A stretch of DNA of 64,000 nt from NCBI GenBank assembly GCA_951406725.2, contig OX597815.1, positions 100,998,001 through 101,062,000 of the forward strand, written 5' to 3'. This stretch comes from Octopus vulgaris. Lineage: Eukaryota. The notes under the pieces were generated by a model, which worked only from the letters and a program-made list of their open reading frames with translations, had not been told where the DNA came from and did no database searches. Positions within the stretch are counted from its first letter, which is position 1, and each line of letters opens with the position of its first letter. The position numbers were made by a program, and so were the translations under genes. Shown piece after piece: positions 1 to 64,000 of the stretch.

Positions 1-401
1 TACAACTTCGTACGACATGTACCGCAACCGGCTCTGCATTATCGCCACAACTTCTTGTTATAGTATTTCAATACCCGTGTACAATTGTCTACGAAATGGT
101 ATTTCTTATTCTTGTGTCTATGAACATTCGTCTAACTTCTCATTATGGACACTCATTTTCTTCCTCATTGTTGTTCTTATATGTAGAACACGCATACATC
201 CATGCACATACACATACACTTTGTTCTCATGACGGCCTGTTATTTATTCTGTATACATGACGTGCACGCTGACACGTTAAGCTGTCAAGCATCCTACTCG
301 GTTGTGTGTCTCTCTCTTTTCCCCACTGGCACATTATATGTATTATTTCAGCCTTCTGAACGGAGCGTGCTATTCTACTGCACGTGGCGCGAGAGGCCAC
401 A
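1..401. mobile_element. Partial LTR-like element cut by the window edge, related in inverted orientation to the insert at 2259-3273
   Basis: The reverse complement of 1-280 aligns by eye with ~2405-2710 (e.g. catgtatacagaataa...gccgtcatgaga...catagacaca...gaaatact...ggtacatgtcgtacg). It ends ...ggccaCA just before gag-like coding sequence begins. Confidence 0.65.
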
Positions 402-2258
402 GTTCGAGTGAGGAAGCTAATTGCAAGAATTACGACAAAGTGAAGCAAAAGTTTCAGGAATTCTGTGAACCTAAGAAAAATCTGACGATCGAGAGACATG
501 CATTTTTCATACAATCTCAGAAATTAGGAGAGACAATTGGTGAGTATGTTACAGATTTAAAGAATAAATCTAGAACTTGTGAGTTTGGGACATTGAAGGA
601 TGGGCTCATTAAAGACAGAATCGTCTGTGAAATTCTTAGTGATAACCTCAGAATGCGGTTATTGAGAGAACATGATCTTGATTTGGAAAAAAATGTGCAG
701 ATGTGTAGAGCTACAGAAGTAAGTGTAGACAATTGAAAGTTCTTAATGATGAACAGTCAACCATATCTAAAGAAATCAATGCCATGAATGCCAGTAGGGG
801 TCAAAGAAGAAAGTATGGACCTAAAGGTAGAACAAAAGAATACCTTCAGTGTAGAGAGTGTGGTTACAAACATGCTAAAGACAAGTGTCTAGCTGCAGGA
901 AAAGTTTGTGGCAAATGCAGTGGTAAACATCATTTTGACAGCTTGTGTAAAATTAGAATACCATCTAGGCTTGGCAGACAAGACACTAGAGAGAGAGAAA
1001 ACATTAAAATGTTCACACTGTTGACAATTTGAAGAATTTGAAGAATTATTCATTGGACAGATGACCACTGATAAAGGTGATGAAGACTGGTATGAGACTT
1101 TATTAATCAACAATAAACCAGTGAAAGTCAAACTGGATACAAGCGCACAGTGCAATATTATTTCCAAATCAATGTTCGACAGTTTGAATCTGAAGAATAA
1201 GGAACTGCCAAGATCAAAAGTGAAACTTGTATCATACTTCGAAGAAAAGTGATTCCCGCTTGGAAAGATAGAACTCTCAGTTTCATGTGAAATCAGTGGC
1301 ACTTTGAATGAAATACTTACTATTCCAGGTTGTGGAGGAAAACGATCAAGCATCCTGGGAAGAAAAACCTATGAGAAATTGAAGTTCGTACAGCGAGTTC
1401 ACAACATTCAGAAAGTGAATACAGACATTCTGGGAGAATATCCAGAGCTGTTCCAAGGACTCGGATGCATGTCTGGAGAACACCACATAGAATTAGTGGA
1501 CAAAATCACACCCGTGGTTCACTCGCCGAGAAAAGTACCCGCTGCTTTGATGGACAAGGTGCAAGCAGAATTTAATCGAATGACCAAGCTTGGAGTTGTC
1601 GTCCAAGTGACTCGACCCACAAACTGGGTGAATAGCATGGTGACAGTAGTGAAATAAAGCAAGATTAGGATCTGTATAGACCTAAAAGATCTCAATCGTG
1701 CCATAAAAAGAGAACATTATTCCATGAGAACTGTTGAGGAAATTATGTCACGAATGCCAGGTGCCAAGTTGTTCACCGTTCTTGACGCAGTCTGGATTTT
1801 GGCAGATGCAATTTGATGAAAGCAGTTCCAAATTGTGTACAGTCAGTACCCCGTTCGGTAGATACCGATTCACTCGACTACCTTTCGGAGTGAAGTCGGT
1901 GCCGGAGGTATTTTAGCGAACAATGTCACAGATCCTAGAAAGTTTATCAGGTAGAGAATGTATTGTTGGTAACATTTTGATTTGGGGTACAGATGTCAAA
2001 CAACATGATGAAAGCCTACCTGCCGTTCTGAACAGAACACAGTCAAGTGGCCTGAAACTGAATGCAAGAAATGCAAGTTCAGAATGGCGGAGGTTGCATA
2101 TATAGGGCATCTTCTCACTGACAAGGGATTGAAGCTAAATTTTGAAAAGGTGAAACCTATCGAGAAATGCTGGAGCCTGGAAACAAAACAGATGTGATGA
2201 GATTTCTCTGGGAGAGTTCATGCCAAATCTCTCCAGTGAAACTGAAGTTTTACGAGAG

Positions 2259-3273
2259 AGTAAGGACTGCTATGAGGTGACGAGAATGGCTGTTTTGTAC
2301 TACATCACACAAGCGTTACAATAAAGAGAAATTAAATAAAGCAAATAAATACCGGATAGAAAGAGACACGGCCGCATAAAAATGATTAAGATAACATTTA
2401 TTGATATGATAACATGTGTGTCTGCGTGTGCGCCATGTATACAGAATAATACAAGCCGTCATGAGATCAAAAGCGTATATGTGTATGTAGGCATAGATGT
2501 ATGCGCGTGTTAAATACATTTAAGGATGGCAATAAGAAGAAGACAGTGAAAGCGTCTATAAGCCATCAAAGTGAGAAGTTCATAGACACAAAAAAGATAA
2601 TAATAATACCAGTTCGTAGTCGATCGCACACGGTAGTTGAAATACTGTATCAAGAAGTCGCGTCCATGATGCTGAGTCGGTTACAGGTACATGTCGTACG
2701 TGAAGTCGTGGCTGTGATGCTGCTGTCTGGGTCACTTGGTACAGGAGTTCATGCAGGTTGTATATTCGCTGTTGATTCGTAGTGAAATAATTCACGAACA
2801 GTGAACTGCTGGAATCTGGGTGAATTGCTTCCTGAACTGTGTACGTAGAGAGATGATGTTGACGATGTTAAGAAGGACATTATAGTGGTGTCATAATGAC
2901 AAAGTTGGTAAGTCTCAACATAGCTGCTGTGGTAGTGATGTTGTCACTGGAACTGGTTGTGTCTTCGTGGTCAGTGGCTAAACCTTGACAGGTCTGGAAC
3001 CAAAGACCTAGAGCGAGGACCCAACACTGAGTTTTTATAAGGAGCTGTAGGCTAAAACAGGGTAGTAAACAGGCTATCTCACGTGTCTGACTGGTTGTCT
3101 ACGGCATGTTGGCACAACCGATTAGAGGACAAATTGCGCCAATACTAATCATTCAGAGTAGTGGATGCAACATGATTCAATTAGAGTCAAAGGCTAAGCT
3201 GTTCCTTGCTACGGCTGAATGCACGTATATATAATAAATGGGAGAGAGGAATTTCACCCGAGTCTACGCTATA
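2259..3273. mobile_element. Solo-LTR-like insertion nested in gypsy pol
   Basis: Flanked by the 4-bp duplication AGAG (2255-2258 and 3274-3277). Removing it restores tta cga gag tta ttg (LRELL). The termini AG...TA resemble a mutated TG...CA. Confidence 0.8.
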
Positions 3274-4341
3274 AGAGTTATTGCCGAAGGACATATCATG
3301 GCACTAGGAAGAAAGGCGGCAAACGTTTCAAGAAACTCCAGTACTACAGTACTTTGATGTTACAAAGTCAGTAACGTTATCAGTGGATGCAAGCTCCAAA
3401 GGGCTAGGAACAATGTTGATGCAAGCTGACAAGCTTGTAGCGTTCGCTTCGAGGTCACTGACAAGTGCACAAAAAAAGTATGCGCAGATTGAGAAAGATC
3501 TACTAGGTATCCTATATGGATGTGAGATCTACGGGATATGTAGATCTACGGGAAAACAGTTCAAGTAGAAACTCATTACAACCTCTTGAAATCATATTTC
3601 AGAAACCCTTGTGTAGAGCTCCTCAGAGGTTGCAGAGAACATTGCTGCATTTATAGAAGTATGATCTTCATGTTACCTACAGACCCGGCAAAGAACTGAT
3701 TGTTGCAGATGCCTTGAGCAAGGCATATCTTCAAGCCAGTAAAAATTAGTTTGATGAAACCGAGTGTGATGTGGACCTAATATCACAACTGCCGATGACC
3801 TCAGGAAAGCTGTGCGAATTCAGGATTGCCACAGCGAATGACCCACAACTATAACAGTTGAAATCAGTGATTCTGTGCGGGTGGCTAGAAAACAGAAATT
3901 ATGTTCCAGTAAGTGCGTAAGACTAGTGGAATATTTGAGCTGAATTGACTGTTGTTGATGACCTCATCTTCAAAGCTGCAACACTACAAACGAAAATGTT
4001 GAACAGAATTCATGATGTTCATTTCGGAGTGACAAAGTGCATACTCAGAGCCAAAGCTAGGAATGGCTGTACAAATTGAAGAATTTGTATCGCGATGTTC
4101 AATATGCAACGAGAACAGAAAGAGTAATCTGAAACAACCGTTGAAGAGCCGTGAAATTCCTGATCGATTGTGGGCCAAAGTCGGAGCCGACTTTTTTTGT
4201 GTGCAAGAACATTGACTACCTGGTGTGTGTAGACTATTTCTCAAAGTACCCTGAAATTGTGAAACTGTCTGACCTTTCAAGTAAAATGACAATCACAGCA
4301 GTGAAATCTGTCTTTGCCAGACACGGCCTGCGGGATGAGCT

Positions 4342-4816
4342 TATAATGGGAGGCAAGGTTTACGATATCTGGTGAATATCGCCTTCTCCCATTAAATATT
4401 GTTCTTCGTGTAGTTCAAGCTCCAGCAGGCGAGGAAAGCAGTCTTTAAGTACAAATGCAATTTATAACTAGTTTATTTACGGAATAGGTGAAGTGTGCTG
4501 CTCTCAGCATACCATCTCAAGTTGTGTGCGTTTCGTTGTATCTTCGTTAACGTGGGTCCAATGCCTCTGGAAATACAACATGCAGACAGGACTAGCTTGG
4601 AGACCCAGCCAATGAAATGTGCTCAGCAAGCGCTTGTGGTGAAAAGGGAATGGATCTGTTTTTGTTGGGCCCTTATATCCAGCTTGCCATTGCGAGCCTT
4701 GTTGTGATCTCGCGCATGGCAAATGGATGCAGGTGAGGTCTTGCTCCAGTCTCAGAGATGGCAATGGCTGTCGCGAGCTTTCATCAAATATGGCGCTGAC
4801 TGCTTGTGCCGCTTCA
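4342..4816. mobile_element. Second solo-LTR-like insertion, nested in gypsy integrase
   Basis: 4-bp duplication AGCT (4338-4341 and 4817-4820). Removing it restores ARHGLRDELMTNNEPQF. Termini are TA...CA. Confidence 0.8.
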
Positions 4817-5268
4817 AGCTCATGACAAATAATGAACCGCAGTTTATGAGTGCAGAGTTCCACAACTTTGCTCTAGAATGGGACTTCAAAGACACACCAT
4901 CAAGTCCGACATACCCACAATCAAATAGACAAACTGAGCGTACAGTTTAGACAGTAAAAAAATCTGCTCAAGAAAACAGAAGTTAGTTGCCGAGATGTCT
5001 ACTTAGCTCTACTTGAGTACAGAAATACACCGGTTGACATGGTCAATCTTTCACCAACTCAATTGCCAATGAGCAGGCACCTGAAGAGTCGCTTATCTGT
5101 GTCCGATGCCTTGCCGAAACCTCAGGTACAGGATCAGAAACAGCTACATGATCAGTTGAAAGCACATCAAGACCAGCAAAAGTACTACTACGACAGAGGT
5201 AGTAGAGAGTTACCTCCTTTTGCCATAACTTAAACTTTGACTACAATAATACCTCTTGCAATGTTTAC

Positions 5269-5400
5269 AAAGAAGGGAGATGCAATGAAAGTGACTTTAC
5301 GTTAGGATGTACACACAAAGTAGTGTGACGTCACGAGTTTGTGATGTATGACGTAACAAATACGCAGAGTAATGGCTGCGCCCTATATCATGTCATAATT
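5269..5400 (+). mobile_element. Polypurine tract and start of the gypsy 3' LTR (end point uncertain)
   Basis: aaagaagggaga (5269-5280) is followed directly by TG at 5281, just downstream of integrase. Confidence 0.6.
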
Positions 5401-5603
5401 TACAATGACGAATATTGCATCCATTTTTGGGAGGGGGGGTTAATAATTAACAAGATAGAAGCATTTAAAGTTATATATTTCTAGCCAATGAAATGAGTCC
5501 ATGTCCTCACAAGCGGAAGTCGAAACTGTTTGCTGCTACAGATGCCTTGGCAATAAACAGACTATCATTGAAAATGCAAAGGGAACCGCGAAAATTGAAT
5601 AGT

Positions 5604-6498
5604 CGGATCTTTACCTTTTGACCGGCAGATTTAGAAAATAATTTTTTGTAACTAAACACTTTCAAACTTCGTATGCTGGAAGAATGTGTCATATAAAATA
5701 TCTTTTACTCTTAGCGTTTTTGAGAAAAGTTTATATTTACGGAGTTATTTCGCGTTAAAGTTCTCGTATTTTGGTAATTTCAATCAATCAATGACGTGTA
5801 TTCAGCTGAATAAAATTACTGTCGTTGTTTTTCAACAACAACTATCGGCGGTGTATATTTCGTTTGTCACTGTTATTTATGACATCGTTCGTGCGTTTGT
5901 ACTGGTTTTAGCTTTAAGGTTTTACAGTTAGGGTTAGGGCATTAGGGTTAGGGTTTTAGGGCTAGGGTTTTAGAGTTAAGGTTAGGGATTTAGGGTTAGG
6001 GTTATGGTTTTAGGGTTAGGATTTTAGGGTTAGGATTAGGGTTGGGGTTTTAGGGTTAGAGTTACGGAAAAAAATGAAAAATGAAGAAATTGGAGGGGTA
6101 GGAGTGGAGGTGCAAAAAAGTATTTCTGAAAATAGTAGCTGAAAAACAGGAAAAAAAAAACTAAAAGCAGTAGAAATGCACGAACGATTATGGTGGTGCC
6201 GTGAAGTAAACATGCTTCAGATACACTCGTTTATTCATACAAGCGTAACTGAGATGAAATATGTCATAGATAACAATGACAAACGAAATATATACCCCCG
6301 GAAGTTGTTGTTGACAAACAACAGCAGTAACTTTATTCAGCTCAATAGACGTCATTGATTGGTTGAAATTAGCCTAATACGAGAACTTTAACATGAAATA
6401 ACTTCGTAAATATAAACTTTTCTCAAAAACCCTAAGAGTAAAAGATGTTTAATATGACACATTCTACCAGTATCTTCCAGTCAAAAGGTAAAGATCCG
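5604..6498. mobile_element. Non-autonomous foldback DNA transposon (MITE) with long inverted arms and internal TTAGGG-like repeats
   Basis: Termini cggatctttaccttttgac and gtcaaaaggtaaagatccg. Arms ~5604-5885 and ~6260-6498 are reverse complements. Flanked by the direct repeat AATAGT (or GAATAGTC if the element is one base shorter at each end). Confidence 0.85.
5927..6063 (+). repeat. Degenerate telomere-like (TTAGGG/TTTTAGGG)n array inside the MITE
   Basis: ttagggttagggcattagggttagggttttagggctagggttttag... Confidence 0.9.
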
Positions 6499-7494
6499 AA
6501 TAGTCTTGTTTAAAAAATAATTAATGAAAGCAAGCAAACAAAAAAGGGAGGCTTTTTTTTTTGGGGGGGGGGGATATGTGTGCGTGTGTGCAAGTCTTGG
6601 TTGTGTATGTATGCGTGTATGCTTGTATGTATGGATATGTGAATACATACATATCAACCAAAGAACAACTGATTCTCTACCAAGCTCATGTGAGTACCAC
6701 AATGAAGTGGTTCAGCAACACACTACAACCTCTGGCATATAGATATGTTTCCTATCTCCTCGTTTCCTACCACTCATTACCGTGGCATCATCAGGTCCTG
6801 AGAGCTGGCTGCTTGACCGAGCTCGTGTTACATTCATTGAAACTCATACATCTATGTCCTCTTGTTCCCAGTATTGAGTTCAGGTTCTACCCTATCAGCT
6901 TCTAATTGTTTCTTTCCGAAATGTCGGTCGTCCGGAATTCTCTTCATGCATTTTTCTTACTGCAACCGTCAATTTAAGACAATACCGGTGGAACATTAAC
7001 TGGGTCGGTTTCACTGGTTTTGGAGGGCTTGTCAAAGCCATGAGCACAGCCGTTCTTTCCAGATCAGAATGATAAGCATTTTTAAAACGACTACAGTTTT
7101 GAGAAATTCAATTATGTAATTCATTGAAATTTCCCGGTTTGACTGTTTGCAATTTGTAACTGGCAAGCAGCTTTTCTTTAATGAAACATGTATAAAACAG
7201 TTATTTTAGAAAAGTTACAAAAAAGATGTAAGTTAATTTAGATATGAATTTTAATAATTACACCCGCTTGTTAGTATGTGGGTAACTACGGACTTTTGAA
7301 GAATGGATATTGAAGATAAAACTGGTATCAGTGATTTTGCAATAAAAATTTCACAAATAAAACGTCAAACTAATTATGACGTCATCAAACTGGGGTAGAT
7401 ACAATAGAAACAGCTTTGAACTAATATAGTTCTGAAAATATTAAAAAATAAGCATTTCGGAATTAATCAAGCAAGAAGGTCGTTTGTTTCCACT

Positions 7495-8691
7495 ATGTCA
7501 ACATTAGAAAAACATCCTCTGTATACTCTGTCGACTTCCTGTGAAGACGACAAAACTATCATACACGCAGTTTTTACAGAGTCCATTTTAGGAAAACTGC
7601 AAGATTTTTTAAGAAACGCAACAGAGAGTTGTCTGCATCCCACTATTAAAATATATAACGATGGTACAGGTTTTATTCAAATTCCTGTATGTCCTTTTGA
7701 GACAGATAGCGAACAATATACATTTCATTTTAACTTATATTGTGTACAAGGTAAAGTCAATGGCGTTTTTTATTGTCTCCAGCAAGTGCTGTCAAAAAAT
7801 GAAAACTGTATCAGTTCTTTAGGGTGTATCACTCATAAACTAGTTATGCATGGAAATCGTGATTCGTTTAAAGAATTCAGAAAAAGAATGCACGTGGAAG
7901 AAGCGAAAAAGAAACCTGCGAAAGAGATTTGTCTATCAAAGAATCTTAAATACAAAAAATTTCTCTCGCATTCAGATAATGAGGTTTCGAATTTTAATGC
8001 ATTACTTTGTGATGGCTGGAATAATAAGGCCTTAATATCTGACAATTTATCTGGGGAATCTTCATTTTCATTGAGTAATGAGTTACATATTCCCTCGTAC
8101 GTTAGGAAATCATCATTACGAAAGAGAATTATTCATTTGTTAGCTCTTCGACCATATAACAAGTGTGAACTACTTCGATTATTGAAAAGACATGGCATTT
8201 CCGAAAATGACAAAAAATCCTTTGAATTTAAATTAAGTGAAGTATCTACATGTTACAAAAGACAGCGATTTACTTTGACTATTCCTGCTTGGAAGGAAGT
8301 TGATGCTGCGTGGCCGTATTATAGAGTGGAGCAGCGACAACTTGTGAGAAGACGGCTAAATGCAATGTATCGTGGGACTTCAGATCGTCTAGAAGAGCAT
8401 TTTCATTCAACAGATTTTGAATTTCTGGAAAAGAAACCAACATCAAATAATGGTTTACAGACTCTTAATCTCAACAATAAACAGAAATTTCTACAATCAG
8501 CTTTATGTCCCGAACCTAAACATATAAGAAGATTCAAGGAAAGGTGTCATCCAAATGTTTTAGAGGATGTCGAGAAGCATTACCATAGTATTTCTGATAT
8601 TCAGTCTTCTTTTCACTTACATAAAAATATGAGAATACCTATCTCTGAAACAATAGAAAGTAAACAGAAACGTAAGTATAAAAATCCATAG
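7495..8691 (+). CDS. ELL: Intronless ELL-like RNA polymerase II elongation factor (N-terminal ELL domain plus winged-helix region), probable retrogene; possibly the first coding exon (7495-8671) of an ELL-EAF fusion
   Basis: 398-aa uninterrupted ORF. SLRKRIIHLLALRPYNKCELLRLLKRHG...WKEVDAAWPYY matches the ELL motif LRDRVIHLLALKPYKKPELL..L.KDG...KEVQ.DWPGY. The N-terminal GVFYCLQQ...SLGCITHKL...DSF matches ELL GSFDCIQQ...LGSIQDKI...DSY. Confidence 0.85.
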   Translation: MSTLEKHPLYTLSTSCEDDKTIIHAVFTESILGKLQDFLRNATESCLHPTIKIYNDGTGFIQIPVCPFETDSEQYTFHFNLYCVQGKVNGVFYCLQQVLSKNENCISSLGCITHKLVMHGNRDSFKEFRKRMHVEEAKKKPAKEICLSKNLKYKKFLSHSDNEVSNFNALLCDGWNNKALISDNLSGESSFSLSNELHIPSYVRKSSLRKRIIHLLALRPYNKCELLRLLKRHGISENDKKSFEFKLSEVSTCYKRQRFTLTIPAWKEVDAAWPYYRVEQRQLVRRRLNAMYRGTSDRLEEHFHSTDFEFLEKKPTSNNGLQTLNLNNKQKFLQSALCPEPKHIRRFKERCHPNVLEDVEKHYHSISDIQSSFHLHKNMRIPISETIESKQKRKYKNP

Positions 8692-8710
8692 TTTTAAAAG
8701 CGAAAAAAAT

Positions 8711-8716
8711 AATAAA
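8711..8716 (+). terminator. Candidate polyadenylation signal for a stand-alone ELL-like transcript
   Basis: AATAAA 20 nt after the ORF stop. The region is AT-rich, so this is weak evidence. Confidence 0.3.
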
Positions 8717-8989
8717 TATATAATTATAAGGAATTGAGACATGCAAGAATTATATTCTACGTAGTGTGTTACAGCTAATGAAATGAAGAAAATCCTTGCC
8801 CTTCTGGAGAAAAAGAAATTGAAATTTGTCTTTCTAAATTCCAATGAATTCGATGTCCGCAAAATATTCCTGTTTCCCTCTATTACACCAATCTAGATTA
8901 AGCTGGAGCACTATATGTAACAATGAACATTATTCAATAATTATAATTGATCACTTTTTCTAAAGCTCCTCCTCCTCCAGAGAGAGCGG

Positions 8990-9830
8990 ATTGACAATCA
9001 AACTGGACACAATATGACAATAAAAATAATGATTGTTTAAGCGAAAGCTGAGAGCTTGTTTGATGGTTTGCAAGAAGGGGAAAGTGCAACTTTTGATGCA
9101 AAACCTTGTCTGGCCAGTAAAATCTGGTCTGAAAGGTAAAATAAACGCCTAATTTTGCACACTGACCTGTGAAACTGACAATGCTGAAACAGAACCTGTA
9201 GTAATTATTATTCTGCGGAGCTGGGGAAAATAATTGCTGAAGTAGGCTACATACCAGAACAAATATACAGTATTGATAAAAATAGGATTTTATGAGTCTA
9301 CATGTCTGTTAGAGCTTTTATTTCAAGTGAAGAAAACTTAGCATCGGGTTGTTAAAGTTTCAAAAGTCGTCTTGCGCATCTTGTTGAAGGAAATGCTACT
9401 ATTGATGTGAAATTACTACCCTTACTCCAAAAATACAATGATTTTCGAAGGTTATGCAAAATTTAATCTACCTATGATCTGACATTCAAATAGAAAGTCT
9501 TGAGGGAATATGAGCCTTTTGCGATACTGGTTTACAAACTTCCCTACCCTGCTGTGTCTCGTGTAATGTTTCCCAGAAAGTTTTTCTCGTTTTAGACAAT
9601 ACTTAGCCATTCAGTGAAATTAAAAGTGCTTTCTAATAATGTGAGAGTGGAGTATATTCCCAAGAACACGATTTCTTTGCTCCAATCAATGAACTATAGT
9701 GTGATAGCAAGTTTCACAATATATCATATCAGAATTTCGAAACAATTCATAAAAAAGCAATTGATAGGAACTACAGTCGAGTCACAAAATGAAGTGAATC
9801 TTTCAGCGATATGAATGTTGTTTAATTTGG
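8990..9830 (+). mobile_element. Decayed pogo/Tigger-type DDE transposase remnant
   Basis: Broken frames read GYIPEQIYSIDKIGF, RAFISSEENLASG, RLAHLVEGNA and VEYIPKNTISLLQSMNYSVIASF. Compare Tigger GYLPEQVFNADE and YLPPNTTSLIQPLDQGVI. Confidence 0.75.
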
Positions 9831-10772
9831 AAAATATATGTCCGGTTTATATCAGGGGTTTTATAGATTTTCCACAAACAGAAGGGTTTGTGGGAATATT
9901 CAGCAGTCAGATCTCTATATCAGATGTTACTATAAATTGTAGATTAATTGATTAGTTGCTCAGGTCCCATAGAGGAAGTTTGTCTAGGAAGCTGATTCTT
10001 TTAGAGGAGCAGAATGCTTAGTAAGAGGATATAGAAGCTCCACTGGGTCCTTTTCAGTTGACTTTCAAGAATATAGCTAAAGGGTTGGAATTTACCGGAT
10101 AAGATTTGCAAATCTTTGCCGATGACAATCATAATTGTGAAATGTGAACGTAAAATTACAAAAGGACTATATACTGAGTTCAGTCCCCACACAGGAGCTG
10201 TTCAACGAAATGGCGTACTGTAAATGTTGAACAACTTTGAATGTTTGTCACCCTTGAAATAGTGATGATTATGTTCTGCAGAATAGAAAATAGTGTCCTT
10301 TTTTCTCCAAGTAATTCCCATTGCACCCTACCGACTGACATATTTTGTGATATGTATCCTAATGTAATATTTCTCGAAGAAAAGAAATTCATCGGAAAGC
10401 CTTATAACATCGAAATCAATGGGGAATTGATTTTCGTTTCACGGAATCCCACATTACGGTACAATTACAGAACGCAACGTTCCCGTAAAGCGGGAGGTGC
10501 CTAAGAGTTATTTCTCTTTATTACCGAGCTCTTCAATGTCTATTATTTTCATGTCCCACTTCAGAGTCTGTTGACATTCTCTCTCTACTCATAGTTCCTG
10601 TCCCAATCGAGATATTTTTCGACATCTCTACTATTCACATGCATACAAATGCTTTTCTTTACGCACATCTATCTCTTTCGATAGATAACATTGGTTCTCT
10701 TAGTTCCTGTTTTTGTTGTAAATAACTTTTTCTATTTTAGCGTGGTCCTTCGCAACTCTAGCTTGTCTCGTC

Positions 10773-10857
10773 ATGGCAGAAGACAATAGTGTTGTTGAAC
10801 TTAGACTTGGAGCAAGCTTTGATCCGAATCCTAGAGTTGCTTTCCATTCTGTCAGAT
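10773..10857 (+). CDS. EAF: EAF coding exon 1 (MAEDNSVVELRLGASFDPNPRVAFHSVR)
   Basis: Matches the EAF N-terminus (LRLGESF...SFHTIR-Y). GTAAGT donor at 10858. An upstream acceptor tttctattttag ends at 10740. Confidence 0.9.
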
Positions 10858-11876
10858 GTAAGTACTGAAACTTTCTCTCGTGTATTCGCTTTATAATCAC
10901 CTCTTCATTCGTTTTACTATTTCAAATGTTCCAAGTTCGGTCATGGTCGACTTCGCCTTTCGTCCTTCCGGGAAATCGATAAAGCAAGTAAAGTAATAGC
11001 AGAAGTTTTTCCGAATGTGTTATCGTCCGTATACTCGGTAATAGAGCTTCCATAACATTCGTGGATTTGCACCTACATTATAAATCATTATTTCGAATAT
11101 ATCCAGTGATTAGAATTGGTCTACAATTATGATCGTTGATGAAAGAGAATACAAGGTAACTGAAATATACCAAATATTGTTCTAATACCTTGATATTTCT
11201 CATTTAACAAATAATCATAAGCCAGCTGGTTATCAAATTAATCTCATTCTGTCGTGGACCGTTGTATGATCATTTAATTACTAAATTACACTTACAAATC
11301 TCTGAGATCAGATAGGAAGCCTTATATAGTAACAGTCAGTTTAACCCAAATTAACCATCAATGTTCCAGACGTGACCATCCTGCCTACCCTGTGTACTCT
11401 TATTTAAGACAGCTAGAGATATCAGTCGGCCGCATAGAGATTTTCTCGTATCGTAACTTCTTTTTTTTTTCTTGTGTGTATGTCAAACCTCGCCATCGGG
11501 TACTATTATATATATATTAGTTGAAATACCCTTGATTATATGCATACCCGCATGCTTGCGCATACTTTTGTTGCGTAGTTTCGCTTCTGTTCATGTGCAT
11601 CAAAAATAATCGTGCAAGTTAACTGTACTTGATTGAGAAATTTACACCGCCATATGTTTAGCTAACGATATTGATGTTATGGTGTATGTCCGATGTATTG
11701 TAAAATATCACTGAGTTTGTGTTTTCTTGTTGGTTTGGAAGCGAAATTTATAGGAATAAGTATTCGTTTTAAATTTAAACTTATACAAAGGAAAATGAAA
11801 CAAGTTAGTGCTTCGAATAAGAATTTTGATGAACAAAAGGTAAAATAAATTACTTGCACGCATGTTTGTGTGGGGG

Positions 11877-11914
<38 letters not shown>

Positions 11915-12769
11915 TTATAGGCCTAGGGTCTGAAGAAACGCTGTAAAGCTAAGCGCTTTATGGACGTGAAATTAAAGGTAACCTGGTAGACCGGCCGTAT
12001 CTATCTATCTATCTATCTACCTACCTATCTGTCTGTCTGTCTGTCTGCTCACACGCGCACACAAAAATCGCTGTGTTAGAACTGGAAACCTTGTGGTAAC
12101 AATCAGTTATGGCTAATTAGCTCAAATCGACAATGAAAGAGCAAACCCATCATGAAAGGAGTATCTGTCGTACCCGTCAGTCAGATGTAATTTTCTTTAT
12201 TTAAAGTTGTAATAAGTGGTTTAAGCAAAATTTAGCTCCTATTTCCAACAGATTGCCTGAGTGATGAATTGGCAGAATCATTAGAGCATCCGATAGCTTA
12301 CCTCACCGTGCATTCTGACTGGTTGGCTCTTGATGGCAAAGGCAACACCGTAGCCATGCTGATCTTCATAGCTTTTGCCCCTTGCAAAAGATGTAGCCAG
12401 CTCCTGTTTCTTCACGCTGGTCTTCACCAGGTAGATAGGTCTCACTCTCCATGTGCTAAGAGACCTTGCTTTTTTGTTATTTCGGAACTGAAAGAACATC
12501 ATACCAGATGCCTTGCATTATTTATTCTGGCTCTTTGCATTTTGTGATCATATCCTGTATTGGCTTACATGGGTAGTAAACTGTTTCCGTCTCTCAGTTT
12601 AAATCCATTAGTCCTGTAGTGGATTCCATTGAACAAGCTTTTGGGCCAGGTTACTGTTCCCCAATCTCGGACACCCTGTGAAGGTTCATAGTCACTGTTT
12701 TCATGTTTGACTAGAAAAAAAAGTGTAGCGCAGAACTGTAGCAAAGAAATGAATCGTCAACTGATAAAT

Positions 12770-13045
12770 CATCATCACCGTTTAACATCCGCTTTCCATG
12801 CTAGCATGGGTTGGACGATTTGACTGAGGACTGGTGAACCAGATGGCTGCACCAGGCTCCAATCTGATCTGGTGAAGCTATCAACTGCTTGTAGTTTTTC
12901 TTCCTGGAATGTGGCAGAAGTTGTTCTCTATCTTCCCAGTTAGCCTTCCTTTGATATTGCTACACCTCTTATGTGTCCATAGCTTACACTGGGTACATCT
13001 TATAGAGTTTCTACCTATGCTTTTTCTACAGATCGAGCAGGGTCA
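12770..13045 (-). mobile_element. RTE LINE 3' tail plus a fragment of the PHD region
   Basis: catcatcaccgtttaacatccgctttccatgctagc tail, followed by sequence matching the PCSICRK...WTHKRC region. Confidence 0.8.
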
Positions 13046-14018
13046 CTTTTTATTGAGTTGTGCCTACAACCAACTGATTAATGTTAGGGAGTAGTTGGAG
13101 TTGTAATTCATAAAAATATCGTGTTTAGGAAAGTGATTGTATGAGATCGTTTACGAGTGCTTGTGTAGTTCATTGCTGTGTAAATTATCAAATTAATGAA
13201 TGATATCAATAAAAATATTTTGGCAATAAGAAATTTAAACAAACAAATGTAGGACATTCCTAGCAAATGATCAACTGCAGTCATTTACAGCAAATCAATG
13301 TATTTATATTAAACTTAAAATTTCCATCATAATTTATGTAAAGTCTTTTAAGACATGTTCCCAATATTAGCTTAATAATGAAAAAGTTATTTTAGTAAAT
13401 CTTTCCAAGTTCTTGATTATGTTAAAAATTTACTGAAATACATAGATGTGTATTTCATTAGGAATATAGCCATGAAACGGTTAAAAAAGCTTACTAATTT
13501 AAACTTGTTAGCTTTTTATTGCCATTGTGTTCTTAAATAATACATTATGAACTTTATATTTAACTTTTGAATATTTGTACTATAATATGTTAATGTATAT
13601 ATACTATAATGTTAGTATAATATAATACACCCACTAATATTGGTCCTTGTATGGTTTTGTGTTTGAGAAGTTTGCTTCACGACATATTTCTTCTCAGTTT
13701 AGTCCTGCTGTTCAAGCCCATGGACTGGACTGTGACCATTTTTTGCTCAGTTTAACATTGTCAACAGGCCCACAGGTGCCTTTTGCTGAGCCCCTCTATT
13801 GCAAGCATTCAGCTAGGTGAAGACAAAATAAGATGTAGTTTCTTCCTCCCTTATCCTTACCTGTTCCCAAGAAGTGTGGGGACTCCAAAATGTTAGAGGT
13901 ACCGAAAAAGCCATACCTGCTTATTCAGTGAAGATAATATTTCTTAAAACATGACTAATATAAATGAAATCGTCTATCAGCTTGTCAGGTAATTTTAATT
14001 TTCTATTGATTATCTTAG

Positions 14019-14113
14019 ATGACTTTAAACCAGCATCGGTTGATGTTACAAAAGAAGCTGCTTTAGAAGTTGGTGAGAAAAACCAAGTTACAATAACTGT
14101 GCCACATATTGAG
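14019..14113 (+). CDS. EAF: EAF exon 2 (Y-DFKPASVDVTKEAALEVGEKNQVTITVPHIE)
   Basis: Diagnostic EAF motif YDFKPAS. AG/GTAAG boundaries with consistent phase. Confidence 0.95.
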
Positions 14114-14302
14114 GTAAGTTAGGATTATTGTATTGCAAAAAATCAGGCTAACTACCACACTGCATTCTGTCTTTAATTAAATTTAATTCCAGGAATTGTC
14201 TTTCTTGCTTTTCTTAATCAGAATTAATAACTCAGCTAATAATTTTTTCTATTCAGTACAGTCGTAGTTGTAATTGCCTCACTCATCATCATCATGTATA
14301 TA

Positions 14303-14814
14303 CCGTAAATCCTCGAGTATAGTCCGCCCTTGAGTATAATACGCAGGGGATTTTTATGGGGCTGTACCTTTGAAAAATCTAAACATTGTGTATAATACGC
14401 ACCCCTTCTCTAACTTGAGTCAAGGAGGTCTATATAACGTCCTTGGTTTGTAAAAATGTATACTGTAGTGTCCTTTATTATTATTGTATATATAACATAA
14501 TGCTAACGTGTAGCTTTTTTGTGTATTTTGTTGGCAGAAAATAAAGAAATAACAGTTATAACGTTTAATAAATGTTGCTTACTGCAAGTTATGGATGATT
14601 CTTTTATGACTTCATTGCTTTCAGGCTTAGCTGAAGGTATTTTTGCGCCCAACATCACAAAATCTGTCTGCATAAACATTGCTGAACAGCAAATAGAGAC
14701 TCGGACTTTGTTTAGGAAATATTTTTCATTTTTAACCTCGTATATAGTACGCACTAAGGATTTTGACCTTTATATTTTGGGAAAAAAATGCAGATTATAC
14801 TCAAGGATTTACGG
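14303..14814. mobile_element. Tc1/mariner-superfamily (Tc2-like) MITE
   Basis: TIRs ccgtaaatcctcgagtata and tatactcaaggatttacgg, with TA on both flanks. Confidence 0.85.
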
Positions 14815-14944
14815 TATATATATATATATATATATGTTAGCTTTTTATATATATATCATCACATGTATACATACACATCATCATTATATATATATATATA
14901 TATATCATTATCATCATATATATACACACACACATATATCATCA

Positions 14945-15088
14945 TTATCATCATCATCATCGTTTAACATCCGCTTTCCATGCTAGCATGGGTTGGATGG
15001 TTCAACTGGGTTCTGGGAAGCCAGAAGGCTGCACCAGGCCCAGTCTGATCTGGCAGTGTTTCTACAGCTGGATGCCCTTCCTAACGCC

Positions 15089-15130
<42 letters not shown>

Positions 15131-16320
15131 TCATCATCATCGTTTAACGTCCGTTTTCCATGGCATGGGTTGGACGGTTTGACTGAGGTCTGGAGAGCTA
15201 GCGGCTGCACCAGGCTCCAATCTGATCTGGCAAAGTTTCTACAGCTGGATGCTCGTCCTGAGAGTGTAGTGGGTGCTTTTTATGTGCCACTGGCACAGGA
15301 GCTGGTCAGGTGGGCCTGGCTTTGATCATGTTTGGATAGTGTTTTTTATGTGCCACCAGCATGGGACCCAGTCAGGGGGAACTGGCCACAGCTACAATAT
15401 TGGTTTTACTTGACTCAAGCATACAGGTCTTCTCAAGCATATATTGCCTGATGCATCAGGGGTATTCTTAACAGGGCCGCACATGTGTGGCTGCGATCTC
15501 ACTTTTGTTGCCAGGTCTTCTCAGTCATAGCATATCTCCAAAGGTCCTGGTCTCCTGTCATTGCCTCTGTGAGGCCCAATATTTGACGGCCATGCTTCAC
15601 TACCTTGTCCCATGTCTTCCTGGGTCTACTTCCACAGGTTCCTTCTACAGTTAGGGAGTGGCACTTTCTCACGCAGCTGTCTTCATCCATATGTAACACA
15701 TAACCATACTAGCACAGTCGCCTCTCTTGCACACCACATTTGATGCTTCTTATGCCCAACTTTTCTCTCAGGGCACTTACACTCTGTCATGTATGCACAT
15801 TACATTACACATCCAGCGGATCATACTAGCTTCATTTCTTTCAAGCCTACGCATGTCCTCAGCATGCATGGTCCATGTTTCACTGCCGTGTAGCATGTCA
15901 GTTCGCACACATGCATCTTACAGTCTACCTTTCACCCTGAGCAAGAGACCTTTAGCTGTCAACAGAGGTAGGAGCTCCCTGAACTTTGCCCAGGCTATTC
16001 TTACTCTAGTTGCTTCACTCTCAGAGCAGCTACCCTCACTACAGACTTGGTCACCTGGGTAGTGGAAGCTATTAACTACTTCTGGTTTTTCCCCTTGACA
16101 TGTGATGTAATCCGTTTTCTGTATATCATATATATATATATAAATATATTTATATATACATATCATATATCAATCCTGGCGTTAGGAAGGGCATCCAGCT
16201 GTAGAAACTCTGCCAGATCAAGATTGGAGCCTGGTGCAGCCATCTAGTTCACCAGCCCTCAATCAAATCATCCAACCCATGCTAGCATGGAAAGCAGATG
16301 TTAAACGATGATGATGATAA
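14945..16320. mobile_element. Cluster of RTE LINE pieces: minus tail (~14945-15090), 5'-truncated minus copy (~15128-16125), plus tail (~16175-16320), separated by (TA)n
   Basis: Shared tail sequence. Minus-strand peptides GRPRKTWD..VKH and RVRIAWAKFRELLPLL. Confidence 0.85.
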
Positions 16321-17066
16321 TATATATATATAATAAATTAATAAATAAAATAAAACATATGCATATATACATACATATATGTACGTACCTACCTCTACAT
16401 GTATATATACATGCATATATGGGTACAGGACACCAAAAAAACGTCGAACACAATGAGAAACGAAAACATAAACACAAAACCAAAGAAATGGACATTTTCT
16501 TAAACAACGATAAAATAGAGTACAGGACATACAATACAAGGAAAATTCCCCTTCTTCAGTCGCCTTTGTTTCATCTACTCCATGTTTTGAAGGTCAAGGC
16601 GAGACACGACTTTAATGAAACATTCCTTCCTGCGAAAAGCAAATTAAATAAAATTTGAGATTTTTTGGCGGAGGGGTAAAAATGGTAACAAAAAACAGGA
16701 CAGTAAAGACAGTACAAAATATAAACAGTAAAGGACAGGACAAGGAGAATAACAGTAACACAAACATTGAGAGCTGTTAAGCCAGAATGAACGAAAAAAT
16801 ATTATGAACGGTTTTGAGGACGGCAAGAGAGAGACAGGAAAGCCATCCACACTTGAAGGAAGCCAGGTCAGAAAGACAGTAGCAGAGCTCTCGTCACGGA
16901 TCAATGATGGGAGGGAGGAGGAGGAGCAAGAGAAAGGGAGAGAAAAAAAGGGAATGGTTGTAGAGAAAACCAGAAAGAATGAAGAATGAGAGAGAGAGGG
17001 AGAGACAGTAAGGTAGAAGAAAAGGAAACCCGAAAGGTTAAGAGTGTGCATCATTATTAATATTAA

Positions 17067-17109
<43 letters not shown>

Positions 17110-17560
17110 TATCATCACATATAATGATTTTGCTTCGACATAGCAATACTCATAACCTGTTAGAACTTAATATGCATATGCTTCAGAAAAATGTTATGTG
17201 ATTACATGAAATTAAAGAAATAGCAAAGAAACAGGAATTACATAATCAGCCTTGTTAGCTGTTTCTGCTATAAGATGCAGTGCATTCAGAGGTGAGTACT
17301 TATGCATCACCTTATTGCTCCTTGGAGCTTCTAAAAAAATATATAGCTCTGAGGAAGTTACAAGTGATGCACAAGCAGTCAAATCTTGGTGCACTGCATC
17401 TTATAGCAGAAACACCTGTAAGCTAATAAGGTTGATTGCATAATTCCTCCCTTGTCATTTCTTGAATTTCATTAAATATATGTATATATATATCATCATC
17501 ATCATCATCGTTATATATATTTATCTTTAATTTCATTCTATGTATACACATATATATATA

Positions 17561-18310
17561 CAGTGGGGGGGGGGCAGTTCCACTAATCCACTAACAGCTA
17601 ATTAGCAAAGCTAACTTTTCATTTAGCTGATTAGCATTTCCGCTAACTTTGAAAGCTGTTAGCGGACCAGTTAGCTTCTGCTAAATTTAGTTCCGCTAAC
17701 TTTCACCTGTTTTGGCAGGAGCAGTATAATAACAGCCAGGTTAGCTGGGTAACAAATGCCATGGAGACTGTCATAGAAACAGCCCTAATGGAGACCAGTG
17801 AGGAGGGCAACAGCACCACCAGTGATTTCTTCAGCAACATCACCTGGTTCTTGAAGAGCAGGGGTCACAGGTCTCTGAAATCCAAGGCGCAGAACTTGGT
17901 GAGGATCTGGCTGGAGGCTGTCTCTAAGGGGGTCCTGACTTTTTGGGCGAGCAGGCCTTAATCGACCTGTTCACCTAACACCTCCATCTCATTCAATGCT
18001 GCGCCTATTCTCTTTAGGCAAAGATATTTTGAGGGCCAAGAGAGCCACCCTGTCAGATGATAACTTGAGAGGCTGATGTTTATGAAGGGCAACAGGCATC
18101 ACATTAAGGTGATGGAGAAGGCCCAGCCAGAGTAGTACATCTTGATCATCATCTGATCTTGACATGATATTTATGCTATACTATATCTTTTTGATTCATT
18201 TAATACTTTTTGTACAGTAAATAAAGTGTATGTTGACTGAAAAACTAATGTTTAATTTCATTTGTTCATTTAATTATTTGCATACACCTTAATCGTCATC
18301 TGATCTTGGC
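17561..18310 (+). mobile_element. hAT DNA transposon remnant
   Basis: CAGTG start after TA, gctaac-rich subterminal repeats, and a C-terminal dimerisation-like motif LFSLGKDILRAKRATLSDDN..RLMFMKGN at ~18005-18095. Confidence 0.7.
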
Positions 18311-18409
18311 ATGCTACACCTTTTCGGAAAGCTCATTGTCTAAGCTACAACATGAAACTTTTAGTTCTCTAGGTCTGTTTTTAGAGGCTTTAGAGCCAAA
18401 AAACCAAAT

Positions 18410-18745
18410 CGCAAATCCCTTCAGGTAGATGGCTCTGTTCGATCTGTAGAAAAGGTGTAAGTAGAAACTGCATAAGATGTACCCTCTTGAGCTACAGATA
18501 TATAAGAGTTGCAGCAATATCAGGGGAAGGTTAACAGGGAAAATAGTTTGTGTGTGTAGAAGATGTACAGGTACAATTAACACTAAAAATGTACAGAAAA
18601 TTGACTCCATCAAATGCCGGAGGGGAAAACTAGAAGTAGTTGATAGCTTCCGTTACCTAGGTGACCAAGTCAGTAGTGGAGGTAGATGCTCCGAGAGCCA
18701 TAGTAACCATGCCAAATCAGATTGGAACCTAGTGCAGCTCCCTAG
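18410..18745 (+). mobile_element. RTE LINE fragment (PHD/thumb region)
   Basis: CSNIRGRLTGKIVCVCRRC...LEVVDSFRYLGDQV, as in the other copies. Confidence 0.8.
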
Positions 18746-20134
18746 CTTACCACTTCTCTAAATGAATAATGAGCAGTTTTTCTGAAGGAAATTAAACTTG
18801 CACAATGGGCTGAAATTTGATTGCTGAACCATGGGGAGACTACACAGGTGGATAAGTGTCTGGATGTCCATTTACCTAACAGTTTAAAATTTGAACAGCA
18901 AACCACATATGTACTATGCACATGTTTAAAGTGCTTGGAGAGCATATATGAATGGTACACTAAATGAATAGTAAGCAGTTTTCTAAAGAAAATTATATTC
19001 AGCCGAACTGAAATTTGAACATCAAACCACCAGTAGACTATCCTCACATATAAGTAGTTGGGAGAGTGTGTATGAATTGTTCATTAATATCCATGTACAC
19101 AGTTCATGTAGCTTGCAAATTTTAAAATTTTATATATAAATTTTACAAATAAGCATTCCATTTATGGAATTTCTCTCAATGTACTACAGATTTATATATA
19201 CATGTATATATGGTTTAGAATCTGTTGTTGATTCAGTAACCATTGATTTTCTTCTTTTATTACCATTTCAATTCCTTATTTATAATAATTATGCTTATAT
19301 CTAACATTAGCACAAATCAATTAATTTTTGGAGAGATGTTTGGCTGACTATATCAGTCTCAGAAAGATGGTCAAGTAAATGTATCCCAGCAGAATTTGAG
19401 CTCAGGACGTAAAGGGGACATAACTAAATACCACAAGGTATTTTTTGTTTTGTTCCTTCCAATCCATCATCCCATTTAATAATATTAATTTTTTATAGAT
19501 ATACATAAGATCAATTATTTGATTGAGTTGGTTAGATGAAAAAAAAAATCAACCCTTCTACTTGACTGATACTTTGTTTTATTGATCCCGGAGGGATGAA
19601 ATGCAAAGTTGACCACAGCAGGATTTGAACTCAAGAATATTAAGTAACTAAATACTGCAAGGCTTTTTGCCTGGTGGTTATGACATTGGACCAATGGCAT
19701 CATGATCATAAGCTTAAATTGTATTGAGCAAGACATATAACTCCTTTGTTCTAGATTGTGTGACTGGTTAAAAATTTCACTTTGAGCATACTCCATGGCT
19801 ATTTAGTCTTTAGTAGGAAGTGCACTCAGCTGTAATAAACAATTATTCTAATTGTTTACATTCACTAACGGATTCATGAGACTGCCACCTACTTAACCTT
19901 TCTACTGTCTAATAAAGCTACAACAGAAGGAACACACTTGGACATATCCGCAAAGAAAGAAGATACAGTAGAATTAGACTCTAGCTTGGTTCATGGCTTA
20001 TGGTAGGCAATGGTAAATAAATCACCTCGCTCTCATGCAAGCAAGTTAAAAGAGATTTAAAATAGTAAATAAAATTTTTAAAAATTGTGTTGAGAAATGA
20101 CTTAAATTGGTATTTATTTTCCATCTGTCTTCAG

Positions 20135-20271
20135 AGTTCAGGTACGACACACACTGTGTATAAAGGAAATAAAAGGACATGTCCAAAAGAGTGTGTCCTT
20201 ATTATTGATAATGCCTCCGGATCAGTTACACTGGAAAAACTCTCCAACACCATACAAGTGAAGAAAACTAG
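20135..20271 (+). CDS. EAF: EAF exon 3 ([46 protein letters not shown])
   Basis: EAF core (KGNKR...KECVLII...LEKL...IQVKKTR). AG/GTAAG boundaries. Confidence 0.95.
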
Positions 20272-20458
20272 GTAAGTGTGACAGTCTCATTAAAGAGATT
20301 TTAATTGGATTTAGTTATTGTTTAGCACTCCCCACCCCAGCCCTACTTCTGTCCTGATCTAGCTAGCCTATGATGAAAGAATTTCCTCCTATGATCAACT
20401 TGTTTTTTTGCACACCAGGGATTATATTGTCCAGTATATATTTTATAATATAAGCTGA

Positions 20459-20690
20459 AGGCAGCGAGCTGGCAGAAACGTTAGCACGCCGGGTGAAATG
20501 TGTAGCTGTATTTCGTTTGCCGTTACGTTCTGAGTTCAAATTCCACCGAGGTTGACTTTGCCATTCATCCTTTCGGGGTCGATAAATTAAGTACCAGTTA
20601 CGCCCTGAGGTTGATGTAATCGACTTGATCCGTTTGTCTGTCCTTGTTTGTCCTCTCTGTGTTTAGCCCCTTGTGGGTAGTAAAGAAATA
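20459..20690 (+). mobile_element. tRNA-derived SINE, family A (further copies or fragments at ~10930, ~19550 minus, ~41215, ~43750)
   Basis: A-box-like tggcagaaacgttag, B-box gagttcaaattcc, and a conserved core catcctttcggggtcgataaattaagtaccag that recurs in the window. Confidence 0.75.
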
Positions 20691-20884
20691 TATATATTTT
20701 ATAATATAAGCTGGTAGAGTGTGTGTGTGCGCGCGCGTGTGCACACACACACACACACACAAATATATACAGAGAGTGATGAAAGCAATGATCTAGTCAT
20801 ATATACATATACACAGTAAATATATGATCATGCGCGCACACACACGTACACATACACACACACACACACAGTGAAGATGTAGCC

Positions 20885-21245
20885 ACAGGAGTGGCTGTGT
20901 GGTAAGAAGCTTGCTTACCAGCCACATGGTTCCAGGTTCAGTCCCATTGCATGGCACCTTGGGCAAGTGTCTTCTAATATAGCCTTGTGAGTGGATTTGG
21001 TAGATGGAAACTGAAAGAAGCCTGTTGTGTATATAGATGTATGTATGTATGTGTGTGTTTCTGTATTTATTTATTTATTTGTGTGTCAGTGTTTGTCTCC
21101 CCACCATTGCTTGACAACTGATATTGGTGTGTTTCTGCCCTTGTAACTTAGCAGATTGGCAAAAGAATACGTCCTGAGATTTGTTTGACTAAAGGTGGTA
21201 CTCCAGCATGGCTGCAGTCAAATGACTGAAACAAGTAAACGAATA
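20885..21245 (+). mobile_element. tRNA-derived SINE, family B (further copies at ~22520, ~27240 minus, ~53975 minus, ~55390)
   Basis: A box tggctgtgtggtaag, B box ggttcagtccc, core caccttgggcaagtg, and ggaaactgaaagaagcc followed by a microsatellite. Confidence 0.75.
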
Positions 21246-22344
21246 AAGAAAATATATATGTGACTCGTAAAAATATATATGTGGCACATAAAAAGCACCC
21301 ACTACACTCACGGAATGGTTGGCGTTAGGAAGGGCATCCAGCTGTAGAAACACTGCCAGATCAGACTGGAGCCTAGTGCAGCCTCCTAGCTTCCCAGACC
21401 CCGGTCGAACCATCCAACCCATGCTAGCATGGAGAACGGACGTTAAACGATGATGATGATGATGTGACAAATATTTGTTCCACTGTTGATGTACAAGTGT
21501 TCAAAAGGAAAGTTAACTGAATCAATTTCACCAGTCACAAAGACCTGCAAAGGTCAAGAGCACATCTCTTTCCTCCAGATTTATCCAATACAAAACAAAA
21601 AATGATTCATGCTCAAATATATTTCAGGACCTATCCTGTTACTTCATTTTGTGTCTACATAAATGACTTTACCGCAGTGGTTCTCAATCAATTTTTGTCT
21701 ATGGACTCCTTGGATTCATATGTTACTATACTGGACCTCCATAGCCATTCAAACCTCATTGATCATCATCATAATCATCATCATCATTTAATGATGATTG
21801 TAACATTTTATGAAAAAGAACATTTTATTTGGATAGGAAGTTGGAATGTTCATGACTGAAACCATTTAAAAAAAAAAAATTGTATCTATTCTTCTTACAA
21901 CATCATCATTGCTTATAGATATTCAGTGTGCCAATAACCATTTCACTATGTTTCTAATGACAAGAATGGCAAAGCAGTATTTGAAACTGAGCATATTGCA
22001 AGAGACTTTATTCATAAAGCAGTGTTTTGGGTATTTTCTCACTGGTGTTATATCCTTGACTGATATACATTGCCAAAAGATATAAACTTACACATACAAC
22101 AGGCTTCCAGCCAGTTTCTATCTACCAAATACTACTCACAAGTTATTGGTTACCCTAAAGATATACTAGAAGTTTCCTGAAACATGGCCAACTTAAAGTA
22201 TTAAAAGCAACAACTTCACAACTTTCTATGCAATATATTTATAACATCTTATACTGATCAGTAATGACAATCATCAGTCATGAAAAAATATAATCTTTAT
22301 TTTTTTAATTATATAGTTATTTTTACTTCTTTTTCTATTTTTAG

Positions 22345-22508
22345 AGCTGAAGGTTCTAGTCGTCTTTCTATGAGGCCACTCACTCCTGTTGACAGTAGTA
22401 AAATGAAAACATCACCTCCGAAAAGTGGCAAAATGTCTCAGCATAGTCCATCTTCCTTTAAAGAGTGTTCTCCAGCTTTGACACCAGTTGAACCTGATAA
22501 CAACAGAG
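22345..22508 (+). CDS. EAF: EAF exon 4 (AEGSSRLSMRPLTP...PDNNR)
   Basis: Continues the conserved KKTR-AEGSS. Polypyrimidine/AG acceptor and GTAAG donor; phase fits. Confidence 0.9.
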
Positions 22509-22805
22509 GTAAGTAATATATAAGTTTGCTTCCCAACCACATAGTTTTGGGTTCAGTCCCACTGAGTGGCATCTTGTTTATTATAACCCCATGTTGACCA
22601 AAGCCTTATGGGTGAATTTGGTTGATGGAAACTGAAAGAAACCTGTCATACATATATCGTCATCCTCATCATTCCAAGCTGGCATGGGCTGGATGATTTG
22701 ACAGGAGCTGGCTTGGTAGAAGACTGCACCAGATGTCTGTGTCTGTTTTGGCATGCTTCTTATAGCAGGATGCCCTTCCTAACATCAACCACTCCACAGA
22801 GTGCA

Positions 22806-22838
<33 letters not shown>

Positions 22839-22874
22839 TGTATTTTGGGACGGTCATTTTTTTTTTCAAATAAA

Positions 22875-23560
22875 TACACACACTATATATTTGTTCTTCA
22901 CTCGTCTATTATTGTTCTTATTCTAACTCATGTCTATTGTCCAAAAATCTTCCATCACACATCTGTGACCTCCTCAGTGACACTTTCCATATTGTGTGTG
23001 CTCTTGCTCTGCTTATTCTATTCTGTTCTTCTATGATGTGTATCCTTATATGCACATGAATCTGTGTTTTGTGTGTGTGTGATTGTTCTTAGTAGCATTA
23101 TGATCCTCTCCTCAGGCCTGTCCCCTGCCCTGTTGAGTGCTGCTGCTGCCCTTAAACTCGATTTTTTGTACCATTCTTGTAACTCACTGTGCTTGTGTGT
23201 TTGACCACGATGGCAGCAGCATGGGCGAACATACAAACACAGTAAGTTACAAGAACGGTACAAAAAGTCGGGTTCAAGGGCAGCAGCAATGGCAACTGGG
23301 TAGGGGACATGGCTGGGGAGCGGGTCGTAATGCTACTCAGAACAGTGACTTATATGCACACAAACACAGACACATGTGCATATAAGGATACACATCATAG
23401 AAGAACAGAATGGAATAAGTGGAACAGGAGCACTCACGAAGATGGAAAGTGTCGCTGAGAAGGTCACACAGGAATGACAAAAGACTTCTGGACAATGGAT
23501 ATGAGTTAAAATAAGAACAGTAATAAATGAGTGAAGAACGAATATATAGTGCATGTGGTT
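22875..23560. repeat. ~700-bp foldback palindrome in EAF intron 4
   Basis: The arms are reverse complements meeting near 23215. The ORF track shows near-identical peptides on opposite strands (HYIFVLHS..VLILTH..CP). Confidence 0.88.
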
Positions 23561-23694
23561 AATTGGGAGAAAAATAAATAAATAAATGAACTACAACAAT
23601 ATCTATTCAACACACAACTTCACATCAAGAATCATGCAACACAAATTCATAAACATGTGTGTGTATATATATACACATATATATATGTATACAC

Positions 23695-23726
<32 letters not shown>

Positions 23727-23814
23727 GCGTGTGCGTGTGTGTGTGTGTGTGCATGCGTGCATATGTGTGTGTGTTTGTGTGCATGTATATATGCAGTTTG
23801 TGTGTATGTATATA

Positions 23815-25011
23815 TGTGGGTTTTTTGTACTTCTTTTATTTTTCAAAATTAAGATAAACAGTTCATTTTTAATCTAAAATATACTCTCCTGCATTTTCTA
23901 CAATGCTCTTCCATCTATCTAGTAGACTGGCAAGGCTCCTCTTCCAAAATTTACTTGTCCGTGACAAAAAATACTCCTCGAGTACTGTACTGACCTCATC
24001 TACAGAATTCATATTTTTTCTGTCCAAATGATTTTGAAGAATGCAGAATAAATGATAATCAGATGGGTCACTGTCCATCGATTATGGTGGATGGGGCATC
24101 ATTTCTCATTTAAATTGATCCAGCTTTGGAATATCATCCTTGATGTATGTGGCCAAACATTATCCTGATGGAAGAACACCTTTCATCTTGAAACCAAAGA
24201 TGGTCGTTTTTCTTTTAGTGCTGTCTTGAATGACTGGTTGAATGGCCAAATCCAAGCTTCTCTGCTAGTTCTTCAATGGTTATGATGGGATTTTGTTCCA
24301 CCAGGGTTTGCAGGACATCCTCGTCGAGCTCTAAAGATCTTCCAGGATGAGGCTTGTCTTCTAGGCTGTAGTTTTTGGTTCAGAATTTTGGAATCATTGT
24401 TGACACTGGCTTATGCTTATTGTCTGATCTCCATCTCCATCATCATCATCATCATCATCGTTTAACGTCCGCTTTCCATACTAGCATGGGTTGGACGATT
24501 TGACTGAGGACTGGCGAACCAGATGGCTGCACCAGGCTCCAATCTCGATCTGGCAGAGTTTCTACAGCTGGATGCCCTTCTTAATGCCAACCACTCCGAA
24601 AGTGTAATGGGTGCTTTTCGTGCCACCAGCATGAGGGCCAGTCAGGCGGTACTGGCAACAGCCATGCTCAAATGTGTTTTTTACGTGCCACCTGCACAGG
24701 AGTCAGTCCAGCAGCACTGGCAATGACCTTGTTACTGCATTAATATTCCTTGCACTTTCTGTTGCATTGTTGCCTTTATTGAATCCATAAAGCAAAATAT
24801 GCCGAATATGCTCCTTTATTTCTTCTATTATAGCTTTGAAAAAGTAACTGTTAGAATCAAACTGCACTCTTCAAAACTTGTACTAAGAATAAGGACAAGG
24901 TAAAATTACTACCTGCTTTTATAGCAAGTTGATGCAGGTAGCTTATCCCATCACCCTCTATCTTTTAGCTTGTGCAATTGAATAAACCACATTATTTATG
25001 GGAAAACCCAA
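23815..25011 (-). mobile_element. Decayed mariner transposon interrupted by an RTE tail (~24440-24730)
   Basis: PSDYHLF...LQNHL...RWKSIVENAGEYI is a mariner transposase C-terminus. A TIR-like ttgggttttcccataaataatgtgg (minus strand) ends at TA near 25011. Confidence 0.85.
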
Positions 25012-27504
25012 TATATGTATGTTTGTGTATATTTGTGTCTCCTTTTCTTGACATCATGTGTAGTCGTAAGTCATTGTCACTGTCATACAAGCAGTGTCAT
25101 TCATTTCCAGTATACTGTGAAAACATGTCTGGTTATGAGGAAGTATTATCTTGGTTGGTAACAAGTGAGGGTTGGTGATGGCAAGGGCATCCAACCATAG
25201 ACAGTCTGCCTTAATAAATTCTATCTGATCCATGCAAGCATGGAAAAGTGGATGTTAAAATGAAATGATAAATGATGTATGTGTATGCTTGTGTCTCCTT
25301 ATCTTGATGTTGCATAATAGTTGTGTGTGAGTAACACAATAATGCAGGCGGTATCTTTTATTTTCTCTCTTCTGTGAAAATATGTCTTGTTCATGGGGAA
25401 ATATTGCTTTACTTAGAAAAAGGTTAGGGTTGGTGACAGAAAAGCATCCAGCCATAGAAAATCCATCTTGTCCAACCCATACTAGTATCGAGAAGTGGAT
25501 GTTAAAAAAAAACTGAAAACATTGATGACATTGTACTATGTAACTGATTTGCAACTTTAACCAGCTACAATACTGGCATCATAGGCAGTTGTACAAATCT
25601 CACATCAGTCATTATGTTATGTTACCAATGCTCTGATTCTGCTTTCTGTGTTTCAACCATAAAATGAGGGTTATATCTGATTAACACAGCTACCTATGCA
25701 TTTCACAGTTAAATGGTTAGTTGTAGGAAGGATTTGTCCAATCTTTTCCATGAAAAGTGTACATATGTCAGTGAATCAGAAAGTAATACAATTTTTTATT
25801 TGCATAACTGTCTGACTCACCCTCTTATAATAAAGATAATGGGAACATAAGTAAGATGATATCATATTTGTGAGGCAAATTTTAATTGTGGAAAGAGCTA
25901 ATGAGTCATTCAGATTACTCTGTCAAATGTGATACTTATTTATTTACATTGTTTTGAATTAGTCCTGCATTATTTTGTAGCTTCAAGATTTCAATGATGT
26001 GATTGTTTATTTTTAGAATAACATTGCAGGGTAAGTGTGAGAGGCCAAATCTGGCTGGCTTGAACATAAAATGGGTAGAACATTTAGGCCAAATATAGCC
26101 ATTTTAAGTGAGTGTGAGATTGATGCTGCCTGACTAATTTTACATTATTGTAAATTCAGATCTTACTGCTGTAATTATATTGTACTCTCTATGTGAACTT
26201 TGTCTTTCACCCTTCTGGTATCAACAGAATAAAGTATTAGTCATTTACTGAGGTCAGTTTGTGCTTTTGTGTTTATGTTAGATATTAAGCTGTTCTCCTG
26301 AGCTAAACAACTAATTTCTGCTTTGTCCATTTGATCTGACTAAAGAATGAAGCAGGCTTATTATTGCCTTTCCATAAATGGAAACTCCGAGTTATGAAAC
26401 ATCCAGCAGTTATATGTCATGTTTATGTGAGATATATAAACGTTTATTTGGAATTCACTATCCTATTTATCTTTCATCTTTTGCTTGTTTTGGTCATTAG
26501 ACTGTGGCCATGTTGGGGCACTGCCTTGATGAATGAATCAACTCTGGTACTTATTCCATCAGTCTCTCTTGAGAACTGCAAAGTTATAGGGGTACAAACA
26601 CAACAACACGAGTTGTCAAGCAGTGGTGGGAGACACATACACACACACACACACATGCACACATACATACACATTTATATAAATAAAAGTGATATTCTGT
26701 CTGTCCCTCTGGGATTCCTGTATCTCAGTCTACATTTTGGTCTACATAAAGGTCTTGGAATCAGGATGATCCCGATATTGAAAATCTGACCTTCATTTGA
26801 TTCTTGAACATCCAGCATTAGGATCTGATGTAAGAGTATTTGGCTGTTATTTCTAGCTAATAGAACAACTATGAGAGGTTTCAAACGGTTTGCAAGAGTT
26901 ACCTCCCTTAGCTATAATACTAAACATGACATTCTGTGTCAGAAAACTGACCAAAACTTTTTGAATTTAATACTAAAACTTTGTGACAGTTACCTCTGTT
27001 ACCTACAATAATAAACGTTACATTCTATCTGTCAACCACTGTTTCTTTACAGTGTACACCAAATTTCACAGTGACACAAAATTCTCCAATTGTGATACTC
27101 TGTGATGTTAATCTGAGATGGTAGGGTACCAATAAATGTTTTATTACTATTGCTCTCTCCAGTTTGGGGCTGATAGCCCAATCAGCCCTCTGTAGGAGCT
27201 TGTGTATAAGTCTGCAATGAGTGCAGCTTTCAGTATCCATCTATGAAATCCACTCACAAGGCTTTGGTTGGCCCAAGGTGCCATGAAGTGGGACTGAACT
27301 TGGGACCATGTGGTTGGGAAGCAAACATCTTACCCCACACCTATTTACTTTATATACTTTAATTTACATCTGTTTCTCTCTATTTTGTTAGTGTTTTCTT
27401 GGCTCTACTCAGTCCTCATCCAGCTAACATATGATTGTAGGTGTTCTAACAATGACCAGCCCTTTTATTTCAGTATCATATATCTAAATTGTCTAATATG
27501 CATA

Positions 27505-29770
27505 TCATCATCATCATCATCATTTAACGTCAGCTTCCCATGCTGGCATAGGTTGGATGGTTTGACTGAAGACTGGCATGGTTTCTACAGCTGGATGCCT
27601 TTCCTAATACCAACCACTCCAAGAGTGTAGTGGGTGCTTTTTATGTGCCACCAGCACGAGGGCCAGTCAAGTGGTTCTGGCATCGACCACGCCCGAATGG
27701 TGTTTTTACATGCCACCAGCATAGGAGCCATTCAAGTGGCACTGGCAAAGACCACGCTTAAATGGTGCTTTTTATGTGCCATTGGCATGGGACCAGTCAG
27801 GTGGCATTGTCAACGACCATGCTGAAATGATGCTTTTTACGTGCCACTGGCACGGTACTGGCATCAGCCACAACAATGATTTCACTTGACTCAGCAGGTC
27901 TTCTCAAGCACAGTTTGTTGCTCAATGATTGAAAGGTACTCTTAAATGGGCCGGTTATGCTATACTGACATAGGCCATGGTTACAGTCTCATTTGGCTTG
28001 CCAGGTCTTCTCAAGCACAGCATATCTCCAAAGGTCTTGGTTGCTTGTCATTGCCTCCATGAGGCCCAACGTTTGAAGGTCGTGCTTCACCACCTCATCC
28101 CAGGGTTTCCTGGGTCTACTGCTTCCACAGGTTTCCTCCACTGTAAGGGCATGACGCTTTTTCACACAGTTGTCCTTATCCATATGCAATACATGGCCAT
28201 ACCAGCACAGTCGTCTCTCTTGCACACCACATTTGATGCTTCTTATATCCAACTTTTCTCTTAAGGTGCTTACACCCTGTCATGTATGTACACTGACACA
28301 TCCAGCTGAGAATACTAGCTTCATTTCTTGCAAGCTTACACATGTCCTCAGCAGTCACAGCCCATGTTTCACTGCCATGTAGCATGGCTGTTTGCACACC
28401 TGTGTCATACAGTCTACCTTTTACTTTGAGTGAGAGGCCCTTTGTTACCTGCAGAGGTAGGAGCTCTCTGAACTTTGCCCAGGCTATTCTTATTCTAGCA
28501 GCTATGCTCTCAGAGCATTCACCCCAGCTACTGACTTGGTCACCTAGGTAATGGAAGCTATCAACTACTTCTAGTTTTACCTCCTGACATGTGACGGAAG
28601 CTGTTTTCTGTATATTTTCAATGTTTATTGTCCCTGTGCATCTGCCACACACAAAAACTATCTTCCCAGTTAGCCTTCCTTTGATATTGCTGCACTTCTT
28701 ATGTGTCCATAGCTTACACTGGGTACATCTTATGGAGTTTCTACCTACGCCTTTTCTACAGATTGAGCAGGGCCATCTACCTGAAGGGATTTGTGATTTG
28801 TCTGCTAGATTCACTCTGAGGTCCTTTGATTCTAGACCTTGTTTCCACACCTGAAACTTCTCCTCTAGTTCTAATAGTGACTCAGCTATTAGAGCAAGGT
28901 CATCAGTATAGAGAAGCTCTCAGGGGCATCCTGTCTTGAATTCCTTTGTTATTGCCTGGAGGACTATGATGAATAAGGGGGTGTTGAGGACTGATCCTTG
29001 GTAGATCCCTACCCAGAATTCTTCACTATACTCATTGCCAGCCCTCTCCTTACTGACAGCATCCTTGTACATGGCTTGTACAGCTTTTACTAACCACTCA
29101 TCTATCCCTAGTTTTCACATTGACCATCAGATAAGGAATCGGGGTCCCTGTCAAAAGCTTTCTCCATGTCAACGAAAGCCAAGTACAGAGGTTTATCTTT
29201 GGCTAAGTATTTCTCCTGCAGCTGACTTACCGGAAATATAGCATCAATGGTGCTTCTCCTTGGCACAAACCCAAACTGCATTTTGTCTAAACTAACTCTC
29301 TCCCTAATTAGTTGGGCTATGACCCTCTCTGTGACTTTCATTACCTGATCCAACTACTTGATACCTCTGTAATTATTTATATCTAATGCATCACATTTAC
29401 CTTTGTAGCAGTTGACTATGGTGCTGCTATACCAGTCATTGGGTATGACTCCTTCATGTATCACTTGATTGACTATATGGATGACTAGATTATAGCCGAC
29501 ACTGCCAAATATTTTAAGCATTTTTGCAGTGATTCCTGATGGGCCAGGGGCTTTCCCTGTCTTCAAACCCTTAATTGCTTTATCTACCAAGGTACTGTCA
29601 ATTTGGATAGCTAGTCCATTTGTTGGGTCAACATTTAGCAGACTCTCTTTCTCTTTGTTTAGCAACCTTTCATAGTATAGTGGTATCTCCAAGTCTCTCT
29701 CTTCGCAGCCTCATTAAATGCAAGTGAGCCATCATACATGCGGACATATTTCTCTTCTATGACATCATGA
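27505..29770 (-). mobile_element. 5'-truncated RTE LINE (RT, PHD finger, 3' UTR and (GAT)n tail), degenerate
   Basis: GKAPGPSGITA, NNYRGIK, QFGFVPRRSTIDAIF, AFVDMEKAFDR, CSIC...CTQC..WTHKKC...CGRC, RLCWYGHVLHM, RPRKPWDEVV. Confidence 0.93.
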
Positions 29771-30170
29771 TTCTCTCTCTCTCTCTCTCTCTCACATACA
29801 CACACACACATACCTTTTTTTTTTGATAAAATAGGTGAAATTTGAGGGAGATTTTGTGGCTACTTTATGTGGGTTTAATCAGCATATAGAGGCTCCTTCA
29901 TTGCTTGTATCAATCTACCTCACTCGTATTAGTTTCTAACTGTTATCCTGTATTCATCATTATCATCATCATCATTGTCATCATCATCAATAACGTCTGT
30001 TTTCCATGCTTGCATGGGTTGGACGGTTTGACTGAGGTCTGGAGAGCCAGTGGCTGCACCAGGCTCCACTCTGGTATTATATTTAGCTTTTGCTGCAAAA
30101 TAACTGTTCACTTTGTAGATTTCTGTGTTCAACTACATATTGAGATTTTGTTGTTTCTGTTTTGTTCCAG

Positions 30171-30323
30171 ATAATGGTAACAGTTCTCTAAATGTGTGTG
30201 CTCCAGTAGCGTTGACAAATAACATGTCAGAAAGCAGCAGTAGTAGTTCTTCATCAAGTGGCAGTGATGTGTCTAGTGATTCAGAATCAGACAACTCTGA
30301 TTCAGAGGGAGGACCTAACAAAG
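30171..30323 (+). CDS. EAF: EAF exon 5, Ser/Asp/Glu-rich region (MSESSSSSSSSSGSDVSSDSESDNSDSE)
   Basis: Acidic serine-rich segment typical of the EAF activation domain. ttccag and gtaaac boundaries, phase 1-1. Confidence 0.88.
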
Positions 30324-31092
30324 GTAAACATTGTTTCAATTTGATGATTCGATGAATTTTGTAAAGATATTCCTCAGAAACTGCTTGATGGTTTTCCAGT
30401 TAACAAACTAAACAATCGTACCTCCTTCCATGTCAAACAACTAATGTACTCAATAGCAAATTGAATTTTCTGTCAGTTTTGGGGATGAATATTCCAATTG
30501 TTTGATAAACAAAACTACCAACTCATTGCTTTATTGTGTAAGTAGCTGAGTGTTTAAAATGTATTTGAGTCATTGTTGTAATTCTGAGGTTAACTCAACA
30601 TGACACACTGTGAAAATTCTGGCCTCCTGTATATTTTTAGAATGATATTGTAAGGTAGGTATGAAAGGTTGGATCTGGTCAGTTTTAACACGAAATAAGT
30701 AGAATATTTGGGCTTCATTAAATGCTAAATGGTTAATCTGGCCCTACTTTCAGTGAGTCAGTGGCCAGCAAGTTGACAAACCTCTTTCACTGGGATTGCT
30801 GTTTTTAATTTTTTACTTCTTCATTTTCCACTTTCTCCTGGTCTTTCCTCCTCTTTTATTGCACTGTCTGAAGTACAATATCCAAAACATTTTAGAGATT
30901 AACTATTTTCATTTCCCTGAGTGTCGAGCATGTAACATGGTTTGTGAACTCATTCCACTTTTTGTTGATTTTTATTTGCCAAATAGATACATATGTGTGT
31001 GTGTGCGTGTGTGTTTTATTAAGTATGTTGCTCGTGCCAATAATTATGTTTATTTTCCTATTTTAAAAATCTTATTTGATATTTTTCTTCAG

Positions 31093-31140
31093 ATACTCCT
31101 GCTCCATGTGATGTTCCATCGAAAGACCTTAGTACGTTAA
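31093..31140 (+). CDS. EAF: EAF exon 6 (DTPAPCDVPSKDLSTL)
   Basis: tttcttcag acceptor and GTAAGT donor. Phase 1-1 links exons 5 and 7. Confidence 0.75.
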   Translation: MLLLHVMFHRKTLVR

Positions 31141-32269
31141 GTAAGTATAATTTATTCTCATTTTTTTTTCATATGCAAGAAGGTGTTGAAAAGTCCATGG
31201 CTTTAAGGGTATTGTGAAAGGCTTGGTTGGGGGCCCAACCTTCCAACAGCTGCAATAAGTCTGTAAATCTAAGAAGGGAATCTGTTGTGATCCTCCTGTA
31301 TTCTCTTTTACCCAAAGCCAGGAACTTTTCAGCACCCCTTCATATTCATTATGGTCATTGTAGTGTAACATTGACCAACACATTTAACTCTCCTTGCTTT
31401 TATGTATCTTACTGACATGGAAAAAGGTTCTTTATTTACTTCAGTTTCATTTTGAGTGGTATATCTAACATATGACCCAGTGTAACATTACCATCACCAG
31501 TCATAGTGTGCAGTTCCCACTGTATTGTAACAATTCAGGTCATCTGTGGCCTTCTCCCCCTCTTCTCACTAGCTTGTATAAAGAACTTCCTACTCTGTTT
31601 GATAGGTTGTTGTTATTTAAACTGTGGTTAGCTCTGTTCAGATATGTTGTTGATCAAATGAGTTCCAGTTGTGACTGTTTTACCTTTTTTTTTGCATAAT
31701 ATATCTAAGATTACATCATGTAGTATTTACTTCATTTTTTTAAGATGGTAGGGCATGATTTGAAAGAGGTTTGGCTGCTATTTCTCCATTTGAGTGACCA
31801 CATAAAAGCTCCCTCAGTGGCTAAGAACATGCAGCTATCAAAAGTATTTTTACTGTTTACATCCATTCTTCAATGTGTGAGAGATGGTTAATTGTTAGAG
31901 TAGTTGTTGGGTGCCCTTCCTGCTATGATCACTGTAGCTGTGAAGTAGTTGAGTTGTACTTTGTTCAAGGGTAGTACATGTTAGTTACTGAAATAATATT
32001 TAAACTTATAAGAATGTATTAGAAATGAAAATGTATTAACAAGGCACATTATGAATTAGTTAGTTGCTAAGTGAAATTATCTGTTAAAAGATCTGATCTC
32101 AAGATCCTGGACTTCGCAAAAGAGATGATAGACCACAACAAGTAGTGAAGCTAGTTTAACCCTTTAGTGTTCAGATTAATCTATCGAATGCAATGTTTAT
32201 TTGTTCACATTATTTTGAATTATTCAGGTTCAATATTTGCTTGTAACTTAGTTAATTTTTTACATCATT

Positions 32270-33045
32270 ATCATCATCATCATTGTTTAACGTCTGCTTT
32301 CCATGCTAGCATGGATTGGACGATTTGACTGAGGTCTAGTGAACCAGATGGCTGCACCAGATTCCAATCTGATCTGGCAGAGTTTCTACAGCTGGATGCC
32401 TTTCCTAACGCCAACCACTCCGAGAGTGTAGTGGGTGCTTTTATGTGCCACCAGCATGAGGGCTAGTAAGGCAGTACTGGCAGAGATTTTGTCAGTGGGG
32501 TGCTTATCTACCAGTGGATTATAGTTATGTAATTTTAACTGATCTTGCTGATTAAATTTGACTTTTATGGGCAGGTAAATTTAATTAATAGGTATAAAAG
32601 CAATAACATGTATAAACACTATATTTGAAATTCTTAATGCATCTTACCTGTTTGATTTGTTACTAAAATTATCCCAGATGTCAACTGCCAACAATTTTGA
32701 ACCTTTTCAAGATGAGATAGATTAATTTGAATTAGCCGGTGGCATGCTGTGCCAGTGGTTCGTAAAAAGCACCATCTGTATGTGACCGATGCCAGCGCCG
32801 CCTTGACTGGCTTCCGTGCTGGTGGCACGTAAAAGGCACCAACCGATCATGGCCGTTGCCAGCCTCCCCTGGCACGTAAAAAGCACCCACTACACTCATG
32901 GAGTGGTTGGCGTTAGGAAGGGCATCCAGCTGTAGAAACACTGCCAGATCAGACTGGAGCCTGGTGCAGCCTCCTGGCTTCCCAGACCCCGGTCGAACCA
33001 TCCAACCCATGGAAAACGGATGTTAAACGATGATGATGATGATGT
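32270..33045. mobile_element. Two RTE 3'-tail copies in opposite orientation (minus ~32270-32485, plus ~32735-33045)
   Basis: The same tail (ggcgttaggaagggcatccagctgtagaaac...aaacgatgatgatg) occurs on each strand. Confidence 0.85.
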
Positions 33046-33875
33046 ATAATCAGTACAAGATTTTATTCTTTCTCTGTTTCATTCAAACATTTTCATTGTA
33101 AATAAAGTACAAAACTCTTTAACTAGTCAATATACCATTGGCTATGTACTCTTATACAATTTAATGAATACATTTACATAACAGAATGCATCTAATAAAA
33201 AATACTCATTAACAGGCGAGGCAAAGGTGAATACAGGTGTGTAACATACTGAAAATTAATCTGTATTTCTCACTTTCACATTATTTGTAATAAAATGAAA
33301 GGAATACATGATAGTATTACTATCAAACAACAAAATATAGTTATGCCATATTTCTATCAGGAAGCTGTCCAAAACACCCTTTACACAAAGGCATTTTGCA
33401 AAACAAACCCATATGAGGTCTCGATATCCTTTTGCAGTTTTTCGTTTTTTACAACAAACACTCTGCAAAATTTTTCCACTTTATGGAAGTCAATATTTTC
33501 TCTGATGACATCCACCCCAGTTAATTTTACTTTTCTCTTAGTTCTGTGCTTTCTGGAAGTAAAGCCCTCATGTCACTGAGATGCGATGTCAGCCCAAAAT
33601 TTCAAATTGTCATTGACCTTTGGTTGGTGGAGGTACCTTGTGGCTTTTTACATATACAATACTAGCAGTATTGCCTGGCTCGTGCGCATTAAATGTAGCA
33701 GTGAAAAATAAAGAAAACAAAACGACAAAATATTGATATAAAATATCTAGATAGTTACCATTTTCTTTTTTTTGCTATCAACTATGTGAATCCCCAACCT
33801 CCTCCTCCTCCTCTTCCTCCTCCACCAGAAAGTGTATCTCATTGTATATTTTATTCTCTCTTTCTATTTTTCAAG

Positions 33876-33919
33876 GTGAAGACTTACATTTGACTGAATC
33901 AGGCAGTGACAGTGAATGA
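33876..33919 (+). CDS. EAF: EAF terminal coding exon (SEDLHLTESGSDSE*)
   Basis: Matches the conserved EAF C-terminus (DLQLSESGSDSD). Long polypyrimidine tract and AG acceptor. Confidence 0.92.
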
Positions 33920-34439
33920 ACCCTCACGAATGTGGCTCTGTTTAACTAAACTTTGGCTGTGACATTTCTCTAATGACTGTCATCACGTGTTCTTTCTTCT
34001 ATTGATCTCACTTTTCATGCATTCACATTGTTGATTGTATCATCTATCATCACTAGAAGTTATATAGTGGTCTAGAGATCAGAGGAACAGGTCATCATTG
34101 TATGAAATAAACCATTTCTTTTTAATTATCTGCAATTGTATTCTGTCTTTTGCTATCATCCTCCTCCTCATCATCATCATTGTGTACTGGTGATCCCAGT
34201 TGACAAATTTCCCAGTTCACCAAAATCTATCACCTCATTTCTTTAATCTCTGGTTATAACATTTGGGTAGATGAGCTTGTGACTTTTCCCACCAGCTGGT
34301 TGAGGTCTTTGATGAAAAAATGATGCTAGCTCACTTTTTGCTCTAAACCAGTACAAATTCTACCCTATGTTGTTTAATTGTTTGTGAGATGAGTGGTAAA
34401 GTCCAGTAAATTGTTTAGTGTTTAATGTTTTGAAAGCCT

Positions 34440-34570
34440 TAAGTAATTACATTCTAAACTGTATGCATGATTTTAAGTACCTAGGTTCATATATTATGAT
34501 CTCAGAAAACGATTTCCTCACCCGGAAGGTAACAGTATGTTCAGCTTGCAAAAATTTTAGCCAATTGTTT
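34440..34570 (+). mobile_element. Old LINE RT fragment in the presumed EAF 3' UTR
   Basis: DFKYLGSYI...DFLTRK is similar to the LINE RT FKYLGS motif. Confidence 0.55.
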
Positions 34571-36469
34571 GACACTTTTAGAAATGTAGTCTTTTTGACT
34601 ATAGCCAAAAAACACAGCAAAATAGTACACTTTAAATAACTGTCAATCAATGGTGATATAAACCACAGATTTTTTAAAACTTGCAGATGGGGCAACTCAG
34701 TTAATTTTCATCATCATCATCATCATCATCATCGTTTAACATCCACCTTCCATGCTGGCATGGGTGGGACGGTTTGACAAGGGCTGGCCAGGCAGAAGCC
34801 TGCACCAGACTTATGTAACTGCTTTGGCAGGATTTTTACAGTTGGATGCCCTTTCTAACACCTACTACTCAGCAGAGTGGACTTAGTGCTTTTTATGTGG
34901 CACAAGCACAGGCGAGGTCAGTTTTGGCAAGGTTTTTACAGCTGGATGCCCTTCCAAACACTAATCACTTTACAGTGAGGACTGGGTGCTTTTAAGTGGT
35001 ACTTGCACTGATAGGGTCACCAAATACTTGCAAGACACCCCGCCTTTTTTTTTAGATGAAAGGTGACATTGGAGGAGGCAATCTTGTGTCAGATGATGAA
35101 AGGTTATAGTGAGGCACAGAGACAGAAATGGGTGTCTTGCAATAGAGGAGGTACAGGGTTACCCGGTGGAAAGAGAGAGAGAGAGAGATCAGGAATGAAG
35201 ACAGAAACCGGTGTGCTACTACAAAGGAAATACAGGGTTACCCAACTTGGGGGAGGTGCAGGAGAAGGAGAGAGAGAGAGAGAGGGAGTTACGATTTAAC
35301 TAATTATGCTAATTAGCTCACTTGTGTGCTAAAGAGCATTTGTATGAATAGTAAAGTTCTGATTTCTTGCAGGGCTTGCCATCTTCCAAAATCACCCAAA
35401 AACTATCAAAACTATTCAACTTCTGTTGTATAATTATGCTGTAAATAGCTCGTCAGTTAACCAGCAACATTCAAAACCAAACATGGAACACAGTTTTTGC
35501 TTAATAAAATTAAAGGTAATGGGTATGGCTAAGTATAGATGACAGTAAGGTCCTGAACAAAAATCAACTTGAGTAAAGTTTGGCAGTGTATAAATACAGT
35601 AAAATATTGTTTATTTATCTTGTTTACTAAACCCTTTAAAAATAATGAATTCAGAGTCAGCTGTGTCAGCAAACAGTACAGCTCTTTTGCACTTGTGTTT
35701 ATGCAGACACTTTTCCATGAAGCCCTTCATTTTTTTTTTTTTTTTACAGTTGTAGCACTAAGCACATGATCATCTTTGACCACCAGGGAGTCTCTGATTG
35801 CTGCAAATGCAATACTCTTTGTTTTTACAATCAGGAATAATCTGAATTTTTCATTCCTTGAGTGATTTCTGACATTCTTTTGCCATGCTGAGGTTCTTTA
35901 GCTTCTGTTTGTTCTTGGACTAGTGTTTCAATCACACCCACAAAACATTACACTCAAAGGACTGAACCTCAAATGTATAATGACCATACAAAATATATAC
36001 ATTTACTGCTAAAAAGTTCATGATACTGAAAATCATTTTTTTTCAATATTTAAAAGTTCAACATAACCTTATGTCACCTTGACTAATGTCTCCCATATAG
36101 GTGTTATAATAGCAAACAACTTTTGGAACCAGCACCACCCATATAATTTCTTGTTATGACACTATATTTATATATTTCAAGCAGTATCTTTTGATGAAAG
36201 GAGAATCCATGGATTGTTCTGAACCTGCTTTTCACTTGAATTTATTTTGTATGTAAGGTACTCTATCCTGCCGCTCTTTTTACAATGAACATAACATAAT
36301 ATATGAATAAAGGCAGTTCGCAATAATATTCAGCTTATAAACATTTAGCACTTTTCTCCATCACTTATAATGACTCGAATATTTTCAGAACCTGGCCAGA
36401 ACTTTCAAGTTGCACTTTTTAGTAATTTAAATTGTTAGGATGATATTTTCTCAGCTTTGTAGATAGAAA

Positions 36470-39400
36470 CAGTTTGTGAATCTTGGCACACTGAAAGGTA
36501 GGTCTAGTGAGATTGTAGAGATGCTTGAAAGGAGATGGGTTGATGTATGCTGCATACAAGAGGTAAGATGGAGAGGAGCTTCAGCTAGTCCTCACATGCA
36601 AGGCACATTGGTATAAAGTCTTCTGGCAAGGTAACATGGATGGTGTAGGAGGTGTAGACATACTCCTTGTAGAGAAATGGGTGGATAAAATCATAGAGGT
36701 TGTTAGGGTATGCGATAGTATTTAAGCTCAGGCTAGTCCTGCAGAACAGCACAGCTACAATTATCTCCGCCTATGCCCCACATGCGGAGCTACCAAATGA
36801 TCTGAAGGACCACTTCTATGATACCCTTCCTCAGGCTACCTCATCTTTGTGGCTGGAGATTTTAATGGGCATGTTGGGCGGAAATCTGGTATCTTTACTG
36901 GTGTACATGGGGGCCATGGTATTGGTTCCCAGAACGATGAGGGAACTAGGCTACTGGAGTTCTGTGATACATGTAACCTTTTAATCTGCAACACTAAGTT
37001 CAGGAAGCCAGACAGCCACTTGATAACCTATCAGTCAGGGGACTCAGCTTGCCAGATTGATTTCATCCTCACCAGACAGCGGGACGCAGGGTTGCTCTTA
37101 AATACAAAGACCCTCCCTGGTGAGGAATGCACCCACCAGCATAGACTAGTCATTAGTGACTTTCGATTCGAGACCAGAAGGATGCCTAAAAGCAGAACAA
37201 TCCAGAAGAGAAGGATTTGGAAGCTAAAGAACCCTTCACGTGATCAGAGATTTAGGGACATCCTCATCAAGAAATTTGATGAGAGGGAGGAGGAACTGCA
37301 GTCCTCAGACATAGAAGGTAGCTGGAAATTCTTATGGGACAGCTTACTGAGTGCCACAGACCAAGTCTGTGGATGGTGCAAAGTCCCTTCCAGACCTAGA
37401 GTAACGTGGTGGGGTAATAATATGGTAGACAAAGCCATCAGAGCAAAGAAACAGGCTTGGAAGGGTGGGGGTAGCAGGGAACTGTACCAGATAGCCAAAA
37501 AGGAGGCTGGGTGACAGGTATACATAGCCAAGGGCGAAGCAGAAAAGAAGGAGTTTGCCATTGTCCAGCGACGTGAGGACCAAGGAACTGAAGTATTCTG
37601 TATTGCAAGACAGCGTGAGAGAAAATTGTGATGTCACATGAGAAAAATGTGTCTGCATGGATGATGGTGCACTTGCTTTTAATGATTTGGAAAAGAATGA
37701 GACTCGGAGGAGCCATTATGAAAGACTGTTGAATGTGGAGAATGAGTGGGAGGAGGAGAGCCTGCCAAATGTTGGTCCAGTATAGGGACCAGCTATCCGA
37801 AAAAACAGCACCCTGGTAGATAAAGCAATTAAAGATATGAAGCCAGGAAAAGCCTCTGGCCCATCAAGAATCACCACTGAGATGCTTAAAACATCTGGTG
37901 GTGTGGGCTTTGGCCTAGTCACCTGTATTGTAAACCAGGTTGTTCATGATGGAGTCATATCCAATGACTGGCATAGCAGCACCATAGTCAACTGCTACAA
38001 AGGTAAAAGTGATGCTTTAGACAGAAATAACTACAGGGGTATCTAATTGCTGGATCAGGTGATGAAGGTCATAGCCCAACTAATAAGGGAAAGAGTTCAC
38101 TTAGATTAGATGCAGTTCGGTTTTGTGCCAGGTAGAAGCACCACTGATGCTATATTCCTGGTACGGCAACTGCAGGAGAAATACCTAGCCAAAGATAAAC
38201 CCCTATATTTAGCTTTTGTGGATTTGAAGAAAACCTTTGACAGGGTCCCCTGATCCCTTATCTGGTTGGCGATGCAGAAACTGGGGATTGACGAATGGTT
38301 AATAAGAGCTGTACAGGCCCTTTACAGAGATGCTGTCAGTAGGGTTAGGATTGGAAATGAGTATAGTGAAGAATTCCAGGTAGAAGTAGGGGTCCACAAA
38401 GGATCAGCCCTCAGCCCCCTCCTATTCATCATAGTCCTCCAGGCAATAACAGAGGAATTCAAGACAGGTTACCCCTGGGAACTTCACTATGCTGATGATC
38501 TGGCCTTCATAGAATCACTACCAGAACTAGAGAAGAAACTTAAAGTTTGGAAGCAAGGTTTAGAATTGAAGGGCCTTAGAGTCAATGTTGCAAAAACCAA
38601 AGTTCTCGTAAGTAGGAAGGCGAACACATCACACATCCCTTCAGGTAGGTGACCCTGCTCGATCTGTAGAAAAGGTGTAGGTAGAAATTCCATAAGATGT
38701 TCTCGGCGTCAGCTATGGACACATAAGATGTGCAGCAACATCAAAGGAAGATTAACCTGGAAGATAGCTTTCACATGCAGCGGATGCATAAGAAGCATTG
38801 GATGTGGAGTGCAAGAGAGACGTTTGTATTGGTATGGTCATGTACTGCAGATGGATGAGGAGAGCTGTGTGAAGAAGTGCCACTCCCAAACAGTGGAAGG
38901 AATCCGAGGTAGAGGGAGACCCAGGAAGACATGGGATGAGGTGGTGAAGCATGACCTTTGTACGTTGGGCCTCACAGAGGTAATCACAAAAGACTGAGAC
39001 CTCTGGAGGTATGCTGTGACTGAGAAGACTCGGCAAATAAAGTGAGTCCACAGCTGTAACCTTCACCAGTGTCTCATAATCAGCCCACTCAAAGGTCTCT
39101 TGGGTTGTAGGGCGACATGCCATGCTTGAGGAGACCTATTGAGTCAAGTACATTAACATCGGCGCTTGCGGTGGTTTGGCCATGCATGTAGGCGTCTGGT
39201 GGGTGAACTGAGCCATGATGTCCTTCTCCCAACTCCACTTCCCAACTGGCGGAAATGCGCGGGCGGTCAGCTGAAGACCTGGACTACAACGATCAAGGAG
39301 GACCTGTCCATGCTCATGGGTCCGCAGGTGGTCGGCCTGCGCCGATGGAACCGTGACTGGCTCGCTATCTCCAGTGAACTGGCGCAGGACCATCGTGCGT

Positions 39401-39793
39401 GGGCTGCCATGGTTCGAGATGCCTTGAGGGTGCTAGAAGAAGCCGACTCAACCTGCTCAGGGTGAATGTCGCCACAAATACAAGTACAAGTATGTACATC
39501 AGCAATATCAAAATCAAATCAAATGGAAATTGTAGCTGTGTGTCCCATGCCGGTAGCACGTAAAAAGCACCATCCGATCGAAGTCGATGCCAGCTCCTCT
39601 GGCCCCTTGTGTTAGTGGCACGTAAAAAGCACCAGCTACACTCTCGGAGTGGTTCGCGTTAGGAAAGGTACCCAGCTGTAGAAACACTGCCAGATCAGAT
39701 TGGGGCCCGGTGCAGCCTCCTGGCTTCCCAGACCCCAGTCAAACTGTCCAACCCATGCCAGCATGGAAAACGGACGTTAAACGATGATGATGA
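36470..39793 (+). mobile_element. Near-full-length degenerate RTE LINE (APE endonuclease, RT, PHD, 3' tail) between EAF and FIG4
   Basis: VDVCCIQEVRW, AGDFNGHVG, QIDFIL, HRLVISDF (APE); GSALSPLLF, YADDL (RT); an internal deletion near 38780; ends in aaacgatgatgatg. Confidence 0.95.
39161..39492 (+). mobile_element. 3' end of a second, GC/CpG-rich RTE-clade LINE nested in the first LINE's 3' UTR
   Basis: RLRWFGHACRR...GGQLKTWTTTIKEDL...LAQDHRAWAAMVRD*, ending in a (CAAGTA)n tail. Confidence 0.8.
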
Positions 39794-40307
39794 TCAATAT
39801 TATTATCATTTTCTTTTGTTTATAGATTAGTTCTTTTAGTATTTAGTTTGTCATCTATTGGGAGAGTTATTGTTATATTTGTAGTCACTACACTTGTGTC
39901 AAGAAACATCCCCACACTAAACACACATTAAGACCTTTAAGATCACTATAAATGTTAGGCCTCACTATCTCTTAGGTTCTCTCTTGGCAAAACTCAGATC
40001 TTCAACATAGCAAAGACTGGCCTTCTTCAAAACAAGAAAATACTTTATCTTTCTGTGTTTATCAATGTTTTACTAAACTCAGGTTAGACCCATCATAGAG
40101 TATTGCTCCCACATCTGAGACAGTGCTACAGCTGGACATACGTATATCCTAGACAAAAGACAACAATAAAAAACACGTAACCATGCCGGTGGCACATAAA
40201 AAGCACCAACCGATCGTGGTTGTTGCCAGCCTCCTCTGGCTCCTGTTGCTGGTGGCACGTAAAAAGCACCACTACGCTCATGGAGTGGTTGGCATTAGGA
40301 AGGGCAT

Positions 40308-41003
40308 ACAATTGAAAAATAGGATAAAATCTTTATAAGAATTCATCAAATAGCTTGAAAACCTCATAAGGGAAAAATCCATCAAATTTTCTCCTAAATA
40401 TATTTATTAATATGGAAGGCATTACTATACATAAATGCCACATGCTAGGAGGGACTCAGAGTCAAAACCACCAAAATAAAAAAAAAACACATTGTACCGA
40501 ATACGAGGGAATGCAACTTTCGAAGTGAGCATTTTAAAACCAGAATTCAGCTGCATATTATATGATTTCATAATTAGTGCACAAATGCACTTTTTAATCT
40601 TCAGTGCAAGCATAATTCAAGCTGTATAAAAAATGAACAAAAATCAACATGTCAGTCAAACACCAAATGCATCTAGAAATCTTTATTATAAGAATATAGC
40701 CTGACACCAAATGTATCTAGCGTAGCATATAGAATTGTTCAACCTTTATACATCTAAGTAAAAGGTGGGCTTTTTCGAATTGCATCTCGGTACAACGTGT
40801 TTATTCAGAATAAAATTCAGCACTGAATATATTCCGGTTAAATTTACAACTGAAAAATAGGATAAAATCTTTATAAGAATTTATCAAGTAGTTAGCGTGA
40901 AAAACCTCATAAGGGAAAAATCCATCAATTTTTCTCTTAAATATATTTATTAATATTGAGGGCATAAATGCCACACGCTAGGAGGGACTCTTAAAGTCAA
41001 AAC
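40308..41003 (+). repeat. ~160-bp direct duplication (~40308-40470 and ~40846-41003) upstream of FIG4
   Basis: tgaaaaataggataaaatctttataagaat...cctcataagggaaaaatccatcaa...gctaggagggactc is present twice. Confidence 0.85.
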
Positions 41004-41880
41004 TACCAAGATTTGGCTGCTATTTTTAGTAAGTCGCTGCTCGGTGGTGGGCTGACAATCTTTAAAGCGTCAGATAAAATGCTCGCAGTTTTTAATTTCG
41101 CTCTGATTTCAAACCCCGCAGGCGTCATCTTTGTCTTTCCTTCCTTCGATAAAAAGCGATAAAAAAAAACAAAAAAAAAACTAGTCAAGTAATCGTTAAT
41201 GTGAATGGGATTTATTACGTCTTGAGCTAACAGAATCGTTAGTGTGCTGAACAAAATGCTTAGTGGCATTTCGTCTGTTTTTACATTCTGAGTTGGAATT
41301 CCGCTGAGGTCGACTTTGCTTTTCATCCTTTCAGGGTCGATAAAATAAGTACCAGTTGAACACTTGATGTAATAAACCTAACCCTTCTACCGAAATTGCT
41401 GGTTTCGTGCCAACATTTCAAACTAATATGAATGGGATTTATAAGTCATGTTGGCAGTTATCTTTATAGATAGCAGACGATTTAAGTGAATTGTCTTCCT
41501 TACATTTCCTCTCTAGTTTATTCCAATAGTTTGTTTACAACACAAATTACAGACATTTTGTTCTCACCTTCGCTATTTTCTACTCTCTGTGATGTACATT
41601 CATTTCGGAACCAAGAAAGAGGGAAGTCTGAACCCTCAGTATTTTCCTACTCATTACATTTAATCTATAGTTTTCAGTCTCTTCATACCAGAGATATTTT
41701 AGTATTTTCCCCCCTACTAATGGGAATTTTTGTTAACTAGTCCACCCAGGATGTCTCTCATCCAAAACTTTGTTCTTCTTACTAATTATCGTACATTATT
41801 TTCGTCTCAGTGTTAATAAAACCCAAATACTATATATTTATTCACTAAATAATCCACATCACAAAAAAAAAACGTCCACA

Positions 41881-41946
41881 ATGAAACAAACAGAAGTTCC
41901 ATTTATTTCCTCTATGCAAAAGCTGCTGTTATATGAGACAAAAGCG
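41881..41946 (+). CDS. FIG4: FIG4 coding exon 1 (MKQTEVPFISSMQKLLLYETKA)
   Basis: Matches the FIG4 N-terminus (PIISSVQKLVLYETRA). GTAAGT donor. Confidence 0.92.
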
Positions 41947-43904
41947 GTAAGTTTCTACGAGTCTTTATTTGCAGTTAAATGTTTTAACCATTAAAATCAT
42001 ATAAAAATCGGTAAATAGATATAATAGTCAAGAAAACAGACTAGTTGTTATAAAACTCTTCTATTATAAATTAATTGATAAATGAAAGCCGATGTGTTCC
42101 GTTGACGGTTTGATGTGTGCTTGTTATAATTTCATTCACATCTCGGATGCTTATATTAGGAATAAACTAGACTTTAGTGTACGTCTCCTGTCCTCTTTTA
42201 ATTCCCAATTTTTAAAATTTCCATGGGATAGTTTGTACTTAATCGCATAGCAAGTGTTCTGCAGTGTACGGAAAGCAAGATGTTTTAGCGACATGTTGCT
42301 CTTAGTAATTAGTTGTAAAATTGAGTAATTACTAATATCTAATGTCTATTAATTATTCAATAAATAAATTTTAAAAAAAACCCCAATTAATTACTCTATA
42401 CTGTATCTCTTAAGATATCGAGTTCTGGTGTTATGTGCCACTTTAGGTTTTCGGAAAGTTTCATCATTCATTATCAGACAGTGCATGATATTATCCGTGT
42501 TAGATAAAACAACCTAAAGGCCATATGTGGAATTTGACAGTATATTCATTGTGCTATGCAAATGTAATACTTATCACGAATTTACTAGGACAGTTTATTT
42601 TATTAAAATATTATTATTGTTATATGTATCGGTGCCCCAGCATGGCGGTGCCCCAGCATGGCCACAGCTCATAAGCTGGAACTAGAATCAATCAAAATCG
42701 TTTTATTACGTTTGTTCAAATTGTCTTAGCGCTGATCAAGCAGAGCCTTGATCTAAGGTGTTCCAGTCATAGCAATTTCACCCTTTTGTTTCAGATGTAC
42801 CCTATCTTGGACTACATTATCTAATAATGTATCCACCCTTTTTTTTTAAACGGTACCTTATGATTTGAGAGATTTGGCTGCTACTTCTAGTAAATCGAAA
42901 GTCCACGTAGAGGCTCCCATGTCACCCATCATTGTTGTTTAACACCTGGTAATCACTGATACAGCACACTTTCACTTAAAATCGTGCCTACCACGACGAT
43001 CCCCTCTTATTTTCAGACAGTGTTTATTTTAGGTCTATATTAGCCAGTGTGTGTGTAGTGAGTGGACTATCGAAAGACGGGCACAGTAGAGCGTGATTTG
43101 TGCCGATTTAACTGCTGTTTCATTATGCCTATTTGTGAACTTTAAACTAGGAATAACCTCATGTTATAAACTATGAACAGCATATTCACTTGTTCATCTC
43201 ATTGACATGATAGGACACTTCTTCCCGAATATTTGAAAGAGAAGAATCACTTCATTGTTGACGGAGTTATTAATAGTTTTAATGGGTTATTTGAAAGAGT
43301 GTCGGTCAATGCCTTGCGACCTCGACATCCTAATTTCAAATCCTAGCTAAGTTAACTTTGTCTTTCATGGGGCGATAAAATAAAATATGAAGTTCTGGAT
43401 ATGTGGAAATGTTAATGATATTGACTATACCTTCGTCCACTTACTAAATGGATAGGTTGTGCATATGAAAGAAATAAGTATTTATTAAGGAGTAATGGAT
43501 TGACAGAATCAGTTGTGTTGAACAAAATGTCTTGTGATGTGTATGGTAATCTTTCAGAGAAAATATGAAAAGTGAAAGCATTTGTTCGGCAAATTCCGTG
43601 AAAAATTCTTTCTTTTTTTTTTCAGTTGAATCACTTTTGTTTATGTATTTTTGTGTATGTGTTTATCTGTGTATGTAAGTATATGTATATTACAAGTACT
43701 TTTACTTCTCGTACACCTTCTCCGAAAGTTTGTTATATACATGAGTGTCTTAACGTTCTGAATTCAAATCCCGTCGAAGCTGACTTCGCCTTTCATCCTT
43801 CTGAGTTTGATAAAATAAGTTCCGTTTGAGTACTGGGATCGATCAATCATTTGTATCCATTCCCTAAATTTGAAGAAATGATCTCTACGTTAGAAGATAA
43901 TATT

Positions 43905-44487
43905 ATCATCATCATCATCCGTCGTTTAACGTCCGCTTTCCATGCTGGCGTGGGTTGGACGGTTTGACTGAGGGCTGGTGAGCCAGAAGGCTGCACCAGG
44001 CTCCAATCTGATCTGGCAAAGTTTCTACAGCTGGATGCCCTTCCTAACGCCAACCACTCCGAGGTGCTTTTTATGTGCCACTGGCACGAGGACCAGTCAG
44101 GCGGTACTAACATCGATCACGCTTGAATGGCACTTTTTATGTGCCAGTCAGCTGGCACTGGCAATGATCACGCTTGAATGGTGCTTTTTAAGTGCCACCG
44201 GCATGGTCATCAGCCATGACAATGACTTCACTTGACTCAACAAGTGCAGTTTATTGCCCGATGATTGAAGGGTACTCTTAAATGGGCTGGTTATGCTGCA
44301 CTGGCATAGGCCACGGTTATGGTTTCACTTGGTTTGCCAGGTCTTCTCAAGCACAGCATATCTCCAATGGTGCTGGTCACTTGTCATCACCTCCGTGAAG
44401 CCCAACATTCAAAGGTCATGCTTCACCACCTCATACCAGGTCTTCCTGGGTCTACCTCTTCTACAGGTTCCCTCTAATGGTAGAGTG
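43905..44487 (-). mobile_element. 5'-truncated RTE LINE copy in FIG4 intron 1
   Basis: Tail plus the GRPRKTWYEVVKHDL C-terminus on the minus strand. Confidence 0.85.
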
Positions 44488-45605
44488 TAACTGGCTTATG
44501 TACTCAAGTTCTGAGTTCAGATCTTGCCAATGTTAACTTAAAATCAATAGAATAAACAACTAGTCAATTACTGTGCCAATGTTAGAAATCAGTATTGAAT
44601 TTGTCTCAATATCTGAAAGGTTTATTATTATTGTTGTTTAGCCACAGGTGTAACCTAATTGAGCAAACCTACAGCAGAAGTTCCATCTGTTACATCTTGT
44701 TGTTTAGTCTAACAAGCTGTGTCTAAGAATATATTTTCCAATGTGCCTTTTTTTTTAAAGCTGATAGAGTGTGGTCTGAGGGAGATGTGGCCACTATTTT
44801 GAGCAGAGTGAAAGATTAGAGGTTCCTTGAACATTGAATCTTTTATTTTCATGATAGTGTATTTTGGATTACATTATCCATTGTATCTGATTCTTTTTTT
44901 GAAGAGAGTGATTTGAGGGAGATTTAGTTGCTATTTTGAGCGGGTTGAGCAATCATAGTGGATATTTACTGTTTCAGCTGAAGGTGCATGTTATAAAATT
45001 TATAGAACTGTTTGTTGCTAATATTTAGCTCCTGGTTAGGGCTGATTCAACAAACCTATAATGAAAGGCATTCCAACTATAACTACACTGTACTTATGTT
45101 GGGCATTACATTTTCCAGACTACATTATCCACTCTGTCCCTTCCTTTTCAAGATGGCAGGATTTGGATATGAGTGACATTTGTCTGCTATTTCTTGCAGG
45201 TGCAACTCCCTTGTAGAAGTTCTCTTATTGGTTTGTCTTTACTGGTTGTTGACATACTGGTTTCTTTAGAAGTGAAAATCTGTAGTTATTGTTATAACTT
45301 AGATGTTACAGTCATGACCATCCCATCTTTTTGTTATGTCCATGGCACCTTTATCCAACATTTCTTTTTTAAGGTGGTTTGAGGGAGACTTGGCTGTTAC
45401 TTTCAGCAGTTTGAACGACCACATAAAGGTTCCTTCATTGGTTAGAGAATCTTTTGTAATTAAACAATGTATAATCTTCCATGAATAGGAAATCTACAGT
45501 TAGTGTGTTTAAATCTGTAGTTCACTATTATTTGCCTTTTTTCTCTTTGAATATAGGCCATCTCTATTTTTGGTAATGTATCATGTAATATTCTCTCATT
45601 TTCAG

Positions 45606-45704
45606 CGTATATATGTAGTTGGTTCAAATAATGATGAGACTAAGTTTCGCATTCTCAAGATACATAGGAATGAGCCACGTGACCTAATTATGGAAGATGA
45701 CATG
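45606..45704 (+). CDS. FIG4: FIG4 exon 2 (RIYVVGSNNDETKFRILKIHRNEPRDLIMEDDM)
   Basis: Compare [29 protein letters not shown]/GT boundaries, phase 0. Confidence 0.95.
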
Positions 45705-47078
45705 GTAAGGTCATAAATTGCATCCATTTTTTTTCAAATTTTCTACAGTTATTCAATATTCATGTATGGTTAAAAAATTTCAATCAACTTTTACTTTTTT
45801 ATCTTTCATAAACATACTTAATGTCTCAATAGCTTTATCAAATAAAATATATTCCTTTGAAATAAGGCAAGGGAGATGAATGTAAAATTAGAGTTATAAA
45901 TTGAATGGGAGTATACTGTGGGGAGTGAGTCTGATGTTTGAAAAGTAAGCTAACAATTCAGGATGAATGGTGCTTATGTTTGCTTCCAGTGATAAAGCAG
46001 ATAAGTCACTTTTCCTATGATAGAATACCAGCTTATTGTAGAAAACATATCCAGAAGATTTAGTTCTTAATTTCTGATTTGAATCTGAACTCATGAATGT
46101 ATCCGAATACACTGTGCTCAGTGGCTATGATCTTAAGATTCCTGATCTTGTAGCTTAGTGCCATATCTACTGAGTCATTTGCAAGAGATTTTAGTCTATA
46201 AGAGGTATCATTTCCAGAAATTTCTGACATGTATTCTACATTGATGTCAGCTAAAGTAAGTGAAATTGTCTTGTACAGAAACATTATATGGATGCAAGCA
46301 TTGCTGTATGTTTAAGAATTTTGCTGTGCAACTATGTAAGTTTTGTGTTTTATCCTACTGTGTTGTACCTTACACAAGTGTGTTCTACTGTAACTTCTGG
46401 TCAAGCAAAGTCTCATGAAACAAAATTGATAGGCAAAACAGTATGGAAATCCTGTGCAGAGATATTTTTAGATGGTAGAATTAATCCGTCACCCAGTTTA
46501 AAATCCATCTGGCTGTTGACTGCTATTTATTGAGCACACCCTGTTGTGAACATTCAGGTCAGATCTCCAGTTTGAAGATCTCCCACCTGTTTCAGAGACT
46601 ATGAAAAGGGCTTCTGTGATTGCAGGGAGGAAGTTATATGTTTGCTTTTTATATGACTGCTATCATTTAGAATTACTGAGGGTGCATGGCCTAGTGTTTA
46701 GGGTGTTGCACTCAGGATTGTGAAATCAATTCCTGGAGCAGGTGATGTATTGAGTTCTTGAGCAAAACACTTCTTTTCACATTACTCTCTGATCACTTCA
46801 ATACCTGACATGTAGTACATTGTGCACCGGTTTGAGCAACACTGATTTCATGGAGATAGTGAGCTGATGTACTGCACAAACACTTGATCACTATAAACGA
46901 ATCATTTGTCAGGTTTAGCATGAAATGGCAGAGCTGCCTTTCTTAGACTATGAGAGCCTACCATAATTTCATTTAGAATTTAAATAAAAAGATTGTTTTA
47001 AAATAATGGTAATGATAGTGCTAGTAGTAGGAGTGGTGGGGATTATATTGACCGTAATCTGTCTTTTCTTTCTTGCAG

Positions 47079-47205
47079 AAAGTGTACACAGCAGATGAAG
47101 TGCGTAATACACTTGCAATGATCGAATCGGGTAATAGACCCCTATCAAGTATTCTAAAAGGTGGTTCTGGGTTGTTTAAATCTGAATCAGCTTTCGGTAT
47201 TGCTG
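47079..47205 (+). CDS. FIG4: FIG4 exon 3 (KVYTADEVRNTLAMIESGNR...SAFGIA)
   Basis: Compare VYTQQEVRELL..LDLGNR...SAFGVVG. AG/GTAAG boundaries. Confidence 0.93.
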
Positions 47206-47892
47206 GTAAGTTATAATAGTTTTCAGGCTATCTTCTGATTCTCTTTTTGTTTGGTTCCTTTTTGATTGCAACCAAATGTTGTTTACTTCCAAGCCACATG
47301 TTCCTCACAATAATCAACTTGCAGCTGCTCAAGCTGAATGACAACTGCATCAATCTTACTTGTCTTACAAAAGTCAAGGGCACAGATCCTTTATCTTCAT
47401 TGAAACTGTGAACAAACTGCCAAAAAAAAAAGCTTGTATACAATGCACTCTGTTTATGTGCAACAAGTTTTCACTCATGTAGAAGAGATTCAATTATCAT
47501 AATCTTTGTTGTAATGTCCACTTTTTCATGCTTGCATGGGCCAGAGGAAATTTGCTGAAGTAGATTTACTATGGCTACATTCCTTGTTATCACCAACTCT
47601 CACTTGTTTCCAAGCAAGATAATATTTCCTCATGGAAGATTGGAAATGAATGACACAGCTAGTGATACTCATTTACGGCTATCACACAATGTCAAGACAA
47701 GGAGGCCCAGCTGCACACACATACAATCATCATCATCATTTAATGTCCATCTTCCATGCTGGCATGAGTTGGACCAAGTACACACACACACGTGTGCAGG
47801 AAGCTAGCACCTTGGGCAAGTGTTCTTCTATTGCTCCAAGCTGACCATGCCTTATGAGCTAAATTTAGCTGATAGAAAATGTACAAAGCTTG

Positions 47893-47928
<36 letters not shown>

Positions 47929-47930
<2 letters not shown>

Positions 47931-48480
47931 TGGCTGCCCCCTCATTATCGAGTATGGCTATTGCACGAAGCTTAATCAATGTTGTTATCATGCAATGCCT
48001 GTGCAAGAAGATTTTTTTTTTAAAGTGAGGAAAGACTGTGCACTGAGTCAATCCCACTCACTAAGCAACAGCTGCCATAATCCGAAAAGAAGATCAAGTC
48101 AACATCATCGGTAACCACTGAGCCGCAGGTTTTATGTTGGAGTTATCTCAGTTACCTGAGTTACCTTCTAGAAGGATGCCCTAACAAAAGCTTGGAGTCC
48201 TTCACTCCCAATGGTTTAACCGCGTGATCGGGTATTCAGTCCGATTATTTCTATGTCCTCGCGCATGATACAGCCTTGAGATATTTATTGGATGGCCGTT
48301 GACTCTCAAGAGTTCCTCCGCCCTTTGACGGGTTTTGTTTTTCAACCCGCAGGGTGTCCAATAAACACCCTCCTCACCAAGCAAGCTTGGTGGGGTTGCC
48401 AGTTTAGTCGCCGACAACCCGACGATGCAACAGGTTGCACTGGGTTACATGTTATCAGTAGCACTCAAAAGTGACCTGAC
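47929..48480 (-). mobile_element. CpG-rich non-coding retroposon-like insertion between microsatellites, possibly an RTE-derived SINE
   Basis: Sharp GC/CpG increase, bounded by (TA)n on the left and (TA/TG)n on the right. No credible ORF. Confidence 0.45.
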
Positions 48481-48845
48481 ATGAATATATGTGTGTGTGT
48501 GTATATATATATATATACACACACACAGATGAGGGGTGTTCATTAAAGATTTCACCTGACCCACTTCCCAAGGACTGGGATAAACAAAACTTGGCATAAT
48601 TATGCTATGCTTCTCTACATAACCACCACCAATGGTCAGGAGAGTAAGGGGGATGAGGAAGGATTTCATAACTGCAGGAGTGTGCTTTCATCTGGGTAAC
48701 ATGCTCTTTGTGAACTGGGGCATTATCTTAGAGGAGGTGGATTCCTTTGGTCAGCATGCCATACCTCTCTGCTAACATGGAAGAGAAAAACATACATTAA
48801 AAGGAAGAGGGACAAATGATCAAAGTTGACTAGTGTGTGTTTGTT

Positions 48846-49981
48846 AGAGTGGAGCGTTTTTTCATGATTTTTGATTTCGTGATATGGGTAGTGCAGAAAA
48901 GTTGTGAATGACTATCAAAGTAACTGGTGTAAAATTTTAGAACTCTGTGACAATATCTTCTATCTCCAGAAATGCATTGAAAAATGGAAAAAGTGGAAAA
49001 AACTGCCTCTACTTATTTATTAGCTATAAAATACAGTTTCCATTGCATCTTCTTTGGGTAGCTTTTAAGTTACTGTGAAATGTGAAATGACTGTGGCTTT
49101 TAAATGACTGAAATTACTCTAAAATATGACTTAACATGTTTTTTTTTCTGACTTCATCTTCTTCCTCCACAATTGCCTCAAAATATGCAAAAGTCATAGA
49201 GAAAAACACGTTGAAGTATTTTTTCCCTCTTTTTCCATTGTTTGATGCATTTGTGGAAACAGAAGATATTGCCATAGAGTTCTAAGATTTTACATCAGTT
49301 ATTTGGTCTACTTATACCAGTTATTTGGGACAAGGTGGTAGAGCATGATCTCTGAATGCTTGGCCTTATGGAGGCAATGACAAGTGACCAAGACCTTTGG
49401 CAATATACTGTGCTTGAGAAGACCCATCGAGCTAAGTGAGATTGTAGTTGTGGCTGATACCAGTGTCCCGTAACTGGCCTATTAAAAACACCCATCAAAC
49501 ATTGAGAGATATGCTGTGCTTGTGAAACCTTTGAGCTCAGTGAAATCATTGTCGTGGCTGATGCCAGTGCCGCCTGACTGGCACCCATGCCAGTGGCACG
49601 TAACAAGCAGTTCAAGCACTGGGCCTCATGGAGGCAGTGACAGGTGACCAAGACCTTTCGCACTATATTGTGCTGTGTAGACCTGTTAAGCCAAGTGAGA
49701 CCATAGTTGTGACCAATGTTGGTGTCAGGTCAATGGCAGCTGTGTCAGTGGCATGTAAAAAGCATCCAAAACACTTTCAGAGAGGTTGGCATTAAGAAGG
49801 GCATCCAGCCATAGAAACCTTGCCATAAGCTTCCCGGCTTACCAGTTTTCAGTCAAACTATCCAACCATGCCAGCATGGAAAATGAACATTAAATGATGA
49901 TAATAGTTTTGATATCCATTCACAACTTTTCTGCACTACTCCTATCACAAAATAAAAAATCGTGAAAAAATGCTCCACCCT
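48846..49981. mobile_element. Foldback MITE whose right arm is interrupted by an RTE 3' fragment (~49303-49902)
   Basis: Left end gtggagcgttttttcatgattttt...gtagtgcagaaaagttgtgaatg pairs with right end cattcacaacttttctgcactac...cgtgaaaaaatgctccac. Inner arms ~48925-49010 and ~49210-49300 also pair. Confidence 0.8.
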
Positions 49982-50139
49982 GGAGTATTTGTGTGGAGGT
50001 GTGTTTACATCTATAATAAAAAAAATGCCAAAACGAATTTATGTGTGTCAGTGTATCACACTTTAACCTCCTCTCTCACTATTCAGTGACACTTCTACTA
50101 TTCCTCATGTTGGGGTGAGTGTAATAGTAGGCATAAAGA

Positions 50140-50415
50140 CAGTGAGTGTGGTAGTAGATTGACACTTGTGATGTAAATGGGGTGATAGTAATAGTATGAG
50201 CTCAAGTTGTGATAGAGGCGGAGGCGGCAGTGATGATGATGGTAGTAGTGGTAGCTGAGGTGGTCAGGGATAATGGTGATAGTAAGCGATGTGAAAGACA
50301 GTTGTGATGGTGGTAGAGGGGTAGGCAGCGAAGTAAAAGGTATTGATGGTGGTGGCATTAGAATTCTGAATGGTGTGTGTAAGGCAATTGTGGTGGTGAT
50401 GGTGATGATTGAAAA
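50140..50415 (+). repeat. (GAT/GGT/TAG)-rich low-complexity tract
   Basis: gatgatgatggtagtagtggtag...ggtggtgatggtgatgat. Confidence 0.7.
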
Positions 50416-51048
50416 CAATCAACAGAAAGAAGGAGGTTAGATAGGAAAACAAATTGTACTGACCCCCAAATGGAAAGACAAAAATGTTGTTATGCAGCTT
50501 TGCAATAAGTTCCAAGTCAACAAATTATATCATTGTTTTGATAAAGATTGTTCATTGCTTGAAAAATATTGGTCAAGTTTAATAAAATTTAATATGTACT
50601 CAATGCATGAAGTGTCATTGTTGGGCCCAAGGCCCAATGAAGAGCCCGCCACAGGAGCTAGCTTAAAAGCCATTCTGTTGGGCGGCTTTTAAGCTAGTGT
50701 ATTATATATTCACTCTGTTATTATTAATAAGCTCAAAGTATGATGGAAGCATCAGTAGAGTGCTGACTAAATTGTTTTGCAGTATTCAGTAACATCCTTT
50801 TTATATTTTGAATTAAGTTTCTATTGACGTCAACTTTAACAGTCATCTTTCCATTGTTGATAAAATTAATACTAATCAAAATGGGTATTGATTTAATCAG
50901 CTATATTCCACCCCATATATATTTATGAACTTGTGCTTTTGTTAAAAGATATTATTTATAAACTAAACTCCAGCTTCTCTAAATAAAATACCTATTAATC
51001 TGTAGTACTTTATGCTTACTGATGTGTAATATTCTCTATTTTCTGCAG

Positions 51049-51205
51049 GGTTTGTACGCTTTTTAGAAGGTTATTATATGATCTTAATTACAAAACGGCG
51101 CCGTGTTGCATTAATTGGTCCCCACACAATTTATAAAGTTGAGGATACATGTATGATATACATACCTAATGTGGGAACTCATCATATCCATTCGGATGAA
51201 AGTCG
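51049..51205 (+). CDS. FIG4: FIG4 exon 4 ([34 protein letters not shown]...HSDESR)
   Basis: Near-identical to the FIG4 motif [18 protein letters not shown]. Phase is consistent. Confidence 0.97.
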
Positions 51206-52582
51206 GTATGGCATTGGTCTTTTTTCTCCAATTCTTTTATAATTACAGATTTGTTATTGTATGTCTGCTGTAATATGACTTGTTATCTAGCTGTTGATAT
51301 GATATCATTTTCATTATTTAGCTTCTGTTATTACTTGTGATTATGACTTCATTTATATGACTGCTCTTCTGTCTTTTATTATATGACTGCTATTATTATC
51401 TTTTCTATACAGCTGCTATTATTTGACTTATATACATCTGTTATATTACTTCTATTATATAAATGTTATTTTATGACATTACTTCTATTTTACAAGTGCT
51501 ATTATATGACTCCTGTTATAAAACTTCTCTGTAAATGCTATTCTACAACTTATGATCATTGCTGTATAACTTTTATTATCACTGTATTGACCAAACTATT
51601 GGATGTTATATACCGCTGGTCACAATGTACTACCTTGCATTGTAGCTTTCGGATGATCTCACTCTGCTGGCTATGCAGGCAGGCTGGCAGAATGCTCCCT
51701 GAACAGAATGCCAGTCCATTGCAGGGTTAACCCATTTATAGCCAAATGGACAAGAGTAATATGAAATGAAATGTTTTGCTCAAGAACACAATGCACTACT
51801 GGAAAACCACAGTCTTCCGATCATGAGTGCTATACCGTAATCACTAGGCTGTGTTCCTTCACAACTCCTATTATGGCTTTTAAAAAATTTTTTTTTTTAA
51901 TGAGACCCAACACTAGTTTTTATTCTGTTTTAATAGTTACACTGGAACAAAGTTCTGTATAAGAGATTGTTGATATTGTTGCTCTAAAATTATTTTAGAC
52001 AAAGACTTGTAATACTCTCATATGTAGAATTGATTGTTATGCTCTATCAATTCTATGTGGTGTTATATGATTTTCCTTGTTCAGTGATTCACTGAATCTA
52101 AGCTACAAGTTAATTTATTCTGAGTATCAGCTGATATATATGTGAACTGAGAGTTAAGTGAATATATATTTAATGTTTAGAATATTGTACAGCTAATGTA
52201 TTTGCAGGCAAGTGGTTAAGGGAAAATATTATTTGGTAATGAACAATACAAATATTTTCATTAGTGGATACAGAAAACAGCTCAGATGTGTTTGATTTTT
52301 GCTTATGCATTTCAGCAGAAGTTGAATCTCACTGTAACTCGCCAAACTATTTATACAATTCTGACTGCATCAAAATTGAATAACACTCATCTAGATTCAG
52401 TGTAACATGGAAAATACTAATACAGTATTAATAAAGGAATTAAGAATATTAGGCCTTCCTGATGAGTGGACTCAGGATTGGGCTACTTTGACTAAAATGA
52501 TGTTGAGATTATGATGGTTTAGCATTTTAAATTTGATTAATTGCTGTGATTAGCTCAATGTTTTAATTCCCTTTTATTGTAG

Positions 52583-52633
52583 ATATGTGAAAATGTTTCA
52601 GAATGTAGATCTTTCCAGTAATTTCTACTTCAG
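52583..52633 (+). CDS. FIG4: FIG4 exon 5 (YVKMFQNVDLSSNFYFS)
   Basis: Conserved SAC-domain sequence FQNVDLSSNFYFS. Confidence 0.96.
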
Positions 52634-53570
52634 GTAAGGTTATTTTTATTCTAAAACCATTTCATGATTAATGATACATTGATGATTTACCTGTAGCAAT
52701 TAATCACAATTCTAATTAGATTGAATCTAAAGATGAGACTATTAATATTGTCTTTAGATACAAAAATATTTGCATCTACAATACATTGCAATTGGTTTGA
52801 TTTTCAAGCTTTGTCAGGTGTCTTATTCTTGAATATGTACAAGGTTACATTCAAAGTGTATGAGTTGTGTCTTGAGTTTGAGGATTCATCAGACTGATTA
52901 CTTGTTTCCCATAGCTTGCTGGTGACCAAAATCACATTTCCTATGAACGGGAAGCTGATCCATTACAGGTGAGTGGACTGGAGCAATGTAAAATGAAGTG
53001 TTTTACTCAAGAACACAACACAACCTGGTCAAGGAATCTGAATCCTGATCTTTCGATCATGAGCACAACACCTTAACCACTTAGCCATGTGCCTTCACAA
53101 ATTCAGAGTAGAAACTATACATAATATTGGTTTTGTCCACTAGATCACTGACATATATGCTCTTATTAACAACACCTTCAGACATTTAAACAGTTGTATT
53201 TGTTATCATCATCAACATTCAATGTCCATTTTCCATGCTCTCATGAGTTGGATAGCTTGACAGGAACTAGCAAGGCCAGGGCTCACACCAGGTTCCATAG
53301 TCTGTTTTGGCTTAGTTTTTACAGCTGGATGCCCTTCCTAACATCAACCACTTTACAGAGTTTACTGTGTGCTTTTTATGTGGCACCATCACCAGTACTT
53401 TTTACATGGCACATAATATTGCTGTTACATTGTGATAATGATAATTATATATCACAGCCAACCCATTGTTGACATGGATAATAAAAAGTTGTCGATAACC
53501 ATGATGATTCTGAATTTTCTCTGTTTACTACAATTAACTGTTAATTATATTAATTTTATTTGAATTACAG

Positions 53571-53731
53571 TTACAGTTATGATTTAACTCACTCTCTACA
53601 ATACAACATGGCTCAAACAAACTCACCATCAGGTTCCAAAGATTTGTCTCACAATTCTGATTCTTACTCATATCTTTTTGTGGACAAGAGTAAGTTTCAC
53701 ACTACAGCTACTCCTTACACTTTACCAGAAG
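53571..53731 (+). CDS. FIG4: FIG4 exon 6 (YSYDLTHSLQYNM...TLPE)
   Basis: SAC motif YSYDLTHSLQ. AG/GTAAG boundaries. Confidence 0.93.
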
Positions 53732-53914
53732 GTAAGTTTATTTTTTTTATCAAGTTGGTGGACAGAGTTGGTGTATGAAGACAGTGTATGTGAATTGATA
53801 GAAAAATTACTGTTGAATTGAATAGTTCACAATGTGCATAACAAGATTACATAATTAACCCTACAGAGTTGATCAATTCTCATACACTATCTTCACACAT
53901 CAACTCTGTTCATT

Positions 53915-53951
<37 letters not shown>

Positions 53952-54585
53952 ATAGATAGATAGATACTTGTGTGTATGACGAGCTTCTATCAGTTTCTAT
54001 CTACCACATACACTCACAAAGCTTTGGTTGGCCTAGGGCTATTGTAGAAGGGACTAGCCCATGATGGAAGGCAGTGGGACTGAATCTGGAATCGTGGTTG
54101 GAAAGCAAAATTTTAACTATGCAACCATGTCTAATTATGCTTTCAAAACTTTTGTTTTCACTCTCATTATGTTTATCTTTGCCAGACTCGTTATTTGCCA
54201 TATTAACAAATTTAACTAATGTACTTTAATTAATGCAAACATACTTAATGTAATAAATCAAAAATATTAGTTAAAATCAGTAAAAGAAATTGTTTCATAC
54301 TAAGAAAAGCAAGATTTAAATTATGCAAAAATTGAATAGAGGAACATAGATCTGATCTATGCTAAGTGATTTTAAAACTTCTTAGACCTCTTCAGCAAGG
54401 CATGGCTGTTATCACTACTTGATAGACCTTAAATAACTGAAAGATAGGGTTTGAGTGAATGAATATTGATAGGTGTAATAACTTTATAAAAAAGAATTTC
54501 TGACTCATTCTTCTAACTAACGTAGAGTACGTATTTTATTTGGAACATTATAAATTTCACTTTTTCTCTCCTTTCTTTCTTTCAG

Positions 54586-54717
54586 ACTGTATTTTAGGAG
54601 TGAAAAACGTTGCTTCAAGTAAATTTGTTTGGAATGCAGCTCTTCAGCAGCCATGTAAAGATATGGTGCATTCAGACTGGGTTATCAACATTATACATGG
54701 CTTTATTGGACAAGTCA
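54586..54717 (+). CDS. FIG4: FIG4 exon 7 (DCILGVKNVASSKFVWN...DWVINIIHGFIGQV)
   Basis: KFVWN and W...IIHGF motifs. Followed by the U12-type donor ATATCCTT. Confidence 0.92.
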
Positions 54718-55654
54718 ATATCCTTTTGTTTTATCATTGTGTGAAAATTTCACTAGTTTACTGTTCAGGTTTAACTTGAGGCTAAGCAAAAACTAGTTTA
54801 ATGAAATCTATTAATGTTTTAACACTTCAAGAGTTGCTCTTGTGAAGTTATAAACTTAGTTTTTAAACAAAGAGAGTATTTTAGGGTCTTATTTGGCATT
54901 AGGAAGGGCATTCAGCCATAGAAAACAATGCCAAAACTGTGTATTGGAGCACAACACAGTTCTCTGACTCCTTGGATTGTGTCGAACTGTTTAACCCGTG
55001 CTAATATGGAAAGTGAATGTAAAATAATGCTCATGGTAGTAGGGCTGAATAAAGATGGTTCATATCAGGATATAAATATTTGTAACTATATACATATGTT
55101 TCTGTAAATTATTACAGGACATTAAAATTGTCAACGTTATAATAAAATTTCTTTAAAATTTAGGTAGTTTAACCTCTGTTCTCAGGGGTACAGTGTTATT
55201 TTTGAACAAATGTGAGAGTTATTATGCAGTTACTAAATCTGCTAAATATAACAACTAATTCTCCTTCAATTTCATTTTAAAGAAAGGATATATTGGACAG
55301 TGTATCTTCTGATTTACAAAAAGATAAGATAATTACAGCTGGGTTGCTCTTGAACACAAGCCAGCTTGATGGAAGCTGAATGGGTGCAAGCACTGCTGTA
55401 GATTTCGGTAGTTAACTTCATGACCATGTGGTTCCTTGTTTGATTCCACTGCACACACTTTGGGTTTTACTGTGCCTGTTTCACAGAAAGTAACCATGCA
55501 AAACCTTGTCAAACAGTGGGCTTCTGATGGTTTCCATATGTACATATATAAATATGTTTGTGTATGATCATCTTCTTATTTTCATATCCACTTTTCCATG
55601 CATGGATCACACAGAATTCATTGAGGCAGATTTGCTATGGTTGGATACCGTTCT

Positions 55655-55686
<32 letters not shown>

Positions 55687-55961
55687 TTCTCTATAATGTT
55701 TCCACTTGATATGAACATTTTTGTATTAATGGAAAACCTCTATAATTGACTGATGAGTGCTCAGCATTTTAAAACTGTTGTAATACTTACAACATTTAAT
55801 AAAATGATGTAGTACGAAACGATCGTACCAAATTACCGGAATCATTCTTGTTGCTTATTTTGATTATAATCACCCCACGGATTTTTATGGATAACACCAT
55901 ACAGAATTCTGGTGCATCTAAATTAAGTACCATATTCATTTGAATCTAAATTTTTGCTGAA

Positions 55962-55997
<36 letters not shown>

Positions 55998-56794
55998 TGA
56001 GTATGATCTGGGGATTCAAATGTAGGATGTTAAATGATAAACAAATGATATATTCTACTGATTCCACTCCTTTGGAATACACACACACATGATGGGCTTC
56101 TTTCAGTTTCTATTGAAATCAACTCACAAGGCTTTGGTCGGTTTTGTATGTGCAGTTTATATATGCTATTTATTTGACTACTTGTAAAGAAAGTATATTT
56201 CTATATTTTTGCTAAAGTCACCAGCACTAAAATGCTTTTGGATAGTGAAGGTACTAGGGGAATATTACTCATTCATAGTGGATGTGAAAATTTTTTTTTA
56301 TTTTGTTCTTTGAATTTATTTGTTGTTTAACCCTAATGCAGCAGACACAGATTCAAAAGTGTTACAGCTGTAACCATCTTATCATTCATTGAGGCATGTG
56401 CCTTCAATTATTTTTTTAAAGATTGAACTGTGATTTAAGGGAAATTTTACTGATATTTCTTGTAAGTTAAGTGACCACTCTCCTTTTTGTTTCATCTCAT
56501 ATCAGCCTTGATTTAACAGGCCTATGCAGAAAGGTCCTAATTGGGTCTATCATCTCATCTTTTATTTTGACATATTGAATTAATTGATTGTGTCCATGAC
56601 TACATTATTCAATGAGTTTTACTTTTTGTAAAACAGCTGGGTGTGAATTTGAGGGATATTAATCTACTATTACTTGTAGGTGAAGTAACTACTTAGAAGG
56701 TCCTCCTTTAGTTTATTTAGTATGTAGTTGTAAGAATAGTGACAAGAAAGGGTCAATGAATTTACAACATTCTGTTCTCCTTAACTTCTCTTAG
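54718..56794 (+). other. U12-type (minor spliceosome) intron with AT...AG termini
   Basis: 5' splice site ATATCCTTT; branch site TCCTTAAC (56778-56785) about 10 nt before the AG at 56793-56794. This junction keeps the frame (GQV-N-ICVFG). Confidence 0.88.
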
Positions 56795-56895
56795 ATATTT
56801 GTGTATTTGGTAAACCTATTTATTTGACCCTAATTGGTCGCCGGTCAAATCAGTTTGCCGGAACTCGTTTCTTAAAGAGAGGAGCCAACAACAAA
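56795..56895 (+). CDS. FIG4: FIG4 exon 8 ([34 protein letters not shown])
   Basis: SAC motif [13 protein letters not shown]. Confidence 0.97.
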
Positions 56896-57539
56896 GTAAG
56901 ATTTTCTTTATTCTCTTTTACATTCTCTTGTTTCACCTAAAAGTTTGCATTATATATTACACTGAATTCCTTTAAAAATCTCTTTGATCTAATCATATAA
57001 CTTTTCCAATACAAACCTACCTGAAAATGCCTCTGATTCTATTTTACAAACCTTCCTGTTTAAAAGCGTTCATCATCATCATCATCATCGTTTAACGTCC
57101 GCTTTCCATGCTAGCATGGGTTGGACGGTTCAACTGGGATCTGGGGAGCCCGAAGGCTGCACCAGGCCAGTCATTTAAATTAAAACCTTCCATTATAATT
57201 TTATGTTAGAAACCTTTTATTAAGACATTTTCCTAACCAGATTAATAATAAATAAGTTAGTCTAGTAAACTAAATCCCTCCAAATGCTTGATTATTTTTC
57301 AACACACCACATAAACAGTATATTTCATTTAAATCATAGTCACAGGAGGGTTAATATATACAGTTATTACCAGATCAACATTAATATATAAGACTTGTAT
57401 TTGGACCGGGTCTCCAATTTGTGGATACTTTCCTCCTGCTTACAAGTCTTAAAGGTCCCAACAAATTGTGGACAAGAGTCATAACTGCTGCTATTCTTTC
57501 CTAAGTGATAAAATAAAAATGGAACAGAATTTTTTAGAT

Positions 57540-57576
<37 letters not shown>

Positions 57577-57579
57577 CAT

Positions 57580-60500
57580 TAGAGCTGATGACCTTGCTCT
57601 AATTGCTGAGTCACTATCAGAACTAGAGGAAAAGTTTCAGGTGTGGAAGCAAGGATTAGAATTGAAGGGCCTTAGAGTCAACCTAGCTAAAACCAAAGTC
57701 TTAATAAGTAGGAAGGCAGAAAAACCACAAATCCTTTCAGGTAGATGGCTCTGCTCGATCTGTAGAAAAGGCGTAGGTAGAAACTCCATAAGATGTACCT
57801 AATGTAAGCTATGGACGCATAAGAGGTGCAGCAATATCAAAGGAAGGCTAACTGGGAAGATAGTTTATGTATGTGGCAAATGCTCAGGTGCTATAAACAC
57901 TGAAAATGTGCAGAGAACAGCTTCTCTCACATTTATAAACAAAACAGACACACATAAACATTAATGTTTATCACAGAAGCTATCAACTACAAGTAGTTGA
58001 TAGCTTATGTTACCTAGGGGACCAAGTCAGTAGCCGGGGTGGATGCTCTGAAAGTGTAGCTGCTAGAGTAAGAATAGCTGGGGCAAAGTTCAGAGAACTC
58101 CTACCTCTGCTGGTAACAAAGGGCCTCTGTCTCAGAGTAAAAGGTAGATGGTATGATGCATGTGTACGAACAGCCATGCTACATGGCAGTGAAACATGGG
58201 CCGTGACTACTGAGGACATGCATAAGCTTGCAAGGAATGAAGCCAGTATGCTCCACTGGATGTGTAATGTCAATGTACATATACAACAGAATGTAAGTGC
58301 CCTGAGAGAAAAGTTAGACATAAGAAGTATCAGATGTGGTGTGCAAGAGAGATGACTGCGCTGGTATGGTCATGTGTTGCAAATGAATGAGGAGAGCTGT
58401 GTGAAAAAGTGTCACACTCTAGCAGTTGAGGGAACCTGTGGAAGAGGTAGACCCAGGAAGACCTGGGATGAGGTGGTGAAGCACGACCTTCGAACATTGG
58501 GCCTTACTGAGGCAATGAATAGTGACCGAGACCTTTGGAGATATGCTGTGCTTGAGAAGACCTGATAAGCCAAGTGAAACCATAACCCATGGCCTATGCT
58601 AGTGGGTGTAATCAGCCCACTTATGAGTACCCCTCATTCATTGGGCAATAAACTTTGTTTGTGAAGGCCTGTTGAGGCAAGTGAAATCAAAATCAAAATC
58701 GCTGATGTGGCCAATGACAATACCACCTGATTGGCACTTGTGCCATCATCATCATCATCATCGTTTAACGTCCGTTCTCCATGCTAGCATGGGTTGGACG
58801 GTATGACCGGGGATCTGGGAAGCCAGAAGGCTGCACCAGGCTCCAGTTTTATCTGGCAATGTTTCTACAGCTGGATGCCCTTCCTAACGCCAACCACTCC
58901 ATGAGTGTAGTGGGTGCTTTTTACGTGCCACCCGCACAGGTGCCAGGCGAGGCTGGCCACGGTCGGATTGGTGCTTTTTACATGTCACCGGCACGGAAGC
59001 CAGTCGAGGCGGCGCTGGCATCGGCCACGATTCGGATAGTGCTTTTTACGTACCACCAGTCCAGGGGTCCTGGCATCTGCCGGGTACCAGTCATAAGATT
59101 GGTTCAATTTCGATTCCGATTTCGATTTCGATTTCACTTGCCCCAACAGGTCTTCGCAAGCAAAGGGGGTTGGTATGGGTGCCTGTCGTCGGATGAGGTT
59201 CGATATTGACTTCGCTTGCCTCAACAGGTGTGTCCAAGGGAGGAAAGGCATGCATAAGTGGGCTGGGCTCACTTGTCCTGCCTGGTCTTCTCACGTACAG
59301 CATATTTCCAAAGGTCTCGGTCGCTGGTCATTTCTTCAGTGAGGCCTAAAGTTCGAAGGTCGTGCTTTACCACCTCGTCCCAGGTTTTCCTGGGTCTACC
59401 TCTTCCACGGGTTCCCTCAACTGCTAGGGATTGGCACTTTTTCACACACCTATCTTCATCCATTCTCGCCATCGTCTTTCTCGCAATCGTCTTTCTTGCA
59501 TACCACAACTGATGCTTCTTAGGTACAACATTTCTCTCAAGGTACTAACACTCTGTCGAGTATGTACATTGACATTACACATCCATCGGAGCATACTGGC
59601 TTCATTCCTCGCGAGCTTACGCATGTCCTCAGCAGTCACGGCCCATGTTTCACTGCCATGTAGCATGGCTGTTCGTACACATGCATCATACAGTCTGCCT
59701 TTTACTCTGAGCGAGAGGCCTTTAGTCACCAGCAGAGGTAAGAGCTCCCTAAACTTTGCCCATGCTATTCTTATTCTTGCAGTTACACTTTCAACGCACC
59801 CACCCCCACTACTGACTTGGTCACCTAGATAACGGAAGCTATGAACTACTTCTAGTTTTTCCCTCTGGAAAGTGACGGAAGTTGTTTTCTGCAGATTTTC
59901 AGAGGTTAATGCTCCTGAGCATCTGCCACATACAAAAACTATCTTCCCAGTTAGCCTTCCTTTAACATTGCTGCACCTCTTATGTGTCCATAGCTTACAC
60001 TGGGTACATCTTATAGAGTTTCTACCTACACCTTTTCTACAGATCGAGCAGGGTCATCTTCCTGAAGACATTTGTGGATTGTCTACCTTCCTACTTATTA
60101 GTACTTTGGTTTTAGCTAGGTTGACTCTAAGGCCCCTCGATTCTAAACCCTCCTTCCACACCTGGAACTTCTCCTCCAGTTCTGATAGTGACTCAGCAAT
60201 TAGAGCAAGGTCGTCAGCTTAGAGGAGCTCCCAGGAGCAACCTGTCTTGAATTCCTCCGTAATTGCTTGGAGGACTATGATAAATAGGAGGGGGGCTGAG
60301 TACTGAACCCTGGTGGACCCCAACCTCTACTTTGAATTCTTCTGTGTACATGTTGCCAACCCTAACCTTACTTACGGCATCCCTGTACATGGCTTGCACA
60401 GCCCTCACCAGCCATTCATCTATCCCTAGTTTCCTCATTGACCACCAGATAAGGGATCGGAGGACCCTGTCAAAGGCTTTCTCCATGTCAACGAAAGCCA

Positions 60501-61010
60501 GGTACAGGGGCTTATCTTTGGCTATGTATTTCTCCTGCAGCTGCCTTACCAGGAATATAGCATCAGCTGCAGCTGGAACATTAAAAGCACCATCCAAGTG
60601 TGATCGTTGCCAGGGCTGCTGATTGGCTCCCATGCCAATGGCATGTAAAAAGCACCATTTGAGTGTGATCATTGCTAGCATCGCCTTACTGGGACATGTG
60701 CCGGTGGCACGTGAAAAACAACATTCGAGCATGTTTGTTGCCAGTGCCACCAGACTGGCTCCTGTGCAGGTAGCATGTAAAAAACACCTTTGCAGTGTGG
60801 TCATTGTCAGAACCGCCTGACTGGTCCTCATGCCGGTGGCACATAATAGCACCCACTACATTCTCAGAGTGGTTGGTGTTAGGAAGGGCATCCAGCTGTA
60901 GAAATTTTGCCAGATCAGATTGGAGCCTGGTGCAGCCTTCAGGCTTGCCAGTCTTCAGTCAAACCGTCCAACCCATGCCAGCATGGAAAGCAGACGTTAA
61001 ACGACGATGA
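57580..61010. mobile_element. Nested RTE LINEs in FIG4 intron 8: a plus copy (~57580-58743, resuming ~60570-61010) split by a minus copy (~58745-60566)
   Basis: Plus strand: ADDLALIAES...GRPRKTWDEVV, with the 3' UTR breaking at ttggcacttgtgcca. Minus strand: tail plus RT back to DAIFLVRQ. The plus 3' UTR and tail resume after it. Confidence 0.88.
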
Positions 61011-61528
61011 TATATATATATATATATATGTATCTATAACAATTGGCAGTGGATAGAAGAATTGGTAGAGCTTAGAGAAAATACTTCGTAGTATTTAGTT
61101 TATGTCTCTTTACATTATAAATTCAATGCCCAACCAGATCCATTCTACCTTTGCATCTTTCTTAAGTTGGATATACTTGACTATAATCAACTCTGAGAAG
61201 GGGTTACCCTGATATGGCCACAGGTTCAATGATAGAAAGCTACTTCAAATTTATTTCATGAAATGTCAAAGTTTTCATCACATAACAGTGGAACTTATGA
61301 AATAAATTTAAAGTGAATTTAATGGCCTTGTGTATTATTAAATTACTCTTCCATGTTGTAACTGCTTGAATTTCTATACATGGTCTCAGATCAAGTTACT
61401 TGCCAGTCAAATACTACTCTGAATAAATAATAATCATTTTGTATATATTCCAAACACTGTGTAAAATCCATATAGAAAACTTCATTATCATCAGCTATGT
61501 AAACATTGGATCTCTTTTCTGTTTGTAG

Positions 61529-61691
61529 GGTGCAGTAGCAAATGAAGTTGAAACAGAACAAATTGTCCATGATGCTTCAGTAACATTCCTGAATTCTGCT
61601 TGTGTTTCGTCTTTTGTGCAACTCCGAGGTTCCATACCTTTGTTCTGGTCTCAAGATATTTCAAAAATGGTTCCCAAGCCTCAAATTGTTG
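61529..61691 (+). CDS. FIG4: FIG4 exon 9 ([13 protein letters not shown]...[24 protein letters not shown]); the gene continues beyond the window
   Basis: SAC motifs [10 protein letters not shown] and [14 protein letters not shown]. Confidence 0.97.
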
Positions 61692-62559
61692 GTAAGTTCT
61701 GTAAACATATCCATCTTTTTAAAGCAATTATATTTCATTTCTTATTTTCTTTATTAATATCTAACTTTGGAATGATGGTAAATTAGTAGCATCTGTAGAG
61801 TAATGGATAAAATTCCTTGTAATATTTAGTTACAGCACTTTATGTTATGAGTTCAAGTCATGTCAAGATTTACAAGCCTATGGCTTAGATAAAATACATA
61901 TCTGTCAAATGCTGATAACTGACTGTAGCCTTCTTTCTCATTTGATGGTTTTAGAACTGAGTTTTGTTAACATTCTAAGTTTAAATCCTGTTGGTAAAGA
62001 ACTTTACATTTCATCTCTAAGTATTCATAAAATAAGTATTAATCATGACTAGTTGAAGGGACTATACTCTCTATTCTAGAAGAATAATAATGTTATGTAG
62101 AGTGCCAGCAGCTTTCATATATTTCAAAAAGTCTTTTCCATGCATTTTTCACTGGTATCAGTACAGTGTGAAGGTGTTTGGCCTTGTGGTTAGGGTGTTA
62201 GGCTCACAAGCATGAAATTGTAGGTTCAGTTTCTGGACCAGGTGGCACATTGTCTCTGTCTCATTGAGCAAAACCCTTCACATTATGTTGCACCGATTCC
62301 TTCAGCTGAAAATGAAAGTACACTCCAGTACTGGTGCAACCTTCTCTCCCTCTTGCTTCACATTCTAGTTGTTCTGCTGGGTCAAGGGTGGGAGAGCCAA
62401 AAAAGTGTTAATGTCTGCTTGTGACTACACAGGCAACAAAAATTATTAATGAGGGCATGGCACAAGTTACCAAGTCAGACTTGCTCTTGAATGACAGCAG
62501 TGCTTACCTTTTTACTGGTACAGTTTTTTTTTTATCGTTCCAAGGCTGGTGAGATTGAT

Positions 62560-63080
62560 GCTGTTAAAATTGATGTTGTTATCGTTCCAAGGCTGGTGAA
62601 ATTGATGTTGTTAAAATTCCGTTTGAACATTTGCAGACCAATAGCTACGGGAATAAACAAATAGAAAGGAATTCCTGTGAAGTGACATTCTCTGAAGGAA
62701 AGGACGGGTATAGTTGTTTGAGTGGTGCAAACAGTATGGGTAATGGGAGGAAGAGAGAGAAATAAGGTAGGAGATGGCATGAAACCAATCAACTTTGAGT
62801 AGCAGAGATCATTATAGTAGTATCAGAAAAGGCAGAGAGAAGACAGCACATCTGTGGGTCCAAGTTAGTGTATGTTGGTGACCAGCTTTATGTTAGTCAC
62901 AGTTTTTGAGATGCAGTTTTTATGTATTTGAGTATTTCCCAATACTGAACTGTTGCAGTTCCAGTTCTTTTTGCCAGAAATTCAGCTGTGAAGTTAGTGT
63001 GTTGCACCTATATTTTATCCAAATGGCCTGAAGGTAAGCAAGCTGTTGTAGGTTATGAACTTATGACTTAGTGGCCAATA
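62560..63080 (-). mobile_element. Highly decayed CR1/jockey-like LINE 3' fragment (a similar relic lies at ~45890-46280)
   Basis: The minus strand reads roughly SLCLF*YYYNDLCYSKL, reminiscent of LINE C-terminal SLSLFYRYY.G.CS.EL. Confidence 0.4.
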
Positions 63081-63488
63081 ATACAACATTCTAACCTCAT
63101 GGCCTATGGCTGCTGCTGCTGTCACCACCACCACCACCACCCGCTTCATCCTTCACCTCATCATCGTCATTGTATCATTACACCCATTTTTCTATGCCGA
63201 CAAGGGTGGGACATTAAAAAAAAAAGTAATTTTAACATTAGTTGTTTTTTTTTTCTAAGATTGTTAGGAAAACGTATTTTTGTTGATTTATTTGGTTTGT
63301 AAGGCCATGTATATTCTTGAAGTCATCGTGTAATTAGAAGTGGATGTTAAGCATGAAGTGCTGATTTGAAATCATCATATCTTCATAACCCAAGGTTCAA
63401 ATAGAACCTTATTTTACCAATAAGCTAAAATGGTAATACAATAGTACCTCAATTTTCGAACTACTTTGATCATGAATAAATTGTGCTT

Positions 63489-63535
<47 letters not shown>

Positions 63536-63544
<9 letters not shown>

Positions 63545-63676
63545 GTGAATTGAAGAAATGGAGCTGAACGCAGATTGAGCAGAAATCGTTTTATTTCATT
63601 CTACACGTGTTTCGAAAGGCCAACGATTTCTGCTCAATCTGCGTTCAGCTCCATTTCTTCAATTCACCAATAATAT
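63536..63676. repeat. Perfect 55-bp inverted repeat with a 31-nt loop
   Basis: 63536-63590 is the exact reverse complement of 63622-63676. It sits in an insert between (TA)n tracts. Confidence 0.95.
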
Positions 63677-63848
63677 TTTAATTTCAATTATCCGCACCAA
63701 CGCACGGTTGCAACACCATATGGTTGTACCTCCAACCGTGCTGTTTACTGCTGTGATTTTTGCTACCAAGGTATCGGTTAAACTTTTGATTAATCTACTA
63801 CAAGATTATTCATCTTTCTATTTCACATATATATATATATATATATAT

Positions 63849-64000
63849 CATCATCATCATCATCATCGTTTAACGTCCGTTCTCCATGCTAGCATGGGTT
63901 GGACGGTTCGACCGGGGTTCTGGGAAGCCAGAAGGCTGCACCAGGCTCCAGTCTAATCTGGCAATGTTTCTACAGCTGGATGCCCTTCCTAACGCCAACC
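63849..64000 (-). mobile_element. RTE 3' tail copy, cut by the window edge
   Basis: catcatcatcgtttaacgtccgttctccatgctagcatggg... Confidence 0.88.

What the first reader, a model, noticed from the sequence alone, without database searches (positions are those of the whole stretch)
7495..33919. Predicted natural ELL-EAF fusion gene: an ELL-like exon splices in frame into its partner EAF
Seen in sequence: the ELL-like ORF has a consensus donor AAC|GTAAGT after 8671 (phase 1, six residues before the stop). An acceptor tttttctattttAG ends at 10740, 32 nt before the EAF ATG. Joining them reads ...SKQK-P-WSFATLACLV-MAEDNS... with no stop or frameshift, predicting a chimera of about 644 aa (ELL N-terminal and winged-helix regions plus full-length EAF). 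Established: ELL and EAF form a heterodimer through their N-terminal domains in the Pol II super elongation complex, and EAF carries an acidic activation domain. Inference: a retroposed ELL was captured as an alternative first exon of EAF, giving a tethered elongation module in which EAF replaces the ELL occludin domain. Caveat: frame agreement arises by chance about one time in three, and the acceptor may normally serve a non-coding EAF 5' exon.
Basis: partly seen in the sequence, partly recalled or inferred. Interest (0 to 1): 0.92.

Follow-up and report, generated by a model that had tools for sequence, protein, structure and literature searches.

The report
Octopus ELL-EAF chimeric retrogene
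In octopuses an intronless copy of the gene for the transcription elongation factor ELL sits just upstream of the gene for its own binding partner EAF and is spliced onto it, which predicts one protein that carries both halves of a complex normally made from two genes.

Summary
Confirmed. The ELL-like exon (7495-8671) splices in frame into EAF (10741); eight exons give 644 aa without a stop. The GT..AG joint 8671-10741 stands in contigs of 2 of 4 runs laid, from two studies of close relatives, and those contigs run on into EAF exon 2. The other 2 runs hold an unfused EAF with a continuous leader. Three Octopus annotations already contain the fusion under uninformative names; five paper searches found no description. 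The exon lacks at least 6 introns of the 11+-exon parent ELL 61 Mb away, groups with octopod ELL, and has a consecutive accession with EAF in Argonauta. Its folded domains are conserved and its linkers are not. It keeps the ELL dimerisation and winged-helix domains but has no occludin domain, the AFF/SEC contact. A model pairs its N-domain with EAF (0.79, best control 0.30), which may be likeness to PDB 7OKX. Best reading (0.55): a tethered, SEC-independent ELL-EAF elongation module made beside ordinary ELL and EAF. Not shown: the protein, its abundance, tissue and activity.

The parts
6700..7494 (+). 5' leader of the fused transcript, unspliced where seen; the X3 contig begins at 7461 (no ATG before 7495), the X6 contig reaches beyond 6700 (22 ATGs in 6592-7494)
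   Evidence: contigs cannot fix a start site
7495..8671 (+). Intronless ELL-derived coding exon (392 codons + 1 nt), single copy in the genome
7522..7911 (+). ELL N-terminal dimerisation domain and following helix (aa 10-139)
   Evidence: Pfam PF10390 E 8e-43; AlphaFold2 model; Foldseek best hit 7okx_M, E 2.7e-9
8095..8382 (+). ELL winged-helix domain (aa 201-296), the most conserved part
   Evidence: pLDDT 90-98; hits 2doa, 2e5n; 91/92 identical to P0012, 79/92 to Argonauta
8383..8671 (+). Fast-evolving tether (aa 297-392)
   Evidence: 83/100 identical to P0012 over aa 293-392; mostly low pLDDT
8672..8677 (+). Splice donor GTAAGT, phase 1
8672..8716 (+). End of the unspliced ORF (stop 8689-8691) and an AATAAA at 8711; a possible ELL-like-only transcript, not shown
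8672..10740 (+). 2069-nt intron of the fused form; its 3' part (from 9968 in X1, 10340 in X2) is continuous leader of the unfused EAF form
10741..10772 (+). 32-nt linker: coding in the fusion, leader in unfused EAF; open also in the O. bimaculoides and O. sinensis records
10773..10857 (+). EAF coding exon 1 (ATG 10773 = Met404 of the fusion)
14019..14113 (+). EAF exon 2
   Evidence: loose ends of all 4 runs match its start
20135..20271 (+). EAF exon 3
   Evidence: PF09816 match
22345..22508 (+). EAF exon 4
30171..30323 (+). EAF exon 5, Ser/Asp/Glu-rich tract
31093..31140 (+). EAF exon 6
33876..33919 (+). EAF last coding exon with the DLxL[S/T]..SGSD tail and stop
34106..34111 (+). Poly(A) signal; fits the length of the contig tails (641 coding nt + about 170-210)

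Best explanation
An ELL mRNA copy was inserted just upstream of EAF in an octopod ancestor, lost the occludin-domain part and gained a donor that splices to an acceptor 32 nt before the EAF start codon. The locus now has two outputs: ordinary 241-aa EAF from a proximal start and a 644-aa ELL-EAF chimera from a distal start; full-length ELL still comes from the parent gene. SHOWN: gene structure, spliced joint, both forms, intron loss, domain content, constraint on the folded domains. INFERRED: the chimera is translated; its ELL N-domain folds with its own EAF N-domain through a 270-residue tether that holds the winged helix; this module docks on the Pol II lobe like ELL2-EAF1 and suppresses pausing. 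Without an occludin domain it cannot bind AFF scaffolds and so works outside the super elongation complex and P-TEFb, while the free EAF tail can bind Mediator MED26. It would be a hard-wired 'ELL-EAF only' elongation factor, probably limited to some tissues.
For: Joint in 2 of 4 runs laid, two studies, contig lengths fitting the whole fused CDS. Fusion models in three Octopus species; P0002 is identical to residues 132-644. Parent has at least 11 coding exons, at least 6 introns in aa 1-324, none in the copy. Copy is sister to octopod ELL, UFBoot 93. Argonauta ELL-like GAB1604857.1 and EAF GAB1604858.1 are consecutive, on a contig of the same length. Domains against linkers: Argonauta 173/232 v 40/95, p 5e-8; winged helix v tail in P0012 91/92 v 83/100, p 9e-5. 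21 of 25 near-invariant ELL residues kept. The frame after the donor differs between window and P0012 (6 v 35 codons), as for intron. Complex model of ELL-like 1-150 with EAF 404-515: score 0.79, best of 3 controls 0.30, runs agree in at least 89% of contacts, partner pLDDT at least 72; mark reached by 51 of 78 solved and 2 of 108 mismatched microbial pairs (eukaryotes 71 of 105 and 2 of 126); a like complex is solved (7OKX), so it shows likeness, not binding. Human data: the occludin domain binds AFF4 (PMC5290273, abstract) and its loss abolishes SEC binding (PMC9638944, PMC8387021, passages); EAF1's C-terminus binds MED26 (PMC9133132, PMC8387021, passages); ELL2-EAF1 dimerisation domains bind the Pol II lobe (PMC10716050, passages).
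Against: No protein or activity data. The joint was seen only in relatives, and a contig shows no single molecule or level. The copy has a long stem (1.2 substitutions/site) and changed the conserved KLTDSA stretch to VFTESI, 20 of 64 positions conserved at 75% are changed. pN/pS on 25 of 28 differences of X3 is 0.67, not different from neutral (p 0.24). In human cells loss of the occludin domain also abolished EAF1 binding in co-IP (PMC9638944, PMC8387021, passages), so N-domain pairing may depend on the tether. The O. vulgaris model starts at Met132, without the dimerisation domain. The Argonauta model is a separate, partial 327-aa gene, so the fusion may be younger than the copy.
Confidence: 0.55

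Rival explanations
1. The chimera is made and selected, but as a brake or decoy: it locks its EAF in cis and occupies the Pol II lobe site (shared with ELL-EAF and TFIIF) or MED26 without stimulating elongation; or the useful product is a winged-helix-EAF form from Met132.
For: N-domain is less conserved than the winged helix (94/140 v 79/92 with Argonauta); K26V, L27F, F53I, A120G at near-invariant positions; CAI9717901.1 starts at Met132; in human cells ELL-EAF1 is reported as a complex apart from SEC and LEC, with EAF1 as a negative regulator (PMC13324577, section 29).
Against: The N-domain fold is kept, is better conserved than the adjacent linker (94/140 v 27/60, p 0.004), and 21 of 25 near-invariant residues remain.
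Confidence: 0.2
2. The ELL retrogene works alone as a 398-aa protein; the spliced fusion is a read-through by-product that happens to be in frame.
For: AATAAA 20 nt after the unspliced stop; Logan protein P0012 (4 contigs, RNA or DNA unknown) reads through the donor; Argonauta is annotated as two genes; the donor hexamer is the commonest of this gene; an independent unfused EAF form exists.
Against: In X3 and X6 the contig that carries the ELL exon joins across the intron into EAF and on to its 3' end; X3 is a small set (33,653 contigs) yet holds the ORF without a gap; the codons after the donor are not conserved; the linker is open in three species.
Confidence: 0.2
3. The retrocopy is a decaying pseudogene that only lends EAF a second promoter and leader.
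For: High protein divergence from the parent (54/133 identical in the N-domain); pN/pS not significant.
Against: Open frame in three Octopus records, P0012 and 327 aa of Argonauta; winged helix 91/92 and 79/92 identical while linkers drift.
Confidence: 0.05

Closest known systems
Human ELL2-EAF1 on Pol II (PDB 7OKX/7OKY)
   Same: Both chains are the best PDB sequence hits of the chimera (7okx_O E 5.5e-40, 7okx_M E 8.7e-17); the model of the ELL-like N-domain matches 7okx_M.
   Different: One chain instead of two; no occludin domain; diverged N-domain. The structure paper was not held; its content is known here from PDB titles and passages of PMC10716050.
Database records XP_029655880.2 (O. sinensis LOC115229709), XP_014781336.1 and A0A0L8GG99 (O. 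bimaculoides), CAI9717901.1 (O. vulgaris)
   Same: Same joint and linker; XP_029655880.2 differs from the window's product at 4 of 644 residues.
   Different: Automatic models named 'uncharacterized', 'ELL-like', 'reverse transcriptase domain' or 'EAF1-like'; none names the fusion, and three are truncated or mis-joined.
Chimeric retrogenes such as TRIMCyp, jingwei, PIPSL (recalled, no call)
   Same: A processed copy recruited as an exon of a host gene, giving a two-domain protein next to the unfused host product.
   Different: In those cases (as recalled) donor and host are not the two subunits of one heterodimer; here the copy landed at its own partner.
Separate ELL-EAF1 complex of human cells (PMC13324577, section 29) and S. 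pombe Ell1-Eaf1 (PMC6212713, passages)
   Same: An ELL-EAF unit that acts apart from SEC; Ell1-Eaf1 stimulates elongation in vitro without a scaffold.
   Different: Those are reversible two-chain complexes of an ELL that still binds an AFF-like protein; here the pairing is fixed by the gene and the AFF-binding domain is gone.

Membership tests
ELL family | N-terminal dimerisation domain (PF10390, 7okx_M fold) | tested here: met
ELL family | Winged-helix domain | tested here: met
ELL family | C-terminal occludin homology domain (PF07303) | tested here: not met
   present in parent P0014, absent from P0013, P0012, P0003; no remnant in the intron by tblastn or blastn
ELL family | Binds EAF through the N-domain | tested here: inconclusive
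   model passes (0.79 v 0.30) but a like complex is solved
ELL family | Stimulates Pol II elongation | not testable with these tools
   needs an assay
EAF family | EAF N-terminal domain (PF09816) | tested here: met
   aa 412-510, E 1.6e-23
EAF family | Ser/Asp/Glu tract and LxxDLxLS motif (PMC8387021, passage) | tested here: inconclusive
   tract present; motif reads LxxDLxLT in Octopus and Argonauta, S in 59 of 62 aligned EAFs
Super elongation complex subunit | AFF-binding occludin domain | tested here: not met
   PMC5290273 abstract
Chimeric retrogene | Parent with introns elsewhere, copy without them | tested here: met
Chimeric retrogene | Copy spliced in frame to host exons in RNA | tested here: met
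   (relatives' contigs)
Chimeric retrogene | Poly(A) remnant and target-site duplication | not tested
   not searched for; the copy is old
Chimeric retrogene | Chimeric protein is made and has a function | not testable with these tools
   only indirect constraint
Read-through (cis-spliced) by-product | Minor share of transcripts | tested here: inconclusive
   contig depth is one mean per contig; the ratio of forms cannot be read

The most novel reading that the evidence does not exclude
Octopods have evolved a single-chain, SEC-independent Pol II elongation factor by retroposing ELL onto its own partner, and in some tissues this chimera is the main product of the EAF locus, giving Mediator-recruited, P-TEFb-uncoupled control of elongation on very long octopus genes.
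Probability: 0.3. Interest if true: 0.85.

Novelty: new variant of a known kind. Interest (0 to 1): 0.7.

Why it matters
A processed copy that ends up fused to the gene of its own heterodimer partner in a 2.8-Gb genome is hard to put down to chance and points to selection for the pairing. An EAF domain was found in 4 of 162 ELL-family rows, all Octopus, and an ELL domain in 0 of 187 further EAF rows, so the architecture looks lineage-specific within what was searched. It also bears on an open question: papers disagree on whether EAF is a part of SEC/LEC or a rival partner of ELL (PMC9133132 passages against PMC13324577 section 29). A natural ELL-EAF that cannot bind AFF isolates the ELL-EAF-only function and can be assayed directly. 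The annotation should be corrected in any case.

Tried and rejected
No RNA holder listed: none of the 24 runs is on record as RNA; the spliced joints are my ground for reading the four laid runs as RNA. X1 and X2 have no contig over the ELL exon, and X3 and X6 none for the proximal leader or the unspliced end; gaps in contigs prove nothing and are not used. Counts of the joint in other runs were not given. Single-chain AlphaFold2 of the 644-aa chimera: mean pLDDT 57.7, pTM 0.36, EAF part poorly modelled from an alignment with ELL tails in the EAF columns; no verdict on pairing in cis. Alignment A4 misplaced 20 ELL fragments and was dropped. The complex tool did not use my alignments. My first exon limits were 1-3 nt off and were corrected. 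No occludin remnant in the intron; the match of the ORF's last residues to the start of the parent's occludin domain may be an end artefact. Exact look-up of stand-alone Octopus EAF: not in the collection. ESM Atlas: no usable hit. No squid or cuttlefish ELL-like copy among the best 150 of 284 representatives, most of them unnamed; no proof of absence. The N-terminal extension of P0198 (Sepia cluster) does not resemble the linker by eye. Earlier findings: none. Papers: one search gave 0; 16 listed; 15 of 54 listed; 10 of 145 listed; none on this locus by title and abstract start; one search gave 0 for three accessions (its fourth term was a guessed ID prefix with 2 listings, not opened). Subscription journals and all supplements were not seen; genome-paper supplements may list the gene.
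Full report
Observation. With exon limits taken from the O. sinensis record and corrected to GT..AG, eight exons give 644 aa with no internal stop. The genome is 2.8 Gb in 227 contigs; its products match Octopus vulgaris records letter for letter.

The splice is real. Four runs of assembled contigs were laid on 6700-11400. In X3 and X6 (two studies, two organism labels, about 97-98% alike to the window; 15 of the 18 listed amino-acid changes of X3 match the O. bimaculoides record) one contig covers the ELL exon to 8671, jumps 2069 nt (GT..AG) to 10741, covers EAF exon 1 and goes on into exon 2. The remaining 813 and 852 nt fit exons 2-7 (641 nt) plus a 3' end near the AATAAA at 34106. In X1 and X2 (99+% alike) contigs run without a break from 9968 or 10340 through 10740 into exon 1 and exon 2, i.e. 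an unfused EAF. So both forms exist, k = 2 of 4 each. Limits: RNA status of the runs is a guess of the tool, a contig is not a single molecule, depth is one mean per contig, and tissue is unknown; the share of the fused form cannot be read.

Already in databases. The joint stands in XP_014781336.1 and A0A0L8GG99 (O. bimaculoides), XP_029655880.2 (O. sinensis, 644 aa, 4 differences) and CAI9717901.1 (O. vulgaris, identical to aa 132-644). These are automatic models that may borrow from each other. Five searches of the paper library found no description (listings only; supplements and subscription journals not seen).

Origin. The parent ELL lies 61 Mb away on the same contig with at least 11 coding exons and at least 6 introns within aa 1-324; the copy has none and is single. 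In a tree of 23 sequences and 239 columns the copies from the window, an unnamed octopus-like record (P0012) and Argonauta form a clade (100) sister to octopod ELL (93), on a stem of 1.2 substitutions per site and with much shorter branches since; 70 of the 93 aligned rows were left out of the tree for speed. Whether Argonauta splices them is untested; its model is partial.

Constraint. Against Argonauta: N-domain 94/140, linker 27/60, winged helix 79/92, tail 13/35; against P0012: 128/140, 52/60, 91/92, 83/100 (Fisher p 5e-8 and 9e-5). 21 of 25 residues near-invariant in 90 other ELLs are kept; K26, L27, F53 and A120 are changed. Against this, the copy evolves faster than the parent (573 of 578 identical between the two Octopus parents) and pN/pS from 25 of 28 X3 differences is 0.67, p 0.24; 10 of its 18 non-silent changes fall in the tail, none in the winged helix.

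Anatomy and mechanism. The model of the exon's product has a confident N-domain (best fold hit ELL2 in the Pol II-ELL2-EAF1 structure, E 2.7e-9) and winged helix. The occludin domain is absent. A two-chain model pairs ELL-like 1-150 with EAF 404-515 at 0.79 against a best control of 0.30, with at least 89% contact agreement and partner pLDDT of at least 72; the mark was reached by 51 of 78 solved and 2 of 108 mismatched microbial pairs (eukaryotes: 71 of 105, 2 of 126), and since 7OKX is solved the pass shows likeness only. The tether is 270 residues, long enough for pairing in cis (inference). From human work: the dimerisation domains bind the Pol II lobe (PMC10716050, passages); the occludin domain binds AFF4 (PMC5290273, abstract) and is needed for SEC binding (PMC9638944, passages; PMC8387021, passages); EAF1's tail binds MED26 but not while bound by ELL's occludin domain (PMC9133132; PMC8387021); ELL-EAF1 may be a complex apart from SEC and LEC (PMC13324577, abstract and section 29); fission yeast Ell1-Eaf1 stimulates elongation in vitro (PMC6212713, passages). 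I infer a tethered ELL-EAF module that binds Pol II outside SEC with a free MED26-binding tail (0.55). Rivals: a decoy or brake (0.2), a read-through by-product of a retrogene that works alone (0.2), a pseudogene promoter (0.05).

Rarity. An EAF profile hit 4 of 162 ELL-family rows, all Octopus; an ELL profile hit 0 of 187 further EAF rows. These rows are the listed best hits of four searches, not a census.

Verdict. A real, expressed, conserved chimeric retrogene, annotated but apparently undescribed; not a full member of the ELL family (occludin domain missing) but likely to work like the ELL-EAF heterodimer. New variant of a known kind; interest 0.7. What is missing is protein-level and functional evidence, and the joint in the window's own species.

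Noticed in passing
window 33876-33919: The EAF C-terminal motif reads DLxLT in Octopus and Argonauta but DLxLS in 59 of 62 aligned EAFs, including the Sepia cluster; an octopod change at the reported MED26-binding motif.
   Followed up: partly
window 7377-7384 and 5326-5333: TGACGTCA (CRE-like palindrome, label recalled) about 80 nt upstream of the X3 contig start; 3 copies in the window, so possibly chance.
   Followed up: no
window 10340-10772: The proximal EAF leader holds 7 upstream ATGs; the true start may lie further 3' or translation may be damped.
   Followed up: no
window 281-5200: Degenerate LTR-retrotransposon-like ORFs (Ty3/Gypsy look by eye); the three ORFs tested had no Pfam hit.
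   Followed up: partly
window 5914-6064: Degenerate interstitial TTAGGG array about 1.4 kb upstream of the ELL-like ATG.
   Followed up: no
window 28176-29710 (-), 36822-38997 (+), 57939-60855: LINE fragments: endonuclease and RVT_1 hits, with PHD-finger-like hits in ORFs 28179-28919 and 59445-60053. One copy lies in EAF intron 4, and a LINE-like piece is mis-joined into model A0A0L8GG99.
   Followed up: partly
window 8660-8691 against parent P0014 aa 474-483: The last residues of the unspliced ORF align with the first residues of the parent's occludin domain, a hint that the donor arose where the copy was cut short; may be an alignment artefact.
   Followed up: partly
   Followed up: no

What the first reader, a model, noticed from the sequence alone, without database searches (positions are those of the whole stretch)
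7495..8691. Intronless, divergent ELL paralog lying 2 kb upstream of EAF on the same strand
Seen: 398 open codons with no intron in a neighbourhood where every transposon ORF is broken, which suggests selection. Established: animal ELL genes are normally multi-exon and end in an occludin-homology domain; I know of no general ELL-EAF linkage. Inference: this is a retrogene. Even without fusion, two complex partners side by side suggests a co-regulated or read-through module. A protein keeping the EAF-binding end but lacking the C-terminal domain could act as a specialised or dominant-negative subunit.
Basis: partly seen in the sequence, partly recalled or inferred. Interest (0 to 1): 0.75.

Follow-up and report, generated by a model that had tools for sequence, protein, structure and literature searches.

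The report
Octopus ELL retrocopy fused to EAF
In octopuses, an intron-free copy of the transcription elongation gene ELL sits just upstream of the gene for ELL's binding partner EAF and is spliced onto it in frame, which would make one protein out of two subunits that are separate in other animals and likely frees the pair from its usual control complex.

Summary
The 398-codon ORF (7495-8691) is an intronless, fast-evolving ELL copy (Pfam ELL, E 8e-43). A multi-exon parent lies 61 Mb away on the same contig, and the copy groups with octopod ELL in a tree. It is not merely EAF's neighbour: a GTAAGT donor 20 bases before its stop splices in frame to the first coding exon of the only EAF locus found. 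This gives a 644-aa ELL(N-domain + winged helix)-EAF fusion without the occludin domain. The joint 8671-10741 appears in assembled contigs of 4 of 4 runs laid (3 with long flanks), and automated annotations of three Octopus species hold the junction. Argonauta has the copy, apparently next to EAF; fusion there is not shown. Both folded domains are conserved relative to the linker (87% and 68% against 40%). No other ELL-EAF fusion turned up in 162 ELL and 164 EAF proteins, nor in five literature searches. Best reading: a pre-assembled ELL-EAF module that cannot join the super elongation complex. Translation, intramolecular pairing, Pol II activity and tissue pattern are untested, and the N-domain motifs are eroded.

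The parts
7495..8671 (+). Coding part of the first exon of the fusion: intronless ELL retrocopy (N-terminal dimerisation-type domain about aa 1-145, winged helix aa 203-291, low-confidence tail to aa 392)
   Evidence: Pfam ELL 10-288; model matches 7OKX chain M, 2DOA, 2E5N; contigs in 4 of 4 runs end exactly at 8671
7000..7494 (+). Transcribed leader contiguous with the retrocopy; true 5' end not determined
   Evidence: Covered from 7000 (edge of the stretch laid) in X14 and X4, from 7404 in X3 and 7461 in X1
8672..10740 (+). 2069-base GT-AG intron joining the retrocopy to EAF; donor GTAAGT; holds the ORF's own stop (8689-8691), an AATAAA at 8711 and a decayed DDE transposase piece
   Evidence: Joint 8671->10741 GT..AG; borders; motifs
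10176..10740 (+). Candidate native EAF 5' region, or unspliced pre-mRNA
   Evidence: One contig 10176-10770 in run X14 runs unspliced through the acceptor; none listed for the other 3 runs, whose table was cut
10741..10857 (+). EAF exon with the ancestral start codon at 10773; the 32 bases before it are read in frame as the linker PWSFATLACLV
   Evidence: other cephalopod-type EAF proteins begin at this Met
14019..14113 (+). EAF exon
   Evidence: (joint 10857->14019 in 4 of 4 runs)
20135..20271 (+). EAF exon (end of the EAF domain)
   Evidence: loose ends of X14, X1 and X4 continue into it
22345..22508 (+). EAF exon
30171..30323 (+). EAF exon (Ser/acidic region)
31093..31140 (+). EAF exon
33876..33919 (+). 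Last coding EAF exon with stop codon

Best explanation
An intronless, retroposed copy of ELL is spliced in frame onto octopus EAF, and the RNA would be translated into a 644-aa protein that likely acts as a pre-assembled ELL-EAF elongation module on RNA polymerase II, outside the super elongation complex (SEC). Shown: the gene structure, the splice joint, the open frame, the separate parent gene, the missing occludin domain. Inferred: an ELL mRNA copy inserted upstream of, or in the 5' region of, EAF before Octopus and Argonauta split, lost its 3' third and gained a donor site that uses the acceptor in front of EAF's start codon. Predicted: the ELL N-domain pairs with the EAF domain of the same chain (about 270 residues apart, a winged helix and two flexible stretches between them) to form the dimer that binds the Pol II lobe. 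The covalent tether would replace the ELL C-terminal contact that human ELL needs to hold EAF1. Without the occludin domain it could not bind the AFF scaffold, so it would act without P-TEFb delivery and compete with ordinary ELL-EAF for the same Pol II site. EAF's Ser/acidic tail is kept whole.
For: Joint 8671->10741 (GT..AG) in 4 of 4 runs laid, from 4 studies and 3 organism labels; 117 letters on the short side in X1, X3, X4 and 30 in X14; in X1, X3, X4 one contig holds the retrocopy and the next two EAF exons. Eight exons with GT-AG borders give a 644-aa frame: identical to O. vulgaris CAI9717901.1 over its 513 aa (the target of the border search) and 4 residues off O. sinensis XP_029655880.2; O. 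bimaculoides XP_014781336.1 has the same junction peptide. Pfam finds ELL and EAF domains in the fusion and occludin only in the parents. Octopus-Argonauta identity is 77/89 in the winged helix and 99/145 in the N-domain against 23/57 in the linker (Fisher p 6e-9 for helix against linker). 0 of 500 neutral simulations kept the frame open to that divergence. The model has two confident domains and its best PDB match is ELL2 in the Pol II-ELL2-EAF1 structure (E 6e-9). The unspliced tail differs in length between relatives (398 and 427 aa) while the K-R-K-Y-K reading across the donor is kept. PMC5290273 (abstract): the occludin domain binds AFF4. PMC9638944 (passages): deleting it abolished human ELL binding to EAF1 and SEC. 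PMC10716050 (passages): the ELL2-EAF1 dimerisation domains bind the Pol II lobe.
Against: No protein-level evidence exists here. The N-domain is eroded: of 31 columns conserved in 88 ordinary ELLs the copy keeps 18 and the parent 26; the V-K-L-T-D motif reads A-V-F-T-E; in the helix and linker after it the copy keeps 3 of 7, the parent 7 of 7. pN/pS against run X1 is 0.67 and not significantly below 1 (7 silent, 18 replacement; p 0.24; 25 of 28 differences usable). The copy evolves much faster than its parent (68% against 94% N-domain identity to Argonauta). The runs were picked for holding the retrocopy, are contigs only, and none is on record as RNA; contigs show the joint, not a full-length molecule or its level. 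Argonauta's two parts are annotated as separate proteins.
Confidence: 0.55

Rival explanations
1. The fusion protein is made but does not stimulate elongation. The eroded ELL N-domain would cap or fail to pair with the EAF domain, making an inhibitor or decoy, or the strongly basic winged helix would tether EAF's acidic tail to nucleic acid as a new kind of regulator.
For: Loss of conserved N-domain and linker residues. The winged helix is the best-kept part (87% to Argonauta) and its net charge is +13 to +15 in 4 of 4 retrocopies against +2 in the parent and at most +10 in 88 ordinary ELLs (mean 6.3, sd 2.1). PMC9638944 (passages) reports that EAF1-bound ELL outside SEC goes with lowered transcription.
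Against: The N-domain still models with high confidence and matches ELL2 of 7OKX at TM 0.72 by target length, and keeps 68% identity to Argonauta against 40% in the linker. The charge shift could partly reflect A-rich codon bias (not tested).
Confidence: 0.25
2. One reading: selection acts on a stand-alone 398-aa ELL-like protein ending at the AATAAA at 8711, EAF is made from its own promoter, and the spliced chimera is a by-product of read-through.
For: The ORF has its own stop and a poly(A) signal 20 bases on. A contig in X14 runs unspliced from 10176 through the acceptor, as a native EAF 5' end would. Argonauta annotation lists the two as separate proteins. One unnamed protein (P0013) reads through the donor.
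Against: In 4 of 4 runs the retrocopy contig leaves the genome exactly at 8671 for the acceptor. The joint is in frame, and gene models of three species use it. The unspliced tail is not conserved in length. The exact 398-aa protein and the exact 241-aa EAF-only protein are not in the protein collection, which is weak evidence.
Confidence: 0.14
3. The retrocopy is a decaying passenger: transcribed because it lies in EAF's upstream region, spliced by chance, with no function, or the joint is an assembly or processed-copy artefact.
For: pN/pS 0.67 is not significantly below 1 in the closest comparison. No DNA control run was laid.
Against: Open frame in 5 of 5 retrocopy proteins compared, down to 67% identity; 0 of 500 neutral simulations survive; conservation follows the domains. 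Genome searches find one retrocopy and one EAF locus and no processed fusion copy. Both joints seen fall on GT-AG borders.
Confidence: 0.06

Closest known systems
ELL-EAF heterodimer of the super elongation complex (human ELL2-EAF1, PDB 7OKX)
   Same: ELL N-domain, ELL winged helix and EAF domain are all present and fold-matched.
   Different: Both halves lie in one reading frame; no occludin domain; conserved N-domain motifs are eroded; an ordinary ELL gene persists elsewhere.
Chimeric retrogenes such as jingwei and TRIMCyp (PMC5470649, passages)
   Same: A retrocopy joined by splicing to exons of a gene at the landing site, with faster protein evolution afterwards.
   Different: In those cases the passages read name no prior binding between the two parts. 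Here the host gene encodes the parent protein's own binding partner, and it is the only EAF locus found.
Mammalian ELL3
   Same: A divergent ELL paralog, called testis-specific in the abstract start of PMC3386972 (search listing).
   Different: From recall, ELL3 is multi-exon, keeps a C-terminal occludin-like domain and is not fused to EAF; not checked here. Tissue pattern of the octopus copy is unknown.
TFIIF RAP30/RAP74-type dimerisation modules
   Same: The model's next-best fold matches after ELL are chains of Pol II and Pol III initiation and elongation complexes, which I take from recall to be TFIIF-type subunits; TFIIF clashes with ELL2-EAF1 on Pol II (bioRxiv 2023.12.22.572998, one passage).
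   Different: Sequence identity 10-14%; a fold resemblance only.

Membership tests
ELL family | ELL N-terminal and winged-helix region (PF10390) | tested here: met
   E 8.2e-43, residues 10-288; fold match to 7OKX_M, 2DOA, 2E5N
ELL family | C-terminal occludin homology domain (PF07303) | tested here: not met
   Absent from ORF and fusion, present in parents; no remnant in 6000-11000
ELL family | Binds Pol II and suppresses pausing | not testable with these tools
   Needs biochemistry; conserved N-domain columns kept 18 of 31
EAF family | EAF domain (PF09816) and Ser/acidic C-terminal tail | tested here: met
   Residues 412-510 of the 644-aa O. sinensis fusion, E 1.6e-23; 106 of 107 identical to Argonauta EAF; tail composition
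Super elongation complex subunit | AFF-binding surface on the ELL occludin domain | tested here: not met
   Domain absent; role from PMC5290273 abstract. Contacts through the EAF part were not tested.
ELL-EAF dimer | ELL N-domain pairs with the EAF domain | not tested
Retrogene | Intron-bearing parent elsewhere in the genome | tested here: met
   11 exon-sized pieces at G000:C2:162.227-162.290 Mb
Retrogene | Copy is continuous across the parent's intron positions | tested here: met
   One match to parent residues 1-389, E 1e-45, across breaks near parent codons 42, 95, 137, 247, 270, 324 and 360
Retrogene | Poly(A) remnant, target-site duplication or flanking LTRs | not tested
   Not searched for; unlikely to survive at 32% protein identity to the parent
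Retrogene | Transcribed and under constraint | tested here: met
   Spliced contigs; domain-biased conservation and frame survival; pN/pS alone inconclusive
Chimeric retrogene | Spliced in frame to exons of a neighbouring gene | tested here: met
Chimeric retrogene | Chimeric protein is made | not testable with these tools
   Needs proteomics or ribosome profiling

The most novel reading that the evidence does not exclude
Octopods have rebuilt a core Pol II elongation factor: the ELL-EAF fusion is the main product of their only EAF gene in at least some tissues, a natural single-chain ELL-EAF that works without the SEC scaffold, born when a retrocopy landed beside and fused to the gene of its own binding partner.
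Probability: 0.35. Interest if true: 0.88.

Novelty: new variant of a known kind. Interest (0 to 1): 0.72.

Why it matters
ELL and EAF are separate subunits from fission yeast to mammals (PMC6212713, introduction). A natural fusion lacking the SEC-binding domain is a ready-made test of what ELL-EAF does on Pol II apart from P-TEFb delivery. It is also an unusual evolutionary event: a retrocopy captured by the gene of its parent's binding partner, in a 2.8-Gb genome, and kept in several octopus species. Because only one EAF locus was found, the choice between the fused and the plain form could control how much EAF is left for ordinary ELL and SEC.

Tried and rejected
No RNA holder listed: none of the 24 runs is on record as RNA; the RNA nature of the 4 laid is inferred from exact GT-AG intron skipping. 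No contig covered 8757-9007 in the 4 runs; contigs cannot show absence of a stand-alone form. Depth bookkeeping for X14 would fit a short native EAF leader of about 40 bases before the acceptor, but contig depth cannot show levels or starts, so I do not count it. A fold of the whole fusion was sent on an alignment that proved wrong (ELL rows fell on the EAF domain); it had not finished and is not used. An exact exon chain for the parent was not found (0 solutions); parent residues 43-57 were not placed by exact match, so 'at least 11 coding exons'. A genome search with the occludin family gave no answer. No squid or cuttlefish ortholog of the retrocopy was recognised among the 150 listed of 284 representatives: after the two retrocopy clusters identity falls to the level of ordinary ELLs, and only 10 of these were looked up by name; absence in decapodiforms is not shown. 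The Pfam searches rang in 0 of 14 control genomes, which tells little for a eukaryotic family. Earlier scan findings: none.

Full report
Observation. Pfam ELL covers residues 10-288 (E 8.2e-43), and the only solved-structure sequence matches (3) are human ELL and ELL2. The window lies at G000:C2:100,998,001-101,062,000 in a 2.8-Gb genome; its proteins match named Octopus records at 96-100%.

It is a retrocopy. The ordinary ELL (578 aa, ELL plus occludin domains) maps to 11 exon-sized pieces at C2:162.227-162.290 Mb. The window ORF matches parent residues 1-389 in one piece at 32% identity (E 1e-45), across at least six intron positions in the well-aligned part. No remnant of the occludin domain lies in 6000-11000. 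In a tree of 22 ELL proteins the 5 copies form one clade (100/100) that joins the 3 octopod ELLs (99/94), on a long branch whose placing deserves the usual caution. The Pfam ELL search of the genome finds only these two loci.

It is fused to EAF. The first homolog search returned an O. vulgaris protein carrying both ELL and EAF domains. In the window a GTAAGT donor at 8672, 20 bases before the end of the ORF, joins an acceptor at 10741, 32 bases before EAF's start codon at 10773. Eight exons with GT-AG borders give a 644-aa frame; the border search was aimed at CAI9717901.1 and reproduces its 513 aa exactly, and the whole frame differs at 4 residues from O. sinensis XP_029655880.2. O. bimaculoides XP_014781336.1 carries the same junction but stops after the first EAF exon. 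These are automated gene models; none of the names given calls it a fusion. Only one EAF locus was found in the genome (a sixth match at E 0.6 covers the low-complexity tail only).

Independent sequence support. I laid 4 of the 24 listed runs, chosen among those holding the retrocopy, on 7000-14500. All 4 show the joints 8671->10741 and 10857->14019, both GT..AG. X1, X3 and X4 have 117 letters on the short side and a single contig through the retrocopy and the next two EAF exons; X14 has 30 letters, one short of the tool's bar for bridging. The runs come from 4 studies and 3 organism labels and differ from the window by 3 to 49 letters in the retrocopy piece, so at least some are relatives. 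Limits: contigs, not reads; RNA status inferred from intron skipping; no DNA control. X14 also has a contig running unspliced from 10176 through the acceptor, which may be a native EAF 5' end or pre-mRNA.

Spread. With home-made profiles, 4 of 162 ELL-family proteins carried EAF sequence, all Octopus models of this gene, and 0 of 164 EAF proteins carried ELL. These sets are the listed part of larger hit lists (150 of 284, 120 of 1073), and one search was limited to 132-422 aa, covering 354-1127 aa, gave 48 hits with only the Octopus records spanning both parts.

Selection. Identity to the Argonauta copy is 99/145 in the N-domain, 23/57 in the linker, 77/89 in the winged helix and 14/34 after it (Fisher p 6e-9 helix against linker). 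In a crude neutral simulation with substitutions only, 0 of 500 frames stayed open to 67% identity. Against this, pN/pS to run X1 is 0.67 (7 silent, 18 replacement, p 0.24), and the parent is far more conserved (132/140 and 83/86 in the same domains). None of the 25 usable differences falls in the winged helix. So the copy is constrained by domain but evolving fast.

Anatomy. The model of the 398-aa ORF has two confident domains (block pLDDT mostly 75-95 over aa 11-140 and 91-98 over aa 201-290) and low-confidence stretches elsewhere; best fold match is ELL2 in 7OKX. Of columns conserved in 88 ordinary ELLs, the copy keeps 18 of 31 in the N-domain (parent 26), 3 of 7 in the following helix and linker (parent 7) and 25 of 32 in the winged helix (parent 29). 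From recall, the paper behind 7OKX found that linker needed for stimulation; I did not read it. The winged helix has a net charge of +13 to +15 in 4 of 4 copies, above all 88 ordinary ELLs (maximum +10, parent +2). The EAF half is intact (106 of 107 domain residues identical to Argonauta).

Mechanism. ELL activity rises when bound by EAF (PMC6212713, introduction). The dimerisation domains bind the Pol II lobe (PMC10716050, passages). The occludin domain binds AFF4 (PMC5290273, abstract), and its deletion abolished human ELL binding to both EAF1 and SEC (PMC9638944, passages). A truncated retrocopy alone would therefore hold EAF poorly; fusion would supply the partner in cis and leave the product outside SEC. 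I put this at 0.55, an inhibitor or nucleic-acid-tethered EAF at 0.25, a stand-alone protein with incidental read-through at 0.14, and no function at 0.06. The chimeric RNA itself I hold above 0.9.

Literature. Five searches of the held library found no description: octopus/ELL/EAF/retrogene, octopus/chimeric gene/retrocopy/cephalopod, the phrase 'ELL-EAF fusion' (0 papers), retrogene fusion with an interacting partner and octopus/SEC/ELL/cephalopod; I judged these from listings and abstract starts. In PMC9068888 the one 'ELL' hit is an author's initials, and the single supplementary file held (3,805 characters) had none; its larger tables were not seen and could list the gene. Subscription journals are not covered. 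Chimeric retrogenes as a class are well known (PMC5470649 and PMC5131818, passages).

Verdict. A real, spliced, in-frame ELL-EAF chimeric retrogene of Octopus, present in automated annotations but not found described. New variant of a known kind; interest 0.72.

Noticed in passing
window 9596-9811 (+): Decayed DDE_1 (pogo/Tigger-type) transposase piece inside the fusion intron, Pfam E 4e-4, under the curated cut-off.
   Followed up: partly
window about 5925-6065: Degenerate TTAGGG-like (telomere-type) tandem array about 1.4 kb upstream of the retrocopy start.
   Followed up: no
window 5500-6500 and 10250-12000: Two stretches with CpG observed/expected mostly near or above 1, candidates for the fusion and native EAF promoters; the retrocopy itself is also near 1 in places, so this is weak.
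   Followed up: partly
window 281-1657 (+): Broken frames that look like gag, zinc knuckle and pol pieces of an LTR retrotransposon (label from recall, not tested).
   Followed up: no
window 28176-29710, 36822-38997, 57939-60855: Several broken LINE-type endonuclease and reverse transcriptase pieces, some inside EAF introns; an O. bimaculoides gene model (P0012) has spliced such a piece into the ELL-EAF model and is named after it.
   Followed up: partly
G000:C2:162,227,049-162,290,449: Parent ELL has a first intron of about 54 kb; residues 43-57 were not placed by exact match and may lie partly in a further small exon.
   Followed up: no
window 24027-24140 (+): Matches an extra in-frame segment of the P0012 model (82%), a possible alternative or mis-called EAF exon.
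   Followed up: no
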